The notes beneath the pieces are model-generated. The model saw nothing but the letters and a program-made list of their open reading frames with translations. It was not told the DNA's origin and ran no database searches. Positions 1-64,000 of a stretch of DNA of 64,000 bases are shown here, piece after piece. Numbering within the stretch: position 1 is the stretch's first letter; every line of letters begins with the position of its first letter. The position numbers were made by a program, and so were the translations under genes. This DNA comes from Acidobacteriaceae bacterium (GTDB lineage Bacteria > Acidobacteriota > Terriglobia > Terriglobales > Acidobacteriaceae), in contig PMPH01000019.1 of NCBI GenBank assembly GCA_003161045.1, positions 1,925-65,924 of the forward strand, given 5' to 3'.

Positions 1-54
1 CCCACCTTCGCCGCGTTTTTGTTTTTGCGGCTAGGGTGGGAGACCACGAACCTC
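1..54. repeat. REP-like palindromic element, family A (truncated by window edge)
   Basis: CCCACC-TTCGCCGC...GCGGCTA-GGGTGGG hairpin followed by AGACCAC; related copies at 1066 and 30496. Confidence 0.8.
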
Positions 55-64
55 GACCATATCC

Positions 65-131
65 GTGAAGGGTACGGGCTTTAGCCCGTACATAAACGCA
101 GCAGTATCAGCGCGGGGCTTTAGCCCCTGAA
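65..131. repeat. REP-like palindromic element, family B (GGCTTTAGCC core)
   Basis: GTACGGGCTTTAGCCCGTAC hairpin plus a second GGGGCTTTAGCCCC; GTGAAGGGTACGGGCTTTAGCCC is repeated exactly at 6135. Confidence 0.8.
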
Positions 132-175
132 GTATCTATTGCTACCATGATGGGGTAATCGAGAGAAGATTCGAG

Positions 176-1042
176 GTGAACACGTTGGCCGATCTCCCGC
201 TTGTCCCGCTGACTCTTGAAGGCTCCTTCCTGCTCCACCAGTTCTTCCGCTTCGACTGGAAGGCGTGGCGGTCCTGCGCGGACGGCGAACGCCAAAAGAT
301 TGCCGCTGAGGCCGTTTCCGCGCTTCAGCACCTGGAATGTAAAAGCCCCACTGATGCCAATTCTGGGGCCAATCCCGGCCCCCCCGTCCAGACCGCGCTC
401 TTCTCCCAGCTCGGCCACAAGGGCGATCTGATCCTCACCCACTTCCGCTCTTCGCTCGAAGCCCTCAACCAGGTCGAACTGGACCTGGCCCAGACCAGGC
501 TTTACGACTATCTCTCGCTCGCCTATTCCTACCTCTCGGTCGTCGAACTCGGCCTCTACGAATCCAGCCGCCAGACCTACCAGGCCGCCTCCGCCAAGGG
601 TTTCGAGCCGTATTCGCCGGAGTGGAAGGCCGAGATCGCCTCTACGCTCGCCCGCCAGTCCACGGCCGTGGCGGCGCGCCTCTTCCCCGCCGTCCCCGAG
701 GCAAAGTACCTCTGCTTTTATCCCATGGACCGCAAACGCGGCGAAAAGGTGAATTGGTACAACCTTCCCCTCGCCGACCGCCAGTCCATGCTGCACGAGC
801 ACGGCCTCATTGGCCGCCGCTACGACGACCAGGTCAAACAGATCATCTCCGCCTCCATCGGTTTCGACGATTGAGAATGGGGCGTGGACCTGTTCGCCGA
901 CGACCCGGTGGCCTTTAAAAAGCTCATCTACGAGATGCGCTTCGATGAAGCCAGCGCGGTTTATGCGCTCTTCGGGCAGTTTTTCATCGGGGTAAGGCTG
1001 CCGATTGAGAAACTCGGCGGTTGGCTGAGCGGCAGTTTGTAG
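176..1042 (+). pseudogene. hemQ: Coproheme decarboxylase (HemQ/ChdC, chlorite dismutase family) with in-frame TGA at 872-874
   Basis: Motifs GHKGDL, YLSVVEL, CFYPMDRKR, NWY, EHGLIGR; the frame continues past the TGA as [34 protein letters not shown] to TAG at 1040-1042. Confidence 0.85.
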
Positions 1043-1065
1043 CTCACGATATCTGGCTTTTCGCC

Positions 1066-1118
1066 GGGTGCCCCATTCTTGCCGCGTCTTTGTCTTTGTG
1101 GCAAGGGTGGGAGACCAC
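1066..1118. repeat. REP-like element, family A
   Basis: GGGTGCCCCATTCTTGCCGC...GTGGCAAGGGTGGGAGACCAC. Confidence 0.8.
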
Positions 1119-1152
1119 AATTCTCCACGAATGGAAAGCGGAACCTCACACC

Positions 1153-1878
1153 ATGCCCGCAACCAAGCCCACCCGCAAACCCGCCGCGAAGAAGCAGCCC
1201 AAAGCGCCTCCCAAGAACCGCGCGACCCAGGGCCCCCTTGCCCCCGACCGCATCGCCGCTATTCTCAAGGCCCTCGACGAAGCCTATCCCGCCGCCGAGT
1301 GCGCGCTCACGCACCGTTCGCCCTGGGAGCTGCTGGTGGCGACAATCCTCTCCGCGCAATGCACCGACGTGCGCGTCAATCTGGTGACGCCAGAGCTCTT
1401 CCGCCGCTTCCCTACCCCGGCGGCAATGGCTCAGGCGACCCTCCCGGAACTGGAAGCCCTTATCCGCACCACCGGCTTTTTCCGCAACAAGGCCAAATCG
1501 ATTCAGGGCGCGGCGCAGAAGATCGTCGCCGAGTTCGGCGGCCGGGTTCCCGAGACGCTCGCCGAACTCATCTCCCTGCCCGGCGTGGCCCGCAAGACGG
1601 CCAGCGTCGTCCTCGGCGTCTCGTTCGGCAAGGCCGAAGGCGTAGTGGTGGACACGCACGTTTTCCGCATCGCGCGCCGTCTGGGCCTGGCCAAAGGCGA
1701 GACGCCGCAAGAGGTCGAGCAGGAGTTGATGCGGATTCTGCCCCAAAGCCGCTGGATCAGCTTTTCCCACCAGATCATCCACCACGGCCGCGAGATTTGC
1801 GAGGCCCGCAAACCCAAGTGCGACCGCTGCAACCTGGAGCCGCTCTGCACGTCAAAGGATAAAACTTGGCAGAGTTAG
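1153..1878 (+). CDS. nth: Endonuclease III
   Basis: LLVATILSAQCTD, HhH-GPD LPGVARKTA..V, VDTHV, C-terminal CxxxxxxCxxCxxxxxC 4Fe-4S motif; start placed at ATG 1153 downstream of the repeat. Confidence 0.95.
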   Translation: MPATKPTRKPAAKKQPKAPPKNRATQGPLAPDRIAAILKALDEAYPAAECALTHRSPWELLVATILSAQCTDVRVNLVTPELFRRFPTPAAMAQATLPELEALIRTTGFFRNKAKSIQGAAQKIVAEFGGRVPETLAELISLPGVARKTASVVLGVSFGKAEGVVVDTHVFRIARRLGLAKGETPQEVEQELMRILPQSRWISFSHQIIHHGREICEARKPKCDRCNLEPLCTSKDKTWQS

Positions 1879-1912
1879 CAGTGGTTGTGGCAGACAGTTT
1901 AGATTTGTGGCT

Positions 1913-1945
1913 TCCCTGGTCCCAAAATCGGGACCTGGGGCACCC
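1913..1945. repeat. REP-like element, family A (short variant)
   Basis: CCCTGGTCCC-AAAATC-GGGACCTGGGGCACCC; reverse complement of the 6200 copy; lies between convergent genes. Confidence 0.8.
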
Positions 1946-1972
1946 TGCACCCTGAACTCTGAAGTTGGCAGG

Positions 1973-2761
1973 TCAGTGAAGCAAAATCCGCTCGACGGCG
2001 GCGATCAGCCCTGGAATGTCGGAGGGACTCGCTTCAGCGGCGGGCGGCCAGCCTAGATTCCGCAGCGTCTGGCTGGTAATAGGCCCAATGGAGACCGCCG
2101 GAACGCCCGCAAATGGCCACGCAACTCCGGCCATGCGGGCCGCTTCGGCCAGATGGGTTGCGCTCGACGAGCTGGTGAAGGTGGCCGCGTCCAAACCTTC
2201 CGCGAGGGCCCGGCGCAGCCGCTCCGGCGCGGCCTCGGGCAAGACGTTGCGGTAGGCCTCCACCACCTCGACCTCGGCGCCCGCGGCTCGCAGCGCCTCG
2301 GGAATCACATCGCGGGCCACGGCCGCCCGGAGCACCAGAACCCGCTGCCCCGCAACCTGCGCCAACAGCCCCTCGGCCAGGCTTTCGGCCACGTAGGCTG
2401 CCGGGACAAAGGCAATTTTGAATCCCGCCTTGCGCGCCGCCTGGGCCGTTGCCTCGCCCACCGCGGCCACCTGCAACCGTTCAGGCTGGGCAAATTCACT
2501 CCCTGGCGCAATCCCCAACGCCGCCGCCCGTTCGACGAGCGTCCGCACCGCATTGCCGCTGCTCAGAATCAGCCAATCGTAGCTGCCGATCTTGCGCAGG
2601 GCCGCATCCAATGGCTCCAAATTCGCTGGAGGGCGAATCTCCAGCACTGGAACCTCGACCGGCTCGGCTCCCAAAGCACGTAGCCCTTCGCTGAGCTTGC
2701 CAACCTGATGCGCGGCGCGGGTGACCAGAACCCTGCGCCCCGCCAGCGGCAGCACACTCAC
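1973..2761 (-). CDS. hemD: Uroporphyrinogen-III synthase
   Basis: LAGRRVLVTRA, SSGNAV, AVGEATA, FTSSSSA, SIGPITS; overlaps the hemC stop. Confidence 0.93.
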   Translation of the reverse strand: MSVLPLAGRRVLVTRAAHQVGKLSEGLRALGAEPVEVPVLEIRPPANLEPLDAALRKIGSYDWLILSSGNAVRTLVERAAALGIAPGSEFAQPERLQVAAVGEATAQAARKAGFKIAFVPAAYVAESLAEGLLAQVAGQRVLVLRAAVARDVIPEALRAAGAEVEVVEAYRNVLPEAAPERLRRALAEGLDAATFTSSSSATHLAEAARMAGVAWPFAGVPAVSIGPITSQTLRNLGWPPAAEASPSDIPGLIAAVERILLH

Positions 2762-3690
2762 CGCGAGCCTCCGGTTGCGGCCTCGAGCAGCGGCCCCGCT
2801 CCGGCTTCGATCAGCCTCTGCGCCGTCCGGCGGCCCAAGGCTATGGGGTCCGCGTCCGTGTGCGGGACGCGTTCATAAACCCGCACTGCTCTCCCGCTCT
2901 CCGGCGCGGCGACGACGGCGAAAATCTCCCACGCGCCCGGCTCCGAAGCCGGCCGGAAGTGAATTCCGATGGGGACCTGGCAGCCTCCGCCGAGAGCCGC
3001 CAGCGCCGCCCGTTCGAGGGTCACGGCAAAGCGCGTGGCCGCGTCGTCGAGGAAGGCAACCGCCGACCTCGTCGCCGCGTCGCCCTGGCGGGTCTCGATC
3101 CCGAGAGCCCCCTGCCCCGCAGCCGGGCAAAAATCCTTCGGCTCCAGCCGTTCGCGGACCCACTCGGTCTTTTCCAGGCGATCGAGGCCGGCGGCAGCCA
3201 GCAGAATCGCATCGACCTGGCCCTCGGCCAGCTTGCGCAGCCGCGTGTCCACATTGCCGCGAAACTCCTGCGCCGCAATGTCGGGCCTCAGCGCCTTCAA
3301 CTGCGCCCGCCTTCGCTGGCTGCTGGTGCCCACGCGCGCCCCCTGGGGAAGCGCGGCCAGATTCGCAAATCTCTCCGAGACGAAGACGTCCCTCGGGTCC
3401 ACTCTCGGGGGCGTCGCGGCCAGCAGAAACGGCTCCGGCAACTCAGTGGGCAAATCCTTCAGCGAGTGCACGGCCAGGTCCACTCGTCCGGCGGCCAGCG
3501 CCTCCTCGATCTCCTTGGTGAACATTCCCTTGGAGCCAACCTGGGCGAAGGTGACCTCTTGCAGCCGGTCACCGGTAGTCTTGATCATCTCGATTTCGAC
3601 CGAATGCCCCTGGCCCCGGAGCAGCCCGGCAATGTGGTTGGCCTGCCACAGGGCCAGTTGCGAACCGCGGCTGCCGATGCGCAGGTTCAT
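2758..3690 (-). CDS. hemC: Hydroxymethylbilane synthase
   Basis: RIGSRGSQLALWQA, KGMFTKEIE, AVHSLKDLP, GTSS.RR, RGNVDTRL, GGGCQVPIG. Confidence 0.97.
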   Translation of the reverse strand: MNLRIGSRGSQLALWQANHIAGLLRGQGHSVEIEMIKTTGDRLQEVTFAQVGSKGMFTKEIEEALAAGRVDLAVHSLKDLPTELPEPFLLAATPPRVDPRDVFVSERFANLAALPQGARVGTSSQRRRAQLKALRPDIAAQEFRGNVDTRLRKLAEGQVDAILLAAAGLDRLEKTEWVRERLEPKDFCPAAGQGALGIETRQGDAATRSAVAFLDDAATRFAVTLERAALAALGGGCQVPIGIHFRPASEPGAWEIFAVVAAPESGRAVRVYERVPHTDADPIALGRRTAQRLIEAGAGPLLEAATGGSR

Positions 3691-5138
3691 AGGCGGACCG
3701 CCCCGCTGCCTTGGTTCACTACCGCTCCTTCAGCTTTCTCTTTTTCAGCATTCCCCGCGCTCACCCGGCCATCGGCCGCGGCCGTGTTCGGTTCGTTCAC
3801 CTGGCCTGCTCCGGCGGGCTCCTGGCCTGCTCCGTTCTCCTGGCCGGCTCCGGCGGGCAGCGACCACGCCTCGCAGAGAGCCTCCACGCGGGCGGCATTG
3901 TTTTCGCGGGCCGCCTGTTTGAGCGCCTGCATCGGCGGATGAAGAAATTTGTTGACCAGCCCCCGGGTCAGCGCCTCGATGGCCGCCACCTGCTCGGCGC
4001 TCAACAAGCCCAGCCGGCTCTGCGCCCGGTGCAGCTCCGCCTGGCGAATCTCCTCGGCCTGCTGTTGCAAGGCCACAATGGCCGGCGAGACGTTCACTGC
4101 GCGCTGCCGCTGGTGGAAGCGATCGACCTCGCCGGCAATCAGCGCCTCGGCGCCGGCGGCCTCGCGTCCGCGTTCGGCCATGTGCGCGGCGGCCACCTGC
4201 TGCAGGTCGTCGATGTCGTAAACAAAAATTCCCTCCAGCTTTCCCATCTCCGGGTCCACGTCGCGGGGCACGGCAATGTCGATGAAGAACATCGGCCGGT
4301 TGCGGCGGCGATGGAGAAAGGCCTGGCCGTGCTCGCGGCCGAAGATCGAGTGCGGCGCGCCGGTCGAGCTGATAACGATGTCGGCCTGGCTGGCCGCCTC
4401 ATAAAGCTGGTCGAATGGGATTACCTGGCCCGCAAAGCTCTCTGCCATCCGCCGCGCGCGCTCCAGGGTCCGGTTGGTCACCAGAATCGCGCCTGCCCCC
4501 TGCTCGACCAGATGCCGCGCCGCCAATTCGCTCATCTTGCCCGCGCCCACCAGAAAAACCGTGCGCCCTTCCAGCGATCCAAAGATTTTGCGGGCCAACT
4601 CCACGGCGACCGAGGCGATGGAGACCGAATTCGAGCCGATTTCGGTCTCGGAACGGACTTTTTTGGCGGCGGCAAAGGCGCTCTGCAGCAGGTGTTCGAG
4701 CTGGCCTCCCACGGTGCCCGCAGCGTGGGCCACGGCGAAGGCCTCCTTGACCTGGCCAAGAATCTGCGGTTCGCCCACCACCATTGAGTCCAGGCTGGCG
4801 GCCACGCGGAACAGGTGCCGCACGGCCTCCCCATCGCAATGCGCGTAAAGGTGAGGGGCCAGCAGCAATGGGTCCAGGCCAAAATGGCGATGCAAAAAAG
4901 CGGTCAGCCCGGCCGTGGGCGACTCCTTTGCCGCCTGCCGTTCCACTCCCCCCTGCTCTTCCACGGCGGCCAAAATCTCCACGCGGTTGCAGGTGGAGAC
5001 GATCATGCACTCGGTCACGCCCGGCACGGCGGCCAAGGCGCGCGTGGTCTCCGGCAGGTCTTCGCGCGAGATCGCGATCCGCTCCCGCAGCGCGATGGGC
5101 GCAGTCTTGTGGTTCACGCCAATGAGAACCAGGTTCAT
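3687..5138 (-). CDS. hemA: Glutamyl-tRNA reductase
   Basis: GVNHKTAP, STCNRVE, SLDSMVVGEPQILGQVK, GAGKMS, DIAVPRD; true start MNLVLIG at 5138 overlaps the ccsA stop. Confidence 0.96.
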   Translation of the reverse strand: MNLVLIGVNHKTAPIALRERIAISREDLPETTRALAAVPGVTECMIVSTCNRVEILAAVEEQGGVERQAAKESPTAGLTAFLHRHFGLDPLLLAPHLYAHCDGEAVRHLFRVAASLDSMVVGEPQILGQVKEAFAVAHAAGTVGGQLEHLLQSAFAAAKKVRSETEIGSNSVSIASVAVELARKIFGSLEGRTVFLVGAGKMSELAARHLVEQGAGAILVTNRTLERARRMAESFAGQVIPFDQLYEAASQADIVISSTGAPHSIFGREHGQAFLHRRRNRPMFFIDIAVPRDVDPEMGKLEGIFVYDIDDLQQVAAAHMAERGREAAGAEALIAGEVDRFHQRQRAVNVSPAIVALQQQAEEIRQAELHRAQSRLGLLSAEQVAAIEALTRGLVNKFLHPPMQALKQAARENNAARVEALCEAWSLPAGAGQENGAGQEPAGAGQVNEPNTAAADGRVSAGNAEKEKAEGAVVNQGSGAVRL

Positions 5139-5989
5139 CGCGGACCGTACCTGTGCACCTGGCTGAAGACGTTGGCCGCCAGCACGGCGAGCATCACCAG
5201 AAAAACCGCGCCAGCCAGATAAGCGGCCCGGCGGCCGCGCAGGCCGGCCCGGCGACGGACAAAAAGCAGGATGACGTAGACGATCCACAAGACAAACGAG
5301 GCGATGACCTTGGGGTCGCGGAAGTAAGCCGCGCCGAGGGCGGTCTCCTGCGCCAGAACCGAACCGATGACCAGGCCGACGGTCATGCAGGGAAAGCCGA
5401 ATTCCAAGGTCGCGTGGGCGATGCGCTCCAGGGTGTCGAGCGGCGGCAGCCAGTCGAGCGGCGGCTGCCAACCCAGCGGCAGCCGCCAGAGCTTCTCGCC
5501 GGGCCTGCGCTTGCTCTTCAGGCGGCGCTCCTGGACGAGGTAAAGCACCGAGGCCAGCAGGCTGAAGCAAAGCGCCACATAGGCCGCCAGCAAGGCCGCG
5601 ATGTGGGCCACCAGCCAGCCGATGCGCACTCCAGCCGAAGGGAAGGTATAGCGGTCCGGGCCCAGCGAGGGCACGAAAATCACGAAAAATGTAATCGGTA
5701 AAGCGAAGATTCCCAGCGAGATGGCATCGTAAAACGACCAGACCAGGAAGAACACTCCGGCCACGGCGAAGCCCAGCAGCGACTCCACCTCGCGCACTCC
5801 CACCGGCATCCAGCGATGGGCCTGGACCAGCATTTCGACGCACGATACAAAGTGGAAGAAGAAGGCCATGCCGGCCAGGTGGACGCAACTCCGGCGCCAG
5901 CGCGTCAGTCCGTGGAGCACGGCCGGAAAGACGGCGACAGAGGCCGCCGCATAGAGAATCGCCGCAACTCGGAGCCAGAGCAGGTACAT
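5135..5989 (-). CDS. ccsA: Cytochrome c assembly protein (CcsA/HemX family)
   Basis: About 8 hydrophobic helices, LYLVQERRLKSK, LPPL..LER, DPKVI motifs; typical position upstream of hemA. Confidence 0.85.
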   Translation of the reverse strand: MYLLWLRVAAILYAAASVAVFPAVLHGLTRWRRSCVHLAGMAFFFHFVSCVEMLVQAHRWMPVGVREVESLLGFAVAGVFFLVWSFYDAISLGIFALPITFFVIFVPSLGPDRYTFPSAGVRIGWLVAHIAALLAAYVALCFSLLASVLYLVQERRLKSKRRPGEKLWRLPLGWQPPLDWLPPLDTLERIAHATLEFGFPCMTVGLVIGSVLAQETALGAAYFRDPKVIASFVLWIVYVILLFVRRRAGLRGRRAAYLAGAVFLVMLAVLAANVFSQVHRYGPR

Positions 5990-6025
5990 TTGCTCTTCAC
6001 CTTACTGTTGAAACAGACAACAGAC

Positions 6026-6041
6026 TGTGATGCAAATCACC
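6026..6041 (-). promoter_or_regulatory. CRP/FNR-family box upstream of ccsA-hemACD
   Basis: TGTGA-TGCAAA-TCACC, centred at -41.5 relative to a candidate -10 TAAGGT (minus strand 6004-5999). Confidence 0.6.
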
Positions 6042-6134
6042 AAGCGGAACCGGACCCGGCTTTTGCCGCTCTGGCGCGGCTTCGTTCCCAATGCTCCAGA
6101 TCAATCTTGGAACCTGCCTAAAATTCGATTTCCT

Positions 6135-6238
6135 GTGAAGGGTACGGGCTTTAGCCCCCGAGGGAGGTTTTTCACTACCATTTGCATTCCGGCAGATGCG
6201 GGTGCCCCAGGTCCCGCTTTTGGGACCTGGGATTCCAC
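6135..6238. repeat. Adjacent family B (6135-6165) and family A (6200-6238) REP-like elements
   Basis: GTGAAGGGTACGGGCTTTAGCCC; GGGTGCCCCAGGTCCC-GCTTTT-GGGACCTGGGA. Confidence 0.8.
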
Positions 6239-6316
6239 CATACTCCACTCTGCAAACGCCGCGGTTTCATCGCGGCCGGGGTGGAACTCGCCGCCTCATT
6301 CCGTTCTGGATCAGTA

Positions 6317-7801
6317 TTATAGGTCCCGGTAGTTACCGTACGATTCGTTCAGAATCTCCACCGGGTGAAGAACTTTATAGGGCAGCGCCTGGTTGAACTG
6401 GATGCGGCAGCTCAGGCAGTCGCACAGCAGCTTCTCGGGATCAATCTTGACGATCTTGTCCATGAGCGGCCGCCCCATGGCCAGCGAGGCGTGGTGGAAG
6501 CCCCTCTTAAGGCCCATGATGCCCGAGATTCCGCAGCAATCGTAGGTTCCGCCGACCGCCTCGACCGAACTCTGCGGCACCAGGCCGAGCAGCTCCGCCC
6601 AGGGCTGTCCCATCTTCTGCTGCTTCAGGTGGCAGGGGGCGTAGTAGGCCATGCGGCCGGTCACCGGCCCCAGCTTCAGGTTCAGTTGGCCGTCGCGGTG
6701 CAGCCGCGTCAGGTACTCTCCCAGGTCGAAGGTATGGCTGGCGACCTTGATCCGCTTGAGCCCGTTGAGCGGGGCGAAGTAGCTCTGATCCCGGAGCAGC
6801 CCCTCGACAATCATTCTCAGCGGCAAAAAGGGGCGCAGGCCATGGGAGACCATCCGGAGCGGCGTGGAGGGCCGGTCTGGATCTAAAGGATGCTCTGAGG
6901 GAGGGGCATGAAACCCTTCGTTCAACTGCGCCTCGATGCGCCCGATGGGGATTTTGAGCACGTCGCCGCCGTATTCAGCCTGGAGCTTTTTCACCATGGC
7001 GCGAAAGTCGTCGGAAAAGTAAGCGCCGTCGCTGAACATGTCCTTCAGCATGTAGCTGCAGGTGGGGCAGGAGCAGACGATATCGTAGCCCTCGTCGATG
7101 GCCTCGCTGAGTTTTTCCAGATTGAACGCGGCCTGCTTGAAGGTGAACTTACGGTCTCCCTCCAGCAGGCTGGGCATTCCGCAGCACTTCTGCTCGGGAA
7201 GGTAGACGTTGATTCCATTCTGTTCCATCACCTCGACCGCGGCCCTAGCCACCTCCGGGAAGTAGTACCGCGCCGTGCAGCCGGCGAAGTAGGCTACCTT
7301 CCTGCCGGAGGCCTCCCGCTTCCGGTCGAGTCCGCGTTCTTTCACCCAGGCCGAAAAGCCTTCCGAGGGTATGGCGGGAAACTTGCGGGCGGGATGAATC
7401 CCCGTCAGCCGCTTGAAGAACCCGAAGGCGGTTTTATTTTCCAGAAACCGGTTGGCCAGTTGCGGAAAGGCGCCGCAGATCCTTCCCACCAGTTGCACGT
7501 CCTCGAGCACGCGCAGGCTGGGCTTCAGCCCCTCCCGCGCCACGAATCCGTCCTTTGCCCGCCGGATGTTGGCGCGCTCCCCAGGACAGGGGCACAGCCC
7601 GCACATATTGCACAGATCGACGAGCAGCCGCAGATCCCGCGGCGTGATCGGCTCATTTCCCTCATGTTCCTTGTCGTAAAGCTGATAGAGCCGATGAAAG
7701 AACAGGCAGGGCATATCGTCGACGATGTCGCGGCAGTAGCCGCAACTGGCGCACGACTCGATCACCTTGCGGGTGATGCTCTCCGGGGACTCATCCGTCA
7801 T
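6317..7801 (-). CDS. GlpC/HdrD-like Fe-S oxidoreductase (2x 4Fe-4S plus two CCG domains)
   Basis: CASCGYC..C, CNMCGLCPCP; YFAGC..CCG..SCPTC; YAPCH..CCG..DCLSC..Q; HPVEIL C-terminus. Confidence 0.85.
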   Translation of the reverse strand: MTDESPESITRKVIESCASCGYCRDIVDDMPCLFFHRLYQLYDKEHEGNEPITPRDLRLLVDLCNMCGLCPCPGERANIRRAKDGFVAREGLKPSLRVLEDVQLVGRICGAFPQLANRFLENKTAFGFFKRLTGIHPARKFPAIPSEGFSAWVKERGLDRKREASGRKVAYFAGCTARYYFPEVARAAVEVMEQNGINVYLPEQKCCGMPSLLEGDRKFTFKQAAFNLEKLSEAIDEGYDIVCSCPTCSYMLKDMFSDGAYFSDDFRAMVKKLQAEYGGDVLKIPIGRIEAQLNEGFHAPPSEHPLDPDRPSTPLRMVSHGLRPFLPLRMIVEGLLRDQSYFAPLNGLKRIKVASHTFDLGEYLTRLHRDGQLNLKLGPVTGRMAYYAPCHLKQQKMGQPWAELLGLVPQSSVEAVGGTYDCCGISGIMGLKRGFHHASLAMGRPLMDKIVKIDPEKLLCDCLSCRIQFNQALPYKVLHPVEILNESYGNYRDL

Positions 7802-8130
7802 TTTTCGCCCTCACTGCGGCTTGCCTGGCCTGAACCGCGAATCCAGGACAGTGAATCCAGGCGGCCATCAGAGCCATCTGGCTGTTGACTCGCGCCCAGC
7901 CACGGCGAGCCCAGCTCCAGCAGCGGGGTCCGGAAGAACCTGAAATTGGTAGAAGCGGGAACCCATGGCGGGCTGTGGTGCGCTGGGTGCATAATTAAAG
8001 GATTGCAACTCCGCGCAAACGCTTCGGTTAAATGTGGGCTGCACACGATCGCCATGGAAACTTTCGTGTGCAACCCACCACAGCCAGCCAACTCCGCGCG
8101 AATATAAGAACTGGCGGCCGTTCTTGTAGT

Positions 8131-8146
8131 AGCAATTAGCCTGCCA
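8131..8146 (-). promoter_or_regulatory. sigma54 -24/-12 promoter for the CCG-protein gene
   Basis: Minus strand TGGCAGGCTAATTGCT matches TGGCA-N6-TTGCW. Confidence 0.75.
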
Positions 8147-8373
8147 TAAAGCCTCCGCCGTCCCATTTGCGTTCACCGGCAGCGCATTCTCCTTTGGAAA
8201 ATCTCTGCGCACCTGCTCCGGGGCTGAGTGCAGCGGCCTAACAGCAGCAAAAAACAGACTTTAATCTCATCAAACTGGTCTCCGGCTTCTCCGTTGCGGA
8301 GAACTGGGGTGCAGCCGCTTGATTTTGCCGGATCGCGTGGCTATCAGTGCGGGCAAATCTCGCTCAAAATATT

Positions 8374-8409
8374 TGTCACGATTCGTGACAGTCGCTCCAT
8401 TTCGTGACA
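8374..8409. promoter_or_regulatory. Tandem upstream activator sequence (bEBP enhancer)
   Basis: Perfect palindrome TGTCACG-ATT-CGTGACA (8374-8390) plus a second site CGCTCCA-TTT-CGTGACA 19 bp later. Confidence 0.75.
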
Positions 8410-8603
8410 GATGTTTTGAATCAAACTGGACGAAAATCCTCTTTGAGTGAGGCGCATTCAGCAAGGAAGCAGCTCGCCGGGCAGGCGCAAAACAGTAAAT
8501 TGCTTCATTTTGGAGCGTTTAGCCTACTACTTGCCCATAAATTGAGTCGCGGGGCGCTATTTTCGCAGATCCGGCAACGAGAGAACTCGGAAGGCTGTGG
8601 CTT

Positions 8604-8619
8604 TGGCACGATTCGTGCA
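8604..8619 (+). promoter_or_regulatory. sigma54 -24/-12 promoter for the aor1 operon
   Basis: TGGCACGATTCGTGCA; differs by one base from the promoter at 19503. Confidence 0.8.
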
Positions 8620-8913
8620 GCAGAGAGGACGGCGGGCGCCACAGAGTCCCGGCTGGAGAAACCTCGCGAGGCAGCGAGGGGCATTTCCGGCGCCGGAAAC
8701 AGTTCAGGGTGCAAAGCTTCATCGCTCATGTAAGTCGGTTATGAGTTCTCGCCGGGCATTCTACTTGCTTCTCTCGCGATGCAGCAACATTCTGGATGGC
8801 GAGAGTCAGCGTTACTTCTGTTTCGCAGTTTTCACCGTTGCACGGCCGGCAATTTCGAGAGAAAGCACTTCCTCTGCGGATTGACCGGGTTGCAACTGCA
8901 TCAAGGAGACACT

Positions 8914-10650
8914 ATGGAAATGGATAAGATTTGGCGTGTAAACCTGTCGGACCTGAGCGTCAAGAGCGAGCCAGTTCCGGCAGCGTGGGCTGGCCTCGGC
9001 GGACGGGCATTGACCTCGACGATTGTGGCGGCGGAAGTACCTCCAACCTGTCACCCGCTAGGACCGAATAACAAGCTGGTGTTTTGCCCCGGCTTGCTGA
9101 CCGGAACGGTCGCCGCGGATTCCGGGCGGCTTTCGGCGGGCGCCAAGAGCCCCTTGACCGGCGGCATCAAGGAGAGCAATGTCGGCGGCACGGCCGGGCA
9201 GATGCTGGCCAAGCTGGGCGTCAAGGCGCTGATCATTGAAGGCCATCCGACCGACGGCAAGTGGCACGGACTCTACCTCAACCAGGAAGGCCTGCGGATC
9301 GAGGAAGAGACCGAGACCCTCGGCAAGGGCAACTACGAGTCGGTCCAGATTCTGAATGAGCGCGTCAACAAGAGAGTTGGCGTGGTCGTTTGCGGGCCCG
9401 CCGGCGAGATGAAGATGCTGACCGCGAACATCTCCGTCAAGGATCCTGACAGCCATATCCGCAGCATTGGACGCGGTGGTTTGGGTGCGGTGATGGGCTC
9501 CAAGAAGCTGAAGTTCATTGCCGTTGACGCCAGCGGCGCGACCGGCATGCCGATTGCCGACCCGGAGAAGTTCAAGGCCGCTGGCAAGGCCTGGGCCGAT
9601 GCCCTGATGGCTCATGGCGTGAGCGGTTCGGCGCTGAAGACCTACGGCACCAACATCCTGATCAACATCCTGAACGAAGCCGGCGGCCTGCCGACGCACA
9701 ACTTCACCGCGGGACAGTGCAAGGAACACGATGCTTTCTCCGGCGAAACGATGCACGACACCATCGTCAAGCGCGGCGGAAACCCGTCACACGCTTGCCA
9801 TCCCGGCTGCGTCATTCAGTGCTCGCAGATTTACAACGACGCGGAAGGCAAGTACCTGGCCTCCGGCCTTGAGTACGAGACGGTCTGGGCCCTCGGCGCC
9901 GACTCCGGCATCGCGAATCTGGATCAGATCGCCGAAGCCGACCACATCATGGACGATCTTGGTGTGGATTCGATCGAGACCTCGGTCATGTTCGCCGTAG
10001 CCATGGAGGGAGGCGCCATTCCCTGGGGAGATGGAGCTGAAGTTCTCCGCGTTCTCAAGGAGGAAATCGCCAAGGGAACTCCATTTGGCCGCCTTCTGGG
10101 CGCCGGCACCGAGGCAGTTGGCAAAGCCTATGGCCTGACCCGCGTTCCGGTGGTCAAGCACCAGGCCATTCCGGCCTATGATCCGCGCTCGGTCAAGGGC
10201 ATCGGCATCACCTATGCAACCTCGACGATGGGCGCCGACCACACCTCCGGCTATACCATCGCCACCAACATCCTGGGCGTGGGCGGACACGTCGACCCGT
10301 TGAAGAAGGACGGACAGATCGATCTGTCGCGCAACCTGCAGATTGCCACCGCCTCGGTTGATTCGACCGGCATGTGCATCTTCGTCGCCTTCCCGGTACT
10401 GGATAGCGCGGAGTGCTTCCAGTCGCTGCTTGATCTGATCAATGCGCGTTACGGCATTGCTTTGACCGGCGACGATGTGGTCGGCTTGGGCAAGTATGTG
10501 CTCACGACCGAGCATAAGTTCAATTTGGCTGCCGGCATGACGAACAAGGACGACAGACTGCCCGAGTTCTTCGAGTACGAGCCGGTTGCTCCGCACAACG
10601 CTGTTTGGGATTTCACCCCCGAAGAGATCGACAGCTACTGGAACTTCTAA
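8914..10650 (+). CDS. aor: Tungsten-dependent aldehyde:ferredoxin oxidoreductase family protein (AOR1)
   Basis: KSPLTGGIKESN, GPAGE, GRGGLGAVMGSKKLK, CHPGCVIQC, LEYET, DDLGVDSI, YDPR, GADHT, DSTGMC, DDRLP; RBS AAGGAG before ATG 8914. Confidence 0.93.
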   Translation: MEMDKIWRVNLSDLSVKSEPVPAAWAGLGGRALTSTIVAAEVPPTCHPLGPNNKLVFCPGLLTGTVAADSGRLSAGAKSPLTGGIKESNVGGTAGQMLAKLGVKALIIEGHPTDGKWHGLYLNQEGLRIEEETETLGKGNYESVQILNERVNKRVGVVVCGPAGEMKMLTANISVKDPDSHIRSIGRGGLGAVMGSKKLKFIAVDASGATGMPIADPEKFKAAGKAWADALMAHGVSGSALKTYGTNILINILNEAGGLPTHNFTAGQCKEHDAFSGETMHDTIVKRGGNPSHACHPGCVIQCSQIYNDAEGKYLASGLEYETVWALGADSGIANLDQIAEADHIMDDLGVDSIETSVMFAVAMEGGAIPWGDGAEVLRVLKEEIAKGTPFGRLLGAGTEAVGKAYGLTRVPVVKHQAIPAYDPRSVKGIGITYATSTMGADHTSGYTIATNILGVGGHVDPLKKDGQIDLSRNLQIATASVDSTGMCIFVAFPVLDSAECFQSLLDLINARYGIALTGDDVVGLGKYVLTTEHKFNLAAGMTNKDDRLPEFFEYEPVAPHNAVWDFTPEEIDSYWNF

Positions 10651-10661
10651 CCACCCCTGAC

Positions 10662-10707
10662 ACCTGGGCCGCAACGGAGATTTTTTCCCGCGCGGCCCAG
10701 GTTTTTT
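10662..10707 (+). terminator. Rho-independent terminator/attenuator between aor1 and moaD
   Basis: ACCTGGGCCGC...GCGGCCCAGGT followed by a T run. Confidence 0.75.
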
Positions 10708-10751
10708 CATTGCAGCGTCATGTAAAATGAGCCAGAGCGCGGAATTCACCT

Positions 10752-10976
10752 ATGCAGGTTCAAGTCAGACTTTACGCTACCTTTCGCAACGACAGATTCA
10801 ACGAGCAGATGCGGGATTATCCGCCGGGCACGACCATCAAAAATGTGCTCGATGATCTGAAGATCGAGGAGTCACTGGTCGGCACGCTCTTTGTCGATTT
10901 CAAGTACGCAACCTCGGATCAGGAACTTCATGAGGGCGCCAATCTCGGCATCTTCCCGGTAGTCGGAGGAGGATAG
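10752..10976 (+). CDS. moaD: MoaD/ThiS family sulfur carrier
   Basis: 74 aa, VQVRLYATFR, C-terminal IFPVVGGG. Confidence 0.88.
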   Translation: MQVQVRLYATFRNDRFNEQMRDYPPGTTIKNVLDDLKIEESLVGTLFVDFKYATSDQELHEGANLGIFPVVGGG

Positions 10977-10979
10977 CCC

Positions 10980-12005
10980 ATGCCGGAAGTCTCTTTCAAC
11001 GATTATTACTCGCGCCAGATTCTCTTTCGCGGCATCGGGGCCGAGGGTCAGCGCAAGCTCGCGGATGCGCGCGTGGCCATCGCCGGCTGCGGGGCCACCG
11101 GATCGGCCATCGCCTCCCTGCTGGCGCGCGCCGGGGTGGGATTTCTGCGCATCATCGACCGGGATTACATCGAGCCCAGCAATCTGCAGCGGCAGACGCT
11201 CTTCGACGAGGCCGACGCGGCCCAGTTTCTTCCCAAGGCGGCGGCGGCGGCCCGAAGGCTTTCGCAGTGCAACTCCCAGGTGACGATCGAGCCGCAGATC
11301 GAGGATCTGACGCCCGGCAATGTGGAGAAGCTGCTGGGCGACTGCGCGCTGATCATGGATGGGACCGACAACTTCGAGACCCGCTACCTGATCAACGACT
11401 ACGCCATTTCGAAGGGCATTCCCTGGATTTATACCGCGGCCATCGGCAGCGTGGGCGTGACGATGAACATCCTGCCGGGCGAGACGGCCTGCGTGGCCTG
11501 CATGTTCCCCGAATCGCAGCGTGGCGCGGGCGAGACCTGCGACACCGCCGGCATTCTGAACGCGGCGGTCACCTTCATTGCCGCCAATGCTGCCGCCGAG
11601 GCCCTGAAGTTCTTCGTTGGATCGAAGGATCTGATGCGGCGCACCCTGCTCACCCAGGATCTCTGGTGGAACGATCACGCCGAGATTCCCGCCGCCACCC
11701 CCAGGGAGGATTGCCGGTGCTGCCAGCAGCGGGAATTTCCGCACCTTTCCGGGGAAAACCGGCCGCACATCTCGCTCTGCGGCAGAAATTCCGTGCAGAT
11801 TCACGAAAAGAGCAAGGTGATCGACCTGGCCGGGCTTGAGCAACGGCTGGCGGCGCACGGCGCGGTCCGCCGGAATGAATTCGCGCTGCGTTTCTGGCGC
11901 GAGCCCTACGAGATGACGATCTTCCCCGACGGCCGGGCCATCATCAAGGGAACCACCGACATAGGTATTGCTCGCAGCCTGTATGCCCGGTTTGTGGGCG
12001 CCTGA
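10980..12005 (+). CDS. moeB: MoeB/ThiF family adenylyltransferase
   Basis: YSRQI, GCGATG, DRDYIEPSNLQRQ, DGTDNFETR, CxxC pairs. Confidence 0.9.
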   Translation: MPEVSFNDYYSRQILFRGIGAEGQRKLADARVAIAGCGATGSAIASLLARAGVGFLRIIDRDYIEPSNLQRQTLFDEADAAQFLPKAAAAARRLSQCNSQVTIEPQIEDLTPGNVEKLLGDCALIMDGTDNFETRYLINDYAISKGIPWIYTAAIGSVGVTMNILPGETACVACMFPESQRGAGETCDTAGILNAAVTFIAANAAAEALKFFVGSKDLMRRTLLTQDLWWNDHAEIPAATPREDCRCCQQREFPHLSGENRPHISLCGRNSVQIHEKSKVIDLAGLEQRLAAHGAVRRNEFALRFWREPYEMTIFPDGRAIIKGTTDIGIARSLYARFVGA

Positions 12006-12030
12006 AGCGCGGCCGGGTGCATCCAGGACG

Positions 12031-12075
12031 CGTGATTTGAATCACACTATCTCGAATCTGAGTTGGTAGTATAAT
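12031..12075 (+). promoter_or_regulatory. CRP/FNR-type box plus sigma70 -10 upstream of the activator gene
   Basis: CGTGA-TTTGAA-TCACA (12031-12046); TGnTAGTAT/TATAAT at 12064-12075. Confidence 0.6.
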
Positions 12076-12093
12076 CCGCTCAGGTTAGGATGT

Positions 12094-14118
12094 GTGCTTA
12101 CGCCGAAGAATAATCTCGTTGTTCAGAGCGCATGGCAGCAGTACACTGCGGGCGCGTCGCTTGACGTCCGCCACCTGAGCCCTGAGATTGCCAGTTCCTG
12201 GCAGCGTTGCCAGAACCTGAACGTCGATCCCTTGCGCACGGCCGACAGCGAGATTGACCGCAGCGAACTCAAAGAGCGGCTGCATCAGCACCGTTCCCTC
12301 GTCAAGATCGCCCGGCCGGTGATGGAACGGCTCTACGAGTTCGTCAAAGGCACCGGATTCCAGATTGTGCTGAGCGACGAAACCGGCTACCTTCTCGACG
12401 TCATCGGCGACCCCGAGGTCACCTCCCGCACCAGCGAGAATCAGTTGTGTCCGGGCGGAAACTGGAGTGAGCCGTCGAAGGGCACCAACGCCATCGGCAC
12501 CGCCATCTTCGAGCGCAAGCCGGTGCAGGTCTTCGCCTCCGAGCACTACTGCCAGACCAACCACTTCCTGGTCTGCTCCGCCGCGCCGATTTTTTCCGCC
12601 GAAGGCCAGATGGCCGGTGTGCTCGACCTGAGCGGCGATTACCGCGCCTCCAATGTGCACACCCTGGGAATGGTGGTGGCCGCGGCCGGGGCCATCGAGA
12701 ATCAACTGCGCCTTCAGTATGTTACCGACCAGCTCCGCACCGCCTACCGCTACTCGAAGATTCTGCTCGATCATATGTCGGATGGGCTGATCTCGGTCGA
12801 TCACCGGGGGATTATCACCGAACTCAACGCCAGGGGAGCGGGGATTTTTAGCGTGGACCCCAAGGCGGTCAGAGGGAGGCACGTCACCCAGTTGACCGAT
12901 TGCCAGATTCCCATGCTCCAGCTGCTGAACGACGGCGCCGGTTACGAGGAGAAGGAAATTGTCTGCAACCGCTCGGGGAAGAAGCTTCGCAGCTCGGCTT
13001 CGCTGCTGCGCGACGACAATGGGTCGGTGATCGGCGCGGTCGCCCTCTTCCACGAGATCGACCGCTGGAGGACAGCGGCCAAGCAGCATTCCCTTCCCGC
13101 GCGCCGCAACACCTTCGACGATATTGTGGGCCAGAGTGCGGCCATGAACGAGTTGAAGCGGCAGGCGATGCTGGCGGCGGGCAGCTCCTCGACAATCCTG
13201 CTGGAAGGCGAGAGCGGCACGGGCAAGGAATTGATTGCGCAGGCCGTTCACAACGGCGGACAGAGGAGCGGAGGGCCGTTCATCGCGGTCAACTGCGCGG
13301 CCCTGCCGGAGTCGCTGATCGAAAGCGAGCTCTTCGGCTACGAGGAGGGCTCGTTTACCGGAGCCAAACGGGGCGGGCAGGCGGGCAAGTTCGAGATGGC
13401 CGACGGCGGAACGCTGTTTCTGGATGAGATCGGCGACATGCCGCTGAGCGCGCAGATGAAGCTGCTGCGGGTCATACAGGAGCGCAGAGTGGCCCGCATC
13501 GGCACCGCAATCGAGCGCCAGGTCGACATTCGCATCATCGCCGCAACGCTGAAAAACCTGAAGCTGGAGGTAAAGGACGGCCGCTTCCGCCAGGACCTCT
13601 ACTATCGGCTGAATGTTCTCAGCCTGCGCATTCCGCCCCTGCGCGAACGGCGGGAGGACATACCGCAGTTGACGCAGCACCTGGTGGAGAAAATCTCGCT
13701 GCGTTTGAAGATCGAGCCCAAACAGTTTGAGGATGGCGTGCTGGAGAGATTCAAAGCCTATTCCTGGCCGGGCAATGTGCGCGAACTGGAGAATGTGATC
13801 GAGCGCGCAATCAATCTGGCCGACGACGATTTGCTGTTGCGCGCGGCTTACTTCAACCTGGGCGATCTGGATGCGGAGCCGGCGGGAGCTTCATCGCCGG
13901 AAGGGACTCCGGTGCGGAATCTGGCCGATCTGGAGAGAGAGATGATCTGCAAAGCGGTTGCCTCCTACGGAGGCAAGATTCACAAGGCCGCCATTTCGCT
14001 GGGAATCAGCCGCAACACGCTCTATCGAAAGATGAAGGAATACGGAATCGGCGACACCGCGACACCGGAGGCAGGGGCGCAGGTGGACGCGGCGGAACCG
14101 GTCACGGCAGGGCGCTAA
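12094..14118 (+). CDS. sigma54-dependent activator, GAF-PAS-AAA+-Fis HTH (AcoR/AorR-like)
   Basis: [23 protein letters not shown] (AcoR-type GAF); [49 protein letters not shown]. Confidence 0.95.
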
Positions 14119-14192
14119 TTTCTTGAAAACGGCCGGCTTTGGTGGTTCCTGGCGGATGATTCTTGTGGTTTCGAGCGGTTAATTTCCGCAGT

Positions 14193-14645
14193 TCAGGCGG
14201 TTTCTCTCTTCTCTGGCCCGTAAATGATGGAATAATGCCGGAATTTCCTCGGCATATGCGACCCGACCGACCCGATGATGACCACGGCAATCAGGATGGG
14301 GAGCCGGTGGCTCCACATAAACGGAACAAGGCAGAGCAGGGAGAGCTTGACGATCAACATCACTCCCCATCCCATGTGGAGAAACTCCAGCGTGGGGTAG
14401 CCGTCGATGAAGGCCATTCCCACTCCGGTGACAATGGCGCCATAGAGCAGAGGGCGCAGTTGATCGGCGGAGGCACCAAAGGCGTGCCCACCGACTAGAA
14501 TGCTGATAAAAACCAGGTGAAAGGTGCGGAAGGCGATATTCCAGACGCGCGCATAGGGGATAGTGCGCCGCCTGGCAGTGGAGCAACTCGGCGTGGAGGA
14601 ATTCTCCTCCAGACTCTCTTCGTCGTCATTCATCGGTAGAACCAT
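14193..14645 (-). CDS. Hypothetical membrane protein (about 4 TM, conserved-looking His residues)
   Basis: Hydrophobic segments with RTFHL..GGHAFG and SHMPRKFRHYS; lies downstream of the moaA-moeA operon. Confidence 0.6.
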   Translation of the reverse strand: MVLPMNDDEESLEENSSTPSCSTARRRTIPYARVWNIAFRTFHLVFISILVGGHAFGASADQLRPLLYGAIVTGVGMAFIDGYPTLEFLHMGWGVMLIVKLSLLCLVPFMWSHRLPILIAVVIIGSVGSHMPRKFRHYSIIYGPEKRETA

Positions 14646-14740
14646 TATCTCCTGCCGCGCTGAGTGGGCCGCGCTCTGCGCTTCCAGCCTGCCCGTGAAG
14701 TTATAACGGCGCTACTACTGCGACCGTGTGCATTCGTAAT

Positions 14741-14774
14741 CTCCCAGCTCCCAAAAGCGGGAGCTGGGGCACCC
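14741..14774. repeat. REP-like element, family A, inside the island
   Basis: CCCAGCTCCC-AAAAGC-GGGAGCTGGGGCACCC. Confidence 0.8.
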
Positions 14775-14797
14775 AGTTCTCGTAACCGCGGAACCGC

Positions 14798-16765
14798 TCA
14801 AATCTTCTTCAATTCGAATCCAAGCTGGCTGAGCTGCTCGCGGACCTCTGGCTCGGCGAGCAACGCTACGAATCTTCTCACCGGAGGGCGCTCGGCCCGC
14901 TTCTTGGGAATCATGAAATCGTAGTGCTCCATCTGCAAGGGCAGGAATCCGAGCCTGTACTGCCGCGCCACGGTCTCGATCGCCACGCCCCAATCCGCCC
15001 GTCCCTGGGCGACGGCGGCAGCCACGGCATTGTGGGTCTTGGCCTGGTTGGCGTATCCGGGCGGCTGCGAGCCCTTCAGCAGCCGGTCGATGAGGATGCG
15101 CGTCCCCGCTCCAGCATTGCGGTTCCGCAGCAGGCAGGCGGGGTCGGCCACGGCCACCGCGGCGGCTTCTTCCGCCGTACGGCCTTCATAACGCGCGTCG
15201 CCGGGGCGGAAAACAATCCCCTGCAGGCGCATGTAGCCCGGCACGAGCACCAGATCATCGGTGAGAAAAAGGCGGTTGTACTCGCCCGTGGCCGGGTCCA
15301 TCAGGTGCATTCCGGCGATGTCGCACTCGCCGCGCTTGGCTGCGGTCAGTCCGCCGTTGCTGCCCACGTTGAGCGCCCGGACGGAGAAGCCCTCGCTCAT
15401 CACGCGGCCGGCGAGCAGGTCGAGGCCGACGCAGTGGCTGCCCACGATCACCAAATCCGCCAATTTGTGGTGCGCGCCGATCAGCGTGACCTCGACCTCG
15501 GCGCCCTCGGGAACGGTCTCCGACTGCGCGTCGATGATGAAGAAGCCGTCGGCCTGGCCAAAGGCGGTGACCGCCCCCGAGCCCTTGTTCGTCGGGTAGG
15601 CAACCAGATTCCCTTCCAGCCCGCGCAGCAGCGAGGTCATCACAAACTCCGTGCGGCCCCGGTCCGAAGCCGTGCGCGCGGCCACCCGGGCCTTCACCGA
15701 CTCGGGGCGTTCAGGAGGCAGTCCGGCAAAGGCGCGGATCACCGGCGCAACAAATTCATGGAAGGTGAAGATCGCCGAGGTCGGGAATCCGGGCAGAATC
15801 ACGACCGGCTTTTTATCGGTCACCGCCAGGCAGATCGGCTTGCCCGGCTTGAGCGCCACGCCATGAACCACAATGCCGGGGTTCGCGAGCTTGCTGACGG
15901 CGTGATAGGCCAGATCGCCCGCGCCCTTCGAGGTTCCTCCCGAGAGCAGCACCAGGTCGTAGTTCAGACCCTGAGCGAGCAGCGCGGCAATTTCACCCTC
16001 GACGTCGCGCGCCCGGCCCAACTGCACCGGCTCGCCCCCGGCCTCTGCGACCGCGGCGGCAAAAATGGCGCTGTTGGAGTCGTAGACGCCGCCCAGGGGG
16101 CGCGGTTCACCGGGAGCCACGAGCTCGTCGCCGGTCGAAAAAATGGCCACCTTGGGTTTGCGCCAGGCGTGAATCTGAGCGAGACCGATGGCTGCCAGAG
16201 AGCCGATCTCCCGCGAGGTGACGATCTGGCCCGCGCGCAGAATGGTCTCACCCTGGGCGATGTCGCTGCCCGCGGCGGCGATGAATGCGCCCGGCGCAAC
16301 GGTTCGGTAGATGTCGGCGAGAACCTGGCCGTCTTGTTCGCGCGCCTCCGTCTGCTCGACCATCACCACGGCGTCGGCGCCGCGCGGGATCATGCCGCCG
16401 GTGGCGACGATGGTTGCGGTTCCCTCCAGAACCTCCGCCTGGGGCAGAACGCCGGGCGTAAGAATCTCGGAATTGAGCCGCAAGGTGCGCGGAGCATCGA
16501 CGGAGGCTCCGTTGGTGTCGACCGAACGCACGGCAAAGCCATCGACCCGCGAGCGATCGAAGCCGGGAACGTCCACACCGGCCACCACGTCGCGCGAAAG
16601 AACGCGCCCCAGGGCGTGGGCCAGGTGAACCAGTTCTTCTCCCAGCGGCTTCAAATCAAGGCACTGCCGGAACTTCGCCTCGGCCTCGTCGCGCCCGATC
16701 ACTTCGAGAAATTGCTGTTGCTGCGCGGCGCGCAGCAGCTCCGAATTTGAGCGCCGTGCTGTCAT
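14798..16765 (-). CDS. moeA: MoeA fused to a C-terminal PBP/LysR-type substrate-binding domain
   Basis: PGFDRSRVDGFAV, TGGMIPRGADAVVMVE, STGDEL, SGGTSKGAGD, KPGKP, LPGFPTS; C-terminal GSHCVGLD, RNAGAGTR. Confidence 0.92.
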   Translation of the reverse strand: MTARRSNSELLRAAQQQQFLEVIGRDEAEAKFRQCLDLKPLGEELVHLAHALGRVLSRDVVAGVDVPGFDRSRVDGFAVRSVDTNGASVDAPRTLRLNSEILTPGVLPQAEVLEGTATIVATGGMIPRGADAVVMVEQTEAREQDGQVLADIYRTVAPGAFIAAAGSDIAQGETILRAGQIVTSREIGSLAAIGLAQIHAWRKPKVAIFSTGDELVAPGEPRPLGGVYDSNSAIFAAAVAEAGGEPVQLGRARDVEGEIAALLAQGLNYDLVLLSGGTSKGAGDLAYHAVSKLANPGIVVHGVALKPGKPICLAVTDKKPVVILPGFPTSAIFTFHEFVAPVIRAFAGLPPERPESVKARVAARTASDRGRTEFVMTSLLRGLEGNLVAYPTNKGSGAVTAFGQADGFFIIDAQSETVPEGAEVEVTLIGAHHKLADLVIVGSHCVGLDLLAGRVMSEGFSVRALNVGSNGGLTAAKRGECDIAGMHLMDPATGEYNRLFLTDDLVLVPGYMRLQGIVFRPGDARYEGRTAEEAAAVAVADPACLLRNRNAGAGTRILIDRLLKGSQPPGYANQAKTHNAVAAAVAQGRADWGVAIETVARQYRLGFLPLQMEHYDFMIPKKRAERPPVRRFVALLAEPEVREQLSQLGFELKKI

Positions 16766-18087
16766 AGGTCCCTGCCTTCCAGAGTATCAGCCTGGTCGTA
16801 GATGTAGACGGAGACCGGCGTCCCCGGCCGGTAGCCCTCCAGCGGAGCGGGAATCAGGACGAAGCCCTCCGCGCGGGCAGCGGCCGCCAAGCCGCCCGAT
16901 CCGGCCGAGCCCAGCGGCACGGCCTCGCCAGAGACCAATCGCACCTGCGCGAGTTCAAAGTTGCCGATCGAGGAGACGATTTTGCGCCCAACCGCTGCCT
17001 GACGAAGAGCATAGGGAAGCCGGGAAGCGCGCCCCCCCAACCGGCGAATCAGGCGGCCAACCAGTAGATCGTAGGCGCAGAGGCAATGCAAGGGGCTGCC
17101 GGGAAGCAGAATCACCGGGGTCTCGCCCACCCTCCCCATTCCTGCAGAGCCGCCGGGGTGCAGAGCGATTCCATGAACGTCGAGGCTGCCCGCCGCGTCC
17201 AGTGCCAGCGGAGTCACGTCATCTGGGCCAGTGCCGGTAAGTCCGCAGACCAGAATAAGATCCGCTCCTGGCTTGGCCATCAACGCGGCCAGGGCGGATT
17301 GGACGGACTGGACGGAGTCTTCCGGGGTTGCGGACCGGGCAGGCTGCTCTGGGAGCTGTTCCGCCTCCGGCTCGATCAGGCCCCCGTCGCGGGCGATCAG
17401 TGCGCGCAGCATGGGGCCGTTGGCGTCGCCTGAGCTGCCGCCGGAGAGAGACTTGCATCCGGTGAGAATGAGCCGAACCAGGGGGCGTCGAATGGCCTTC
17501 ACTGCGGTAACGCCAAAGGAAGCGAGCAAGCCGAGGTCGGTCGGCCGCAGCGGGCGGGAGCCGTCAATCAGCGCGGCGCCCGCCTTCACCTCCTGCCCCT
17601 TGAAATTCACGCCCGCGCCACGGGTAACCGGCTCGATCACCTCGATCGCCGCAGCGTCGGAACGCACCAGCCCAAAGGAGGCGATGGCGTCCGCGCCCAG
17701 CGGCATGGGAGCGCCGGAAGAGATCAGCAGCACCGAAGCGGGGTTCAATTGACGCCGGTCCTGCTGAAGGCGAAATGGGAGGGGATTGTAGCCGCCCGCG
17801 CCGATCGTCTCGGCGGATCGCAGCGCATAGCCGTCCATTTCGGCGGTGTCGGCTGGCGGCTGATCGGCGGGAGCCAGAAAGGTTCTGGCCAGAACGCGTC
17901 CAGCGGCTGCGGCAACAGAAACCTCTTCCGCATTCAGGGGTTGGGAATGGCCGTCGATCCAGCGGAGCGCTTCGTCGAACGATGAACGGCTATTGAAGCC
18001 CTCCAGCCGAACGTCGCGACGCGCAGGAGGTGGTCCATCGGAGATCAACTGCGCACCTCGGGGAATTCGTCGTCGTGTTGCATCCAT
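16762..18087 (-). CDS. moeA: Divergent MoeA-like molybdopterin-binding protein
   Basis: GRVLA, MDGYALRS, GAPMPLGADA, DANGPML; several MoeA motifs are altered. Confidence 0.8.
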   Translation of the reverse strand: MDATRRRIPRGAQLISDGPPPARRDVRLEGFNSRSSFDEALRWIDGHSQPLNAEEVSVAAAAGRVLARTFLAPADQPPADTAEMDGYALRSAETIGAGGYNPLPFRLQQDRRQLNPASVLLISSGAPMPLGADAIASFGLVRSDAAAIEVIEPVTRGAGVNFKGQEVKAGAALIDGSRPLRPTDLGLLASFGVTAVKAIRRPLVRLILTGCKSLSGGSSGDANGPMLRALIARDGGLIEPEAEQLPEQPARSATPEDSVQSVQSALAALMAKPGADLILVCGLTGTGPDDVTPLALDAAGSLDVHGIALHPGGSAGMGRVGETPVILLPGSPLHCLCAYDLLVGRLIRRLGGRASRLPYALRQAAVGRKIVSSIGNFELAQVRLVSGEAVPLGSAGSGGLAAAARAEGFVLIPAPLEGYRPGTPVSVYIYDQADTLEGRDL

Positions 18088-19070
18088 CAGCCGCCGATTT
18101 GAGCCATCGAAAATGGCGTGATCGCCGATCCGGGCTCGCGCAGATGGTGCCGGGCGGGTTTGCTCACGATCACTCGCTTCAAAACAGCCTTCAACTGGCT
18201 GTCGCTGCCCTCCAGGTAAGGCTTCAGATCGGTCTCGCTATTATCAAAGAGGCAGCCCTTGATGGTTCCCGTCGCGGTGACGCGAACGCGGTTGCAGGAT
18301 TCGCAGAAGTGCGACGAAACCGGCGTGATGATGCCGAGCGTTCCCTTCCCGCCGGGAATTCTGCAGAGTCTGGCGGGACCAGCCGATTGGGCGCTCTCCA
18401 ATGGCTCCAGCGGATAGACCTGGCTGATGCGCTCGAAGATCTCCTGCCCGGAGACGAATGCCGAGGACCAGTCCGGCACGAGGCTGGTGGGCATATATTC
18501 GATGAACCTGACCTGATGAGGCCGGCGCACCGTCAGAGCCGCGAAGTCCAGCAGTTCACCGTCGTTGGTTCCACGCACCACTACCACGTTGATCTTCGCC
18601 GGTGGAAAGCCGGCCTCTTCGGCGGCCTCGATTCCATCGAGGACTTTGGCAAGGTGGCCCCCGCGGGTGATGCTGGCAAAGGTTTCCGGCTTCAGCGAAT
18701 CGAGGCTGACGTTGATCCTGTGAACGCCCGCGCGGCGCAGTTCCGGCGCAAGCTTCCGCAAAAAAAAGCCATTGGTAGTAAGTACAAGCTCTTTGAGGCC
18801 ATCGATGGCGGCCAACTCCGCCAAAAAACCCACTAAATCCTTTCGGATCAGTGGTTCTCCGCCGGTAATTCTGATCTTTTCAATGCCCAGCGAGACTGCC
18901 AGCCGCGCGATGCGGTGCAGTTCCTCATAGGTTAGTATCTCGCTGTGCTGTAACTTGTGAACGCCCTCGGCGGGCATGCAGTATTGGCAGCGAAGGTTGC
19001 ATCGGTGGGTGACCGAAAGCCGGAGGTAATTAATGCGACGACCATGAATATCCGTAACGCCCATAGACAA
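18087..19070 (-). CDS. moaA: GTP 3',8-cyclase
   Basis: YLRLSVT.RCNLRCQYCMP, TGGEPL, FCESCNRVR, C-terminal MAQIGG. Confidence 0.97.
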   Translation of the reverse strand: MSMGVTDIHGRRINYLRLSVTHRCNLRCQYCMPAEGVHKLQHSEILTYEELHRIARLAVSLGIEKIRITGGEPLIRKDLVGFLAELAAIDGLKELVLTTNGFFLRKLAPELRRAGVHRINVSLDSLKPETFASITRGGHLAKVLDGIEAAEEAGFPPAKINVVVVRGTNDGELLDFAALTVRRPHQVRFIEYMPTSLVPDWSSAFVSGQEIFERISQVYPLEPLESAQSAGPARLCRIPGGKGTLGIITPVSSHFCESCNRVRVTATGTIKGCLFDNSETDLKPYLEGSDSQLKAVLKRVIVSKPARHHLREPGSAITPFSMAQIGG

Positions 19071-19095
19071 AACCCTGCGCCCTGACTGTTATGCG

Positions 19096-19111
19096 AGCAA
19101 TTTGACCGCCC
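19096..19111 (-). promoter_or_regulatory. Candidate sigma54 promoter for moaA-moeA-moeA
   Basis: Minus strand GGGCGGTCAAATTGCT (GGC-N7-TTGCT). Confidence 0.55.
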
Positions 19112-19276
19112 CAGCTCTGCTCCGCAGCGAGGGATTTTGTTGCATTGCATCTCCCCGTCGAAACTTCGCCCCATACGCTTTCTGACAGCACGAGTGTACA
19201 ACTCAACTCTTACAAAACGCAAGTTTTACTCTGCTGGATCGCGGGGCGGCGCAGAGTCAGACAGCACGCGCAGAAG

Positions 19277-19312
19277 TGTTACATTTTGAGACAAATGTTC
19301 CATCTTGCAACT
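19277..19312. promoter_or_regulatory. Tandem upstream activator sequence (second copy)
   Basis: TGTTACA-TTT-TGAGACA (19277-19293) and TGTTCCA-TCT-TGCAACT 19 bp later. Confidence 0.7.
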
Positions 19313-19364
19313 CCCGATTGAGCAAACAAACGCATAGGGCCGATTCTGAAATCCGTCTAGCCGT

Positions 19365-19377
19365 TAACCCTTTGATA
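19365..19377 (-). promoter_or_regulatory. IHF-type site between enhancer and promoter
   Basis: TAACCCTTTGATA is the reverse complement of a WATCAANNNNTTR match, followed by an AT-rich tract. Confidence 0.55.
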
Positions 19378-19447
19378 AAAAATGATAAATTCATAAAAAT
19401 CGGCAATCCTGACGGAATCCGCCCTCCGCTCGACACCGGAATAGGGC

Positions 19448-19518
19448 TGGCAAAGCCTTTGCTGCCTGCGCCGGCAAATAAAAAGCCGCACTATTGCGAA
19501 TTTGGCACGGTTCGTGCA
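19448..19518 (+). promoter_or_regulatory. Two tandem sigma54 promoter matches for the Fe-S/aor2 operon
   Basis: TGGCAAAGCCTTTGCT (19448-19463) and TGGCACGGTTCGTGCA (19503-19518). Confidence 0.75.
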
Positions 19519-19676
19519 TCATAATAAGTCGCGCGCGCGGCGAAGCCCTGCTCCAGACGGTCATGCTCCAGGCGATCATGGCGGGGAATAGAGAATGCCG
19601 GTCCAGCCCTTGACGCCATCTTCGTCGCCTGCCGGGGTGCGATCAAGGCAGCTTGCAGCGCCGAAGTGGAGAAGTT

Positions 19677-20159
19677 ATGGCCAAGGTTTTTATGATTCAT
19701 CCGGAGCGCTGCACCGGGTGTCAGAACTGCCGCATGGCTTGCAGCTTCAGCCACGAAAATCAGTTTCGCCCCGCCGCGGCCAGAGTGCACGTTTTCACCT
19801 CCGAGCGGGAGGGCTACTCGGTTCCGATGATGTGCCAGCAGTGCGACGCGGCCCCGTGCATGAAGGTCTGCCCGACCGGAGCTCTTTATCGCGCCCAGGG
19901 CAGCACGCTGGTCGAGTATGCGCGCGCCAAATGCATGGGCTGCCGTATGTGCACTATGGCCTGCCCGTTTGGCAGCGCGGTCTATGACAGCGTAACCGAG
20001 TCGATCCTGAAGTGCGATACCTGTGGCGGGGAACCGGCCTGCGCGCTGTTCTGCCCTACCCAAGCCATTGAATTCATTGAGGAAAACATCTCCACCCGCA
20101 CGCGAAGAAGAGCCTTCGCCGCCAAGTTCAAGTCGGCTTTCGAGGGAGCGCGGCCATGA
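19677..20159 (+). CDS. Four-cluster 4Fe-4S protein (AorA/DmsB/HydN-like electron-transfer subunit)
   Basis: CTGCQNCRMAC, CQQCDAAPCMKVCP, CMGCRMCTMACP, KCDTC...CALFCP; ATGA overlap with aor2. Confidence 0.92.
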   Translation: MAKVFMIHPERCTGCQNCRMACSFSHENQFRPAAARVHVFTSEREGYSVPMMCQQCDAAPCMKVCPTGALYRAQGSTLVEYARAKCMGCRMCTMACPFGSAVYDSVTESILKCDTCGGEPACALFCPTQAIEFIEENISTRTRRRAFAAKFKSAFEGARP

Positions 20160-21976
20160 ACGGATGGAGCGGCACGATTCTGCGCGTCAATCTCTCGACC
20201 GGAACTGTCTCGACGCAGCCCACCAATCTGAAGGACGCGGTGCTCTATATCGGGGCGCGCGGACTGGGCGACAAGCTCTATATCGACGAAGTGGACGCGC
20301 GGGTTGACCCGCTTTCCCCGGACAATAAAATTGTCTTCGCGCCGGGCCCCTTCTCGGGCACCCTCGCGCCCTCGGGCGGACGCTATCATGTGGTCACCAA
20401 AGGGCCGCTGACGGACGCCATCGCCGGATCGAACGCGAGCGGCCTCTTCGGGCCGGAGTTGCGCTACGCCGGCTACGACGCGCTGATCGTCGAGGGCAAG
20501 GCTCCGGAGCCGGTTTACCTGTGGATCAAGGACGATGTGGTGGAAATCCGCAAGGCCGCGCATCTGTGGGGCAAATGGGTTCCCGAGACGACGGAGATGA
20601 TCCAGGCCGAGACCGATCTCGACGCCCGGGTGGCCTGCATCGGGCCGGCCGGCGAAAAACGGGTTCTGTTTGCGTCGATCATGAACGACGTGCACTCTGC
20701 GGCGGGCCGGTCGGGGGTGGGCGCGGTCATGGGCTCGAAGAACCTCAAGGCCATCGCGGTATACGGAACCAAACCGATCAAAGTGGCGCATCCCAGGGCC
20801 TTCCGGGAGGCTATTTTGGAGGCGCGCGAGACGGGAAACAGAAATTCGGCCGGGGGCGCGGGGCTGAAGGCGTACGGCGTCGATGTTCCGCTCGACACTC
20901 TCAATGAGCTCGGCTCGCTGGCCGCGAATAACTTCCAGCAGAGCTATATTCCTGCCGCCGGCAAGGGCGATCACCTCTCCGCATCGCCCAGTAGCCCGGC
21001 TCGTCCCAGGGGCTGCTACTCCTGCGTAATGAGGTGCGGACGCATCAGCAAGGTCAAGAATCCCGGCTATGCGAGCCAAATCGCGGAGCAGGCGCAGGAG
21101 GAGGGCCTGTCAGTTGCCTTCGATCGTGGCGCCTTCGATCACGGCATCGATAACACTGCCGCCATGATTCAGAGCAATCAGATTTGCGACGAGATGGGCA
21201 TGGACCCGATCTCGCTGGGGGCGACCGTGGCCTGCGCGATGGAGATGTTCGAGGCGGGCATTATCACGGTGAAGGACACAGACGGCCTAGACCTGAGCTT
21301 CGGCAACTCCGCGGTAATGGTCGATCTGACGCGGAAGATCGGGCTGCGCGATGGCTTTGGCAACAAGCTCGCGGTGGGCTCCTATCGCTTCGCCAACTCC
21401 TACGGGCATCCGGAGTTTTCGATGACCGTGAAGAAGCAGGAGATTCCGCCCTACGATCCGCGCGGCATTCAGGGCATCGGCCTGGAGTACGCCACCTGCA
21501 ACCGCGGCGGATGCCACACCAAGGGCTACACGGTGGCGGTAGAAGTGCTGGGCTTCGGGGATAGCCGCGATCCTCACGCCACGGCCGACAAACCCTTCTG
21601 GGTGAAGCTATTCCAGGATCTGACGGCGGCCATCGACGCCTCCGGCGGGTGCATCTTCGGGACCTCGGGCCGGGGTGGGGAAAACTACGCGGCGCTGCTG
21701 ACCGCGCTTACCGGGGTCACTTACTCGACGGAGGAATACGTCAAGGCCGGCGAGCGGATCTGGAATCTGGAGAGGCTCTTCAACCTGCAGGCGGGATTCA
21801 CCAGCAAGGACGACCAGTTGCCCTCGCGCTTCACTACCAGCCCGATCAGCAGCGGCCCCGCCAAGGGGCAGATCAGCCATGTACCGGAGATGCTCACCGC
21901 GTATTACAAGCTGCGCGGATGGGATGAGGACGGCATGCCCACCCAGGAGCGGCTGCGCGAGCTGCAACTTGGCTAA
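20156..21976 (+). CDS. aor: AOR sensu stricto homologue with degenerate active-site segment (AOR2)
   Basis: ILRVNLSTG, VDPLSPDNK, GGRYHVVTK.PLT, GVGAVMGSKNLKAIAV, CYSCVMRCGR, CDEMGMD, YDPRG, NRGGCH, ERIWNLERLFN, YYKLRGW; no GPEYE. Confidence 0.92.
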   Translation: MNGWSGTILRVNLSTGTVSTQPTNLKDAVLYIGARGLGDKLYIDEVDARVDPLSPDNKIVFAPGPFSGTLAPSGGRYHVVTKGPLTDAIAGSNASGLFGPELRYAGYDALIVEGKAPEPVYLWIKDDVVEIRKAAHLWGKWVPETTEMIQAETDLDARVACIGPAGEKRVLFASIMNDVHSAAGRSGVGAVMGSKNLKAIAVYGTKPIKVAHPRAFREAILEARETGNRNSAGGAGLKAYGVDVPLDTLNELGSLAANNFQQSYIPAAGKGDHLSASPSSPARPRGCYSCVMRCGRISKVKNPGYASQIAEQAQEEGLSVAFDRGAFDHGIDNTAAMIQSNQICDEMGMDPISLGATVACAMEMFEAGIITVKDTDGLDLSFGNSAVMVDLTRKIGLRDGFGNKLAVGSYRFANSYGHPEFSMTVKKQEIPPYDPRGIQGIGLEYATCNRGGCHTKGYTVAVEVLGFGDSRDPHATADKPFWVKLFQDLTAAIDASGGCIFGTSGRGGENYAALLTALTGVTYSTEEYVKAGERIWNLERLFNLQAGFTSKDDQLPSRFTTSPISSGPAKGQISHVPEMLTAYYKLRGWDEDGMPTQERLRELQLG

Positions 21977-22220
21977 TGAAGAAATTCATGCCGGTGATGA
22001 TGCGGAACGGCTGACCGAGCTGAGTTCCTGCCCCGTGTGCGGAAAGCCGGTGCGGCTGGCCAGCGAGGAGTTGCTGCGCACGGCCTTCGACTGCATCAAA
22101 GAAGAAACCCGCCAACTGCTCGGGCTCTGCGAACGCTGCCGGAGGCGCGAAGTGCAACGGAAGCTGATCGCCGCATCGGGCGATGGAAAAGCGAAAAAGA
22201 GAACCGCTAATCTCCTCTAA
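21969..22220 (+). CDS. Small CxxC...CxxC metal-binding protein
   Basis: TTG start overlapping the aor2 stop (start uncertain); CPVCGKP and LCERCRR. Confidence 0.6.
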   Translation: MANEEIHAGDDAERLTELSSCPVCGKPVRLASEELLRTAFDCIKEETRQLLGLCERCRRREVQRKLIAASGDGKAKKRTANLL

Positions 22221-22535
22221 ACCTGCTAGAATTGGCAACGTGTTTTAACGGAGCGAGCATCACCGGCTCGCGCGTTCTGCACAGATAGCTCTGAAGCCGC
22301 AAGGTCTTTTGAGCCGCGGTGCAGTTTGAGCGGCAGTCCGGTTTACGCGGCGTGCAGTTTGTGCATGGCACAATTTGAGAACAGTATCGTTTAAACGACA
22401 GTACAGTTTGACAGGCCGTGAGATAATTCCGGCACGGGCTTGGTCTGAAGTTAAGCGCGAAAAAGATTGGCAACCCACGAACAAGATTGGCAACTGAAAG
22501 GCTATTCCCTGAAATTCAATTCGTTGAGGTGCTCC

Positions 22536-23414
22536 ATGAAGTTGAAACTCGCACTGGCCGCGCTGGCGGTTGCGTCCCTCTGTTCCTTTGCCACGGCGGA
22601 GGATCATCTGAAGATGTCCACGACAACCTCGACCGAGAACTCGGGACTGTTGACCGTCCTGTTGCCGCCCTTTGAAAAAGAGTGCGGATGCAAGGTCGAC
22701 GTGATCGCGGTGGGCACGGGCAAGGCTCTGAAACTGGGCGAGACCGGCGATGTCGACGTGGTGCTGGTTCATGCGCGCGGGCTGGAAGACAAGTTTGTCG
22801 CCGCCGGCTTCGGCATCAATCGCCGCGACGTGATGTACAACGACTTCGTGGTGATCGGCCCGCCCAACGATCCGGCCGGCCTGCGGGAAACCACCTCGGC
22901 GGTTGATGCCTTCAAGCGCATTGACGCTACGCATTCCACCTTCATCTCGCGCGGCGACAACTCCGGCACCGATGTGAAGGAGAAGCAAATCTGGTCGGCC
23001 GCCGGCATTACGCCCTCCGGCGCCTGGTACCGCTCGGCCGGGCAAGGCATGGGAGAGGTCATCAACATGGCGACCGAGTTGCGCGGTTATACGCTGGCCG
23101 ACCGGGGAACCTATAACGCCTTTCGCCATGGAAAGACCGACCTGGTGATTCTCTATGACGCCAACCGCGGACTGGAGCGGCCCGGCGCGCCCGCGCCCCG
23201 GCTTACCGTCGATCAGGTCCTGGCCCGCGCAGGCGCCAATGGGCTCTTGAACCCCTACGGCGTGATCGCGGTGAACCCGAAGAAGTTTCCCTGGGTGAAA
23301 TTCGATCTGGCCATGAAGTTCGAGGACTTCATCACCGGGCCCGAGGGACAGAGCATTATCGCCAACTACCACGTGCAGGGCGACCCAGTCTTCTTCACCT
23401 TCAAGGAGAAGTAG
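22536..23414 (+). CDS. tupA: Tungstate ABC transporter substrate-binding protein
   Basis: Signal peptide, diagnostic TTTS motif, GTGKAL, VLVHA, VMYNDF, FISRGDNSGT, NPYGVIAVNP. Confidence 0.95.
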   Translation: MKLKLALAALAVASLCSFATAEDHLKMSTTTSTENSGLLTVLLPPFEKECGCKVDVIAVGTGKALKLGETGDVDVVLVHARGLEDKFVAAGFGINRRDVMYNDFVVIGPPNDPAGLRETTSAVDAFKRIDATHSTFISRGDNSGTDVKEKQIWSAAGITPSGAWYRSAGQGMGEVINMATELRGYTLADRGTYNAFRHGKTDLVILYDANRGLERPGAPAPRLTVDQVLARAGANGLLNPYGVIAVNPKKFPWVKFDLAMKFEDFITGPEGQSIIANYHVQGDPVFFTFKEK

Positions 23415-23417
23415 CGA

Positions 23418-24113
23418 GTGGGTTTTATTTCAGATTCACTCCGGGAGGCGCTGGCTCTGATTCTCGCGGGAGACCGCGAGGTCTTCACCGCCGTCCTGAC
23501 ATCGCTCGATGTTGCCGTCTGGTCGGTGATCTTCGCCTCCATTGGCGGCGTTCCAGTGGGCATTGCCGTGGCGCTGGGCAAGTTCCCGATGATGGGCGCG
23601 ATTCGGGTCTTGCTGAACAGCCTCATGGCGATGCCGACGGTGGTGGTCGGGCTGGTGGTGTACGGATTTCTCAGCCGCATGGGGCCGTTTGGCTCGCTGG
23701 GGCTGCTGTTCACGCCGCAGGCCATTATCATCGGCGAGACGGTTCTCGCCATGCCGGTGGTGGCAAATTACACCGTGGCGGCGATTCAGGGGGCCGATGA
23801 AAGGATTCTTCCCACGGCCCTCACCCTGGGCGCCAGCCGCTTTCAGAGCCTCTGCCAGTTGACGCGCGAGGTGCGCTTCGGGGTCGTCGCCGCGATCATC
23901 GCGGGCTTTGGCAGAGTGATCGCCGAGGTCGGCGTGGCGATGATGCTCGGCGGCAACATCCGTTTCTTTACGCGCACCATGACGACCGCCATTGCGCTGG
24001 AGACCAGCAAGGGAGAGTTTGCCTTCGGCTTGGCCCTGGGCGTGATCCTGATGAGCGTTTCGCTGGCGGTGAATATCTTCCTCACACTCGCGCAAGAAAG
24101 CCACAGCGCATGA
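23418..24113 (+). CDS. tupB: Tungstate ABC transporter permease
   Basis: PTVVVGLVVY..LSR.GPFG, GFGRVIAEVG..MMLGGNI, TRTMTTAIALET.KG. Confidence 0.95.
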   Translation: MGFISDSLREALALILAGDREVFTAVLTSLDVAVWSVIFASIGGVPVGIAVALGKFPMMGAIRVLLNSLMAMPTVVVGLVVYGFLSRMGPFGSLGLLFTPQAIIIGETVLAMPVVANYTVAAIQGADERILPTALTLGASRFQSLCQLTREVRFGVVAAIIAGFGRVIAEVGVAMMLGGNIRFFTRTMTTAIALETSKGEFAFGLALGVILMSVSLAVNIFLTLAQESHSA

Positions 24114-24829
24114 GCATTGCAAAGTACCGACTCAGCTCCATTCAGGCAATGCATGGCAAAACCGTCAGCCTGACCATCGATGAACTTAGCATCGCCGCCG
24201 GAGAGCTTCATCTTCTGGCGGGCTCCAACGGCTCGGGAAAGAGCACGCTGCTGGGCATTCTGGCCTTCCTCAACAAACCGCAGCAGGGAACGGTCTATTT
24301 TGACGGCACGCCGGTGAGCTGGGAGCCGAAAGAGTGCGCTGCCTTGCGCCGGCGGGTCACCTTGCTTCACCAGACCCCCTACCTGTTCTCCGGCACCGTG
24401 GCCGCCAATGTCTCCTTCGGCCTGGTGGCGCGCGGCGTAGGCAAGGAAAGCGCGCAGAGCGCGGTGCGGGAGTCGCTGGAACGGGTTGGCCTGGAGGGCT
24501 TTGAATTGCGTAAGGCCCGGCAGCTCTCCGGCGGTGAGAGCCGTCGCGTGGCCCTGGCGCGGGCCTTGGCCTGCAAATCCGAGGCGCTGCTGCTGGATGA
24601 ACCCTTTGCCAATGTGGACCGGGCCAGCGCCGCCCTGCTGGAGTCCGTGGTCGCTTCTCTTGTGGCCGGCGGCATGACCGTCGTGATTTCCAGCCACGAC
24701 GAGCTTTTAGGCGCCAAGCTGGGAGCCAGGGTGATCCGCCTCGAAGACGGAAAGCTGGACGGGACGCCAGGGCCATCGCCATCCGAAGAATTTCCGCGCC
24801 AGACAGGGAGAGAGAATGCCGTCTCTTGA
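24110..24829 (+). CDS. tupC: Tungstate ABC transporter ATPase
   Basis: GSNGSGKST, LSGGE, LLLDEP, SSH; in operon with tupAB. Confidence 0.9.
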   Translation: MSIAKYRLSSIQAMHGKTVSLTIDELSIAAGELHLLAGSNGSGKSTLLGILAFLNKPQQGTVYFDGTPVSWEPKECAALRRRVTLLHQTPYLFSGTVAANVSFGLVARGVGKESAQSAVRESLERVGLEGFELRKARQLSGGESRRVALARALACKSEALLLDEPFANVDRASAALLESVVASLVAGGMTVVISSHDELLGAKLGARVIRLEDGKLDGTPGPSPSEEFPRQTGRENAVS

Positions 24830-26030
24830 AGAAGCACGCCGCTTGATTCTCGAGCGCGCTCATACGCTGGGGAATGAATCGGTCGAGTTGATCGATTCCA
24901 TGGGCCTGGTCACCGCCAAGGAGATTGCCGCGCCGTGGCAGATGCCGATGTGCGACAACTCGGCGATGGACGGCTTTGCCGTGCGCCGGGCCGACTGCCA
25001 GGACCAGGCCCGTCTGCGCATTACCGGATTCATTCCCGCCGGCTCGCTGGAAGAGGTTCAGCTCGATCCGGGCTGCGCGGTGAAGGTCATGACCGGCGCG
25101 CGGATTCCCGCCGGCTGCGATGCGGTTGTTCCTTACGAGCACACCGAAGGCCGCGACGAATTTGTGACCATCAAGGCCCCGGTGCGCGAGCATCAGCACA
25201 TTCGCTTTGCCGGCTCGGATCTGCGCTGCGGCGAGATCGTCCTTCCGGCGGGGACTGTGATTCGCGCGCCGGAGATCAGCATGATGGCCTCGTTCAGCAT
25301 GAGCCACGTGACGGTTTTTCGCCGCCCCAGGGTGGCGATACTCTCGACGGGCGACGAGTTGGTCGAGTTGGGCGAGCCCGTCGTGCCGGGCAGGATCGCC
25401 GACAGCAACGGAGTGGCGCTGGCGGCGATGGTCAAATCCTCTGGCGCGGTGGTGGAGCTGCTGGGCATCGCCCGCGATACGCACGCCAGCCACGTCGCCA
25501 AAATGAGCCTCGGACTTCAGGCCGACATCTTCATCACCTCGGCCGGAGTCTCGGTTGGAGATCGCGACCTGGTGCGCGAGGTGCTCACTGAAATGGGCAT
25601 GGAGCAGGTCTTCTATTCGATCGAGGCGCGGCCCGGCGGCCCCACCACCTTCGGAGTCAAGGGCGACCGGCTGATTTTTTGCCTGCCGGGGAACCCAGTG
25701 GCGTCGATGATCGTTTTCGACGAACTGGTGAAGCCCGCAATCCTGAAGGCAATGGGTTATAAACGCATCCTCCCGCCGGTGATTCGCGCGGTTTTACAGG
25801 AAGATGTGGCCAAAAAACCGGGTCTGGCCAAGTTTCTGAGGGTTCGGCTGGAGCCCGGCGGCGAGAGATTCCTGGCCTATAGCTCGGGCGCGCAGACCAC
25901 CGGAATGCTGAAGACGCTGGCGCGCGCCGACGGGATTGCCGTGCTCCCCTCGGAGCGGTCATCGTACAGCGCCGGCGACGAAGTGGACGTGCACCTGATT
26001 TCAGACCACGTGCTCCGGCTTGAAGCGTAG
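24816..26030 (+). CDS. moeA: Canonical molybdopterin molybdo/tungstotransferase (gephyrin-like)
   Basis: DNSAMDGFAV, MTGA.IP.G.DAVV, STGDEL, DSN, SAGVSVGDRD, LPGNPVA. Confidence 0.95.
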   Translation: MPSLEEARRLILERAHTLGNESVELIDSMGLVTAKEIAAPWQMPMCDNSAMDGFAVRRADCQDQARLRITGFIPAGSLEEVQLDPGCAVKVMTGARIPAGCDAVVPYEHTEGRDEFVTIKAPVREHQHIRFAGSDLRCGEIVLPAGTVIRAPEISMMASFSMSHVTVFRRPRVAILSTGDELVELGEPVVPGRIADSNGVALAAMVKSSGAVVELLGIARDTHASHVAKMSLGLQADIFITSAGVSVGDRDLVREVLTEMGMEQVFYSIEARPGGPTTFGVKGDRLIFCLPGNPVASMIVFDELVKPAILKAMGYKRILPPVIRAVLQEDVAKKPGLAKFLRVRLEPGGERFLAYSSGAQTTGMLKTLARADGIAVLPSERSSYSAGDEVDVHLISDHVLRLEA

Positions 26031-27476
26031 AGCTGAAGACTGCTGCGCTGCCGGGGCCAGAGGCAGGGTGAAGCGGAAGGCGGCGCCGGAGCCGAGTTCG
26101 CTTTCGGCCCAGATGCGTCCGCCGTGGGCCAGGACGATGTGCTTGACGATGGCCAGCCCGAGGCCCGTGCCTCCAGACTCGCGGGAGCGGGCCTTGTCGA
26201 TGCGGTAAAAGCGCTCGAAGATGCGCACGAGGTGCTCGGAGGCGATGCCGGGGCCGAAGTCCTGGACGCTGAATTCGACTTCAGAGGCAGGGTTGGGGGC
26301 AGCTTCGGAGGCGGTTTCAGCTTCCAGCAGCCGCGCGCCGACCCGGATTCGCTTGCCGGCCTTGCCGTACTTCAAGGCGTTTTCTATCAGGTTGCCGAAG
26401 ACCTGGTTCATGGCGTCGGGATCGGCCAGAACCAGCGAATCGGGCGCGCCCGCCGATTCCAGCTCCACGCCGGCGTCGGCCACGATGCCGCCCAGCGACT
26501 CGATGGCGTCCTCCAGCAGCGCGCTGGCCCGCGTAGGTTGAAGCGCCAGCTTGTAGTCCGGGCTCTCGAGGCTGGCCAGGGCAAGCAGATCCTCAGTAAG
26601 GCGGTTCATGCGGGTGGCGTTCTTGAGGATGATGCCGAGAAACTCGCGGGTGGTTTTGGGATTGGACCGGGGAGCCTCGACCAGCGTCTCGACGTAGCCC
26701 TGGATGGAGGTCAGCGGGGTGCGCAGCTCGTGGCTGACGTTGGCGATGAAGTCGCGGCGGGATCTTTCCGCGGCCTCGACGCGGGTGACGTCATGGAGCA
26801 CGGCCAGCGCGCCGCCGGTGGGCAAGGGAGCGGCGTTGATCTCGAAGACGCGGCCGGGGACGAGCGAGCTGGCGCGGCCGTAACGGACCCCACGCTCGTC
26901 GAGCGCCGCCTTCACACAGGCCAGCAGTTCGGGGTCGCGGACGGAGTGGACCAGCGGCCGCCCGATGCGAATCTGCGTGCCGGCGATGCGCTGCATCTGG
27001 GCGTTGGACCAGCAGACCAGCCCCTCGGAGGTGATGGCGACCACCGCCTCCTGCATCGCATCGAGCATGGCGGCCAGCTCCCGGCAGCGACTTTCCATTT
27101 CGGCAAAACTCTTGCCCAGCCGCGCGGCGGCCTGGTTCAGCGCGGCCTCCATGGTCGCGAATTCATCCAGGTTGCGGGCAGCGGTGAGCCGGGCGCTCAA
27201 CTCGCCATCGGCGATGCGCCGGGCAAAGGCGGTTACGCTCTCAAGCCGCACGCGCAGGCGCCAGGCGATCCAGGCCGCCAGCGGCAAAGCCACGGCCAGC
27301 GCGATCAGGCCAGCCCACAGCGCCGCGCCGCCCAGCAGAGAGAGGCTCTCCGCGGCCGTGAGCCTCGTTCCGCCGGCAGAGAGCAGGCGGCTGAAGAGAA
27401 ACTCCATCGCCACGGCGTAGACAAACAGCGGCAGAACGAAGAGGCCAAGCAGCTTGGTGAAGAGTTTGCGGGTCAA
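26001..27476 (-). CDS. phoR: PhoR-like sensor histidine kinase (HAMP-PAS-HisKA-HATPase)
   Basis: RRDFIANVSHELRTPLTSIQGYVETL, NLIENALKY, RIFERFYRIDKARSRESGGTGLGLAIVKH. Confidence 0.85.
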   Translation of the reverse strand: MTRKLFTKLLGLFVLPLFVYAVAMEFLFSRLLSAGGTRLTAAESLSLLGGAALWAGLIALAVALPLAAWIAWRLRVRLESVTAFARRIADGELSARLTAARNLDEFATMEAALNQAAARLGKSFAEMESRCRELAAMLDAMQEAVVAITSEGLVCWSNAQMQRIAGTQIRIGRPLVHSVRDPELLACVKAALDERGVRYGRASSLVPGRVFEINAAPLPTGGALAVLHDVTRVEAAERSRRDFIANVSHELRTPLTSIQGYVETLVEAPRSNPKTTREFLGIILKNATRMNRLTEDLLALASLESPDYKLALQPTRASALLEDAIESLGGIVADAGVELESAGAPDSLVLADPDAMNQVFGNLIENALKYGKAGKRIRVGARLLEAETASEAAPNPASEVEFSVQDFGPGIASEHLVRIFERFYRIDKARSRESGGTGLGLAIVKHIVLAHGGRIWAESELGSGAAFRFTLPLAPAAQQSSALRFKPEHVV

Positions 27477-27482
27477 AGCAGC

Positions 27483-28181
<699 letters not shown>

Positions 28182-28422
28182 CCGGTCTGCCCTCGCCCGG
28201 CGGCCGTTCAACTTCAGATGCGGAGGCCGCACGGAATTATTAACAGAGTACTGCACGCAAGCAAAGAGATTGCAAACGCTGTGTGAATTTGACCAAATTG
28301 CAAAACTTTCAGAAGCCTTGCAGCCGCGCCGATCCGCGCCGCAACGACAAACGCCTTCCATGATTTACGCTAAATGCGCGGGCCCGGCCTTCACTCTTCC
28401 GAGCGCCCTGAGGGAGGCTTGC

Positions 28423-28779
28423 GTGACCTGGATCATTTTGCTGGTGGGAGTGCTGGTGGGCGTGCTTTCCGGCGTGGTGGGCATCGGCGGCGGCATCATG
28501 TTCGTTCCCGCGCTGATCTGGCTGCTGGGCATGAGCCAGCACAAGGCCCAGGGCACCTCTCTGGGCGCCTTGCTGGCCCCGGTGGGCCTGTTTGCCTTCT
28601 GGGAGTACTACCGCAAAGGCAACGCGGACGTGCGCGTGGCGCTGCTGCTGGCTGCGGATTTCCTGGTGGGCGGCTACTTCGGGGCCGCGGGCGCGCAATA
28701 CATCTCGGAGTTCTGGCTGAGGCGCATCTTCGCGCTGACGCTGATCGCCGTGGGCGGACAGATGCTTTTCAACCGCTGA
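28423..28779 (+). CDS. Half-length TSUP (TauE/SafE) family membrane protein
   Basis: GVLSGVVGIGGG, QHKAQGTSL; RBS GGGAGG before GTG. Confidence 0.85.
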   Translation: MTWIILLVGVLVGVLSGVVGIGGGIMFVPALIWLLGMSQHKAQGTSLGALLAPVGLFAFWEYYRKGNADVRVALLLAADFLVGGYFGAAGAQYISEFWLRRIFALTLIAVGGQMLFNR

Positions 28780-28793
28780 GAACCGGCCGGGCC

Positions 28794-29543
28794 TCAGGCC
28801 GTGGCGGCAAAGCGCAGGCGCACATAATCGGCGGTCCAGTTCCCTTCCTCGTCGCGCAGAACCGGCGCCAGCAATGCGACCGTCTCCTCGACCACCGGCT
28901 GCCGAAGCTCCTCGGGCAGAGCATCGAAGGCGCCGCGGCAAAAGGTTCTCAGCCAGCCCTCCATTCCACTTGCCGGCAGCGGCGTGGGACGCGGCGTCAG
29001 CGCGATGCGCTCCACTTTAAAGCCGTGGCGCTCCAGCCTCCGCGCATAGGAAGCGGGGGTGGGATAGTAGTTTTCGCCGCCCTTCCGGTCACCGTAGCCG
29101 TAACGCGCGAGCACGGCCGCCAGCGCCACGCGAATCGCGGCAATGTTGCCATGGCCGCCCATTTCGGCCACAAAACGCCCGCCGGGCCGGAGTACGCGCC
29201 GCACCTCGGCCAGCATCGCGTCCTGCTCCCGGACCCAGTGCAGCGCCGCGTTGGAGAAGACGGCATTGAAGGAGCAATCGGCAAATGGCAGCGCCTCTGC
29301 ACTGCCTTCGCGCGCATCGATTCCCCGCGAGCGCGCCGCCGCCAGCATCTCCGGCGAGGCGTCCACGCCCACCACGCTGGCGCCGGTCGAGACCAGCCGC
29401 CCGGTCAGTTGACCGTCTCCGCAGCCCAGGTCAAGAATCTGCTCCGAGGGCTTCGCATCCAGCCATTCGAGCACTCCGCCGGCCAATCCATGCACGAATG
29501 CGCCATTCTTTTCATAGTCCAGCGGATTCCACGTCTGCTCCAT
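28794..29543 (-). CDS. Class I SAM-dependent methyltransferase
   Basis: ILDLGCGDG, VFSNAALHW, LRPGGRF, ADYVRLRF. Confidence 0.9.
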   Translation of the reverse strand: MEQTWNPLDYEKNGAFVHGLAGGVLEWLDAKPSEQILDLGCGDGQLTGRLVSTGASVVGVDASPEMLAAARSRGIDAREGSAEALPFADCSFNAVFSNAALHWVREQDAMLAEVRRVLRPGGRFVAEMGGHGNIAAIRVALAAVLARYGYGDRKGGENYYPTPASYARRLERHGFKVERIALTPRPTPLPASGMEGWLRTFCRGAFDALPEELRQPVVEETVALLAPVLRDEEGNWTADYVRLRFAATA

Positions 29544-29662
29544 TCCCTGCCTCCACTCTCAGTGTGGCAAACGGGGAAAAATAACGCAAAGTTATTCTAT
29601 TTTTACTTTGAATAAGAAATTTTTATAGAGAAAATGGCTGCGAACCGAAACCTAAAAGCGCC

Positions 29663-30463
29663 TCAGATCGATTGCACCGGCACGAGGGTCAGATCGTCCA
29701 CCAGCCCCACTTCCCTCTGTACAAATGGCTCGCCGTAGCGCACCCCGGCCAAGAGGCCATAGTGGCGCGCCTCGGCGAAGGTGCGCTCGCGAATCTCCTC
29801 CTCGGGCACAAAGAGTCCGCCACCGGCGGGCTGGTTGGCATACTGCGAGCGGTAGGCCATTAGCGACTGGTAGCGCTGCTCGATGAAGGGGGTAATGTCC
29901 ACGATGAAGCTGGGGCGCACGTCGGCGTAGAGGCTGGCGTAGACGATTTTGAAGGGGCGATGGGGCACCTGCGGTGCGGCCAATGGCGCCTGCGGCGCGT
30001 TCAGAGCAGGAGCCAACGGATGCGATATTGCAGGCGCCATGGTCAGGCCGGAGAGAAAGCAGGCCTCGTAGCCCAGCGCGGCGACCGTGGCGTGGTCCGG
30101 GTGGCGCGCCTGCCAGTAGGGCAAAATGACCACGCGGGGACGAAGGAGCCGCAGTACACGCACAATCTTGAGGCGATTTTCGAGAGAATTTTCGACCGCT
30201 CCGTCGGGCAGATCGAGCGCCTGCCGCCAGCCAACGCCCAAGAGGCGAGCGGCTTCGGCGGCTTCGCGGGCGCGTTCTTCCGAGTTGCCGCGGGTTCCGG
30301 CCTCGCCTTGGGTCAGATCGAGAATGGCGGTGCGCAGGCCGCGTGAGGCCATGCGCAGAAGGGTTCCGCCACAGGTCTGCTCGACGTCGTCCCTGTGGGC
30401 GGCGATGGCCAGCACGTCGGCGGACGAAGAATCAGGGACGGAATCGACGGTCGGGAAAGGCAT
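29663..30463 (-). CDS. bshB1: PIG-L family deacetylase, bacillithiol biosynthesis BshB1-like
   Basis: AHRDDVE..CGGT, DLTQGEAGTRG, RHPDH, AYRSQ, GVRYGEPF. Confidence 0.8.
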   Translation of the reverse strand: MPFPTVDSVPDSSSADVLAIAAHRDDVEQTCGGTLLRMASRGLRTAILDLTQGEAGTRGNSEERAREAAEAARLLGVGWRQALDLPDGAVENSLENRLKIVRVLRLLRPRVVILPYWQARHPDHATVAALGYEACFLSGLTMAPAISHPLAPALNAPQAPLAAPQVPHRPFKIVYASLYADVRPSFIVDITPFIEQRYQSLMAYRSQYANQPAGGGLFVPEEEIRERTFAEARHYGLLAGVRYGEPFVQREVGLVDDLTLVPVQSI

Positions 30464-30495
30464 TATAGATGGCTCCCGATAAACGAACGGCGGCC

Positions 30496-30587
30496 GAGGT
30501 TCGTGCTATCCCACCCTAGCCGCAAAAGTTGCAAGAAGCAGGTCCTTCGACTCCGCTCAGGATGACAGCGGCGAGGGTGGGGCACCC
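30496..30587. repeat. Nested repeat: family A element carrying a family C element in its loop
   Basis: CCCACCCTAGCCGC [..GCAGGTCCTTCGACTCCGCTCAGGATGACA] GCGGCGAGGGTGGGGCACCC. Confidence 0.75.
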
Positions 30588-30652
30588 AGCATTTGTGAGG
30601 CATCCGGCTCGGGGTTGATTTCCGTCGAAACCACTCCCTCGCGACGCGCCGA

Positions 30653-32134
30653 TCAGTAGTCGGTATTGTCGCTGTCGGAGGTCGCGTCCACGTAGGCCAC
30701 GTCATAGGCCGTGCCGGTTACCGTCACATTGTCGTTGTTGATCGCCGAGCCGTCCACGGTCGAGTAGATGTACACCTGGCCGCCCTCCGCCGTGTAGATC
30801 TTGTTCAGGCCGGTGACCGCGGCAATACCGGTGGCGTCGCCCGGAGTGGACTCGATCAGGGTCACGGTGTTGGTGGAGGTGTTGAACATCGTGAGGCAGC
30901 CATCGTTGTAATCGTAGGCTGCAAGGTTGTGGGCTCGTTCGCCGCTGGTGCATCCGGTCATGCCGATCCAGAGCGTGTTGTTGTCGGCCAAAATCATGCG
31001 GCTCGTTCCGCCCGGGGTGCCGTCGCTGATGGAGACCGCCGGGACCGAAATCTGGTTTGTGGAGAGGTTGACCACCGTCAGATAGCCTCCCCAGTGGCTG
31101 TCGGACATCCATTTCTGGCCCACAACGTACAGCGTGGAGCTGTCGACCAGGGCATTGCTGGCGCCGCCGGGAATGGGGATGGTGCAGCCGGTCGCGCCGC
31201 TGGTGCAGACTGCGCTGGAGGAGTTCACCGTAGGCAGCGAGCCCGAGGCCTCGCCGGCGAGGAAGATCATCGGCGCCACGGGCAGCGGCGTGATGGAAGC
31301 CATTGTTCCGCTGCACTCCGGTCCGCAGTTGAGCACATAAGCCGTTCCGCCGTCGGCGGAGAAGACCGCCTTGACCGGCCGGTCGAAGACCAGTGCGGTT
31401 TTACTGGAATCCCGCGCCTGGAAGAGGCACCAGCCGGGCGCGTTCAGCGGTTCGCAATCCACCGCGCCGGTTGGCCAGGTGGTTGATCCGCCTTTATAGG
31501 CGAGGGTCTGGGCGGCCGTCAGCTTGAGCGGATAGTAGGCGTAATTCGAGTTCTCGGCGAAGGCCAGGGCCACCGAACCTCCCGTATTCACGCTCAGATG
31601 GTTCAGCTTGTCGGGAGCGCTCAGCGTGTAGGTCACGGCACTGCTCGACGACTGGTCGACCACCGTCAGCGCACCGGTCCCCTGGCTGGTGGCAAAGATA
31701 TAGGACTGGTTGCGCGTGATGAAGATGCTGGAAGAAAGGCCACTGAGGCCGCTCACGGTGCTGGAGGACTTCTCCGTGGCGTAGTTGATGAGCGACAGGC
31801 TGCCGCTGCCGGAGCTGTAAACCGCGCCCAGCTCTTCCTCGGGCATATTCTGAATGGTCGTGGGCAGCGAACCGGAGAACCCGGCGATGGAAAACGCCGG
31901 ACTCGTACAACTGGTGCTGTTGTACTTGCAGCGAATGTCGTAGTAGGCGTCCACGAACTGCAGCGCGCCGCTGGAGGCGGCGCTGGGATTCTGAATGGTG
32001 ATCAGGACACGATTGGCCAGCCCGCTGGGCGGCAGCGTCCGGCCCGCAAAATAGGTAGTGGAGCCACAGCCGGCCAGCCCGGCCGCAAAGAGCAGGGCCG
32101 CGGCGGCGCTCATCCAAATGCTTCTGTTGTTCAA
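30653..32134 (-). CDS. Ser/Thr-rich lipoprotein, probable beta-propeller (YncE-like)
   Basis: Lipobox LAGC, repeated beta-strand patterns, paired cysteines. Confidence 0.7.
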   Translation of the reverse strand: MNNRSIWMSAAAALLFAAGLAGCGSTTYFAGRTLPPSGLANRVLITIQNPSAASSGALQFVDAYYDIRCKYNSTSCTSPAFSIAGFSGSLPTTIQNMPEEELGAVYSSGSGSLSLINYATEKSSSTVSGLSGLSSSIFITRNQSYIFATSQGTGALTVVDQSSSSAVTYTLSAPDKLNHLSVNTGGSVALAFAENSNYAYYPLKLTAAQTLAYKGGSTTWPTGAVDCEPLNAPGWCLFQARDSSKTALVFDRPVKAVFSADGGTAYVLNCGPECSGTMASITPLPVAPMIFLAGEASGSLPTVNSSSAVCTSGATGCTIPIPGGASNALVDSSTLYVVGQKWMSDSHWGGYLTVVNLSTNQISVPAVSISDGTPGGTSRMILADNNTLWIGMTGCTSGERAHNLAAYDYNDGCLTMFNTSTNTVTLIESTPGDATGIAAVTGLNKIYTAEGGQVYIYSTVDGSAINNDNVTVTGTAYDVAYVDATSDSDNTDY

Positions 32135-32251
32135 AATCCCTTACCTCGACAAAAAGCGCGGATTATACTGCGCATGATGCCCGCGGCCAGGGCCGCGGCG
32201 TGGACAACGTGAACAAATCGACGGCGATTGCCGTCCTGGCAGACAAACGGC

Positions 32252-32291
32252 AACGAGCGGGCAAACCGTAAAACGAGCGGGCAAACGGTAA
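32252..32291. repeat. 20-bp tandem repeat in a divergent promoter region
   Basis: AACGAGCGGGCAAAC(C/G)GTAA x2, with a partial copy upstream. Confidence 0.8.
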
Positions 32292-32412
32292 ATAGACCGC
32301 TTCAAAACTCATCCCAAAACCGGCGCAGCCCAAGTTTATGACTCCCGAAGTATAACAAAGCAGCCCCCGCCTGCTGACGCATCAGGCCCGCGTGGCTTAG
32401 CATGAGAATAGA

Positions 32413-34281
32413 ATGCCATCTTTTGCCGACATCTTCGCCAGCCGCCCCGTGCTCGCCGACGGCGCCATGGGCACGGTCCTCTACGCCCGCGGCGTCACCA
32501 TCAATCGCTGCTACGACGAGCTGAATCTCACCGACCCCAGCCTGATCCTCGCGGTTCACGAGGAGTACCTGCAGGCCGGCGCGGAGATTCTTGAGACCAA
32601 TACCTTTGGCGCCAACCGCTTCCGGCTGGGCCGCCACGGCCTGGCCGGGAAGGTGGCCGAGATCAACGCCGCCGGGGTGCGGATCGCCCGCCAGGCCGTC
32701 GAGCACCTGAAGGACAAGCAGGCCGGAGAGGCCTGGGTGGCCGGCGCGCTGGGTCCGCTGGGAGTGCGCCTGGAGCCGCTGGGCAAGACCGGCCTCGACG
32801 AGGCTCGCGAGGCCTTCGCCGAGCAGATTCGCGCCCTGGCCGAAGCGGGCGTGGATTTCCTGGTCATCGAAACCATGCCCGCGCTGAATGAGGCCCACGA
32901 GGCGCTGAAAGCCGCCCAGGAGACCGCGCCCGAACTGCCCGTGCTGGTGATGGTCACCGTGGACGACGAGACCAACTGCCTGGACGGCGCCTCGCCAGCC
33001 CAGGCGGCGGCGCTATTGACCGAGTGGGGCGCCGGGGCCATCGGCGTGAACTGCTCGACCGGCCCGGCCACGGTGCTGACCGCCATCGAGGCCATGCGCC
33101 CGGCCACCACGCTGCCCCTGGCCGCCCTGCCCAACGCCGGAATGCCGCGCGCCATCGAGGGGCGCAACATCTACCTCTGCTCGCCGGAGTACATGGCCAG
33201 CTTTGCCCGCAAGGCCATCTCGGCCGGGGTGCAGTTTGTGGGCGGCTGCTGCGGCACCACCCCCAACCACATTCGCGCCATGCGCTCGGCGATGCGGGCC
33301 ATCGACGCGCAGGCCCGCGTCGAGGTCACCGGCAAGGCTCCGGAACTGACGACCGAGACGCCGCCAGCTCCTCTGGGCGTGCGCTCCCGCATCGGAGCGC
33401 TCATCGAAAGCGGCAGTTTCGTCACCCTGGTCGAGATTGTGCCGCCCAGGGGCATCAACTGCGTAAAGGAGATCGAGGGGGCGCGGCTGCTCTCCGGGCT
33501 CGGCGTCCACGCCATCAACGTCCCCGATTCGCCGCGCGCCTCGGCCCGTATGAGCGCGCAGAGCCTCTGCATCCAGATTCAGCAGCACGCCGACGTGGAG
33601 ACCGTCCTCCACTACACCTGCCGCGACCGCAATCTGCTTTCGATTCAATCGGATCTGCTGGGAGCCTCGTCCATCGGCCTGCACAACATTCTCTGCCTGA
33701 CCGGCGACCCGCCCAAGCTGGGCAACTACCCGGACGCCACGGCGGTCTTCGACGTGGATTCGATCGGCCTGGTCAACATTGTGCGACGGCTGAACTACGG
33801 GCTGGACATCGGCTCGAACTCGATCGGCGCCAGCACCAACTTCACCATCGGCGTGGCCGCCAACCCCGGCGTGCCCGACATCGAGCAGGAACTGCGCCGC
33901 TTCGCCTACAAGGTCGAGGCCGGGGCTGAGTATGCCATCACCCAGCCGGTCTTCGACCTTCGCCTCTTGGAAAACTTCCTCAAGCGCATCGAGGAGCATC
34001 GCATTCCGGTCATCGCCGGCATCTGGCCGCTGACCAGCCTGCGCAACGCCGAATTCATGAAGAACGACCTGCGCGTCTCCATGCCCGAGGAGATCATGCT
34101 GCGCATGGCCCAGGCCGACTCGCCCGACGCCGCCCGCCAGGAGGGCATTCTGATCGCCCAGGAGATGCTCGAGGCGGTGCGTCCCTTCGTTCAGGGAGTG
34201 CAGGTCAGCGCTCCCTTTGGCCGCTACACGGCTGCCGCCGAGGTGATCGCCTCGGTGCTGCCCCAAACTCTTCCGGAGTAA
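32413..34281 (+). CDS. yitJ: Bifunctional homocysteine S-methyltransferase / methylenetetrahydrofolate reductase
   Basis: [29 protein letters not shown]; C-terminal [24 protein letters not shown]. Confidence 0.93.
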
Positions 34282-34286
34282 CCGCC

Positions 34287-34514
34287 ATGCCCTCGTTTGA
34301 AGACTCGCTCAAGAAGCTGGAAACCATCGTCGATCAACTGGAAAAGGGCGACCTAGCCCTGGAGGAGTCGCTCAAGCTCTTCGAGGAGGGGGTAAGCCTC
34401 TCGGCCGCCTGCAAGTCCGAGTTGGACGCCGCCGAGGGCAAGGTGCAGATGCTGGTCAAGCAGCGCGACGGCTCGCTCAAACCGGAACCGTTTCTGACCG
34501 AAAAGCCCGTCTGA
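34287..34514 (+). CDS. xseB: Exodeoxyribonuclease VII small subunit
   Basis: [30 protein letters not shown]. Confidence 0.95.
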
Positions 34515-34851
34515 TGACCGAGAAAACCTTCTGATCTGACCTACTATGCTGTTTTGATCTGGCCAGGAAGCCTTTCTGGGGCGGCAAAAACAGTCCGCAC
34601 CGCTGGAATCCGCCTGGAGCCAGCCAGTTTGCCGGCCCGCTGCCCTGCCGGCTTGCAAAATAGCTGCGTTGCTAACTTGCTGCTTTTGAGCGAAGCAAGG
34701 GGGCTTCCTCTGTGACGAAGACGGCCGTTCCCGCTCTTTAATGCTTTCCAATCTTCCAAGCTCTTCGCTGGTCCGCCAAGTGCCCCGTTTCTGGACAGAT
34801 TTCATCCCAGGCCGCGGCAAACTTGCGCTGCCCCATTGCAAGGAGCGCCAC

Positions 34852-36231
34852 TTGCCCCAAATTCTACCCATCCGCCTCACCTATGCCGAGAGATTTCGCT
34901 GCATCGGCTCCGCCTGCGAGGACACCTGCTGCCAGGGCTGGAGTGTGCCCGTCGACCAGGCGGCCTATGAAAAGTTCCTTCAGCTTCCAGCCAGTCCGCT
35001 GCGCTCGTTGATCGAAGCCAGCATTCTGACCGCGCCACAGGGTGCGGTGGACGGGAAGGCCTTCAAGCCCGCCAGCTTCGCCCAAATCCGCATGAACGGC
35101 CAGAACCGCTGCCCGCTGCTCACCGAAGAGAGCCTTTGCCGCGTTCAGGCGGAGCTGGGCGAGGGGTTTCTGACGCGCACCTGCGCCACCTACCCGCGCA
35201 TTGCAAATTCCATTGGCGGCATCGAGGAGACGGCGCTGACGCTCTCCTGCCCGGAGGCCGCGCGGCTGGTTCTTCTTGATCCAAAGCTGCTGGCGCCAGT
35301 CCGGCTCGCTCAGAAGGGATTGGCGGCCGCCGGTCAGGCCCGTTACGCGCCCGCGGAAGCCGCCGCGGGGGATGGGTTGCCCTCGCTGCTGCCCTGGTTC
35401 CGGCCCATTCGCCAAGTGGTGCTGGCGCTGGCTGGCAATCGCGCCTACCCGCTCTGGCAGAGGCTGTTTCTTTTGGGCGTCTTCTGCCGCCGCCTGGACG
35501 CGATTGCCAGCGGTGAGCTGCAACGGAGCATTCCGGACTTTCTTGGCGATTTTGAAGCGACGGTTGCCTCCCGAGCGCTGCTAACCGCCATGGAGACCCT
35601 CCCGCAGGAATGCGCCGCCCAGTTGGATGTGGTGCTGCGTCTGGCGGGAATGCTGCTGCACCGCTCCAATGTAAGGCCGCGCTTTGTGGAGTGCGTTCAA
35701 GCCTTCACCGCCGGCATCGGCAACAGCCCCAGCGCAACCCTGGAGAGCCTCGCGGCCCACTACGCCCAGGCGCACGACCGCTATTTCGAGCCCTTCCTGC
35801 GCCGCCATCCGCACGTCCTGGAAAACTACCTGGCGAACACCATCCTCCGCTGCCGGTTTCCCTTTGGGCGGGAAGGCGCGCAAGCGGGAGCGCCGCTCTC
35901 GATGACCCGGGAATGCGCCCTGCTGACGGCTCAGTTTGCGCTGGTGAGGGGATTGCTGATCGGCGTGGCGGGCTTTCATGGCGAAGCCTTTTCCGCCGCT
36001 CACGTTGTCCATACGGTGCAGGCCGCCAGCAAGCACTTCGAGCATCACCCGGAGTTTTCCCGCCTGGCCTATGAACTGCTGGTGGAAAGCCGCATGGACG
36101 GCGCGCGAGGGCTGGCCATCCTGCTCAGAAATGCAGAGCCAGACGCGGCTTCCAGAGCAGCTAGGCCAGCATTGCCGGAGATGCACGCTCCGGGGCCACG
36201 GGAGGGAAGAGAGGTTACGACGAGCTTCTAG
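34852..36231 (+). CDS. fliB: Flagellin lysine-N-methylase (FliB family)
   Basis: FRCIGSACEDTCCQGW, CPLL..LC, TCATYPR, LSCPEAARL; RBS AGGAG before TTG 34852. Confidence 0.85.
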   Translation: MPQILPIRLTYAERFRCIGSACEDTCCQGWSVPVDQAAYEKFLQLPASPLRSLIEASILTAPQGAVDGKAFKPASFAQIRMNGQNRCPLLTEESLCRVQAELGEGFLTRTCATYPRIANSIGGIEETALTLSCPEAARLVLLDPKLLAPVRLAQKGLAAAGQARYAPAEAAAGDGLPSLLPWFRPIRQVVLALAGNRAYPLWQRLFLLGVFCRRLDAIASGELQRSIPDFLGDFEATVASRALLTAMETLPQECAAQLDVVLRLAGMLLHRSNVRPRFVECVQAFTAGIGNSPSATLESLAAHYAQAHDRYFEPFLRRHPHVLENYLANTILRCRFPFGREGAQAGAPLSMTRECALLTAQFALVRGLLIGVAGFHGEAFSAAHVVHTVQAASKHFEHHPEFSRLAYELLVESRMDGARGLAILLRNAEPDAASRAARPALPEMHAPGPREGREVTTSF

Positions 36232-36262
36232 CTTTTAGCTGCTAGCAGCCACGAGCCAGAAA

Positions 36263-37312
36263 CTATTCCCGGTTCTCTGTCCTTTTGCTTCCCTTCCCTT
36301 TGGCCAGCCGCGCCACCACGGCCAGCTCGCGCAGAACCTGCGTGATCGGACGGGCTGGCGTGCCCCAGAAGACCGTTCCCGGCTTCAAGCCTTCGTTAGT
36401 GACCGTCTTGCCGCTCAGCACGCCGGCCTGCCCGCCCAGAATCACGCCGGGGCCGACGTGCGCGTGGTCGCCTATACCTACCTGCCCGGCGATCACCGCG
36501 CCGCTGCCCACCGTGCAGGAGCCGCTGATGCCCACCCCAGCCACCAAAATCACGTCCTCGCCGATCTGGCAGTTGTGGCCCACGTGGACCAGATTGTCGA
36601 TCTTGGTTCCCCGGCCGATCTTCGTCTGCTCGAGCGCTCCGCGGTCGATCGTCGAGTTGGCGCCGATCTCGACCTCGTCCCCGATCACGAGCCTTCCCTG
36701 CTGGGGAAACTGCGTATAGGCGCCGGTCGCCGAGTCGCGGACGTAGCCGAAGCCGTCGGCCCCGAGCACCGCGCCCGCGTGGACGACGACCCGGTTGCCG
36801 AGCGTGGTTCCGGGATAGAGGACGGCGCGGGGGTAAATGCGGCAGCCCTCGCCAATCTGTACGCCCTGGCCGATGACCGCGCCCGCCTCGATGCGGCTTC
36901 CGGCGCCGATCACGGCGTTTCCGCCGACCACCGCGCCGGGACCGATGGTGACATTTTCGCCGAGCCGCACATGCGCACCGACGACCGCCGTGGGATGAAC
37001 TCCGGCGGCGGACAGCGCGGGAGCGAGCAGTTTGGCCGCTTGTGCGAACCAGAGCCGCGGCTGAGCAGCCGCGACGACGCACTTGATTGACGGGCTGGAG
37101 CCGGCTTGCGGGCTAACCTCGACGCCAGCGGCGGGCAGCACCACCATGCCAGCCTGGCTGGCCAGGGCCTTGGCGGAGGAGGCCGCATCCTCGGCAAAGA
37201 CCAGATCCGTGGCACGGGCCAGATCAACCGAGTTTACGCCTTCGACTGCTTGTCCCGGCTCTCCCGCGACCAGTTTGCCGCCCAGGGCTTCAATCAGTTC
37301 GCCCAGCTTCAT
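36263..37312 (-). CDS. lpxD: UDP-3-O-acyl-glucosamine N-acyltransferase
   Basis: Hexapeptide repeats, [29 protein letters not shown]. Confidence 0.95.
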
Positions 37313-37343
37313 GCGAATCTCCACTTGTGCACGGTAAAAATCC

Positions 37344-38243
37344 TCAGTAGATCCCGGGCTCGCCCGCCGGGCGGGTCTTCCAGCGGCGGTGAATCCAGAG
37401 CCACTGGTCAGGATAGCGTCGAATCCAGGTCTCAGTCACGCTGGCGCATTGCTGCGTGGCGGCGATGATGTCGGTCTCTTCGTCGCCGGTCTGCTCGAAG
37501 ACGAGCGGCGGGCCAAAGTGCAGCACGTAGCGGCGTTCGGCCGCCTCCCACATCATGAACCCCGGCAGCACGGCCGCGCCGGTCTTCAGGGCCACGCGGG
37601 CCAGCCCCGAGGCGGTGCAGGCCGGTTTTCCGAAGAACTCCACGAAGACGCCCTGCGGCGGGGTCATATTCGTGTCCATCAGAATGCCCACGGTTTGGCC
37701 TGTGCGCATGGCGGTCAGCAGGCCGCGGGCAAAATCGCCCTTGTCCAGGACGCGGTTGCCGTGGAGGCAGCGAATGCCGTTGACGAACTCGTCCAGGCGG
37801 CGATTGTCGAGCCGGCGAATGACCATCCCCATGGGATAGCCCATCAGCGAGTGGTAGAAGCTGGAAAGCTCCCATGCGCCCAGGTGGCCGGTGAGGACCA
37901 GAACGCCTTTGCCGCGGGCCTGCGCCGCCAGATAGTTGTCCAGTCCCTCGGTGCGCATCCAGCCGTGAGTGTTCTCCGGCGTGTAGCGGGTCATGCGGCA
38001 GAACTCGACCAGTTGCCAGCCGAGATGGATGTAGACGCCGCGGAGGATGCGGTTCCGTTCGTCAAAGGGAAGCTCGGGCAGGGCCAGCTCAAGGTTGCGC
38101 ACGCCGACGCGGCGCAGACGGCCAAAGGACCAGTAGACGGCGAAGGCGAGCCCACCGGCCAGCAGGCGCGCCAGCCCGCGCGGCAGCCGCCCCAGGGTGC
38201 GCGCCACGGCCAGCACGAGCCAAAACTCGAGATTTTCTCGCAT
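37344..38243 (-). CDS. lpxL: Lipid A late acyltransferase (LpxL/HtrB family)
   Basis: [28 protein letters not shown]. Confidence 0.88.
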
Positions 38244-38300
38244 CTTCAAAGGCAAACTTTAAGTTTAGCCTCCCGGAGCGGATTTCACGACGCAAAACCA

Positions 38301-38331
38301 GCAAGGGGCGGTCCATTGGACCGCCCCTTGC
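38301..38331 (-). terminator. Hairpin terminator after the SYLF gene
   Basis: GCAAGGGGCGGTCCA-T-TGGACCGCCCCTTGC, 15-bp perfect inverted repeat. Confidence 0.7.
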
Positions 38332-38353
38332 CTTTCTGCGCTTTGCATGAATG

Positions 38354-39046
38354 CTACTGGCGGTGTTTGGCCTCGATGAAGTAGTGGGCTACCTCGCGAA
38401 CAAACGGAATTGCTCCGGCCGGAACCGGCACGTCGCCCTTGAGAATGGACTCGAAGCTGTTTGGCGCGCCGTAGTAGATCTCGGTGTCTTCCATGTTCTG
38501 GCTGACGCTGGTGCCGTCCAGGTCAATGCCGGCAAACAGCCCCCGGTTGCGCGAGTAGCTGAGCAGCTCGGCGCCCATCTTCCAGTCGGTGGAGGCCTGG
38601 CTGGAGCGGCCCACCGGGCCGGCCGCCGCCGAGGCGTCTCCGCCGATCTTGAATTTGCTCTTCAGCAGATCCTGGAAGCCGCGGTCATTGACGGCCACCA
38701 GCACCAGGTCGGTGGACTGGCCGCCTATTTGAAAGCCGAAGGAGCCTCCGGCCATGCGAATGAAGACCGGTGCGCTCCAGCCGTGGCCGGTGCGGCAGGT
38801 GACCACGCCCTGGCCGTACTGTCCGCCCCAGATGAAGGCTCCCTTCTTCAAGCCGGGCACCACCCCCACGCAGGTGGCCTGTTCCAGAATGTTCATCGGA
38901 ATACTGTTGTCTGGAGCCATCATGATCTCGCGCACCACCGCCTGGGCGGCGTCGATGCGGGCCTGCAAGTTCTCCCGCGAGGAGGCGGCGAAGCCAGCCG
39001 ATGGAAGCATGAAACAGAGACAGATCAACGCAAGCGTCTTTTTCAT
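38354..39046 (-). CDS. SYLF/Ysc84 lipid-binding domain protein, exported
   Basis: KKGAFIWGGQYGQG, WSAP, GGSFGFQIGG, AAAGPVGR, SYSR.RGLFAG. Confidence 0.9.
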   Translation of the reverse strand: MKKTLALICLCFMLPSAGFAASSRENLQARIDAAQAVVREIMMAPDNSIPMNILEQATCVGVVPGLKKGAFIWGGQYGQGVVTCRTGHGWSAPVFIRMAGGSFGFQIGGQSTDLVLVAVNDRGFQDLLKSKFKIGGDASAAAGPVGRSSQASTDWKMGAELLSYSRNRGLFAGIDLDGTSVSQNMEDTEIYYGAPNSFESILKGDVPVPAGAIPFVREVAHYFIEAKHRQ

Positions 39047-39355
39047 ATCCAGATCCTTTCCACTCCGCGGTTCACGAACGGCGCGGGTTGTTGCATCGTC
39101 GAAGATGGTTTCCAGAGGAACAGCGCGCGCTTTCAGACAGGCTACCGCATTCCAGCTCCGGGACACAGCATAAATTCCTGGCAGCCAGAATGGCGCCACT
39201 CAGACAAAATGTCGAGGCGGTGCTCCCGTTGAAAGCGGGGAGTGCAATGGAGCAAGATCAAGACTGAAGTAACCAGTCTTGATTCTGCTATGCCAAGTTG
39301 GACGCGGGGGAGGGCCAAAGGTTTGAAACGCCGCAGAGCGATTTCGCGCTAAATC

Positions 39356-39409
39356 AAGAAAAAAGAGGAGTTCCCAGGCTTCATGAAAACATGCGGCCTG
39401 GGAACTCCT
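39356..39409 (-). terminator. Rho-independent terminator
   Basis: AGGAGTTCCCAGGC...GCCTGGGAACTCCT 14-bp stem with a T run on the minus strand. Confidence 0.7.
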
Positions 39410-39489
39410 TTCCCCAGATCTGCGTTGTTTCTGTAAACCATTCTGTGGAAAAACACAGATTTCTACAAGATTACGTAAGGAGTATGGAT

Positions 39490-40278
39490 TTAAGTAACCT
39501 CATCCGTTAACTTATCAGTAACGGGCTGCGGGCCATCGGATTGCGTCCCAGGGACCGAACGGCGGCGGCGCTCACCCTGACGGCGGTCGCCCTGGCGGCG
39601 ATCCCTGATGCCGGCTGCCTGCAATAGCGTGGGGTTCGAAGCGCGCATGAAGAGATCGATGCGGTTATCCGCGCCGGTTTTGCGCATCAGCCGACTGACA
39701 TGAGCCTTGACGGTGCGCTCCTCGATGCCCAGTTGGCGGGCAATCTCGCGATTGGAACAGGCCATGAGAATCAGTTCGAGCACCTGGCGCTCGCGGTCGG
39801 TCAGGCGAAGAGGGGCATTGGTGAGGCTGGCGTCGGAGGTGCCGAGCAGCCGGTCGATCAGTTTGGAGAGCAGCAGCCGCGGGGCCCAGATGGAGCCGCT
39901 GGTGACCGCTTCGACGGCGTGGCGCACCGTCTTCGGACCGGCCTTCAAATCCAGGTAGGCGCGGGCGCCGGCCACGATCAAATCCATAATCAGCTTGTCG
40001 TCCCCCTCCGGGCCAATGACGATCAGCCGCAGGTCGGGACGCCGGCGGCGAATGGCCTCCAGGGTCCCAAACCCTCTGGAGGGAGAGAGCAGGTCCACGA
40101 CCAGGTAGGCCAGCGAGGAGTCGGACAACAGCTCTTCGAGCGTCCCGTAGACCGGAAACAGTAGAGCGTAGCCCTCGCCGGGCCCTTCTTCGAAGACGCT
40201 GGCCAGGCCCGCCAGGCGGAGGGGCTCATCGGTCAACACTCCTACGCGAATCGACTCAGCGTTGCGGATCGAGCCCAT
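39490..40278 (-). CDS. NarL/LuxR family response regulator with atypical receiver and Arg-rich tail
   Basis: LTDRERQVL..SNREIA..LGIEERTVKAHVS.LMRK. Confidence 0.88.
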   Translation of the reverse strand: MGSIRNAESIRVGVLTDEPLRLAGLASVFEEGPGEGYALLFPVYGTLEELLSDSSLAYLVVDLLSPSRGFGTLEAIRRRRPDLRLIVIGPEGDDKLIMDLIVAGARAYLDLKAGPKTVRHAVEAVTSGSIWAPRLLLSKLIDRLLGTSDASLTNAPLRLTDRERQVLELILMACSNREIARQLGIEERTVKAHVSRLMRKTGADNRIDLFMRASNPTLLQAAGIRDRRQGDRRQGERRRRSVPGTQSDGPQPVTDKLTDEVT

Positions 40279-40402
40279 GACGCGCCTCCCGACTGATTGC
40301 AGCAGAGTTGCGTTTCGAGCGAAGGCTGCTCCACGGCCTCCTCATCCCCACACAGGACATACCGCCTGCGCACCGGCCCCGCCGATTTTCTTTCCGGACA
40401 CG

Positions 40403-40957
40403 CTACAGCTTTGGAAGCACGATCCCCTGTTGTTTCTGGTACTTGCCCTTGCGGTCGGCGTAGCTGACCTGGCAGGGCTCATCGGAGCGGAAGAACAAAA
40501 TCTGGCACAGCCCCTCGTTGGCGTAAACCTTGGCCGGCAGCGGCGTGGTGTTGGAGATTTCCAACGTCACGAATCCCTCCCATTCCGGCTCGAAGGGCGT
40601 CACGTTCACAATGATGCCGCAACGCGCATAGGTTGATTTGCCAACGCAGATCGTCAAAACATCTCTGGGAATACGAAAATACTCGACGGAACGGGCCAAT
40701 GCAAAGGAATTCGGCGGCACGATCACAAAATCTCCCTGCACCGAGACGAAGGAACGCTCGTCGAAGGCTTTGGGGTCGATGATGGTGCTGTTCACATTGG
40801 TGAAGATCTTGAATTCGTCGGAGACGCGCAGGTCATAGCCGTATGAGGAAAGCCCATAGGAGATGACGCCGGTGGCCACCTGCTTCTCGCTGAAGGGCTC
40901 AATCATTTGGTGGTTGATGGCCTGTTCCCTGATCCAACGGTCACTCTGAATCGACAT
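40403..40957 (-). CDS. dcd: dCTP deaminase
   Basis: [44 protein letters not shown]. Confidence 0.97.
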
Positions 40958-41272
40958 GCGTCTCCTATTTCCGGCTCGGGCTTGCCTCCGGATGCAAATA
41001 TGTTCGGGTCAAAAAGAATTTTACCGGACGAAGCCGCAAAATGGCGCGGCGATCTTCCCGCGAAAGGCGGATAAACCGTCTGAAGGGGCGGAGCAAAGGC
41101 TTCCCAGCCCCCGGCAGCGGACTTTTCCCAGCGGAAAAGCGTACCGGAAAGAAATTCTTTCCCGCCAAAGAAATTCCTGCTCTCCGCAGTGTTCCATAAA
41201 AGCTGCAAAACCTGTAGCATCACTACCGTAAGTCGTAGTACAGTCTATAAAGTTGCGCCAGCGAGGTGCCCT

Positions 41273-41560
41273 TTGATTAAGCAAGACATCGTCCATCATG
41301 TGATCGAGCGCACGGGTCTTCCCCGCGCCAAGGCAGAGGCTGCGGTGGATACGGTCTTCCAGGGCCTCAAACAGGCTCTGGCGGCTGGCGAGCGCATCGA
41401 GTTGCGCGGCTTCGGCGTCTTCAGCGTTCGCGCCCGCAAGACCGGCATCGGCCGCAATCCCCGCACCGGCACCGAGGTCAGCATTGCGCCCGGCAAGGCG
41501 GTGCGCTTCAAACCCGGCAAGGAGCTGCACACGCTGGAGGGCGACACGCCCGCCAAGTAG
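41273..41560 (+). CDS. HU/IHF family nucleoid protein
   Basis: IELRGFGVF, GRNPRTG, VRFKPGKEL; RBS GAGG before TTG. Confidence 0.93.
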   Translation: MIKQDIVHHVIERTGLPRAKAEAAVDTVFQGLKQALAAGERIELRGFGVFSVRARKTGIGRNPRTGTEVSIAPGKAVRFKPGKELHTLEGDTPAK

Positions 41561-41581
41561 AGACGGGGCGGCGATGAAACT

Positions 41582-41623
41582 CATGCGCATATTGTAGCCC
41601 AACTGGGCTACAATATGCGCATG
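41582..41623. promoter_or_regulatory. 42-bp palindromic operator/promoter of dinJ-yafQ
   Basis: CATGCGCATATTGTAGCCCA-AC-TGGGCTACAATATGCGCATG, perfect 20-bp arms containing TACAAT and ATG. Confidence 0.8.
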
Positions 41624-41878
41624 GCCATAAATGCCGTTGTCCGCTCTCGAATCAGCGTTGAGGTGAAAGAAAAGGCTACCGCTGTGCTCGAAGAGATGGG
41701 TCTCACGGTTTCCGACGTGATGCGCATCGTTCTGACCCGAGTGGCAAGGGAGAACGCTCTGCCCTTCGACCTGAAGCCCAACAAGCTCACGCGAGAGACC
41801 CTGCGCAAGACCGCCCAGGGCGTAGAAGTCCATCAAGCCAAGGATGCCGCCGATCTCTTCAACAAGCTGGGCATCTGA
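41621..41878 (+). CDS. dinJ: RelB/DinJ family antitoxin
   Basis: VRSRIS.EVKEKA..VL..MGLTVSD..R, LPF, PN..T, DLFNKLGI. Confidence 0.9.
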   Translation: MAINAVVRSRISVEVKEKATAVLEEMGLTVSDVMRIVLTRVARENALPFDLKPNKLTRETLRKTAQGVEVHQAKDAADLFNKLGI

Positions 41879-42153
41879 TGCGCTCCCCAAGCTATTCCAG
41901 CCAATTTCACCGCGACGTGAAGCGGCTTCAGAAGAGAGGCAAAAACCTCGAAAAACTCAAAAACCTGATCGAGCTTCTACTCGCCGGGCAGCCCTTGCCG
42001 GCGCAATACAAAGACCATCTGCTCAAACTCAATTGGGCAGGATATAGGGACGCTCACATTGAGCCCGATTGGGTGCTGATCTACTTCGCTACCACTGAAA
42101 AGGTACACCTGGAGCGGACAGGAACACACGAAGAGCTATTCGAGAACGATTGA
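41878..42153 (+). CDS. yafQ: YafQ family mRNA interferase toxin
   Basis: QF.RDVK, YKDH.L..NW.GYRDAHIEPDWVLIY, RTGTH.ELF; TGATG overlap. Confidence 0.92.
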   Translation: MRSPSYSSQFHRDVKRLQKRGKNLEKLKNLIELLLAGQPLPAQYKDHLLKLNWAGYRDAHIEPDWVLIYFATTEKVHLERTGTHEELFEND

Positions 42154-42169
42154 TGCCGGTTGCAGGTAC

Positions 42170-42202
42170 TTCCAAGTCTTAAAGGCGAGGCCTGGGGCAC
42201 CC
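42170..42202. repeat. Degenerate family A REP-like element
   Basis: TCCAAGTCTT-AAAGGC-GAGGCCTGGGGCACCC. Confidence 0.6.
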
Positions 42203-42219
42203 GGCTGCGTGGCCGCGCT

Positions 42220-43350
42220 TCAAGCGTGATAGGAGAGATGATCGGTTTTGGACAGCAGAAAATCGCGCAGGAAAAGCGGGTACAGCAGGGAAAGCTTCGT
42301 GTACTGATCAGCGAGTTGCTCGGCCGCCGCGCTGCCGCCTGACTCTTGCGCCCGGGCGATGGCCGCGCGGTGAAGGTGCAGTTCACGCCAGTCCAATGCA
42401 TTGCTGAAGTCAATGCTCATCGTGGTGCTGGCGCAGACGGTCCGTTCCTCGCAAACATTGGCCAGCATCCGGTAATCTCCCGCCTTCGCACCGCCGGCGC
42501 TAGCGTCGGCGAGAAATTCAAATCCCTGCTGGGCGGCGTAGGCCAACGGGAAACCTTCAAAAATCCTCCCATAAAACTCGCCAAACTCCGTGGCCGCTTC
42601 GGCGCGATCGGCCAGCGACTCCGCGTCGGCCTGTAAGCTGGCCGCGGCCTCGGCAATCTTCGCTTCGCCGCCCTCCAGGCGCATGATCTTGGCGAGAACG
42701 TCGCGGGCAAAGACCTGCGGGCCGTTGAAGATGTCAAGAGAACCGCCGGCGCCAAACGCCTGATGGACAAGATCGACGGGCATGGCGACGCGCACGATTC
42801 GCGTCAGCAGAAAAATCGCCGAAGCGAGCGTTCCCGGTATCAATAAATCGATGAAACGGCGGTGCGTTTGCGCCTCCAGTTCCGACGCATCGGCAAGATC
42901 GGACGAGCGCCGGATGAAACCCTCGCAAATGGCAAAAATCTCGCTCCGCAAGGCGCCAGGATTGTCACCATTGTATGCGGCCAGGGCAATGGCGCCAATT
43001 CTCGCGGCGTCATCCGCATCGTTGACCACAATCGACTTCGCGAGTGAATCGAGGTAATCGCGCAGCAGGGTGGGCGGCGGGCCGGACTCGTCGATGACGG
43101 GCAACGCCGCCGGATCGACGCCCTCCGGAGGCGTCAGGCTGAAACGCCCGCTTTCGCCCGCCCTCATGTAGGTAGTGCGCGCCCCCTTGCGGAAGGCAAA
43201 CCACTGCCCCGGAGCCTGGGCCATCACCTGATCCGATTGCCAGGCTCTTTCAGGCCCCTCCGGGCCAAAGCACAACAGGTAGCGCGCCAGGGAAATGGCC
43301 GTATACTTTGGCCCCGCCGCCTCCGGGAGATTTGTGCCCCTTGGATTCAT
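42220..43350 (-). CDS. Hypothetical protein
   Basis: 376-aa ORF, ATGA-coupled to the upstream gene; no family recognised. Confidence 0.7.
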   Translation of the reverse strand: MNPRGTNLPEAAGPKYTAISLARYLLCFGPEGPERAWQSDQVMAQAPGQWFAFRKGARTTYMRAGESGRFSLTPPEGVDPAALPVIDESGPPPTLLRDYLDSLAKSIVVNDADDAARIGAIALAAYNGDNPGALRSEIFAICEGFIRRSSDLADASELEAQTHRRFIDLLIPGTLASAIFLLTRIVRVAMPVDLVHQAFGAGGSLDIFNGPQVFARDVLAKIMRLEGGEAKIAEAAASLQADAESLADRAEAATEFGEFYGRIFEGFPLAYAAQQGFEFLADASAGGAKAGDYRMLANVCEERTVCASTTMSIDFSNALDWRELHLHRAAIARAQESGGSAAAEQLADQYTKLSLLYPLFLRDFLLSKTDHLSYHA

Positions 43351-43880
43351 GCCGGCTGGGCTCCTTTCAAGCTCAATTCGACTTGCAGGGTGACGGCCGC
43401 GGCAATCCGGCGCGCCTTGGCCTCGGGAAAGTTGTCCCGCATCAGTTGCTGAGCGGCTGCCGCCTCGCCCGCCGACAGGAAACTTTCAATGTACGACGGC
43501 TCGATGGCCGCGCCAAGCTCTTTCAACGCCTGGCTGGCAAGATCGATTTGCTGAACCTGCTTCTGCCCCTCGGTCGAAGCCTCGGCCGCAGCCTCGGGGG
43601 AGACCGCGTGTTCGACCTTTTTCAATGCCGCGCCCAGCGCGTCGCCGATGGCGTTGCCGATCGCCTCTTCGCCCTTTTCAGCGCCCTTCTTCTTGAGCGT
43701 TTCCCATAGCCAGCCACTGGCCGAACGCACGAATCCAAAAAGCAGTTGACCGGCGTAGATAGCGGTAAGCGAGAGCGGGTCAAAGTGCCTGGCTTCGTCT
43801 CGCGCGGTGATGTAGACGCTGTCGCGCCCGATGGCGCTGGTGATCGACGAGCGCATTGCCTCGGCATCGCTTATGCTCAT
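43347..43880 (-). CDS. Hypothetical protein (Ala-rich helical, one hydrophobic/amphipathic segment)
   Basis: Start MSISDAE after GGAG; the longer track ORF runs through repeats. Confidence 0.7.
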   Translation of the reverse strand: MSISDAEAMRSSITSAIGRDSVYITARDEARHFDPLSLTAIYAGQLLFGFVRSASGWLWETLKKKGAEKGEEAIGNAIGDALGAALKKVEHAVSPEAAAEASTEGQKQVQQIDLASQALKELGAAIEPSYIESFLSAGEAAAAQQLMRDNFPEAKARRIAAAVTLQVELSLKGAQPA

Positions 43881-44021
43881 CTCCGGCTCCTCGCTGATGG
43901 ATTGGGCGCCAGACGGCGCGGTTCCGGCAGGCTTCCCCCAGTTGGCCGTCATATTAGCAGAACGAAGCAGAGTTATCGTCAAAAAATATCTTTTGGGGGA
44001 ATGCGCCCGACAAGTAAGGGC

Positions 44022-44135
44022 GGGGGCTCCATCCGCGCCGTCATTCTGAGCGAAGCGCAGCGGAGGCGAAAGCCTGCCCTGAGCGAAGCCGAAGAGAACC
44101 TGCGTTTTGACCTTTTGTGGACCAGGGTGGGAAAC
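44022..44135. repeat. Multiply nested repeat (family A shell, family C element, inner partial CTGAGCGAAGC copy)
   Basis: GGGGGCTCCATCC [GTCATTCTGAGCGAAGCG..CCTGCCCTGAGCGAAGCCGAAG..AGAACCTGCG] ..AGGGTGGGAAAC. Confidence 0.7.
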
Positions 44136-44206
44136 GATGCCGCTCACTCGACCTGTCGAAGGCAGTTGGCCCCACCGCAGGTGGTTGGCCCCACTGCATG
44201 TGGTGG

Positions 44207-46816
44207 TCACATCAGGCGCAGCGCATCCACGTCCACAATCAGGTTGCGGCGCGGAATCTGGGCGGCGTCGGCCTGGGCCAGCATGCTGCGCAGGGCGGCG
44301 TTGAGCGCCCGCCGCGAGCTGGCCTTCAGAATCATGTGGAAGCGGTAGACTCCCTTGATGCGGGCGATGGGCGCGGTGCAGGGGCCGAGCACCCGCACAG
44401 CTCCGCTGTTCTGGCTTTGGACAAGATATTTGCCCAAAATAGACGACCAGCCGGCGGCTTCTTCGAGTTTTGGCGATTGCACCAGCACATTGGCCAGCAC
44501 GCCGAAGGGCGGGTAGTGCATCCAGCGGCGGTACTTCAGCTCGCGCTCGACAAAAGCCTGGTAGTCGTGGGTGCTGGCGGCCAGGATGGCGTAGTGGTCG
44601 GGGTAGTATGTCTGCACCACGACGCGGCCGGGCAGCTCGCCCCGTCCGGCGCGGCCCGAAACCTGGGTCATCAACTGGAAGACCCGCTCGGCGGCGCGGA
44701 AGTCGGGCATCGAGAGCGAGTGGTCGCAGCCGACGACGCCCACCAGCGTGACGCCGTGAATGTCATGGCCTTTGGCGATCATCTGCGTGCCCACCAGCAG
44801 GTTGATTTCGCCCGAGTGAAGACGCGTCAGCAGGCGCTCCAGGTCGTAGCGGCCGCGCACCGTGTCGCGGTCCATGCGGCCGATGCGCGCGGAAGGGAAA
44901 ATTTCACCCAGCCGGACCTCTCCTTGTTCGGAGCCCGCGCCCAGGTAGTACAGGTGCTCGCTCGAACACTTGGGACAGCGCGCCGGGACGGTGCGGCGGA
45001 ATCCGCAGTAGTGGCATTCCAGGCGCTGGCCTTCGCGGGCCAGGCCGGGATCGGCCTCGCCATTCACCGAGGCCGGCGGCTTGTGGTGAGTGAGCGCGAT
45101 GGCGCAGTTCTCGCACTCGAGCTTTTCGCCGCAGGCGCGGCAGATGACGGCAAAGGAGTAGCCGCGGCGGTTGAGCAGAATCAGCGCCTGTTCGCCGCGA
45201 TCGAGAGCCTGGCGGGTTTCGTTGACCAGCGCGCGGGAAAAAAGCTGATCCTGGCCGGTTTCCTGGAATTCGCGGCGCATGTCGACCAGTTCGACCTCGG
45301 GCAGCGGGCGGTTCATCACCCGGTCCCGCATCTCGATGCGCTGGTACTTTCCCAGAACCGAGTTCTGCCAGCTTTCGAGCGACGGCGTGGCCGAGCCCAT
45401 CACCACCACGGCCCCCTCGATCTTGGCCCTCATCACGGCCACGTCGCGGGCGTTGTAGCGCGGCGTCTCCTCCTGCTTGTAGCTCTGGTCGTGCTCCTCG
45501 TCGACCACAATCAGGCCCAAATGAGGCGCGGGAGCGAAGACGGCCGAGCGAGTGCCGACGACGATCGGAGCCTCGCCCCGGCGGATGCGCCGCCACTGCT
45601 CGCTGCGCTCTTCGGGCGTGAGCGCGGAGTGCAGCAGCGCGACTTTTTGCCCGAAGGCCGCGTCCAGCAGGCCCACGGTCTGCGGCGTGAGGCCGATCTC
45701 GGGAACCAGCAGGATCGACGACAGGCCCCGGTCCAGCGCCCGCTGCATAGCCGCCAGATAGACGGCCGTCTTTCCCGATCCTGTGACGCCATGAAGCAAG
45801 AAGGGCTGAAATCCCCCCAGAGCCGCCGCTAGGCTGGCCAGGGCCTCCATCTGCGTCTCGTTGAGCTGAAGCGGACCGGGCTGGCTTTGCAAACCGCCCA
45901 GATGAAAAGCCGCCGGCCGTTCGTCGATGCGGACAAGCCCCCGCCGGACCAGGGTTTGCAGCGTCGAGGCGGGCATATCGCGACGCCGCAGCTCGGCCAG
46001 CGGCAGTTCATTGCCGCAGGCCGCCAACTCGGCCAGAATGGCCTGCTGCTTCTGGGTCAAGGCGGGCAGCCGCGCCTCGGGAATCAGAACGGCAAACCGC
46101 TCCATGCGGCGCGCATCGCGCTCGACGGCCGCCGACTCGCGGGCAATCCACTTTTTGCGCGTGAGGCCGGCCAGCACTGGCAGCGTGGCCGCCGTCGCGG
46201 TGCGCAAGGTGGAGACCTTCACCGGCTCGCCCGAGGCCAAGCGGGCCAGAACGCGGCGCTCCAGGTCCTGCTCCTCGGCGGAGAGCTTGCCTTTGCGCTT
46301 CGAGCCGCCCTTTGAAGCTGTGGAATAACCCGGTTTCGTGTCAGGGCACAGCTTCAGACGTGCGGGTGCCCCAGGTGCGGGGTCCCCACGGACGGGTCTT
46401 CGTCCGTGGGGTGGAGGTCCCGATTCTGGGACCTGGGAATCAACACACTCCGCCAGCACGTCACGGCCCAGGTCGGTGATGCGGTAGTAGACGGTGCGCC
46501 GGACCTCGGCCATCAGCGGCAGCATTCCCCGCAGCACCTCGCCCTGCGGGGCCAGGTAGTACTGGGCCATCCACTCGGCCAGCTTCAGCAGCGATTCGCT
46601 CAACAGCGGCTCATCGTCCAGAACTGCCTCAAGATAGCGGACCTCGAAGTCGGCCGGAGCCTTGACGTTGGTTCCGGTCACCACCCCGATCAGTTTTTCA
46701 TTGCGAAAAGGAACGATGACCCGCGCCCCGCGCCGCGGACGCTGCCCCTCGCGCACCCCGTAGGTGAACGCACGGTCAAGCGGCACGGGCAACGCGACTT
46801 CGCAGTAAGAAGGCAT
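44207..46816 (-). CDS. priA: Replication restart helicase PriA with in-frame repeat-derived insertion
   Basis: GARVIVPF, GVTGSGKT, LVPEIGLTPQ, VDEEH, GSATPS, four CxxC, GTQMIAKGHD, QVSGRAGR. Confidence 0.97.
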   Translation of the reverse strand: MPSYCEVALPVPLDRAFTYGVREGQRPRRGARVIVPFRNEKLIGVVTGTNVKAPADFEVRYLEAVLDDEPLLSESLLKLAEWMAQYYLAPQGEVLRGMLPLMAEVRRTVYYRITDLGRDVLAECVDSQVPESGPPPHGRRPVRGDPAPGAPARLKLCPDTKPGYSTASKGGSKRKGKLSAEEQDLERRVLARLASGEPVKVSTLRTATAATLPVLAGLTRKKWIARESAAVERDARRMERFAVLIPEARLPALTQKQQAILAELAACGNELPLAELRRRDMPASTLQTLVRRGLVRIDERPAAFHLGGLQSQPGPLQLNETQMEALASLAAALGGFQPFLLHGVTGSGKTAVYLAAMQRALDRGLSSILLVPEIGLTPQTVGLLDAAFGQKVALLHSALTPEERSEQWRRIRRGEAPIVVGTRSAVFAPAPHLGLIVVDEEHDQSYKQEETPRYNARDVAVMRAKIEGAVVVMGSATPSLESWQNSVLGKYQRIEMRDRVMNRPLPEVELVDMRREFQETGQDQLFSRALVNETRQALDRGEQALILLNRRGYSFAVICRACGEKLECENCAIALTHHKPPASVNGEADPGLAREGQRLECHYCGFRRTVPARCPKCSSEHLYYLGAGSEQGEVRLGEIFPSARIGRMDRDTVRGRYDLERLLTRLHSGEINLLVGTQMIAKGHDIHGVTLVGVVGCDHSLSMPDFRAAERVFQLMTQVSGRAGRGELPGRVVVQTYYPDHYAILAASTHDYQAFVERELKYRRWMHYPPFGVLANVLVQSPKLEEAAGWSSILGKYLVQSQNSGAVRVLGPCTAPIARIKGVYRFHMILKASSRRALNAALRSMLAQADAAQIPRRNLIVDVDALRLM
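46338..46440. repeat. Nested REP-like elements inside the priA coding sequence
   Basis: GGGTGCCCCAGGT [42-bp insert 46377-46418] CCCGATTCTGGGACCTGGGA, preceded by GTGTCAGGGCACAGCTTCAGACGTGC. Confidence 0.85.
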
Positions 46817-46925
46817 GGGCGGCAAGAATCAGTGTAGGGGAAAAGAATACGCTGGACGGCCTCCAAGTAAATTTCGCCTCGATTCGGCGATTGCAATTCC
46901 GTCCACAGGCAGTACAATTCCTGCG

Positions 46926-47687
46926 ATGGCTCCCGGAGTCTCCGCGAACGCCTCTGCCTCTTCCGCTGGTTCGTCCAGGCCGGCCGCTCCCACCACGCTG
47001 GTCATCGACATTGGCAGTTCCGGTCTGAAGGCGATGCTGCTGGACTCGGCCGGCAGGCCGGCCAGCGAGCGGCTGCGGGTCGTCACTCCGGCCGTGCCCA
47101 CCCCCGAGGCTTTGCTGGAAGAACTCGATGGATTGCGCAAGCTGCTGACGAACTTCGATCGCGCCTCGGTCGGTTTTCCCGGCGTCGTCAAGTGTGGCGC
47201 CACCTTCGGAGCCGTCCACCTGCATCCCCTGTGGGCCAAGGGCTTCCCGCTGCAAGAAGAACTGGAAAAGCGCTGGCAGAAGCCGGTGCGGGTGAGCAAC
47301 GACACCGATCTGGCCGGCTATGGGGTCATCTGGGGCCAAGGCGTCGAGCTGGTGCTCACACTGGGCGACGGGTTGGGCAGCGCGCTGTTCACCAGCGGCC
47401 ACCTCTGCCCCGGCCTGGAACTGGGCCGGCACTCCTGGCGCAAGCAGGGTATGACCTACGAGGACTACCTGGGACGCCGAGGCCTCGACAAGTTCGGCCA
47501 GGCGCGCTGGAATGAATTCCTCGCGTCCGCGATCCAGCAGACCGCGGCGCTGTTCAACTGGGACCGCCTTTACCTGGGCGGCGGCAACGCCAACAAGATA
47601 GTCTTCACGCCGGGCAGGAATGTGAGCATTCTCCCCAATGAAACCGGGCTGCTGGGGGGCGTAATGCTGTGGCGGGATCAGGGCTGA
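46926..47687 (+). CDS. ROK family kinase (polyphosphate glucokinase-like)
   Basis: IDIGSSGLK, VGFPGVV, VSND.D, LTLG.GLGSALF, LELG, LYLGGGN. Confidence 0.85.
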   Translation: MAPGVSANASASSAGSSRPAAPTTLVIDIGSSGLKAMLLDSAGRPASERLRVVTPAVPTPEALLEELDGLRKLLTNFDRASVGFPGVVKCGATFGAVHLHPLWAKGFPLQEELEKRWQKPVRVSNDTDLAGYGVIWGQGVELVLTLGDGLGSALFTSGHLCPGLELGRHSWRKQGMTYEDYLGRRGLDKFGQARWNEFLASAIQQTAALFNWDRLYLGGGNANKIVFTPGRNVSILPNETGLLGGVMLWRDQG

Positions 47688-47727
47688 GCAGGGCTGACGC
47701 GCGGCCCGCGTTCATTCCGAAACCGCT

Positions 47728-48567
47728 CTAATTCGGCTGGCGCGGCTTGAAGTGGCAGGTGCCGCCGGCCAGCACCGGAGTCCAGATGGTGGGATCGGAG
47801 GGCTGCTCGCTGGAGCCCAGGAAGAGAATGCCGTCGGGCGCCAGGATGCGGTGAATACCGGCCAGCAGGGGCCTGCGCGTCTCCTGCGAGAAGTAGAGCA
47901 TCACGTTGCGCAGGAAGATGACGTCGAAGCGATCGTCGCTGCGGTTGAAGGGCAACTGCGGCGCACAGAGGTTGGCCTGACGGAAGTTGCACAGCTTCCT
48001 GATTTCCGGTTTGACTACCCAGTCCTCGCCGGCATGGTCGAAGTAGCGGACCACGGAACGGGCAGGCAGGCCGCGGTTGATCTCGATGCGGTGATAGCAG
48101 CCGGCCTGGGCGCGCGCGACCACCTCGGCGCAGATGTCGGTGCCCTCGATGCGGATATTCCAGCCGTTCAGCAGGGGAAAATGCTCGTGCAGGAGCATGG
48201 CCAGGCTGTAGGCCTCCTGGCCAGTGGAGCAGGCCGCGCTCCAGAAGCGCAACCCGCGCGCGGACCGGCGGGACTCAATCAGTTTGGGCAGCAACTCGGT
48301 GCGCAGCAGCTCGAAGGGACGGCCATCGCGGAAGAAGCTGGTTTCATTGATGGTCATGGCCTCGGCGATGGCGCGTTCCAGGGCCGGGTTCTTTCTGAGC
48401 TTGAGGTGCTGCACAAGCTCTTCCAACTGGGTCATGCCCTGGTTGCGCAGCAGCTTGGTGAGGCGCGTCTCGAAGAGGTAGTCGCGCGACGGATCGAGCA
48501 CGTTTTGCGAGAGGCCGAAGACCAGTTGGCGAAGATAGCCGTAGTCGACGCTGGAGGAAGTTTGCAT
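47728..48567 (-). CDS. cheR: Chemotaxis methyltransferase
   Basis: TINETSFFRD, WSAACSTGQEAYS, FDVIFLRNV.LYF. Confidence 0.96.
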   Translation of the reverse strand: MQTSSSVDYGYLRQLVFGLSQNVLDPSRDYLFETRLTKLLRNQGMTQLEELVQHLKLRKNPALERAIAEAMTINETSFFRDGRPFELLRTELLPKLIESRRSARGLRFWSAACSTGQEAYSLAMLLHEHFPLLNGWNIRIEGTDICAEVVARAQAGCYHRIEINRGLPARSVVRYFDHAGEDWVVKPEIRKLCNFRQANLCAPQLPFNRSDDRFDVIFLRNVMLYFSQETRRPLLAGIHRILAPDGILFLGSSEQPSDPTIWTPVLAGGTCHFKPRQPN

Positions 48568-48569
48568 GA

Positions 48570-49700
48570 CTAGACCACCGCTTCCCGAAGCTCACGGGCT
48601 TCCGATTGCGTCCGGCTGGCGAGCCGGAGGATTTCAGGGGCAATCGCGTTCAGAGGCAGCACCTTATGCGCCAATCCCGCGTTGGCGACGGCGCCCGGCA
48701 TTCCCCAAACCGTGCTGGTCGCCTGGTCCTGGGCCAGAACGCTGCCGCCTTGTTCACGAATCGCGCGGCAGCCCAGCATTCCATCCGAGCCCATGCCGGT
48801 CAGCACCACGGCCAGCACGCCCGCTCCGTAGACCGCGGCCACCGAGCGGAAAAGCACATCGACGGCGGGGCGGCAGTGGTTTTCCGGCGCGCCCTGATGC
48901 AGGCGCAGCGTGGGCGGCGAGCCCGCACGCGAGGCCGCGACTACCTCCATGTGCCAGTTCCCCTTGGCGATATAAACGGTTCCAACGCGCACCGGTTCGC
49001 CCTCGACGGCCTCCCGCACCTGCAATGGACAGCGGCCGTTGAGCCGCTCGGCCAAGAGCCTGGTAAACAATTCCGGCATGTGCTGCACGATCAGGACCGG
49101 AAGCGGAAAGCTGACCGGCAGCGCGGGGAGCAGAATGTCCAGGGCCGCTGGACCGCCGGTCGAAACGCCGATGGCCAGCACCACCGGGACCGACGAAATC
49201 GGCTGGGCCTTGGGCAACGGCGCCAGGGGAAAAACCAGCGGCGTGCGCGGTGTGCCCGGGAAGGCTGCCTGTGGCGGCGGGAGCTGCACGGTGAGGGCCT
49301 TGATCTTGGGAATCAGTTCCCGCGCAAGCGCGCGCATGGCCGCCTCGCGGCCGGCTTGCCCGGCCGGCTTGGCCACATAGTCGGAGGCGCCGCCGGCCAA
49401 GGCCTCGATGGTCACTTTGGCGCCGCGCTGGGTCAGCGAACTGCACATGATGACCGGCATTTTGTGGCCCCGCGCGCGCAGCTTTCTGAGGGTGACCAAT
49501 CCGTCCATCACGGGCATCTCCACATCCAGCAGCACCAGATCGGGGCGAATCGTTTCGATGGCGCTCAGGGCCGACTCGCCGTTGGCCGCGGTGCCGGCCA
49601 CTTCCAGGCCAGCGCCGGTGCACACCACCGAGCGCAGCAGACTCCGCATCACCGCCGAGTCGTCCGCAATCAAAATTCGGGTCTTGCGGCCAGAGGCCAT
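48570..49700 (-). CDS. cheB: Chemotaxis methylesterase
   Basis: Receiver domain plus IGVSTGGP, VQHMP, RPAVDVLF, LTGMGSDG, VWGMP. Confidence 0.97.
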   Translation of the reverse strand: MASGRKTRILIADDSAVMRSLLRSVVCTGAGLEVAGTAANGESALSAIETIRPDLVLLDVEMPVMDGLVTLRKLRARGHKMPVIMCSSLTQRGAKVTIEALAGGASDYVAKPAGQAGREAAMRALARELIPKIKALTVQLPPPQAAFPGTPRTPLVFPLAPLPKAQPISSVPVVLAIGVSTGGPAALDILLPALPVSFPLPVLIVQHMPELFTRLLAERLNGRCPLQVREAVEGEPVRVGTVYIAKGNWHMEVVAASRAGSPPTLRLHQGAPENHCRPAVDVLFRSVAAVYGAGVLAVVLTGMGSDGMLGCRAIREQGGSVLAQDQATSTVWGMPGAVANAGLAHKVLPLNAIAPEILRLASRTQSEARELREAVV

Positions 49701-49703
49701 CGC

Positions 49704-50072
49704 TCAGGCCTCCATCAAACCGAGCATGGCCAGCTTTTCCGTCAGCGCCTCGTCGTCGAAGGGCTTCATCAGGTACTCGTCGGCGCCGGCATCGAGGGCG
49801 CGGAGAATGAAGTCGTTTTCCGCCTCGGTGGTCACCATCATGACCTTGACGTTGGCTAATCCCTGCGCGCGCAACTGTTGCAGCATCTCCAGCCCGTTCA
49901 TCACCGGCATATTCCAGTCCACCAGCGCCAGATCGAAGGGAAGGCCAGCATTTAACTGCTCCATGCCGGCCTTGCCGTCAGCCGCTTCCTCGCACTCGAT
50001 TCCCTTCTCTTCGAGCAGGCCGCGCAGAAAGCCCCGCACGAAACGGGAATCATCGACAATTAAAGCACGCAT
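49704..50072 (-). CDS. cheY: Chemotaxis response regulator
   Basis: LIVDDS, DWNMPVMNG, MVTTE, YLMKPF. Confidence 0.92.
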   Translation of the reverse strand: MRALIVDDSRFVRGFLRGLLEEKGIECEEAADGKAGMEQLNAGLPFDLALVDWNMPVMNGLEMLQQLRAQGLANVKVMMVTTEAENDFILRALDAGADEYLMKPFDDEALTEKLAMLGLMEA

Positions 50073-50106
50073 GATCACCTCCAGACAGCAGTGGTATAGA
50101 GCTTGT

Positions 50107-50586
50107 TCAAGCTTGGGCCGCCCCCAGGCGCATGGGGTCCAGTTGCTCCGGGTTCAGCATCACGAGCAGACTGTCCTTGAGCTTGTACGCGCCGGCAAAC
50201 AAGGCCCTCCGGCGCCCATCCAGAATTGAAGGATTGGGCTCGTGATCGGCCGACGAGACGGTCAGCACCTCGCCAACCGAGTCCACCAGCAGGCCAAAGC
50301 AGCCGCCGGAACTCTCCAGAACCAGGATGTCCTGCGGACCGTCCTTGGGCGGCATGTCCAGCAACTGGCGCAGGCTTACGGTGGTCAGCACATCGCCGCG
50401 GTAGTGAACCAGCCCACCGACAAAGACCGGAGCCAGCGGAACCGGCTGCGGCCGCGCCGAGCCCACAATCTCCAGAATGTGGGTAATGGGCACACCGAAC
50501 AGCGCCGACCCCAGGCGGACCGAACACATCTCCACCAGCGCCGCCGTTTTTTCCTTGCGACTGACTGCCATTGCCGCAGTACTCAT
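50107..50586 (-). CDS. cheW: CheW adaptor
   Basis: VPLAP.FVGGL..YRG, GLLVDSVGEV. Confidence 0.92.
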   Translation of the reverse strand: MSTAAMAVSRKEKTAALVEMCSVRLGSALFGVPITHILEIVGSARPQPVPLAPVFVGGLVHYRGDVLTTVSLRQLLDMPPKDGPQDILVLESSGGCFGLLVDSVGEVLTVSSADHEPNPSILDGRRRALFAGAYKLKDSLLVMLNPEQLDPMRLGAAQA

Positions 50587-52978
50587 GCCACTGTCTCCTC
50601 TGTCTGGCTCCACTCGGGCGGAGCCTGTTCCCCGGCGGGCAGCGGAGCCACGCCGCCTAGGTCAACCACGCCTGTCACGCGGCTCTTGAGCAGCGTAACG
50701 CCGCCTGTGCGCTGACTGGTTCCGGCCTCGAAGAGGTCGCCTCCGGCGGCCACGTCCAGAACATGAGAAACCGCAACGCCCACGTGACGATTGCCCTCGC
50801 GGCAGACCACGACGATGATCTGCGCCTCGGGATTGCCCTGGGCCGCATCCAGCACGCCGCCCGAGTCCTCGACCGGCAGCAGTTGCCCCTCGAAGTTGAG
50901 CACCGGGCGGTAGCCGATGTACTCGATGCGCGAGAGCGGAAGCTGCTCGATGCGCAGTACGTCGCCCAAGGGCACCGCGGCCTGGCGCCCCGCGGCCTCC
51001 ACCAGCAGGTACTCGAGGTTTTTGGCGGCATTGGCGCCGGTTTCGCCTTCCACCGCGTGCGCCGCTTCTTCTTCTTCGCGCATGGTCACGCCGGCCTTCA
51101 TGGCGATCGAGCCGGGGTCGAGAATCAACGCCAGGTCGGCGTTGCCCAGCACGGTTGCGCCGGAGAAGAGGCCGATGTCCTTGAGCACCGCGGAGAGCGG
51201 CTTGACGACGATCTCCTCGGGATCGGCCAGCCCGTCGACCACCAGGCCGAAACGGCGGCCGTCGGCGTCCAGAACGGCGATGAAGTTGTCCCTCTCGGTG
51301 ACGATCTTGTGCTCGGCGCCGGGCATCAGCAGCCGGTCCAGAAAGACCAGCGGCAGCAGCTTGCCGCGCAGCCGGTAAAGGGGCGCGCCTTCAATCCACT
51401 CGATGGCCGCCGCGGCCTGCTCGGGCGGAATATGCACCAGCTCCGAGAGCGCCCCCTGGGGCAGCGCAAAGCTCTGGTTGACGCTGCGCACGATCAGCGC
51501 CGGGATGATGGCCAGCGTGAGCGGAATGCGCATGCGCAGCGTGGTGCCCTTGCCGGTGCGGGAGTCGATCTCGACCTTGCCGCCGATCTTCTCCACGTTG
51601 GTCCGGACCACGTCCATACCCACCCCGCGGCCGCTGACATTGGTCACCGCCGCGGCCGTCGAGAGACCAGGCAGGAAGACCAGTTGCAGCAATTCGCGCT
51701 CCACCAGATGAGCGGCGCGGTCCGGGGTAATGAGACCACGCTCGATCGCCTTCTGGCGCACCCTTTCAACATTGACCCCGGCTCCATCGTCGGAGACCTC
51801 GATGACCACGTGGCTGCCCTCCTGGGCGGCCCGCAGCTTGAGGGTTCCTTCCGGGTCCTTGCCCGCGGTCTGGCGCACCTCGGGCGGCTCGATGCCATGA
51901 TCGAGCGAGTTTCTTACCGCGTGCGTCAGCGGGTCCTTGATGGCCTCGAGCAAACTCTTGTCCAGCTCCGTGTCCTGGCCCTCGACCTGCAGGCGGACGC
52001 GGCGGCCCAGCGATTGCGACAGGTCGCGCACAATGCGCGGCATCTTCGAGAAGATATTCGAGACCGGCTGCATCCGGGCCTTCATCACGCTCTCGCGCAG
52101 ATCGGCCGTCACCATGTCCAGACGGCGCGAGAGCATGGTCATATTCGGATCGGCCGAGGTGGCCTGCAAGACCTGGTTGCGGGTCAGCACCAGCTCGCCC
52201 ACCAGGTTCATCATCCGGTTCAGCAGGGTCACGTCGACGCGCAGCGTGCTCTCGGCGGCGGTTCCCTGGATGCGCGGCCGGGCAGCGTCGCTCTCGGCCT
52301 CCGCGGAAACCTTGGAAGCTGGCGCTGCGGCAGGAAGCGGCTCGGGCGGCTGCACGGTGGCCGAAACAACGGCGGCCGGAACAGCAGCGGCCGGGGGCGG
52401 CGTCGCCAAGGCGGCGGGCTGGTCGGGCTCGGGCTCTGCTTGCTCGGGCTCGATCTCTGCTTGCCCTGGCTGGATCTCATCCTGAGGCGGGGGTGCGGGC
52501 GGCGCGGGTGCAGGAGGAGGAACGGAAGCGGGTGCGCTGGAGGCGGATGACGCGCCAGCCCGGGCATGGACCGGCTTCTTGCTCTGCGCCTGCGCCGGAG
52601 CCTGCAACTCTATCAGGCGGCCAATCAGAACGGCGTCCTCGCCTTCGCCCTCGGCATCTTCCGCCTCGATCGTCTTGAGGATGGAGCGCAGGCCATCGAG
52701 CAGTTGCAGCAGGCCGGTGATGATCTCACGGTCGGCGCTCAACTTGCCCTCGCGCAGCAGACCCAACAGGTTTTCTCCGGCATGAGCCAGCTTTTCCAGC
52801 CGTTTGAAGCCCAAAATCCGGTTGTCCCCTTGATTGTGTGCACTGAACGGAAGATCTCCGCCAGCAGCTCCGTATCCTCGGGCCGCTCTTCCAGGTCGGT
52901 CAGACAGCGCTCCATGCGGTCCAACCCCTCCTGGCTCTCGATCAGGAATTCCCTCGTCAATTCATCCATTGCGTCCAC
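50583..52978 (-). pseudogene. cheA: CheA histidine kinase with a 1-bp frameshift at 52813-52816
   Basis: Hpt FRSVHTIKGTTGF in one frame continues as LGFKRLEKLAHAGENLL in another; LMNLVGEL-type motif, RNSLDHGIE, SGRGVGMDVV, two CheW-like domains. Confidence 0.9.
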
Positions 52979-53030
52979 TCATCCGCCCGGCCGGAATGAC
53001 CTTCCCCGGCACAGCGAGCACTCAAGCCCT

Positions 53031-53057
53031 TTATCGGAAAGATGAGGCTCAACTTGA
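53031..53057 (-). promoter_or_regulatory. sigma28 (FliA) promoter of the che operon
   Basis: Minus strand TCAA-N15-TCCGATAA versus consensus TAAA-N15-GCCGATAA. Confidence 0.75.
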
Positions 53058-53265
53058 GGGGCAGAGTTTTGCAGGACGATCAGAAAAGAGCGATCGGGCG
53101 TGGAGGGAATAGGAAAAGGGATTAGGGATTAGGGAATAGAAAACAGCCGGTGGAGAGCCCCGGGCCGCGATTCTGAAAACTGGTTGCAGTGACTTGCTCC
53201 CCGTTGTATAGTCCGCGCGGATGCGATAGCCTCAACTCGAACGCTCGAAGCAGATCGGAGGATTC

Positions 53266-53748
53266 ATGAACGATCCATCCGCAACCGAACCGGGTAAAGC
53301 TAAGACCGAAGCCGGTAAAACCGCGACCGAAGCCGGCCGAGCCGCCACGGAGCCGGAGCTCTTGCGCCTGCTCGAAATGGCGCACGAGGCCGCCCAGCGC
53401 GCCTACGCTCCCTACTCCGGCTTCCGGGTGGGAGCGGCGCTGCGGCTAACCAACGGCGCCATCGTCACCGGCGTCAACGTGGAAAATGTGAGCTACGGAC
53501 TGACGATCTGCGCCGAGCGCTCCGCCCTGGTCAGGGCCGTCTCCCAATTCGGGCCGGAGATTCGCGTGGAAGCGGTCGCCGTCGCCAACCTGAACGCCGC
53601 CCCCAGCCCGCCCTGCGGCGCCTGCCGCCAGGTGCTCGCCGAGTTCACCCTGCCCGAGGCAATGGTGATCTTCCCCGCCGCCGACGGCCCCCGCGCCATG
53701 CCCTTCCGCGAACTGCTGCCCTTGGCCTTCGAGATGAGGGCGAAATGA
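53266..53748 (+). CDS. cdd: Cytidine deaminase
   Basis: AYAPYSGFRVGAA, NVENVSYGLTICAER, PCGACRQ. Confidence 0.96.
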   Translation: MNDPSATEPGKAKTEAGKTATEAGRAATEPELLRLLEMAHEAAQRAYAPYSGFRVGAALRLTNGAIVTGVNVENVSYGLTICAERSALVRAVSQFGPEIRVEAVAVANLNAAPSPPCGACRQVLAEFTLPEAMVIFPAADGPRAMPFRELLPLAFEMRAK

Positions 53749-53850
53749 GGCGCAGAGAACGAAGGCTCTCCCCAAACGGGAAACCCTATACGGGAAATCG
53801 ATCAGGAAACTTAGGAAGGCTGGAAAATCCAGGATGTGAGATAATGCCGC

Positions 53851-54267
53851 ATGGCGAGTCCTCTACATGTCGAGAGGAAGGGCTTTCTTCCGAACGTCAC
53901 TCAGCCGGCCAATCCTGAGTTGAAGGAAGCCGACTTTGAAGTAATGGGCACCAACGCCAAGAAGGATGCTAGCCAGTTCACGAATCCTCGTACGGCCACG
54001 CTGGACCAGGTCAATCCCAAGGCGGCAGGTGGATTGAGTAAAAAAGGACGCTTGATCGGACCGGCTCGCGAGATGATGCGCTACCGGGCTCTCATAGATC
54101 GCACGGTCGATGTTTTCGGCGACGAGATCAAGGCTTCCCGCTGGCTGTCTCTTCCGAACCGGGATCTCGACGGCCAGACTCCCCTTCAGGTTGCCCAGAA
54201 GAACGGCTATGATCTCCAGGCTATCGAGCCTATCCTCATCCGCATCGAACACGGAGTCTATTATTGA
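53851..54267 (+). CDS. Xre/MbcA/ParS-like antitoxin
   Basis: VFGD..KA.RWL..PN..LDGQTPL..L.RIEHGV. Confidence 0.85.
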   Translation: MASPLHVERKGFLPNVTQPANPELKEADFEVMGTNAKKDASQFTNPRTATLDQVNPKAAGGLSKKGRLIGPAREMMRYRALIDRTVDVFGDEIKASRWLSLPNRDLDGQTPLQVAQKNGYDLQAIEPILIRIEHGVYY

Positions 54268-54821
54268 CTCCTGAAGACCAATCGCTCGACCCGGAATTCT
54301 TTCTAGCCCACCAGCCGTTTACGCTCTACCGGCTCGCCAGAGCAAAATACGCCAACCTGTCCGGCATTGGCGCGGCACTTGCTCCTGGCCGCTGGAATAG
54401 CTCTGGACAGGAGGCCATCTACACCTCAACAGAGGTCGGCGTTCCTGTTCTGGAGATGCTGGCGCACACTCCGAAAGATTTGATTCCCTCTAACCTGGCT
54501 CTGATGAAGATACGGGTCTCAGGACAGTGGACAGCACACAAGAATGCCCTGTTCGACGCGAAGACGAGCGGTAGCCTATGGATCTATCGGTCTATTGCCG
54601 AAACAAGGGATGATTTCCAAAAAAGTCAGCATTGGTTTCCAGGTGGTGACAACCCTTTCGCCGTCGCCGTCCCCTCGGTGATCGTTCCGGTGTGGAATGT
54701 CGTCCTTTATCCAAAAGGGATTGGCTTCTGGGATCATGTCTCGCTGGAAAGCATCGAGCCATTTCAGTTCGATCCTCGACTGTTTCCGGAAAATACACCT
54801 GTCGAAACCGCACAGCAGTAA
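54264..54821 (+). CDS. RES domain toxin (NAD+ phosphorylase family)
   Basis: YRL, SGIGA...GRWN..G..AIYTS, LE.LAH, VPS, FDPRL. Confidence 0.88.
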   Translation: MTPEDQSLDPEFFLAHQPFTLYRLARAKYANLSGIGAALAPGRWNSSGQEAIYTSTEVGVPVLEMLAHTPKDLIPSNLALMKIRVSGQWTAHKNALFDAKTSGSLWIYRSIAETRDDFQKSQHWFPGGDNPFAVAVPSVIVPVWNVVLYPKGIGFWDHVSLESIEPFQFDPRLFPENTPVETAQQ

Positions 54822-54910
54822 TCCTTCAGCTAGAAACTGCCAAACTGGGAGCGGCTCCAAACCGGAAGCGGCTCGCGCCGCTCCCGGTCTGACTGGTTTT
54901 CAGGCGGCTT

Positions 54911-56080
54911 TTACGCCGCTGCCATTTTTACGATGTCCGCCGAGCGAACCCGAAAGTGCTTCATGTGGATCGACAGGGTACGCTCGATCTTGCGCAGGTC
55001 GTTGCGCTCGGACGGTCCGGCAAAGGTCGAGGCCACGCCGTGCGCCGAGGCGCGGCCGGTACGGCCCACGCGATGGACAAAGTCCTCGGCCATCTTGGGC
55101 ATGTCGAAGTTGACCACATGCGCCACGTTGGCCACGTCAATGCCGCGAGCGGCGATGTCGGTGGCCACCAAGACGCGGTGGCGGCCCTCGGAAAAGCTGC
55201 GCAGGGCCTGGTTGCGCTGGGCCTGCGAGCGGTCGCCGTGAATCTGCGTCGCCGAGTGCCCCGAGCGAACCAGCCGGCGCGCCACGCGGTCAGCGCCGTG
55301 CTTGGTGCGCACGAAGACCAGAAAACTTCCCGTCTCCGCGCCTAGCAGGTGCTCGAGCAGCTCCTGCTTTTTGTCCGGCTCGACTTCGAAGGTGCGCAGC
55401 TCGACGTTCTCGGCCGGCTTCAACACCGAGCCAATCTCGATGCGGGCGGGGTTATTCAAGTACTTGCGCGCCACTTCCTTCACCGGTCCTTCGAGGGTGG
55501 CCGAGTAGCAGAGGGTCTGGCGCGTGGTCGGCAGCGTGGCCGCAATGCGGGCGATGGCCGGTTGGAAGCCCATGTCGAGCATCCGGTCCACCTCGTCCAG
55601 CACAAGAATCTTGATTCCGTCCAGCCGGACGAGCTTGCGCTTGAGAAAGTCCTCGAGACGGCCGGGCGTAGCGACAATCAGGCGCGCGCCGCGGCGAATG
55701 GCCTCCAGTTGCGAACGCTCGGCCAGGCCGCCGACCACCAGGGCCACGATCTGCGAGGAGTTGGCGCGAATGGAGATAAAGGCTTTCTCTACCTGCATGG
55801 CCAGCTCGCGCGTCGGAAGCAGGATGAGAGCATGAGCGCCCCTGCCCTCGGTCTTTTGCATCATCTCGACGATCGGGATGAGGTAGCCCAGCGTCTTGCC
55901 GGTACCGGTCTGGGCGGTGGCCAGCACATCGCGGCCTTCGAGAGCCGGGGGAATGCAGCCGGCCTGCACCGGCGTGGGGGTTTCAAATTTATTAGCTGCC
56001 AGGCGCGCCAAAAGGGCGGCCGAAAGAGAAAACTGCGAAAACTGTGTTGCCGAAATAGAATCGTTTGCTAATGTCGTCAA
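54911..56080 (-). CDS. DEAD-box RNA helicase (RhlE-like)
   Basis: PTPVQ, AQTGTGKT, PTRELA, TPGRL, DEVDRMLDMGF, SAT, HRVGRTGR. Confidence 0.95.
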   Translation of the reverse strand: MTTLANDSISATQFSQFSLSAALLARLAANKFETPTPVQAGCIPPALEGRDVLATAQTGTGKTLGYLIPIVEMMQKTEGRGAHALILLPTRELAMQVEKAFISIRANSSQIVALVVGGLAERSQLEAIRRGARLIVATPGRLEDFLKRKLVRLDGIKILVLDEVDRMLDMGFQPAIARIAATLPTTRQTLCYSATLEGPVKEVARKYLNNPARIEIGSVLKPAENVELRTFEVEPDKKQELLEHLLGAETGSFLVFVRTKHGADRVARRLVRSGHSATQIHGDRSQAQRNQALRSFSEGRHRVLVATDIAARGIDVANVAHVVNFDMPKMAEDFVHRVGRTGRASAHGVASTFAGPSERNDLRKIERTLSIHMKHFRVRSADIVKMAAA

Positions 56081-56741
56081 AATTAAGTCATTTCCTATGG
56101 GTCCCGGAGCCGCCAGAACTGCTCGCAGCCTGCAATCGGAACCGGACGGGGAGGCGCGCGCACGAAGATTGCTCTGCGCGGACCTGCTTGCTCGATTGGC
56201 GTAAGGGAGAACCGAAAGTCAAATCCAAGACTGGCCCAGCATTCAAGGGGAGAACGCCGAAGGCCCGGAGCTGCCGCACGCTACTTCATCGCCAGACGGC
56301 ACAACGCCGGCCAGCACCACACTCCCTAGCACTCAAAATTGAATGCGTTCCCCGGCTCATGCGCGTCTGTTCCCGTTTGGGAATGCTGAGGCGGCTGGCC
56401 CTGGACCAACTTATGGTCTTCAGGCTGAGTTACCGGGTGGGAGACTCAAGTGGTTACGCTGTAGGGGCTTGGGGGAAATCTGTGCCAGGCAAAGTTGCCT
56501 TTATGGGGCAATCCGCCGCTCACGGCCAAATCACTGAGCGCAAATACAGTGTAGCACGGTTGGGCTTTTAGGCTCTCGGCAGCCGTATAGAGCACTGATT
56601 TCGGTGCAGCTTGAGTAGCAAGGCGGCTTGCCCGGCGATGAGACTCAGCTCATCTGACCGGCAGGAATCTCGATCCTTCCCGGCCATCGGCTTGCCTCCT
56701 GGAGGCCAGCCAACACGTAAAATGAGCTTCAGGGAGAACGA

Positions 56742-58436
56742 ATGCCGCAAACGCGCCCCAAAACGCCACAAAAAATGACCGGCCCCACCGGAAAGGCCGG
56801 CATTAATCCTGCCACGAAAGCGGAAGCGGCAACCGAAGCTAACGAAACCCTCGATCCCACGGACTGGACGGGCTTTCGCGCCCAGGCGCACCTCATGCTG
56901 GACGACATGCTCGGCTACATTGAGAAGATTCGCGAGCGTCCCGTCTGGCAGCCCATTCCCGAGGAGGTGCGGGCGCGCTTTCGCACTCCCGTGCCGCGGC
57001 AGGGCGAGGAGCTGGCCCAGGTTCACGCCGAGTTCATGCGCGAGATTCTGCCCTTTGCGCAGGGCAATGTTCATCCCGGCTTCATGGGCTGGGTCAACGG
57101 CGCGGGCACGCCGGTGGGCATGGTGGCCGAGATGCTCGCCGCCGGGCTGAACGCCAACCTCGGAGGCCGCGATCATATTCCGGTCGAGGTCGAGCGGCAG
57201 GTCGTCAGGTGGGTGCGCGAGCTCTTTGAATTTCCCGAGGGCGCGAGCGGATTGTTCGTCACCGGAACCTCGATGGCCAATCTGATCGCCGTGCTGATTG
57301 CCCGCGACGCCGCGCTGGGCGTCGAGGTGCGCGCGCGGGGAGTGGCCGCCGACGCCAGGCGGCTCGCCGCCTACACCTCGAACGCAGTTCATGGCTGCGT
57401 GCCCAAGGCTGTGGACATTGCCGGCATTGGCAGCGACGCGCTGCGGCTGATCCCCACCGATGACCGCTGCCGGATCGACCTGGAGGCGCTCGAAAAAGCC
57501 ATTCGAGAAGATCGCGCCGCGGGCTTTACGCCTTTTCTGGTGGTGGGAACGGCCGGGACGGTGAATACCGGAGCGATTGACGATCTGGCGGGGATTGCCG
57601 GGGTTTGCCAGCGGGAAAAGCTCTGGTTTCATGTGGATGGCGCCTTTGGCGCGCTGGCCAAGCTGGCTCCCGACCTGGCTCCGAAACTAAACGGAATTGA
57701 ATGCGCCGATTCCGTGGCCTTCGACTTTCACAAATGGGGGCAGGTCCCCTACGACGCCGGTTTCATTCTGGTGCGGGATGCGGTGGCGCACCGGAAGGCC
57801 TTCGTCTCCCCGGCGGCTTACCTCAAACGGGCCTCGCGGGGCCTCGCTGCCGGCTCACCCTGGCCCTGCGACTTCGGGCCGGATCTCTCGCGCGGCTTTC
57901 GCGCCTTGAAGGTCTGGTTCACACTGAAGGCGCTGGGCACGGAGCGGCTGGGAGCGGCCATCTCCCGCAGTTGCGCGCTGGCACGCTACCTGGAAGGCCG
58001 CATCAGGGAGACGCCGGAGCTGGAGTTGATGGCCCCGGTGGAGCTGAATATCGTCTGCTTCCGCTATCGCACTGAAGACCCGGCGGCCCAAAACTCCAGC
58101 CCGGAAGGCCTAAGCCCTGAAAACTCCAGCCCGGAAAGCTCCAACCAGGTCAACGAAGAGATTGTCGTCCGGCTGCAGGAGGCGGGCGTTGTGGCTCCAT
58201 CGACGACGATGATCGCGGGCTGCATCGCCATTCGCGCGGCCATCGTGAACCACCGCACCAGCCGCGCGGAGATCGACGCCCTGGTGGACGGCACGCTGGC
58301 GCAAGGGCGCGCTCTTCTGGGGCGTGTTCCACCGGCGCAGGCCGGGAGGCTGCCGGAAAACCGGTTACCGGCCGCCTCCAACTCTTCGAGCAAAAGCTGC
58401 CCGGAGCAGGGGCCGCACACATTTCAGTCAGAGTAG
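56742..58436 (+). CDS. Group II PLP-dependent decarboxylase
   Basis: HPGFMGWV, GTAGTVNTGAIDD, WFHVDGAFG, DFHKW, SRGFRALK.W. Confidence 0.92.
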   Translation: MPQTRPKTPQKMTGPTGKAGINPATKAEAATEANETLDPTDWTGFRAQAHLMLDDMLGYIEKIRERPVWQPIPEEVRARFRTPVPRQGEELAQVHAEFMREILPFAQGNVHPGFMGWVNGAGTPVGMVAEMLAAGLNANLGGRDHIPVEVERQVVRWVRELFEFPEGASGLFVTGTSMANLIAVLIARDAALGVEVRARGVAADARRLAAYTSNAVHGCVPKAVDIAGIGSDALRLIPTDDRCRIDLEALEKAIREDRAAGFTPFLVVGTAGTVNTGAIDDLAGIAGVCQREKLWFHVDGAFGALAKLAPDLAPKLNGIECADSVAFDFHKWGQVPYDAGFILVRDAVAHRKAFVSPAAYLKRASRGLAAGSPWPCDFGPDLSRGFRALKVWFTLKALGTERLGAAISRSCALARYLEGRIRETPELELMAPVELNIVCFRYRTEDPAAQNSSPEGLSPENSSPESSNQVNEEIVVRLQEAGVVAPSTTMIAGCIAIRAAIVNHRTSRAEIDALVDGTLAQGRALLGRVPPAQAGRLPENRLPAASNSSSKSCPEQGPHTFQSE

Positions 58437-58443
58437 GAAGCCC

Positions 58444-59316
58444 TTACTCCCGCTCTTCCAGCCGCGCCGTCACCTGCTCGACCAGGCGATCCAGCTCGGC
58501 GGTACTCATTTCCGCGGCCGGGCTGGCCAGTTCGGGATAGAGGCGGAAGCGGGCGTCGGGCAGCCCCATGCGCCGCTTGAGCGCCAGAATCTCCCGGATT
58601 TTGTTCTCGGGAATGAAGTTGAGTGGCTCGCCGATCTGTTTGGCGACCAGGTAGGTCTTGCAGCAGGCGTCGAGAATCTCGGCCAGGTGCTCAGCGCGGG
58701 TCACGGTGTCGGACCAGCAGACCACGCCATGGTTTTGCAGCAGGATCGTGTTGTGATCCTGGACAAAGGGCAGCACCGTATCGGCGAAAGCCTGTGTGCC
58801 GGGGGTTTCATAGGGCGCCACCGCTGGCTGGCCGATGAAAATCTCGTACTCGGTGATCAGCCCATTGGGAGGAAACGTCCCGGTGACGGCGAAGGCCGTG
58901 GCGTAAGGCGGATGGCAGTGCACCACGGCGCGGGCCCGGGGGTTGGCCTTGTAAATCCCCAGGTGCAGCGGCAGTTCGCTGGTGCGCGCCCGGTCGCCGG
59001 CCAGAATATTGCCATCCAGGTCCGAGAGGCAGATGTCGGCCGGCTCCATGTCGCCCTTGCTCACCATGGTGGGCGTGCAGAGCACGTAGCGCGAGCCCAG
59101 GCGGGCGCTGATATTGCCGCCGTTGCCGTCCACGTACTGCCGCTCCCACAGCTTGCGGCCAACGCAGACGATTTCGGCGCGCAAGGCATTGGCTTCAAAT
59201 GAGTTGGCCAGCACCAGCGGAGAGTCCTCTTCGGCCTTCGGCGCGCGCAGAACCTCGACCACGGCCTGCACCACTTCCCTCACCTGTTCAGCGACCTCTT
59301 CAGTTCTCTGCTGCAT
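58444..59316 (-). CDS. Class II aldolase/adducin family protein
   Basis: DGNGGNIS, TSE..LH, VVHCHPPYATAF, YETPGT, LLQNHG. Confidence 0.92.
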   Translation of the reverse strand: MQQRTEEVAEQVREVVQAVVEVLRAPKAEEDSPLVLANSFEANALRAEIVCVGRKLWERQYVDGNGGNISARLGSRYVLCTPTMVSKGDMEPADICLSDLDGNILAGDRARTSELPLHLGIYKANPRARAVVHCHPPYATAFAVTGTFPPNGLITEYEIFIGQPAVAPYETPGTQAFADTVLPFVQDHNTILLQNHGVVCWSDTVTRAEHLAEILDACCKTYLVAKQIGEPLNFIPENKIREILALKRRMGLPDARFRLYPELASPAAEMSTAELDRLVEQVTARLEERE

Positions 59317-59668
59317 GGCTGACCTCGCGCTTGAGCTAAAGCATTTCGGAATTGCTGTAGACCGAAGCCTCGCACTCAAAAATACTACGTTCATTTCGAA
59401 AATGCTTTGAATGACCGGGAGCCGGCAACTGCCAGCATTTCCCTCTGCCACCGGTATTTCCCTCAGATTATATAGAGCCCCGGCCGGAAAACTGCTTCTA
59501 CAGCCGCGGCGGCAAATAAGATGGCCAGCCGAGCGCTGAAATGATGGGAAGAAAGGCTGGAATGAGCTACTCTAAAGGCGCGGGAAGGTGGCCAAAGTTG
59601 CAGTTCAGCAGCTTGCGCCAGCGGCTGATAAGCCCTTCAGCCGCAGATTTAAAACCAGGAGATTCGGA

Positions 59669-60265
59669 ATGATCGACAGCATGCGCAGCAGCTTTGCACC
59701 CCGCATCGCCGTTTTTGCGGCGGCTCTCCTGTTTGCCGCCGCACTCGGCGCGCAGACTCAGGCCGCGCCCAACGCGCAGACCCCGTCCACGCAGAGCCAG
59801 GAATGGAAAACCTACAGCTTTCCCGCGGATGGATTCAGCGCCGCGTTCCCCCCCGAGCCGGCTTTGCAGAAGAAAAATGTTCCCACTGACGCCGGCAACT
59901 TCGAATTGCGCGCCTATCTCGCGCAGGATGGTCAGGCCGCGGTCTTCGTCGGGGTTTGCGACTACGGCGCGGCGGTCGCGGGCAGAAACCCCAACACCGT
60001 GCTGGACGGCGCTCAAAAGGGGGCCATTGACAACGTCAGCGGCCACCTCACCAGAGGGAAAATAATCACCTTCGGCATCTATCCCGGCAGAGAGTTTGAG
60101 GCCGAGAATGACACCATGCACTTCTACGCGCGCATCTACCTGGTGGGCACCACGCTCTACCAGACGCTAGCCGCCTCACCGCTCGGGCAACCATACGCCG
60201 GCGCCACGCGTTTTCTCGACTCATTCCAGTTGATCGCGCGCGTCAGCGGCGCGGCAACCCCTTAA
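59669..60265 (+). CDS. Exported hypothetical protein
   Basis: RBS AGGAG, signal peptide, FSAAFP..P, GIYPGREF, RFLDSFQL. Confidence 0.75.
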   Translation: MIDSMRSSFAPRIAVFAAALLFAAALGAQTQAAPNAQTPSTQSQEWKTYSFPADGFSAAFPPEPALQKKNVPTDAGNFELRAYLAQDGQAAVFVGVCDYGAAVAGRNPNTVLDGAQKGAIDNVSGHLTRGKIITFGIYPGREFEAENDTMHFYARIYLVGTTLYQTLAASPLGQPYAGATRFLDSFQLIARVSGAATP

Positions 60266-60294
60266 TCCAGAATCTGCTCACAGGGCCGGGCCGG

Positions 60295-60891
60295 TCAGTG
60301 TTCGGCGCGCGGGCCGGCCGGCGTCACCGCCAGAACCCGGCAGCGGTGTTTGCCGGCCGCGCTCCAGGCCAGCGCCATCTCGCTCTCCATGTAAGCGCAA
60401 TCGCCGGCCTCGAGCACCTCGTGCATTCCGCCGGCATCCAACTGCAACTTTCCTTCCAGCACGTACACTAGGCCGCTGGCCTCGCGGCAGGCGTCGGTGG
60501 CGCAGCAGGCGCCCCCGGCGGGAAACTCGATCATCTGCGCCACCAGCCGGACGCCTTCAGCCGGCGCATTCAGCGGGGTGGTCTTCACCGGCTCCAGTCC
60601 GCGGCTGTTGCCTAGCAGGTGGGCCTTGCGCGTGATCGAGAGCGTGTGCCGGGCGGGCTCGGAGAAAAAGTAGCTCATGCCCACGCCGTAGACCCGGCTG
60701 ATGGTGGCCAGCGTGGGCAGCGTGGGGATCATGCGGTCGGTCTCCAGTTTGGAGAGCAGCGCCGTGGAAAGCTGGGTCTCGGCCGCCAGGCGGGAAAGCG
60801 TGAGCCGCTTCTGAGTGCGCAGCGAGCGCAGCTTCATCCCGATGCAGTAAGGTTCAAGGGACCAGTGGGCATAGGAAACAGTCTTGGACAT
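60295..60891 (-). CDS. XRE family HTH plus cupin transcriptional regulator
   Basis: IGMKLRSLR..LTLSRLA..LLSKLE..PTL; YVLEGKL, LEAGDC. Confidence 0.9.
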   Translation of the reverse strand: MSKTVSYAHWSLEPYCIGMKLRSLRTQKRLTLSRLAAETQLSTALLSKLETDRMIPTLPTLATISRVYGVGMSYFFSEPARHTLSITRKAHLLGNSRGLEPVKTTPLNAPAEGVRLVAQMIEFPAGGACCATDACREASGLVYVLEGKLQLDAGGMHEVLEAGDCAYMESEMALAWSAAGKHRCRVLAVTPAGPRAEH

Positions 60892-60966
60892 GGTGGACTC
60901 CCTTTTCTCAGTTTGCCAGCCTCCGGCCTTGCACCGGCTGACGAATTCATGAAGTTTTTCTGAAGT

Positions 60967-61154
60967 CTAAGGAGCCTCTGCACAAGTCGATTCGGTCATG
61001 TTTTGAAAGGGCGTGGCTTTAGCCCCTGAGGGAATGCATTTTCGATAATTTACGTTCCCTCCGTGGCTAAAGCCATCCTTTCATCGCTGGCGTCTTGCGG
61101 CACGGCTAAAGCCGTGCCCTTTCAAAACAGCCGCTTCAGCAGGGCGATTCCTAA
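60967..61154. mobile_element. MITE-like element, copy 1 (CTAA direct repeats)
   Basis: CTAA|GGAGCCTCTGCACAAGT...GTTTTGAAAGGGCGTGGCTTTAGCC...GGCTAAAGCCGTGCCCTTTCAAAAC...|CTAA. Confidence 0.7.
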
Positions 61155-62059
61155 CTCTGCCCGTTTCCCATCCGCGCCACGCTGAACTGCGCCCCGGCAA
61201 AGAGGATCAGCCCCGAGATATAGGCCCAGAACAAGAGGCCCACGGAGACATAAAACGGCCCATAAAGCGCCTTCAGGTCCATGAGCGGCAGCACTTGCAC
61301 AAAAATCAGTTTGGCCCCGAGCCAGATGATGCCGGTAAAAATCGAGGTGCGCAGAACATGCCGCGCCGGAATCTTGCGGTTGGGCAGCAGCCAGTAGATC
61401 GAAAAGAAGAACAGGATCGAGGCCACGCCGGTCGAGACGGCCAGCCACATCCAGCTGATGCCTTGAAAGAGGAAGTTGTCCGTGTGGTGGAAGAAGAGAA
61501 AAGTCAGCAGTCGCCGCTGCCAGGCGCTGAGCAGAATGCTGATGAGCGCCAGCGTCACCATGAGGATCGCCAGCCCGAAGGCGACCACCTGGTTGGCCAG
61601 GTAGTTGCGGCTTTTGGTCACGCCCCAGGCCTGGTTCAACGCCACCTCCAGAGGCAGAAAAATGCCCGTGCAGGCGACCAGAATCATGATCAGCGAGAAG
61701 ACCTGCACTCCTTGGTGCGAGGCTGCGGCAGCCAGGCTGGCGGCCACAAACTCCTGGTTCGAGGGCAGGAAGTAGTGCACCATGTCGCTGACCACGCTGA
61801 CCATCATCGCGGAGTGGAAGATGGACCAGGAGAGCGTGTAAAGTAGCACAATGAACGGGATGAACGAGAGGATCGCATTGGCCGCCACGCTGAAGGCGTA
61901 GGTGTGCACCTCGCTGTCCAGCAGGTAGCGCACCAGGGCCGTGCCGTCCTTGCGCCAGCGGTACCACTTGGACTCTGTAGCCGGTTCCACCACATCGACC
62001 GCACGGACGCCCTCGGCTGCTGCTTCGCCCTGAGTCCCTGAATTTGAAACTTCCACCAC
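61151..62059 (-). CDS. YihY/BrkB family membrane protein
   Basis: AFSVAANAILSFIPF, ALNQAW, YWLLPN, LYG.F..LLFWAYISG.IL.GAQ; GTG start approximate. Confidence 0.88.
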   Translation of the reverse strand: MVEVSNSGTQGEAAAEGVRAVDVVEPATESKWYRWRKDGTALVRYLLDSEVHTYAFSVAANAILSFIPFIVLLYTLSWSIFHSAMMVSVVSDMVHYFLPSNQEFVAASLAAAASHQGVQVFSLIMILVACTGIFLPLEVALNQAWGVTKSRNYLANQVVAFGLAILMVTLALISILLSAWQRRLLTFLFFHHTDNFLFQGISWMWLAVSTGVASILFFFSIYWLLPNRKIPARHVLRTSIFTGIIWLGAKLIFVQVLPLMDLKALYGPFYVSVGLLFWAYISGLILFAGAQFSVARMGNGQS

Positions 62060-62280
62060 GTGTAACCCCTTTTCTTCAAGGCATTTTTCGAAGGCCGCAG
62101 AGCCGCCAAGAGTGCCACGCGGCAGTTGCGGCCTCACTTTATACTGACTCGAAAAATACTTCAGCCAAACCGCTGTCGCCAGCACTCTCACACGCGCGGC
62201 GCAACTTTCGGATGGCCTTTTTATAAAGAATAGCCTCTTGCGCGCCGCTCCGCTCCCACCCTCACCCGCGAGGTCAAGAT

Positions 62281-62504
62281 TTAAGGAAGCCCCGCACAAG
62301 TTATTCCGGCAATGTTTTGAAAGGGCGTGGCTTTAGCCACGCCGGTGGAAGCATACGTGAATTGTCGGGCTTTAGCCCTTGAGGGAATGCAAATTCAATC
62401 ACATCCATTCCCTCGGTGGCTAAAGCCACACCCGATTGGCTTGTCTTGCGGCACGGCTAAAGCCATGCCCTTTCAAAATAGCAACTTAAGCAGGGGTCCC
62501 TTAA
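62281..62504. mobile_element. MITE-like element, copy 2 (TTAA direct repeats)
   Basis: TTAA|GGAAGCCCCGCACAAGT...ACTTAAGCAGGGGTCCC|TTAA with the same internal palindrome as copy 1. Confidence 0.72.
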
Positions 62505-62510
62505 CGATTT

Positions 62511-64000
62511 TCAAGGCTCTGCTGCCAGCAAAGCCTCTCCTGAACACAGCCCCAGAATAGCCTCGCCAAATTTGTCTGCCTTGGCGGGCCCCATGCCATC
62601 GACTTCCAGCAATTCCCGTGTGTTTTTCGGTTGCCTCGCCGCCAGCGCCGTCAGCGTCCGGTCGTGCAGCACCACAAACGCAGGGACTCCCAGCTTTTTG
62701 GCTTCAGCCGCGCGCCACGCCTTGAGACGGGCGGCCACAGCCTCCTGCTCGGCGGTCAGAGGCGCCGGCGCGCTGGCTCCAGCAGCTCCCGCCGAACTGG
62801 TCTTTGCCGACAGCTTTCCCGAGCCATGGTTTTTAGCTGGGGCTTTTTCAGCGCGCCCGGACTTCGTTGTCCGCCCGCCAAACTCCTCGGCAATGCCGTC
62901 ACCGATCAACAGATTCAGTGGCGTTCCCGCCCGCAACTCCAATCCCGCCGCCGTCAGCAGCACCTTGCGAAAACGCTTCACTTCGCCATCTTTTTCGTAC
63001 TCGGCTTCCTGAATTTCGATCAATCCGGCGCGCACCATCGCATCCAGCAACCCATCGAAATCATTCCGGCTCAGGCGGCCCACCGGGTCGAGATTGCGTT
63101 GCAGCGTTCCCGCGGCCCTGTAATCGACTCCGCGCAGCTCGTCGGCAATGGCTTGCGCCAGTTCCCGTTCGACCGCCGTCGCCCGCCGGAAGAGCCTCAG
63201 CACCGCGCCCGCCGGGTCGCACACATCGCAGATTCCACAAGAGCGGCTGGCGTCCGCCACGTCGCCAAAGTGGCGCACCAGGGCCGCCATGCGGCACTCG
63301 GACGACGTGGTAAAGCGTAGCACTTTCTCAAATTGCTCGGCCCGGAACTGCGCCTGAATCGTATAGCTATTCTTCCAGCCCGTGCCTCCCAGGGTGACGT
63401 TGCCGCCAAAATCCACCCGCGCCCCGCCGTGAATCTCCAGCTTTTCGAGCGCCCGGTCGAACTCCTCCTCGCTCAACTTCGAGGCTGCCCGCAAATCCTC
63501 GACCGGCTGCGGCTCCTCGCCGAGCGCCTTGAAGACCTGCTGCAAATGGCTGACCGGCGGATAGTCGCGGTGGAGAAAAAAGTCGTGGGTCCGCTGGTCG
63601 GCGTAGCTGTGCATCAGGTAGGTCCGGCTGGGAGCGCCGTCGCGGCCCGCGCGGCCAATCTCCTGGTAGTAGCCTTCGAGGGTCGCGGGCAGCCCGGCGT
63701 GGATCACCGTGCGAATATCGGCCTTGTCGATGCCCATTCCAAAGGCGATGGTGGCCACCACGACCTCCAGTTCGCCGGCCTGAAAGGCGGTTTGCACCCG
63801 CTCCCGCGTCTCCGCCTCCAGTCCGGCGTGATAAGCCGCAGCGGGGATCCTGCGCCCCGCCGAAAGCGTCAAGGAGAGTTCCTCGGCGAGCCGCTCGGCA
63901 TTTTTTCGGGAGGCGGCGTACACAATCGCCGGCCGCCGGGCGGGATCGGCCAAAAGACGCGCAATCGCGGCGGGCCGCGCCGGCATCGCCAGCTCTACTA
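62511..64000 (-). CDS. recQ: RecQ family helicase, 3' part (runs off the window)
   Basis: YHAGL, VATIAFGMGIDK, YYQEIGRAGRDG, CR..FGD..CGICDVC, HRDC domain. Confidence 0.93.
   Translation of the reverse strand, partial: VELAMPARPAAIARLLADPARRPAIVYAASRKNAERLAEELSLTLSAGRRIPAAAYHAGLEAETRERVQTAFQAGELEVVVATIAFGMGIDKADIRTVIHAGLPATLEGYYQEIGRAGRDGAPSRTYLMHSYADQRTHDFFLHRDYPPVSHLQQVFKALGEEPQPVEDLRAASKLSEEEFDRALEKLEIHGGARVDFGGNVTLGGTGWKNSYTIQAQFRAEQFEKVLRFTTSSECRMAALVRHFGDVADASRSCGICDVCDPAGAVLRLFRRATAVERELAQAIADELRGVDYRAAGTLQRNLDPVGRLSRNDFDGLLDAMVRAGLIEIQEAEYEKDGEVKRFRKVLLTAAGLELRAGTPLNLLIGDGIAEEFGGRTTKSGRAEKAPAKNHGSGKLSAKTSSAGAAGASAPAPLTAEQEAVAARLKAWRAAEAKKLGVPAFVVLHDRTLTALAARQPKNTRELLEVDGMGPAKADKFGEAILGLCSGEALLAAEP

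What the first reader, a model, noticed from the sequence alone, without database searches (positions are those of the whole stretch)
6317..26030. A ~20 kb self-regulating tungsten aldehyde-oxidoreductase island in an acidobacterial-type genome
Seen: two AOR-family genes, an Fe-S subunit, a CCG protein, tupABC (TTTS motif), moaA, moaD, moeB, three moeA genes and one AcoR-like sigma54 activator, clustered between housekeeping genes. Known: AORs are W-bis-pterin enzymes characterised mainly in archaea, clostridia, sulfate/iron reducers and Aromatoleum, and TupA is tungstate-selective. Inference: an anaerobic aldehyde/alcohol oxidation or acid-reduction module with an unusual composition. It has no AorC-like flavoprotein, and instead has a CCG protein and a degenerate AOR. 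moaC, moaE and mogA/moaB are absent here and must come from elsewhere.
Basis: partly seen in the sequence, partly recalled or inferred. Interest (0 to 1): 0.8.

Follow-up and report, generated by a model that had tools for sequence, protein, structure and literature searches.

The report
Acquired tungsten aldehyde-oxidase island, Acidobacteriaceae
A peat-soil acidobacterium carries a real, horizontally acquired 20-kb gene island that takes up tungsten, builds the tungsten cofactor and makes two aldehyde-oxidising enzymes under one sigma-54 switch. One of the two enzymes descends from a hydrogen-producing complex that has lost its hydrogenase.

Summary
The host is a Terracidiphilus-like Acidobacteriaceae MAG.

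Three points of the interpretation change.
- The AOR at 8914-10650 ("AORx") is not degenerate. It belongs to a large, conserved 576-aa clade, with all cofactor and second-shell residues intact and a clade-wide Cx3Cx3C cluster motif.
- The AOR with the odd active-site segment is the other one, 20156-21976. It and its three nearest homologues lack the GPEYExxW motif, which 116 of 120 homologues keep.
- That AOR and its polyferredoxin come from a lineage in which the pair is followed by a six-gene membrane [NiFe] hydrogenase. That module is missing here. Only a 74-residue piece of one hydrogenase subunit remains.

Both AOR operons carry the same sigma-54 promoter, with a palindrome 226-230 bp upstream. 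Both elements recur in relatives.

AOR genes were not found in 83 distinct sampled genomes of the same family. The island lies where synteny with same-genus genomes stops.

AOR-MoaD-MoeB-tup-moeA clusters are already known, and this scan has noted similar loci on other DNA. I call this a new variant of a known kind, of moderate interest.

The parts
6317..7801 (-). HdrD/GlpC-like Fe-S protein with two CCG domains (494 aa), divergent from the first AOR
   Evidence: Pfam CCG 3.4e-20. GlpC model 226 bits, below its 278 cut-off. Motifs CxxCxxC x2 and CCG x2. Orthologues lie divergently next to AORx in L056 (72%) and in L019, L020 and L022 (46-50%). dN/dS 0.18.
8374..8390 (.). Perfect palindrome TGTCACGATTCGTGACA, candidate activator binding site (UAS), 230 bp upstream of the promoter
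   Evidence: The same element lies upstream of AORx in L056 and in L017, L023, L030 and L043. Regex background 0.012 per kb.
8604..8619 (+). Sigma-54 type -24/-12 promoter TGGCACGATTCGTGCA, ahead of AORx-moaD-moeB
   Evidence: Identical in L056. rpoN is in the genome.
8914..10650 (+). AORx: single-subunit tungsten aldehyde oxidoreductase of a conserved 576-aa clade
   Evidence: AFOR_N and AFOR_C. 309 bits to 9mqx_D and 291 to 1aor. YGT, EYE, PAYDPR, ADH, DxxGxD and DxxGxC all present. Clade-wide Cx3Cx3C motif. dN/dS 0.15.
10752..10976 (+). AOR-linked MoaD/ThiS sulfur carrier (74 aa, ends GGG)
   Evidence: Pfam ThiS. It follows AORx in about 15 of 39 genome loci.
10980..12005 (+). MoeB/ThiF adenylyltransferase
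   Evidence: Pfam ThiF 6.8e-67. PRK12475 349 bits.
12094..14118 (+). Sigma-54 enhancer-binding activator, GAF-PAS-AAA+-HTH (AcoR/DhaR type)
   Evidence: Orthologue at the same place in L055 (93%), L056 (77%), and L057, L061 and others (68-71%).
14193..14645 (-). Conserved small membrane protein of unknown function (150 aa)
   Evidence: No Pfam family. dN/dS 0.125. Found next to MoeA-PBP in 15+ loci, and in Rhodocyclaceae L020 at 35%. Atlas hits are hypothetical proteins only.
14798..16765 (-). MoeA fused to a PBP-like oxyanion-binding domain
   Evidence: MoeA_N, MoCF_biosynth, MoeA_C and PBP_like. PRK14498 729 bits, above its cut-off.
16762..18087 (-). Second, faster-evolving MoeA paralogue
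   Evidence: dN/dS 0.26, and 80% aa identity where its neighbours are 90-96%.
18087..19070 (-). MoaA (radical SAM)
   Evidence: Radical_SAM and Mob_synth_C.
19277..19293 (.). UAS-like palindrome TGTTACATTTTGAGACA, 226 bp upstream of the second promoter
   Evidence: It reads TGTTACATTTTGTGACA in L052-L055 and TGTCACGTTTTGTGACA in L065.
19503..19518 (+). Sigma-54 type promoter TGGCACGGTTCGTGCA, ahead of the polyferredoxin-AOR2 operon
   Evidence: TGGCACG-N4-CGTGCA is conserved upstream of the same operon in 11 related loci.
19677..20159 (+). Polyferredoxin subunit (WorS/AorA-like, 16 Cys, room for four [4Fe-4S] clusters)
   Evidence: Fer4 families. Cys count. dN/dS 0.05.
20156..21976 (+). AOR2: AOR sensu stricto-type catalytic subunit with a remodelled active-site segment
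   Evidence: AFOR_N and AFOR_C. 658 bits to 9mqx_D. Canonical Cx2Cx3C. GPEYExxW is missing here and in only 3 other of 120 homologues. Indel variation in that segment among 92-94% relatives. dN/dS 0.09-0.14.
21924..22220 (+). Small ORF. Residues encoded from 21987 onward match the C-terminal Cys4 tail of the hydrogenase NuoI/HycF-like subunit of related islands.
   Evidence: 50% identity over 74 aa, E 2e-11. The ORF is open in 5 near relatives, the ATG at 21924 is conserved and CPVC...CERC is kept, with dN/dS 0.22-0.61. Nucleotide identity 90-96%, against 75-77% for true intergenic DNA.
22319..22413 (+). Four direct repeats of CAGTTTGAG-like units ahead of tupA, a possible operator
   Evidence: Function untested.
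22467..23414 (+). TupA-like tungstate-binding protein (TTTS motif). The likely start is M24 at about 22536.
   Evidence: PBP_like_2. TupA model 225 bits, below its 400 cut-off. TTTS at residue 52.
23418..24113 (+). TupB permease
   Evidence: BPD_transp_1.
24110..24829 (+). TupC ATPase
   Evidence: ABC_tran.
24816..26030 (+). Third MoeA, canonical
   Evidence: MoeA_N, MoCF_biosynth and MoeA_C. 337 bits to PRK10680.

Best explanation
The island is a horizontally acquired, sigma-54-controlled tungsten module for oxidising aldehydes under anoxic conditions. It looks assembled from two older gene blocks.

Shown:
- Supply genes are present: tupABC, moaA, moaD, moeB and three moeA, one of them fused to an oxyanion-binding domain.
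- There are two AOR-family enzymes.
- A GAF-PAS sigma-54 activator sits in the middle.
- Each AOR operon carries the same -24/-12 promoter with a palindrome about 230 bp upstream.

Inferred mechanism:
- An aldehyde-type effector activates the regulator.
- The regulator binds the palindromes and opens both sigma-54 promoters.
- Tungstate is imported and inserted into molybdopterin. MoaC, MoaE and a MoCF_biosynth-domain protein (MoaB/MogA type) come from elsewhere in the genome.
- AORx, which is intact and of the single-subunit type, does the main aldehyde-to-acid oxidation.
- AORx probably passes electrons to ferredoxin or to the divergently encoded HdrD/GlpC-like CCG protein.

The polyferredoxin-AOR2 pair descends from a complex coupled to a membrane [NiFe] hydrogenase. 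In this lineage the hydrogenase genes are gone and an active-site segment of AOR2 has been rewritten. The pair is still under purifying selection, so it still does something. That could be aldehyde oxidation with another electron acceptor, or altered chemistry.
For: - Gene content.
- AORx is intact and belongs to a conserved clade.
- Promoters and palindromes are conserved in relatives. rpoN is present.
- Missing Moco genes lie elsewhere in the genome.
- Ancestry of the AOR2 pair: about 30 related loci have polyferredoxin-AOR-MoaD-[NuoL, B, H, I, C, D-like]-MoeB-tupABC. All 21 complete large subunits carry both NiFe motifs.
- The rows without the hydrogenase and without the motif form one clade (SH-aLRT 100) nested inside the hydrogenase-linked clade (99).
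- A piece of the hydrogenase subunit remains after AOR2.
- Purifying selection on every island gene: dN/dS 0.05-0.27.
- Acquisition. No AOR match in 40 sampled relatives (24 same-genus and 16 same-order genomes). 0 of 50 (class sample) and 0 of 33 (phylum sample) genomes of the same family. These three samples share handles and come to 83 distinct family genomes. 9 of 300 in the class.
- Both flanks are native, at 66-85% identity, but lie 180-730 kb apart in same-genus genomes, and no island genes sit next to them there.
- L056 carries the same module next to a phage-type integrase and a plasmid RepA gene.
- Independent assemblies repeat the gene order and the right-hand junction (L055, L080).
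Against: - No activity, metal content or expression data exist.
- The electron acceptor of either AOR is not shown.
- The CCG link rests on adjacency in 5 contexts, out of 39 genome loci plus the window and L056. Most AORx homologues have no CCG neighbour.
- The -12 element reads GTGC rather than TTGC.
- There is no alcohol dehydrogenase or other substrate-pathway gene in the island, so the physiological aldehyde is unknown.
- No compositional anomaly marks the island. GC3 is about 0.8 inside and outside it.
- The left junction is seen in other assemblies only by inference from equal contig lengths.
Confidence: 0.7

Rival explanations
1. One reading: a self-regulating tungsten AOR island of unusual make-up, in which a CCG protein and a degenerate AOR replace the AorC flavoprotein of AorABC-type enzymes.
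For: There is no AorC in the window or the genome. A CCG protein and two AORs are present. One AOR does have a rewritten active-site segment.
Against: - The CCG gene pairs with AORx, not with the polyferredoxin-AOR pair.
- In Rhodocyclaceae L020 the same CCG-AORx pair sits beside a complete aorABC with AorC, so it is not a substitute for AorC.
- Relatives of the polyferredoxin-AOR pair carry a membrane [NiFe] hydrogenase rather than AorC.
Confidence: 0.15
2. The island runs in reverse. The AORs reduce carboxylic acids to aldehydes, which go on to alcohols, using reduced ferredoxin as an electron sink during fermentation in acidic peat.
For: AORs are reversible at low pH and low potential (PMC6365974). 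Relatives of the island come mostly from JGI and ENA metagenome contigs, which I take to be peat or bog samples. That is my own reading and no tool tested it.
Against: There is no alcohol dehydrogenase in the island. Reported reverse rates are very low. The AcoR/DhaR-type activator fits induction by a substrate aldehyde or alcohol better than a fermentation sink.
Confidence: 0.12
3. The polyferredoxin-AOR2 pair is a decaying relic with no function. Only AORx matters.
For: The hydrogenase partner is lost, the GPEYExxW motif is lost, and the segment varies by indels among near-identical relatives.
Against: dN/dS is 0.05 for the polyferredoxin and 0.09-0.14 for AOR2 at dS of about 0.3. The frames are intact in six lineage members. 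The sigma-54 promoter and palindrome are kept. Cofactor ligands are intact. HMMER and MAFFT both place E316 opposite Glu313.
Confidence: 0.1
4. The island does not belong to this acidobacterium. It got there by mis-binning or a chimeric contig.
For: AOR genes are absent from all sampled genomes of the family. The two flanks lie far apart in relatives.
Against: - Both flanks and the island are on one 67.8-kb contig.
- Both flanks match same-genus genomes at 66-85%.
- Independent assemblies show island-HK-RR (L055, L080).
- HemC and AORx relatives share contig lengths of 69677 and 37713.
- GC3 is uniform across the window.
Confidence: 0.04

Closest known systems
AOR-MoaD-MoeB 'tungsten cofactor' gene neighbourhood (Iyer, Burroughs and Aravind 2006, PMC1779556)
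   Same: An AOR followed directly by its own MoaD and MoeB. MoeA, MoaA and a 4Fe-4S ferredoxin lie nearby. The authors called it a sporadic, probably mobile cluster.
   Different: Here it is combined with a second AOR operon, tupABC, three moeA, a sigma-54 activator and a CCG protein. The host family was not in their list.
Aromatoleum aromaticum AorABC (PDB 8c0z) and the Rhodocyclaceae arrangement seen in locus L020
   Same: A polyferredoxin plus a W-subunit. L020 reads CCG(-), AORx, MoaD, small membrane protein, AorA, AorB, AorC, MoaD, MoeA, tupCBA, which is very close in content.
   Different: The window has no AorC. Its second AOR scores higher against Acetomicrobium mobile WorL (658 bits) than against AorB (548 bits).
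WOR clade 87 'type U' (Feng et al. 2025, PMC12318220)
   Same: WorS-WorL genes upstream of a membrane complex-I-like module, rare and uncharacterised. The window's AOR2 relatives have exactly such an arrangement.
   Different: In the relatives the module has both NiFe motifs, so it is a hydrogenase rather than a quinone-linked dehydrogenase. In the window itself the module is absent. I did not test whether these loci are the paper's type U.
Pyrococcus furiosus AOR (PDB 1aor)
   Same: The fold families, the pterin-binding DxxGxD/C motifs and second-shell residues Thr243, Tyr427 and His448 are present in both window AORs. Glu313 is present in AORx.
   Different: AORx uses Cx3Cx3C instead of Cx2Cx3C. 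AOR2 lacks Tyr312 and the GPEYExxW segment.
AcoR/DhaR-type sigma-54 activators
   Same: GAF-PAS-AAA+-HTH_8 architecture. The best NCBIfam model is DhaR at 402 bits.
   Different: The score is below the DhaR cut-off of 551. The effector is unknown and the binding site is predicted only.

Membership tests
AOR/WOR family of W-bis-pterin oxidoreductases | AFOR_N plus AFOR_C domains above Pfam cut-offs | tested here: met
   AORx 205 and 240 bits. AOR2 261 and 403 bits.
AOR/WOR family of W-bis-pterin oxidoreductases | Four Cys ligands of the [4Fe-4S] cluster (Cx2Cx3C plus a distal DxxGxC Cys) | tested here: inconclusive
   AOR2 is canonical (CYSCVMRC, plus DASGGC). AORx has Ser at the first position and a clade-wide CHPGCVIQC (Cx3Cx3C) plus DSTGMC. 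That gives three nearby Cys at a different spacing.
AOR/WOR family of W-bis-pterin oxidoreductases | Pterin and Mg binding motifs DxxGxD and DxxGxC | tested here: met
   Both proteins have them.
Aldehyde-oxidising AORs (AOR sensu stricto) | Second-shell residues Thr243, Glu313, Tyr427, His448 (PMC12096430) | tested here: inconclusive
   AORx has all four. AOR2 has Thr, Tyr and His. Glu depends on the alignment: E316 lies opposite Glu313 in HMMER and MAFFT. The surrounding GPEYExxW is lost.
Aldehyde-oxidising AORs (AOR sensu stricto) | Bound tungsten and aldehyde:viologen or aldehyde:ferredoxin activity | not testable with these tools
   Needs purified protein.
AorABC / type N three-subunit AOR | FAD-containing AorC subunit encoded with AorA and AorB | tested here: not met
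   No Pyr_redox_2 gene in the island. A tblastn search with the L020 AorC found nothing in the 85%-complete genome at E 1e-5.
WorSL plus membrane module ('type U', hydrogenase-coupled) | Membrane complex-I or group-4 hydrogenase genes downstream of WorL | tested here: not met
   Only 490 bp lie between AOR2 and tupA. A 74-aa piece of the NuoI-like subunit remains. The other NuoD-like genes of the genome lack NiFe cysteines.
TupABC tungstate transporter | TupA equivalog score and TTTS anion-binding motif | tested here: inconclusive
   NF041772 scores 225 bits, below its 400 cut-off. The TTTS motif is present. The permease and ATPase genes are adjacent. Metal selectivity was not tested.
Sigma-54 regulon (bEBP, RpoN, -24/-12 promoter) | AAA+ sigma-54 interaction domain, rpoN in the genome, GG-N10-GC promoter with an upstream activator site | tested here: met
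   Sigma54_activat 1.2e-68. rpoN present. Two promoter-like sites have one mismatch each and are conserved in relatives, with palindromes 226-230 bp upstream. Transcription start sites were not tested.
GlpC / HdrD CCG Fe-S proteins | Two CCG domains after an N-terminal 2x[4Fe-4S]-type domain, and the GlpC equivalog score | tested here: inconclusive
   Two CCG domains and two CxxCxxC motifs are present. The GlpC models score 226 and 132 bits, below cut-offs of 278 and 280. No glpA or glpB lies next to it.

The most novel reading that the evidence does not exclude
After losing its hydrogenase, the polyferredoxin-AOR2 pair was kept and re-purposed. With its rewritten active-site segment it now works with the AORx-CCG module, either as a new-substrate tungsten enzyme or as a mainly electron-carrying pseudoenzyme partner. 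The three lineages that have the motif-less AOR2 also carry AORx on the same contig. For one of them (P0006/P0275) the shared contig is inferred only from equal contig lengths.
Probability: 0.2. Interest if true: 0.65.

Novelty: new variant of a known kind. Interest (0 to 1): 0.45.

Why it matters
- Acidobacteriaceae are abundant in peat and are usually regarded as aerobic heterotrophs (my own knowledge, not tested here). A working tungsten aldehyde module would give this lineage an anaerobic, low-potential reaction that its relatives lack.
- It would also make tungsten a relevant trace metal for carbon turnover in acidic wetlands.
- The comparison set shows that a whole subclade of AOR sensu stricto-type enzymes is genetically tied to a membrane [NiFe] hydrogenase. 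By analogy with formate hydrogenlyase, that suggests an 'aldehyde hydrogenlyase'.
- The window's lineage is a natural experiment in what becomes of the enzyme once that partner is lost.
- The shared promoter and palindrome give a directly testable regulon.

Tried and rejected
- Riboswitches: Rfam found nothing in the window at gathering scores or at E up to 1, so there is no Moco/Tuco riboswitch here.
- Sigma-70 promoter and terminator scans gave no more than chance.
- A sigma-54-like site facing the CCG gene (8146-8131, minus strand) is not conserved in L056, so I do not claim it.
- The 122-aa ORF at 7798-8166 was rejected as a gene.
- My first dN/dS for the piece after AOR2 ('gapfrag') was computed one base out of frame and is wrong. 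One search replaces it.
- 'Glu313 is lost in AOR2' was my first reading. I withdrew it once HMMER and MAFFT both placed E316 opposite Glu313.
- Contig C80 carries a NuoL-like gene (56% identity), but it is not the lost module. No NuoH, I, C or D genes and no AOR lie there.
- Terriglobia genomes that do have AOR genes hold no close AOR2 relative, at most 44% identity.
- Literature searches found nothing on AOR plus group-4 hydrogenase in Acidobacteria.
There is no result.
- I could not link AORx to the characterised Desulfovibrio gigas AOR or to DVU1179/Dde_2460, because I had no reference sequence for them.

Full report
**What is there.** The window is GC-rich, so many spurious ORFs appear. 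Pfam and NCBIfam pick out one consistent gene set between 6.3 and 26.0 kb:
- a two-CCG-domain Fe-S protein (6317-7801, minus strand);
- an AOR (8914-10650), followed by MoaD, MoeB and a GAF-PAS-AAA+-HTH sigma-54 activator;
- on the minus strand, moaA, a moeA, a moeA fused to a PBP-like domain, and a small membrane protein;
- a 16-Cys polyferredoxin, a second AOR, tupABC and a third moeA.

TupA has the TTTS motif and MoaD ends in GGG. The flanks are ccsA-hemACD on one side and a histidine kinase with its response regulator on the other. The assembly is a 2.72-Mb MAG, 85% complete. These are its only two AOR genes. MoaC (with a MoCF_biosynth gene beside it), MoaE and rpoN lie on other contigs.

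**Whose genome.**
- HemC from the left flank best matches proteins named Terracidiphilus sp., at 82-86%.
- HemC and the right-flank kinase have orthologues at 72-85% and 66-78% in nearly all sampled genomes of the same genus.
- In those genomes the two flanks lie 180-730 kb apart.
- No island gene sits next to ccsA-hemACD or next to the kinase in three genomes examined.
- AOR-family genes were not found in 24 same-genus and 16 same-order genomes.
- They were not found in 50 and 33 genomes of the same family, in two overlapping samples.
- They were found in only 9 of 300 genomes of the class.
- They are common elsewhere in the phylum, in 86 of 400 genomes.
- GC3 is uniform across the window.

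The island is therefore real, sits at a break in synteny, and is a rare acquisition for this family.

It is not an assembly artefact. Metagenome contigs L055 and L080 (92-96% protein identity) repeat the gene order through MoeA-HK-RR. HemC and AOR relatives also share contig lengths of 69677 and 37713 bp. That last point is an inference, not a direct observation.

**The first AOR (AORx) is not degenerate.**
- Its homologues are 576-578 aa long. They are 70-72% identical in Geobacter, Geotalea and Geomonas. They are 66-69% identical in Rhodocyclaceae, Propionivibrio and Desulfobulbaceae, and 75% identical in another Acidobacteriaceae MAG.
- Against P. furiosus AOR it keeps Thr243, Glu313, Tyr427, His448 and both pterin motifs.
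- The first cluster cysteine is Ser, but the whole clade has H-x-C-H-x-G-C-x-I-Q-C-S-Q, that is Cx3Cx3C. This is a clade signature, not decay.
- In 39 genome loci MoaD follows it in about 15, and tupABC is nearby in about 8. A sigma-54 activator is nearby in 6, and a CCG protein lies divergently upstream in 3.
- The AOR-MoaD-MoeB neighbourhood was described in 2006 as a probable mobile tungsten-cofactor cluster (PMC1779556).
- Rhodocyclaceae locus L020 reads CCG, AORx, MoaD, small membrane protein, AorA, AorB, AorC, MoaD, MoeA, tupCBA. The CCG protein therefore goes with AORx and is not a stand-in for AorC.

**The second AOR (AOR2) has a history.** Its best solved relative is 9mqx_D at 658 bits. 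I take 9mqx to be Acetomicrobium mobile WorL of WOR clade 87 (PMC12318220). That assignment is my inference.

Eighty metagenome loci were scanned with all island proteins.
- Every relative at 51-73% identity with enough downstream sequence has polyferredoxin-AOR, then MoaD, then six genes. This holds for about 30 loci.
- The six genes are a NuoL/MrpA-like antiporter subunit and NuoB-, NuoH-, NuoI-, NuoC- and NuoD-like proteins. MoeB and tupABC follow.
- All 21 complete NuoD-like proteins carry both [NiFe] motifs, CGICSNVH and DPCxSCTDR. These are group-4 membrane hydrogenases.
- The arrangement fits the rare, uncharacterised 'type U' of Feng et al., who described the partner as quinone-related.

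**What was lost in the window.** AOR2 is followed after 490 bp by tupA. The gap encodes 74 residues that are 50% identical (E 2e-11) to the C-terminal Cys4 tail of the NuoI-like subunit. The genome's other NuoD-like genes lack NiFe cysteines.

My first dN/dS for this piece was out of frame and is withdrawn. The corrected analysis shows:
- the ORF is open in five near relatives;
- the ATG at 21924 is conserved and the Cys4 motif is kept;
- there is an in-frame indel;
- dN/dS is 0.22-0.61;
- nucleotide identity is 90-96%, against 75-77% for true intergenic DNA.

It may therefore survive as a small zinc-ribbon protein rather than a dead scar.

**The remodelled segment.**
- Of the 120 best AOR2 homologues, 116 have GPEYExxW. 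Only the window protein and its three nearest relatives (77% identity or more) lack it.
- This is not a frameshift, because the other frames contain stops.
- The segment differs by indels of an FD[RH]G unit among 92-94% identical relatives.
- HMMER and MAFFT place E316 opposite Glu313, so the catalytic Glu may survive. Tyr312 and the following Trp do not.
- A quick IQ-TREE run puts the motif-less, hydrogenase-less rows in one clade (SH-aLRT 100), on a long stem of 0.19. That clade is nested in the hydrogenase-linked clade (99). Caveats: SH-aLRT support only, midpoint root, and the segment's columns were not removed.
- The rest of the protein and the polyferredoxin are under strong purifying selection, with dN/dS 0.09-0.14 and 0.05 at dS of about 0.3.

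**Mosaic origin.**
- L056, a 24-kb contig, reads CCG, AORx, MoaD, MoeB, activator, then AOR2 without a polyferredoxin. A 45-aa remnant of the small membrane protein lies between the activator and AOR2. A phage-type integrase and a RepA gene follow.
- L056 therefore looks like a deletion derivative of the window's arrangement, carried on a mobile element.
- The 71-73% relatives have the activator, moeA/moaA and polyferredoxin-AOR block, but no AORx or CCG within reach.
- The window thus joins an AORx block and a WorSL block around one activator.

**Regulation.**
- TGGCACGATTCGTGCA (8604) and TGGCACGGTTCGTGCA (19503) lie 316 and 174 nt upstream of the two operons' start codons. They are among the five one-mismatch sigma-54 matches in the 64-kb window. 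The three others are 8146-8131 (minus strand, rejected), 19448 and 54368.
- Each has a palindrome 226-230 bp upstream: TGTCACGATTCGTGACA and TGTTACATTTTGAGACA.
- The promoter form TGGCACG-N4-CGTGCA recurs upstream of the polyferredoxin operon in 11 related loci. The identical promoter and a palindrome recur upstream of AORx in L056. The palindrome alone recurs upstream of AORx in four proteobacterial loci.
- Background rates for these patterns are 0.015 and 0.012 per kb.
- No riboswitch was found.

**Verdict.** The cluster is genuine, and 'self-regulating tungsten AOR island in an acidobacterium' is right. The kind is known, and this scan has noted similar loci in other genomes.

What is new:
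- the host family;
- the two-block make-up around one sigma-54 regulon;
- the descent of one AOR from a hydrogenase-coupled complex, with loss of the hydrogenase and rewriting of an active-site segment.

Function, metal and electron acceptors remain inferred.

Noticed in passing
L061:9486-18520 and about 30 other loci (L057-L098, L112, L128, L131): Relatives of AOR2 encode polyferredoxin-AOR-MoaD followed by a six-gene membrane [NiFe] hydrogenase. Both NiFe motifs are present in 21 of 21 large subunits. This looks like an 'aldehyde hydrogenlyase', analogous to formate hydrogenlyase. Feng et al. 2025 described their type U partner as quinone-related.
   Followed up: partly
window 14193-14645 (-): A 150-aa protein with several hydrophobic segments and no family. 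It is under purifying selection and is conserved next to MoeA-PBP or AOR genes in more than 15 loci, including a Rhodocyclaceae aor cluster. It is an unrecognised regular member of tungsten/AOR clusters.
   Followed up: partly
window 6027-6040 and 12032-12045: An exact GTGAT-N4-ATCAC box lies about 40 bp upstream of ccsA-hemA and again between moeB and the sigma-54 activator gene. There are 3 matches at up to 1 mismatch against 0.78 expected.
   Followed up: partly
window 22319-22413: Four CAGTTTGAG-like direct repeats, spaced 33, 16 and 33 bp, lie just upstream of tupA. They may be an operator for a tungstate-responsive regulator.
   Followed up: no
L056:12680-16332: A phage-type integrase and a plasmid RepA_C gene lie directly downstream of a CCG-AORx-MoaD-MoeB-activator-AOR2 block on a 24-kb contig. 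This may be the vehicle that moves the module.
   Followed up: partly
L061:8440-9390: A 316-aa protein with a signal-peptide-like N-terminus and a C-terminal Phe (porin-like) sits between moaA and the polyferredoxin gene in the hydrogenase-linked relatives. There the sigma-54 promoter lies upstream of it. It is absent from the window.
   Followed up: no
window 16762-18087 (-): The middle MoeA paralogue evolves much faster than its neighbours: 80% aa identity against 90-96%, and dN/dS 0.26.
   Followed up: no
G000 contig C152: A complex-I-like gene set whose fused NuoC-NuoD-like protein has no NiFe cysteines. The 85%-complete MAG shows no genuine group-4 hydrogenase with these queries.
   Followed up: partly

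Follow-up and report, generated by a model that had tools for sequence, protein, structure and literature searches.

A stand-alone double-CCG protein encoded beside a tungsten aldehyde oxidoreductase in Acidobacteriaceae: a possible disulfide reductase of the AOR1 regulon

The window, a 64,000-nt stretch of contig PMPH01000019.1 from an Acidobacteriaceae bacterium, contains a 20-kb island made up mainly of moaA, moaD, moeB, three moeA genes and tupABC. Inside this island lies the gene studied here (6317..7801, minus strand), which encodes a CCG protein of 494 aa with an eight-cysteine dicluster N-terminus and two complete CCG domains joined by a long linker of variable length. A GAGGG Shine-Dalgarno sequence stands immediately 5' of its ATG. 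An earlier reading of the sequence alone (hereafter the sequence-only reading) had treated 6317-8146 as one unit; the coding sequence fills 6317-7801, and the remainder, 7802-8146, is a non-coding leader followed upstream by a putative sigma-54 promoter. A 122-aa open reading frame at 7798-8166 has no support as a coding sequence. The divergent aor1 operon, on the plus strand, encodes AOR1, a tungsten aldehyde:ferredoxin oxidoreductase of the AOR sensu stricto clade (8914..10650), a MoaD/ThiS-like sulfur carrier of 74 aa with a GG end (10752..10976), a MoeB/ThiF-type adenylyltransferase (10980..12005) and a sigma-54 EBP with GAF-PAS-AAA+-HTH architecture (12094..14118). The AOR1-MoaD pair is also conserved in other taxa. 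No intrinsic terminator was detected between the CCG gene and the downstream ccsB-like/hem operon, so read-through into that operon is possible. We considered a link in function to haem synthesis but did not retain it, since only the closest relatives show this adjacency.

Both CCG domains were confirmed: PF02754 matches the protein twice (E 3.4e-20), and each domain carries five cysteines (C175/C206-C207/C245/C248 in the first, C390/C422-C423/C462/C465 in the second), all ten of them invariant in an alignment of 19 homologues. The two 4Fe-4S motifs proposed for the N-terminus fared less simply. Eight cysteines in two CxxCxxC groups are invariant in the homologue alignment (C17-x2-C20-x2-C23-x8-C32 and C64-x2-C67-x2-C70-x-C72), but the spacing to the fourth cysteine is non-canonical in both groups (x8 and x1, versus CxxCxxCxxxCP), and the Pfam Fer4 models do not match the protein. 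An insert between the CCG domains is present as well, although its size is closer to 87 residues than to the 70 first estimated, when measured against E. coli GlpC, with which overall identity is 22%. Among family members this linker differs in length; it has 17 residues specific to the clade of our protein and is disordered at residues 298-324 in the structure model. No transmembrane segment was found, the highest 19-residue Kyte-Doolittle mean being 0.95. The predicted structure has a pLDDT of 83, and its best Foldseek matches are LutA, HdrB and EtfD. The nearest homologues are in Acidobacteriota. Judged by its sequence, the protein is predicted to be soluble and belongs to the HdrD/HdrB and GlpC superfamily, within which its family is an uncharacterised variant.

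Among known systems, the heterodisulfide reductases offer one close parallel. HdrD and HdrB (5odc_B, 8rvu_B) likewise have two CCG domains with the full CXnCCGXmCXXC set in each, and HdrD shares the N-terminal dicluster ferredoxin-like domain. The HdrB fold was matched by Foldseek through 8rvu_B and 5odc_B (E 3e-6 to 1e-5, probability 1.0; TM-score about 0.6, normalised on HdrB), and phmmer gave E 1.3e-4. Unlike these modules, the protein is bacterial and stands outside methanogenesis, and it differs further in the non-canonical spacing of its N-terminal motifs and in its long, variable inter-domain linker; neither an HdrE-type membrane cytochrome nor HdrA/HdrC partners were noticed among the recurring neighbours of the gene. 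The top Foldseek match to the double-CCG core is LutA/LldE of LutABC (9a6l_A; E 1.2e-8, TM-score 0.79 on LutA). LutA, however, has no dicluster domain at its N-terminus and acts together with LutB and LutC, and no lutB or lutC was seen beside the CCG gene. At some loci of our family the neighbours encode a GcvH-like carrier, lipoate ligase, an Lpd-like flavoprotein and a radical SAM protein, a set that also accompanies CCG proteins in the sHdr clusters of sulfur oxidisers with their GcvH-like lipoate-binding proteins, but the family differs in being a single polypeptide without the HdrA/HdrC set, and in an arsenic/thiol setting rather than sulfur oxidation.

The region between the CCG gene and aor1 holds a candidate promoter for each. 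A match to the sigma-54 -24/-12 element, TGGCAGGCTAATTGCT, lies upstream of the CCG gene (8131..8146, minus strand), with one mismatch to TGGCAC-N5-TTGCW; its GG and GC are invariant in seven aligned sequences. Upstream of family members, strong matches, with 10 or more of 11 positions in agreement, occur at only 4 of 146 loci, all in the clade of our protein. The aor1 operon has its own motif match, TGGCACGATTCGTGCA (8604..8619, plus strand). Between the two, about 214-228 nt from either, lies a putative shared enhancer (8374..8409) composed of a perfect palindrome, TGTCACGATTCGTGACA (8374-8390), the only copy in the genome, and a half-conserved second site (8393-8409). Both promoter elements and the palindrome are kept in five related peat contigs whose other sequence has diverged. 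In betaproteobacterial islands, exact copies of TGTCACGATTCGTGACA precede hypA-hypB-CCG and fdx-AOR1, at 7 distinct sites versus 0.12 expected. The genome encodes RpoN (278 bits, contig C63), and the EBP of the aor1 operon is the presumed reader of the palindrome. The proposal that the CCG gene has its own sigma-54 promoter and shares an enhancer with aor1 thus held up at the level of conserved elements, and we infer from them that the promoters are used and that the two transcription units may be co-regulated.

Downstream of this promoter, the CCG transcript would begin with a 5' leader of about 315 nt (7802..8120, minus strand) that includes the Shine-Dalgarno sequence. The leader contains a conserved hairpin with a 15-bp stem (8034..8078, minus strand), flanked by GCGCGGAGTTG repeats at 8089-8102 and 8006-8019 and confined to the same clade; with few compensatory pairs among six sequences, covariation support for it is thin. 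Rfam searches of the window and of the intergenic region, relaxed to E <=1, matched no family, hence the leader is no known riboswitch.

The divergent arrangement of the CCG gene and aor1 is conserved at four other loci (L082, L086, L087 and L093), and the pair with its promoter/enhancer layout is kept down to 69-72% protein identity. AOR1 orthologues occur 1.5-29 kb from genes of the family in four or more separate clades, including Pleomorphomonas, Anaeromyxobacter, the locus L064 and six betaproteobacterial genomes. Flanks of up to 10 kb include AOR1 at only 6 of 80 genome loci, a count that is too low because AOR1 of the hyp clade sits 9.5-29 kb away. In an Acidobacteriota clade with ars neighbours or none, the two genes are at least 93 kb apart or on different contigs. 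At the level of whole genomes, an AOR1 orthologue with at least 50% identity was found in 38 of 44 CCG-bearing genomes; the case that the sequence-only reading had named as its refutation, glpAB-type neighbours and no association with aor, thus did not arise. The CCG gene itself was detected in none of 690 background genomes. A look for closer relatives within the taxon gave 0 of 40 relatives of the own genome and 0 of 400 genomes of the phylum. Neither the CCG gene nor AOR1 was detected in the 40 relatives, nor in the 150 and 100 genomes examined from the families of two betaproteobacterial carriers; in three lineages the two genes co-occur though both are otherwise not found there. Co-occurrence in Deltaproteobacteria carries little weight, since AORs are probably common in that group. 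These data support a tie of the CCG gene to AOR1. The tie has a limit: the 12 AOR1-bearing genomes of the 400-genome phylum sample all lack the CCG gene. AOR1 therefore works without the CCG protein, which is an optional accessory. The electron outlet linked to AOR that was first proposed is partly supported, and the protein is not the general electron acceptor of AOR1.

Across the 160 homologous loci whose neighbourhoods were examined, the family is found most often not with aor but in ars/thiol-redox operons. Ars operons account for 55 of the 160 loci. Among them are ArsR-Acr3-ArsC (thioredoxin type)-CCG operons, with genes for Trx, DsbD_TM, Thioredoxin_3 and DGC, whereas some ars operons have no arsC in the flanks examined. 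Thiol or lipoyl clusters make up 10 loci, with neighbours such as OsmC, lipoate ligase, a GcvH-like carrier and radical SAM and Lpd-like proteins, and hypA-hypB-CCG-hypF operons another 10. In the betaproteobacterial hyp loci (at least 10), the CCG gene lies between hypB and hypF, and several have moaA between hypA and hypB. In Pleomorphomonas the order is AOR1-moeB-moaD-like-CCG-moeA, the stop of the moaD-like gene overlapping the CCG start, and XdhC adjoins the CCG gene at two loci (L029 and L037). glpAB were near the CCG gene at none of the 160 loci, and no membrane partner recurred among its neighbours. Two large neighbour families without a Pfam match (unk27 and unk28) were set aside as probable antisense open reading frames, which run opposite to and overlap the gene of a hydrogenase membrane subunit.

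Tungsten AORs are usually described as passing electrons to ferredoxin. The CCG protein may bear on where such electrons go beyond ferredoxin in non-fermenting soil bacteria. We favour, with a probability of about 0.45, a disulfide/persulfide reductase of the HdrD type that is fed by ferredoxin or AOR1 and was recruited into the AOR1 regulon. Low-potential electrons would flow in through two N-terminal [4Fe-4S] clusters, from reduced ferredoxin or from AOR1 directly, and on to the two complete CCG sites, which by analogy with HdrB may hold non-cubane [4Fe-4S] clusters; there the S-S bond of a thiol carrier would be cleaved. In this lineage the gene would have acquired its own sigma-54 promoter, with an enhancer and activator common to the aor1-moaD-moeB operon. 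On this proposal, that sharing would have the protein made together with AOR1 and would place it on the reducing side of AOR1. The protein might drain AOR1-derived electrons into a thiol/disulfide pool, or it might serve the tungsten cofactor through the sulfur-carrier chemistry of MoaD and MoeB. We rate these two roles about equally, and either the thiol pool or MoaD/MoeB sulfur chemistry could be the acceptor; judging by the presence of the gene within hyp and moeB-moaD-moeA strings, a role in maturation or sulfur transfer by carriers is roughly as probable as a catabolic outlet. No substrate gene lies next to the CCG gene at its own locus. The CCG proteins GlpC, GlcF, LutA and EtfD, for example, transfer electrons and are not known to carry out disulfide chemistry, so the reaction cannot be read from the fold alone. 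Of the two sinks named by the sequence-only reading, thiol/disulfide and quinone, the former fits the contexts of the family; coupling to quinone or the membrane is not supported, because the protein lacks both a transmembrane segment and a membrane partner.

The same chemistry could serve a different physiological role. The protein may be a reductase for the maturation or repair of metallo-cofactors, which would supply electrons to thiol or persulfide steps of W/Mo cofactor assembly, such as the reductive resolution of a MoeB-MoaD acyl-disulfide or persulfide, rather than act as a catabolic sink; it would play the corresponding part in [NiFe]-hydrogenase maturation elsewhere. The hyp operons, the overlapping gene string in Pleomorphomonas, the XdhC neighbours and the location of the gene within the moaA/moaD/moeB/moeA/tupABC island all agree with such a role, as does the retention of the gene beside AOR1 in a lineage that has lost the hydrogenase-linked setting. 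Most family members, however, sit in ars/thiol operons with no maturation genes nearby, and AOR1-MoaD modules are common without the CCG protein, which is thus no essential maturation factor. We also know of no CCG protein in Moco or Hyp maturation. On balance, we consider this alternative rather unlikely.

We find it improbable that the protein is an electron-transfer subunit of the GlpC/EtfD kind, which would hand electrons of AOR1 or some other dehydrogenase on to membrane menaquinone without disulfide chemistry. Its best NCBIfam matches are GlpC models, E. coli GlpC (b2243), subunit C of the anaerobic glycerol-3-phosphate dehydrogenase, has the same domain order, and automatic annotation names the family GlpC. 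Both GlpC cut-offs were missed, though, by PRK11168 (226 bits versus 278) and by TIGR03379 (131.9 versus 279.9), the identity to E. coli GlpC is low, and the family retains all ten CCG cysteines, whereas in E. coli GlpC the CxxC of CCG domain 1 is missing its first cysteine. The flavoprotein partners of GlpC are missing too, as the sequence-only reading had noted: TIGR03377 (GlpA) has no match in the genome, which is 85% complete, and tblastn with E. coli GlpA and GlpB gave zero matches in the window and 161 homologous loci. EtfD of M. smegmatis (PDB 9ojn), one of the membrane-bound Fe-S oxidoreductases, is the sole solved structure that covers the ferredoxin-like domain and both CCG domains (TM-score 0.48 on the query), but it is 742 aa long, its surplus length is missing from the CCG protein, and etfAB are not among the neighbours of the CCG gene. 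A cytochrome b module is missing, like a transmembrane segment or a recurring membrane partner.

A chance neighbourhood, in which island assembly placed the CCG gene beside aor1 and the promoter- and enhancer-like sequences serve aor1 alone, is very improbable: ars is the main context of the family, the sister sequence L099 (64% identity) is solitary and without aor, and the accessory island is missing from 40 relatives, so that joint presence here could be one event, but the -24/-12 element of the CCG gene is kept where its flanks have diverged and has strong matches only in this clade, the association with AOR1 is repeated in independent clades and in the three lineages otherwise without both genes, and the TGTCACGATTCGTGACA palindrome reappears before hyp-CCG operons.

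If an HdrD-like reductase without partner subunits indeed travels with AOR1, it would offer a concrete and testable branch point towards thiol redox or cofactor sulfur chemistry. More tentatively, and with some doubt, we suggest an unrecognised class of ferredoxin- or AOR-driven disulfide/persulfide reductase that would link tungsten-dependent aldehyde oxidation to regenerating the dithiols of proteins or cofactors, and would serve as a module in ars (ArsC/thioredoxin), hydrogenase/W-cofactor maturation and lipoyl systems. If so, W-AORs would gain a thiol-directed electron sink not described so far, and the ars islands of anaerobes would gain the missing supply of reductant independent of NAD(P)H. 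The family is frequent in ars operons of anaerobes, some of them without arsC in the flanks examined, and its function therefore matters for the question of what drives arsenate reduction or thiol repair where NAD(P)H-thioredoxin reductase does not. As far as our literature searches reach, the family is undescribed in that setting; searches of a limited literature collection for GlpC/HdrD/CCG proteins linked to ars or AOR returned nothing relevant. Cultured carriers of the gene are available (Pleomorphomonas oryzae DSM 16300, Propionivibrio soli SG131 and Desulfoferrobacter suflitae DRH4), so genetics and biochemistry are feasible.

The interval 6317-8146 given in the sequence-only reading comprises one gene and its control region rather than a single long protein: a coding sequence at 6317-7801 on the minus strand, encoding a protein of 494 aa (the CCG protein), and upstream of it a leader of ~315 nt on the same strand. 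Two PF02754 domains were identified by Pfam (E 3.4e-20). In an alignment with 18 homologues (51-71% identity), both CCG motifs were complete and had all ten of their cysteines invariant, as were the eight cysteines of the N-terminal helical domain. The two CCG domains claimed earlier were thereby confirmed; the two claimed 4Fe-4S motifs correspond to C17-x2-C20-x2-C23-x8-C32 and C64-x2-C67-x2-C70-x-C72, with the fourth cysteine spaced by x8 and by a single residue, respectively. No membrane helix was found by hydrophobicity, every 19-residue window being too low, and there is no sign of anchoring in the membrane. The AlphaFold model, built from the homologue alignment, had a pLDDT of 83, with a disordered loop at residues 298-324. 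The solved structures closest to this model were LutA and several HdrB chains, while M. smegmatis EtfD was the best solved match to the whole predicted architecture. By sequence, HdrB was the sole match detected in the PDB.

GlpC was the nearest NCBIfam model, and both of its scores were under the cut-offs (226 vs 278 bits and 132 vs 280). E. coli GlpC shares 22% identity with the CCG protein and lacks the first cysteine of CxxC in the first CCG domain, whereas the CCG family has it. Between its CCG domains, the CCG protein has ~87 residues more than E. coli GlpC; an insert was thus correctly proposed, at a size of ~70 aa. As had been noted for the window, there was no glpA/glpB partner: GlpA was not found in the host genome, a MAG of 2.72 Mb that is 85% complete and carries the CCG gene in single copy, and glpA/glpB were found at none of the homologous loci studied. 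Two of the features that define GlpC, a model score above cut-off and glpAB partners, were checked and neither was present; therefore, the CCG protein is not GlpC. Its closest resemblance is to HdrD, with a dicluster relay that would feed two complete CCG sites.

Downstream of the CCG gene, on the same strand, lie genes for a CcsB-like protein, hemA, hemC and hemD. Upstream and divergent is AOR1 (8914-10650, plus strand), which is an AOR sensu stricto by comparison with the PDB (9mqx_D, E 4.5e-91; 1aor_A, E 1.3e-85). It is directly followed by a ThiS/MoaD protein of 74 aa with a GG end (10752-10976, plus strand), then by MoeB/ThiF and a GAF-PAS-AAA+-HTH sigma-54 activator in the same operon. 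Farther along are two MoeA genes, MoaA, an Fe-S subunit with AOR2, an ABC transporter and a third MoeA. Since a MoaD/ThiS-like gene almost always directly follows AOR1 orthologues (Acidobacteriota and a Rhodoferax MAG; loci L167-L172 and L165), often with MoeB, TupABC and MoeA, the AOR1 module seems to include a dedicated sulfur carrier.

The divergent region between the CCG gene and aor1 spans 1.1 kb and holds three regulatory elements: a -24/-12 element before the CCG gene (TGGCAGGCTAATTGCT, 8131-8146, minus strand), a predicted sigma-54 promoter before aor1 (TGGCACGATTCGTGCA, 8604-8619, plus strand), and between them a perfect palindrome (TGTCACGATTCGTGACA, 8374-8390) that occurs once in the host genome; a second site is half-conserved. 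When this region was aligned with its counterparts in five related metagenome contigs (69-93% identity in the CCG protein), both promoters and the palindrome were fixed while the flanks had diverged. The proposal that the CCG gene has its own sigma-54 promoter and an enhancer in common with aor1 is thus supported by conservation of the predicted elements, and rpoN is present in the host MAG. The aor2 operon has a similar pair, in which a degenerate palindrome (19277-19293) lies ~226 nt upstream of a near-identical sigma-54 promoter (TGGCACGGTTCGTGCA, 19503-19518), a spacing as at aor1. A strong -24/-12 match directly 5' of a family member was found at only 4 of 146 loci, solely in the window's clade; thus, the putative CCG promoter seems to have been recruited into the AOR1 regulon specifically in this lineage. 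The exact palindrome of the window's enhancer, TGTCAC-N5-GTGACA, is also located in front of hypA-hypB-CCG and of a ferredoxin-AOR1 pair in betaproteobacterial islands; four genomes together have seven distinct sites, where 0.12 would be expected in the 2.06 Mb examined (homologous loci L017:8491-8507; L016:8598-8614; L031:888 and 8632; L110:397 and 8508; L165:1354-1370). No good sigma-54 -24/-12 match was seen beside these sites.

More than 1,500 full-length relatives of the CCG protein are in the protein database, and with one genome per species, 516 CCG loci were found among 185,579 species. We studied the best 80 of these 516 genome loci and the best 80 metagenome loci: they were searched by tblastn with the window proteins, their neighbours were clustered de novo, and representatives of the clusters were compared with Pfam/NCBIfam. 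The commonest setting was a same-strand operon of the arsenic resistance (ars) type (55/158 rows), with ArsR, Acr3 (TIGR00832, above cut-off), thioredoxin-type ArsC, an ArsP-like permease, ArsM (above cut-off) and GNAT. Thioredoxin, DsbD_TM, Thioredoxin_3, DGC-domain and PF04060 Fe-S proteins are further members, joined in some cases by a PhnD-like binding protein, a sigma-54 regulator and a TtrA/ArrA-like molybdoenzyme with an NrfD subunit. The CCG gene regularly belongs to the ars operons of anaerobes, as ArsR-Acr3-(ArsC)-CCG-(ArsP) (L007:6840-10216, L068:8318-11371, L159:2127-6398 and ~50 further loci), often along with Trx, DsbD_TM, Thioredoxin_3, DGC and ArsM genes; several operons have the order ArsR-Acr3-CCG, with arsC not found within the flanks examined. 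The second setting was lipoyl/thiol clusters with a GcvH-like carrier, two DGC proteins, OsmC, an Lpd-like flavoprotein, a radical SAM protein, lipoate ligase and sometimes XdhC. In Syntrophobacteraceae (L019:2682-6221, L026:705-7295, L035, L106), the CCG gene follows this set, which is similar to the gene sets for lipoate-binding proteins in sHdr clusters. The third setting, found in several betaproteobacterial MAGs and Propionivibrio soli, was hypA-(moaA)-hypB-CCG-hypF, a hydrogenase maturation (hyp) string, beside a group-4 [NiFe] hydrogenase in an island that also carries an AOR1-MoaD module (L016/L164/L165 on contig G444:C14, L017, L021, L025, L031, L042, L054). Three conserved genes 3' of hypF are hypC/hypD/hypE-like by size alone. 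In the Rhodoferax MAG, where neighbours are annotated, the island also has XdhC, a Mo-hydroxylase, an HdrA-like/2xCCG fusion, a small ferredoxin gene before AOR1, and a flavodiiron protein.

The divergent AOR1/CCG pair is kept in the closest relatives (L082, L086, L087, L093), while Pleomorphomonas has AOR1-moeB-moaD-like-CCG-moeA on one strand, the moaD-like stop codon overlapping the CCG start. The MoaD-like protein there (L059:9651-10004, L076/L080:9654-10004, L077:9396-10004) has a VALVPPG motif followed by ~30 residues, with no GG end. AOR1 lies 8 kb from the CCG gene in Anaeromyxobacter and 4 kb in L064, a deltaproteobacterial MAG locus. The L064 region (1932-11485) looks like a mosaic, with LarB-like, LarC-like, AOR1, a 202-aa gene, a FIST protein, a PAS histidine kinase/receiver and CCG on one strand, then a transposase. 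AOR1-linked CCG loci fall in separate, well-supported clades (FastTree, 158 sequences). Whole-genome searches showed that 10-kb flanks undercounted AOR1 linkage: six hyp-clade genomes have an AOR1 orthologue (66-69% identity) on the contig of the CCG gene, 9.5-29 kb away, and 38 of 44 CCG-carrying genomes have one of at least 50% identity. The Acidobacteriota clade whose recognised neighbours are ars genes or none has the CCG gene and AOR1 far from each other or on separate contigs. In 40 relatives of the host genome, both genes were looked for and neither was found, and this was also so in family-mates of the Rhodoferax MAG (n=150) and of a Sideroxyarcus MAG (n=100); these independent contrasts cover the host relatives and two betaproteobacterial families. 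Homologues beside glpAB-type genes with no association with aor, the pattern named beforehand as speaking against an electron outlet for AOR, were therefore not what the family displayed. The relation is one-sided. The CCG gene is nearly always accompanied by AOR1, whereas AOR1 is often without it: in a sample of 400 genomes of the phylum, AOR1 orthologues were present in 12 and the CCG protein in 0, and there are AOR1-MoaD modules that lack the CCG gene but have Tup and MoeA genes or a divergent sigma-54 activator. This fits an optional accessory acting on low-potential electrons from AOR1 or its ferredoxin.

The recurrent neighbours (thioredoxins, thioredoxin-dependent ArsC, DsbD, lipoyl carriers, MoaD/MoeB and Hyp maturation genes) argue for S-S chemistry rather than quinone coupling. 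We therefore tentatively read the CCG protein as a disulfide/persulfide reductase fed by ferredoxin or AOR1 within the AOR1 regulon (probability about 0.45). Its acceptor could be the general thiol pool, which would be the outlet of the sequence-only reading, or MoaD/MoeB cofactor chemistry. Placement of the CCG gene within hyp and moeB-moaD-moeA strings favors the cofactor role, and would also suit a distinct role of the protein in maturation only; the ars majority and the ability of AOR1 to do without the CCG protein favor the thiol pool. A maturation-only role is less likely than the main reading. Of the two sinks in the sequence-only reading, the thiol-disulfide pool agrees with the neighbouring genes, but quinone does not: GlpC/EtfD-like quinone coupling is improbable given the thiol and sulfur-carrier neighbours and a protein for which no membrane anchor is suggested. 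That the CCG gene and AOR1 have no functional link at all is more doubtful still. The superfamily is well known, a characterised member of this subfamily was not found, and a literature search for ars- or AOR-linked CCG proteins returned nothing. With this family, a link of tungsten aldehyde oxidation to thiol redox and to arsenic resistance becomes testable, and the existence of cultured carriers adds to its interest.

Within the CCG-gene leader, a block at 7950-8125 (minus strand) has ~80 nt that are nearly invariant across contigs with diverged flanks. It includes a 15-bp hairpin (8034-8078, minus strand) with CCATGG in the loop, bracketed by an 11-nt direct repeat, GCGCGGAGTTG. No Rfam match was found for the leader, and covariation in the hairpin was weak, with few compensatory changes. 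The block is limited to the window's clade, occurs once in the host genome, and might act as an RNA switch or as an operator bound by a protein.

Follow-up and report, generated by a model that had tools for sequence, protein, structure and literature searches.

An AOR-family tungsten oxidoreductase subunit with a rewritten active-site wall from peat Acidobacteriaceae

What becomes of a tungsten enzyme when one wall of its active site is rewritten and the rest of the protein is kept? The question is raised by AOR2, a protein of 606 residues encoded at positions 20156..21976 (plus strand) of the window, a stretch of 64,000 nucleotides from an Acidobacteriaceae bacterium (contig PMPH01000019.1). 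A sequence-only reading had described it as intact and apparently wired for expression, but deprived of its catalytic glutamate and probably incapable of standard aldehyde oxidation. The reading we favour, with no better than even confidence, is that AOR2 is not a dead gene but belongs to a two-subunit tungsten oxidoreductase that still works, its substrate pocket remodelled under relaxed constraint.

The AOR2 open reading frame is intact and full-length, and covers both the AFOR_N (8.5e-78, 261 bits) and the AFOR_C (2e-120, 403 bits) Pfam profiles from end to end. The best PDB matches are AOR sensu stricto enzymes, the WorL of Acetomicrobium mobile WorABCSL (9MQX chain D, 658 bits) and Pyrococcus furiosus AOR (1AOR, 593 bits, both by phmmer), which are 46-49% identical to AOR2; its AF2 model superposes on each with a TM-score of 0.90, reproducing the three-domain AOR fold. 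The [4Fe-4S] ligands C287, C290, C294 and C499, which are invariant across the alignment, and both pterin motifs of the DxxGxD/C type, DEMGMD (345-350) and DASGGC (494-499), are present, as are the CYSCVMRC, RGGCH and ERLFN motifs noticed earlier. Domains, fold, cysteines and motifs together make AOR2 the large tungstopterin/[4Fe-4S] subunit (WorL) of an AOR/WOR-family enzyme. Around the cofactor it shares with 1AOR and 9MQX the residues N93, Y427 (Y433 in AOR2), H448 (H454) and Y452 (Y458), and a glutamate at or next to E313.

The rewriting of the catalytic segment, for its part, is real and in frame. It occupies residues 226-345 of domain 2 (20831..21190, plus strand), where the reading frame stays open and the Cys motif is retained. 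YGT(D/A)VLVN has become YGVDVPLD at residues 240-247 (from nucleotide 20873), the (S/G)GE motif has given way to DHL, HRAAGR reads HSAAGR and NSGG reads NASG, in agreement with the changes first described. The supposed replacement of EGPEYE by EGLSVA, however, is a mis-registered alignment. MAFFT (126 sequences), L-INS-i and hmmalign (with a profile of 114 canonical relatives) all lay AEQAQE over EGPEYE and put E315 of AOR2 in the column of P. furiosus E313; phmmer against 1AOR puts E316 there. Because the three aligners agree on this register, the catalytic glutamate is probably kept, as E315 or E316. The argument that AOR2 had lost E313, central to the sequence-only reading, therefore fails: a glutamate of QEEG aligns with it, and Y427 and H448 are in place.

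What has been lost lies next to these residues. In P. furiosus numbering, AOR2 carries T243V, E311A, Y312Q, W316L and R182S, and four of these positions (T243, E311, Y312 and R182) are listed among the highly conserved residues surrounding the tungsten cofactor (PMC12096430). Serine is the only substitution of T243 reported for the AOR family; the position holds valine in AOR2 and in its relative P0004 and is deleted in another, P0006. Three of the four conserved second-shell residues T243, E313, Y427 and H448 (PMC12096430; PMC13328260) are thus kept, and of the additional set E311, Y312 and Y452 only the last. One might take AOR2 for an ordinary AOR whose changes are neutral or mildly adaptive at the surface and which oxidizes aldehydes as broadly and as efficiently as other AORs do. 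The three matching second-shell residues would agree with this, as would a sigma54 activator and promoter type of the same kind as in canonical loci and the known non-specificity of AORs, in which active-site differences fine-tune specificity (PMC12727526). We nevertheless regard an unaltered activity as improbable: more than 25 positions, including T243, E311, Y312, W316, R182 and GGE, are replaced in AOR2 though none of them varies among 114 close canonical relatives, and canonical pairs never show a lag of the mid-segment as large as that described below. In its aligned residues, the active-site region of AOR2 departs from every canonical relative examined.

These changes are not the property of a single genome. 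The AOR2s with a rewritten segment constitute one monophyletic clade that comprises three deep lineages and lies within canonical AOR; a maximum-likelihood tree built from the flanks only supports the clade at 100/99 and places it inside the canonical bacterial AORs, a position which, with the best PDB matches, assigns AOR2 to AOR sensu stricto. All seven clade sequences share S95, A256, M292, P432 and S504, at positions 100% invariant in the 114 canonical relatives, and six of the seven share S181 and T455. Relative to 1AOR and 9MQX the clade stands apart by the loss of GGE, by the fixation of G95S, A426P, V/I449T and F499S, and by fast evolution with indels at residues 226-345. Identity between its lineages is 0.23-0.43 in sub-parts of the segment versus 0.85-0.87 in the flanks, and dN(mid)/dN(flank) reaches 2.6-7.8 versus 0.66-1.0 in canonical pairs. 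The dN/dS ratio is 0.16-0.51 in the segment and 0.06-0.09 in the flanks, with similar dS in both; in canonical controls the mid-segment ratio does not rise above about the flank value. Inter-lineage dS is about 1-2, yet no stop or frameshift is found in the five lineages with DNA, and indels are in-frame only. P0004 and P0006 have lost 10-12 residues of the GGAGLKAYGT loop, and P0005 has lysine in the E313 column (MAFFT, hmmalign). Simple decay, as the sequence-only reading conceived it, would have meant changes unique to one genome with dN/dS near 1; they are clade-wide, and dN/dS is well below 1. Judged by its substitutions, the AOR2 gene is intact, with strong purifying selection acting on all but the segment, and it displays none of the stops, frameshifts or near-neutral dN/dS of a pseudogene.

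The closest canonical counterparts are syntenic orthologues in the Acidobacteriaceae MAGs P0008 and L015 (‘uncultured Terracidiphilus sp.’), 71-73% identical to AOR2 in protein and about 75% in nucleotide sequence right across the gene. Unlike AOR2, they retain EGPEYE along with the remaining canonical residues. The island layout is common to both kinds of locus, with a sigma54 activator, MoeA-PBP, MoeA and MoaA divergent from FeS-AOR, and tupABC downstream. The difference lies between AOR and tupA, where P0008 and L015 encode MoaD, a six-gene group 4 [NiFe] hydrogenase (with the nickel-iron motifs RVCGIC and DPCYSC in the large subunit of L015) and ThiF. The clade loci with flanking DNA are without this module and retain only an 83-residue CxxC...CxxC reading frame (21969..22220, plus strand), zinc-ribbon-like, which we regard as a remnant C-terminal tail of the ferredoxin-like subunit of the deleted hydrogenase. 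It matches the 3' end of that subunit's gene by tblastn (50% over 74 residues in L015, E 2e-9; E 7e-15 in L009); it opens with a TTG codon and shares its first 8 nt with the end of AOR2, and its frame is conserved in the window, L004, L006 and L003 with dN/dS of 0.16-0.38. A predicted complex of AOR2 with this tail scored 0.00, which counts neither for nor against an association.

The loss of the module invites the reading that AOR2 has been functionless since its hydrogenase partner disappeared and is a relic eroding from the catalytic segment first. Besides the deletion itself, the indels and fast change of the segment and a HypF gene in four fragments adjoining the P0004 locus speak for this. 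Such decay is already disfavoured and, in our estimation, very improbable: it is hard to reconcile with the low flank dN/dS maintained over such divergence without a stop or frameshift, or with the occurrence of AOR2-type protein across many peat samples, on over 50 contigs, and in RNA libraries. The loss of the hydrogenase may be linked to the relaxation of the segment.

The neighbourhood of AOR2 has been maintained along with it. Its start overlaps by 4 nt (ATGA) a gene for a small Fe-S subunit (19677..20159, plus strand; 160 residues, Pfam Fer4 families), a WorS/AorA-like polyferredoxin whose 16 cysteines are all kept both in the clade and in canonical L015, at dN/dS of 0.06-0.11. An adjacent subunit for four [4Fe-4S] clusters, and an operon containing no FAD or NuoEF-type gene, is the WorL-WorS arrangement of a Class II WOR. 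Downstream follow the tungstate ABC transporter genes tupABC (22536..24829, plus strand; PBP_like_2, BPD_transp_1, ABC_tran), syntenic in every clade locus for which flanking DNA is present, and moeA (24816..26030, plus strand; MoeA_N, MoCF_biosynth, MoeA_C), for metal insertion into the pterin cofactor, with dN/dS of 0.10-0.13; TupA, like the Fe-S subunit and MoeA, is under purifying selection. The presence of tupABC and moeA argues only for tungsten supply, not for an aldehyde:ferredoxin activity of AOR2 itself. A sigma54-dependent activator of the island (GAF-PAS-AAA-HTH by Pfam; 12094..14118, plus strand) is shared by the clade loci and the syntenic canonical ones. Upstream of FeS-AOR2 lies a sigma54-type -24/-12 promoter-like site, TGGCAC-N5-GTGC (19503..19517, plus strand), with one mismatch to TGGCAC-N5-TTGC; a near-identical site at 8604 precedes AOR1, and, taken by itself, the motif is no commoner in the window than chance would give (6 found versus 6.4 expected). 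Contigs from peat RNA libraries of four studies, 99-100% identical, cover the Fe-S gene, AOR2 and the rewritten segment, though DNA carry-over is possible; one begins at 19604, downstream of the sigma54-type site, and single RNA runs leave gaps over parts of AOR2, which does not speak for its absence. Promoter type, RNA libraries and purifying selection outside the segment bear out the earlier description of a gene kept intact and apparently wired for expression.

The remaining alternative is a pseudo-enzyme, folding around the tungsten cofactor and the [4Fe-4S] cluster without turnover and kept as a cofactor carrier or store, as an electron-transfer or scaffold partner with WorS, or as a sensor. 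We hold this to be unlikely, though clearly the strongest of the rivals. It would account for an active-site wall turned from conserved to variable in its entirety, with T243, E311, Y312 and R182 lost, the T243 loop deleted in two lineages and lysine in the E313 column in one. AF2 confidence also collapses in the segment only: pLDDT falls below 50 at residues 231-243 and 267-332, the Cys motif included, and a canonical control with the same alignment has zero residues below 50. The chemistry could be done by AOR1 in the same island (8779..10650, plus strand), a distant AOR-family paralogue 34% identical to AOR2 which keeps YGT, GE, PAYDPR, the His and, as the alignment confirms, the LEYE noted earlier; AOR1 and AOR2 are the only AFOR_N matches in this 85%-complete genome. 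There are precedents in P. furiosus WOR4 and Cetobacterium somerae CsWOR41, AOR-family tungsten-binding proteins with no detectable aldehyde activity. Both, however, belong to clades distant from AOR2, and WOR4 has lost a Cys ligand (giving an Fe3S4 cluster) and exchanged Tyr for Trp, whereas AOR2 keeps four cysteines and the tyrosine. Against a pseudo-enzyme stand the retention of E315/E316, Y433, H454 and Y458 with newly fixed residues adjoining them, the constraint still acting on the segment, and the continued coupling of AOR2 to a dedicated 16-Cys WorS and to tupABC-moeA, costly for a non-enzyme. Less probable again is the more specific proposal that the clade is a recently born pseudo-tungstoenzyme, its origin datable to the same lineage from which an AOR-coupled group 4 hydrogenase disappeared, in which W-bis-pterin and [4Fe-4S] binding and polyferredoxin pairing are selected for a cofactor store, carrier or electron relay with no aldehyde turnover. 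AOR2 may be incapable of standard aldehyde oxidation, but an enzyme whose activity is changed or diminished is no less likely than a pseudo-enzyme.

For the functional, remodelled oxidoreductase that we prefer, the following history can be proposed. AOR2 would be a Class II WorL paired with a four-cluster WorS, directly descended from an AOR sensu stricto of peat bacteria resembling Acidobacteriaceae. Its ancestor would have been encoded, as FeS-AOR, beside MoaD and a membrane-bound group 4 [NiFe] hydrogenase, as in the present syntenic canonical relatives, a layout which suggests aldehyde oxidation coupled to H2. Before or after the hydrogenase was lost, the stem of the clade would have fixed G95S, P256A, I292M, A432P and F504S beside cofactor and catalytic residues, with R181S, T242V and V455T fixed later. 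Some 110 residues of domain 2, the stretch that carries T243, E311 and Y312 and flanks the [4Fe-4S] ligands, have since changed at 3-8 times the pace of the remainder, with in-frame indels, while strong purifying selection has held the cofactor scaffold, the four cysteines, E315/E316, Y433, H454 and Y458. The protein would still carry its tungsten cofactor and cluster, remain active and hand electrons on through WorS. A more open and more hydrophilic pocket under weaker constraint is probable; it would alter or broaden the range of substrates, and classical aldehyde oxidation would probably be poorer, without chemistry being lost altogether. The segment is still diverging among lineages and the GGAGLKAYGT loop deletion is tolerated in P0004 and P0006, which looks more like lost constraint than a new specific pocket; the low pLDDT over the Cys motif region and the lysine of P0005 likewise count against our preferred reading.

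A functional shift in this family has been described for P. furiosus WOR5/ASOR (6X1O), which like AOR2 is a Class II enzyme of WorL and four-cluster WorS (PMC12096430; PMC13328260), and where the change of function goes along with two differences, the conserved Thr being lost and an Arg that is conserved elsewhere being replaced (PMC12096430). WOR5/ASOR nevertheless branches deeply, in a clade of its own (184 bits to AOR2), and its new pocket is conserved and its substrate known, whereas the pocket wall of AOR2 is not conserved within its own clade.

AOR2 and its canonical sister therefore amount to a natural experiment within the best-studied group of tungsten enzymes, two proteins about 73% identical (about 80% in the flanks) whose differences are nearly confined to one active-site wall and to the presence of an attached hydrogenase module. 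Their comparison would reveal which of T243, E311, Y312 and R182 aldehyde oxidation really needs, and whether AOR-family scaffolds can be retained for other purposes. Other WORs have already been expressed in Eubacterium limosum, a tungsten-competent host (PMC13328260). The canonical locus, FeS-AOR-MoaD beside a group 4 [NiFe] hydrogenase, might itself encode an ‘aldehyde hydrogenlyase’ of peat Acidobacteriaceae, with a bearing on H2 and organic-acid turnover in peat.

Distant members of the clade were recovered by whole-protein search; a word-based search with residues 225-345 alone matched only AOR2's own 90% cluster. Among 60 related genomes searched at E <= 1e-100 no AOR2 orthologue was found, a search uninformative about the clade, and the scanned contigs of species-representative genomes gave no further EYE-less AOR, their best matches being canonical (L015 at 71%, L009 at 67%).

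Two other origins of the segment were considered and rejected. A frameshift or alternative-frame origin finds no canonical AOR motif in the other two frames of 20801-21250, and foreign insertion or recombination is at odds with the continuous whole-gene blastn alignment to L015, with anchor motifs in register and segment dS equal to flank dS. One small change within the segment can be dated in relative terms. The direct repeat GCCTTCGATC, reported earlier at 21116 and 21131, is confirmed as a tandem duplication with a 15-bp period (21116..21140, plus strand) encoding AFDRG-AFDHG. P0123-type relatives have one codon fewer at this site, and the duplication is absent from P0125 and P0130 even though they belong to the same 90% cluster as AOR2, so that the slippage which produced it, in frame, must be recent.

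The AOR2 gene runs uninterrupted for 606 codons (20156-21976, forward strand), and its product covers both Pfam AFOR_N and AFOR_C over their full length, the nearest solved structures being AOR sensu stricto enzymes (9mqx_D, 658 bits; 1aor, 593 bits; then 8c0z and 9g7j). All motifs quoted in the sequence-only reading are present in the ORF, the alignments of relatives bear out its altered YGT, (S/G)GE, HRAAGR and NSGG motifs, and copies of the GCCTTCGATC repeat do lie at 21116 and 21131. Its proposed replacement of EGPEYE by EGLSVA was wrong in register: between the cluster motif's CGR and EYE the alignment has no gap, which puts AEQAQE over EGPEYE in MAFFT (126 sequences), in L-INS-i (nine sequences) and in hmmalign to a profile of 114 canonical relatives. 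E315 thereby falls in the column of Pyrococcus furiosus E313, while phmmer against 1AOR places E316 there; the supposed loss of this glutamate is thus not borne out. A compensated frameshift is ruled out for the rewritten stretch, since the other two frames of 20801-21250 contain nothing AOR-like. Four second-shell residues are conserved (T243, E313, Y427 and H448), with E311, Y312 and Y452 as further highly conserved active-site residues (2025 review PMC12096430; also PMC13328260). By phmmer against 1AOR, AOR2 has replaced T243 (V242), E311 (A313), Y312 (Q314), W316 (L318) and R182 (S181), and has kept Y427 (Y433), H448 (H454), Y452 (Y458), N93 and all four cysteines.

AOR2 is one of 43 sequences in a 90%-identity cluster; its exact sequence occurs on 53 contigs. 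Other EYE-less AORs were found among its relatives, EGPEYE being absent from P0004 (80% identity), P0006 (78%) and P0005 (77%); from P0007 and P0008 (73%) onward, 114 of the 114 relatives examined are canonical. In a maximum-likelihood tree of the flanks only (residues 1-225 and 346-606), the seven divergent sequences form one clade (100/99) nested within canonical bacterial AORs, with P0005 as its first branch. This clade departs from the 114 canonical sequences at more than 25 positions where these are 100% invariant. Sites that have become constant but different lie in the flanks and anchor motifs (G95S, P256A, I292M, A432P and F504S in all seven sequences, R181S and V455T in six of them), and clade-fixed sites adjoin N93, A183 (P. 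furiosus numbering), the Cys motif, Y433, H454 and C499 in sequence; sites that have turned from conserved to variable occupy residues 226-262, 263-285 and 301-335. On the short contig of the early-branching P0005 (L008:1-2903), the 407 nt upstream of the AOR gene contain no FeS gene and a tRNA-like sequence lies downstream; the AOR gene may have left the island in this lineage.

In canonical pairs the identity of the mid-segment (residues 226-345) follows that of the flanks, for example 0.85 vs 0.84; clade lineages share 0.81-0.96 of their flanks and only 0.31-0.88 of the segment. Identity among the three deep lineages compared is 0.23-0.43 in the sub-segments, 0.71 in the Cys motif and 0.85-0.87 in the flanks. 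Nei-Gojobori estimates of dN/dS for clade pairs are 0.06-0.09 in the flanks and 0.16 (close pair) to 0.51 (deep pairs) in the mid-segment, with dN(mid)/dN(flank) of 2.6-7.8; five canonical control pairs give 0.07-0.18, 0.04-0.13 and 0.66-1.0, respectively. Neighbouring genes show ordinary dN/dS (FeS 0.06-0.11, TupA 0.08-0.15, MoeA 0.10-0.13). Since dS is alike in segment and flanks, the acceleration concerns nonsynonymous sites only and a mutational hot spot is ruled out; imported DNA is ruled out by the similar dS and by the continuous blastn alignment of the gene to the canonical locus L015. The three segment lengths are near constant in canonical sequences (36-37, 23 and 29-31 residues) and span 25-37, 22-24 and 30-35 in the clade, where all indels are in frame, including the removal of 10-12 residues from the GGAGLKAYGT loop in P0004 and P0006 and a five-residue AFDRG duplication in the window's genome. 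The AOR2-type gene is clearly maintained by selection, as the sequence-only reading had supposed: dS between lineages is about 1-2, and stops and frameshifts are absent. Plain decay, under which the changes would be unique to this genome and dN/dS near 1, is highly improbable, three further relatives lacking EGPEYE and dN/dS being 0.06-0.51. These observations rule out an artefact and make a dead gene very unlikely; what the sequence-only reading described is borne out in part, and its interpretation is likewise supported in part.

AOR2 starts 4 nt inside the stop of the polyferredoxin gene FeS (19677-20159; 160 aa, 16 Cys) and is followed by an 83-aa CxxC ORF (21969-22220), then tupABC and moeA; moaA and two moeA genes lie upstream on the opposite strand. 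The same island is present in the canonical P0008 and L015 (the latter a MAG titled uncultured Terracidiphilus sp.), which between AOR and tupA encode MoaD/ThiS, a 999-aa Mrp-type antiporter subunit, a hydrogenase small subunit, NuoH-like, ferredoxin-like and 30-kDa subunits, a [NiFe] large subunit bearing RVCGIC and DPCYSC, and ThiF. None of these MoaD-hydrogenase-ThiF genes lies between AOR and tupA in the four clade loci W (the window), L003, L004 and L006. Judging by homology, the CxxC ORF is a deletion remnant, the surviving C-terminal tail of the ferredoxin-like subunit: it matches the final ~75 residues of that subunit (tblastn E 2e-9 against L015 and 7e-15 against the canonical L009), with 21 invariant columns that include both CxxC pairs. 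Four loci from two deep lineages preserve its frame, under moderate constraint (dN/dS 0.16-0.38). The window's 85%-complete genome holds no orthologue of the hydrogenase module, its best large-subunit matches being NuoD-like genes (33-35% identical) and an unrelated [NiFe] hydrogenase. From their co-occurrence in one clade, a single evolutionary event, we infer that hydrogenase loss may be tied to the relaxation of the segment.

What has this relaxation made of the protein? An AF2 model of AOR2 from one 78-row alignment has a mean pLDDT of 79.7, above 90 in the flanks and below 50 at 231-243 and 267-332; the canonical sister P0008, with the same 78 rows, reaches 92.3, nowhere drops below 50 and has a beta-sheet at 281-312. 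The predictions show a segment that no longer reads as canonical structure; disorder is not thereby proven, because the new sequence occupies only seven of the 78 rows. In Foldseek the AOR2 model still finds 9mqx_D and 1aor (TM 0.90). Comparison among relatives shows a cofactor scaffold and electron path as constrained as in any AOR, and one wall of the active-site region that has lost most of its ancestral constraint. The chances are about even, in our estimate, that AOR2 is a functioning tungsten oxidoreductase whose pocket is remodelled and looser, a reading favoured because the newly fixed residues adjoin catalytic and cofactor residues, because Glu, Tyr and His are retained, and because the dedicated WorS (FeS) is intact and tupABC-moeA attached. 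Against these points, the ongoing divergence of the segment, the loop deletion in P0004 and P0006, a Lys in P0005 and the segment pLDDT below 50 leave room for a non-catalytic role, which we consider possible if rather unlikely. An ordinary AOR appears distinctly improbable. In the AOR family, altered second shells combined with new or missing activity are known from deep clades (WOR5/ASOR, GAPOR, WOR4, BamB, clade 41). The novelty of AOR2 is that its case is shallow and datable within AOR sensu stricto, its canonical sister being intact and the genomic scar visible; no paper describing the variant was found in the literature searched.

The stretch is present at 100% of sampled words in many peat metagenomes and at 20-63% in six metatranscriptomic runs from five studies. 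Contigs of four such runs (four studies) match the window at 95-100% identity, mostly above 99%, and span the FeS gene, the FeS-AOR2 junction (19604-20343), the rewritten segment (20762-21285) and the tail ORF; DNA carry-over is possible, and contigs carry no expression levels.

Several further features of these loci deserve mention. In L015 (9486-19698), as in the P0008 contigs and L009, canonical FeS-AOR-MoaD is directly followed by six genes for a group 4 [NiFe] hydrogenase, which includes an Mrp-type antiporter subunit and has its Ni-Fe motifs intact, then by ThiF and tupABC, in the same sigma54 activator island; this arrangement is a candidate tungsten 'aldehyde hydrogenlyase' of peat Acidobacteriaceae. 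A NuoD/hydrogenase-large-subunit-like stretch in the window's genome (G000:C61:3681-4686, L089-L091), with three matching pieces and two TGA and one TAG inside, is a possible pseudogene. The P0004 genome has HypF called in four successive pieces (L003:17711-20117; acylphosphatase, Sua5/YrdC, HypF_C and HypF_C_2), which suggests that a hydrogenase maturation gene close to the AOR2-type locus is broken. Farther upstream in the window lie a sigma54 activator, thiF and the distant paralogue AOR1 (34% identity to AOR2), thiS-thiF being located after AOR1 instead of near AOR2. Near-consensus -24/-12 sites precede AOR1 (8604-8618) and the FeS-AOR2 operon (19503-19517), a pattern by itself not above chance in the window; the two sites are almost identical (TGGCACGATTCGTGC and TGGCACGGTTCGTGC), which is consistent with a single sigma54 regulon. 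AOR1 and AOR2 are the only AOR-family genes in the window's genome, and AOR1 retains the canonical YGT, GE, LEYE, PAYDPR and His motifs, in keeping with the LEYET already noted. The longest AOR1 ORF (8779-10650) carries an N-terminal extension of ~45 residues that aligns to no AOR; the true start is probably near the MEMDK motif.
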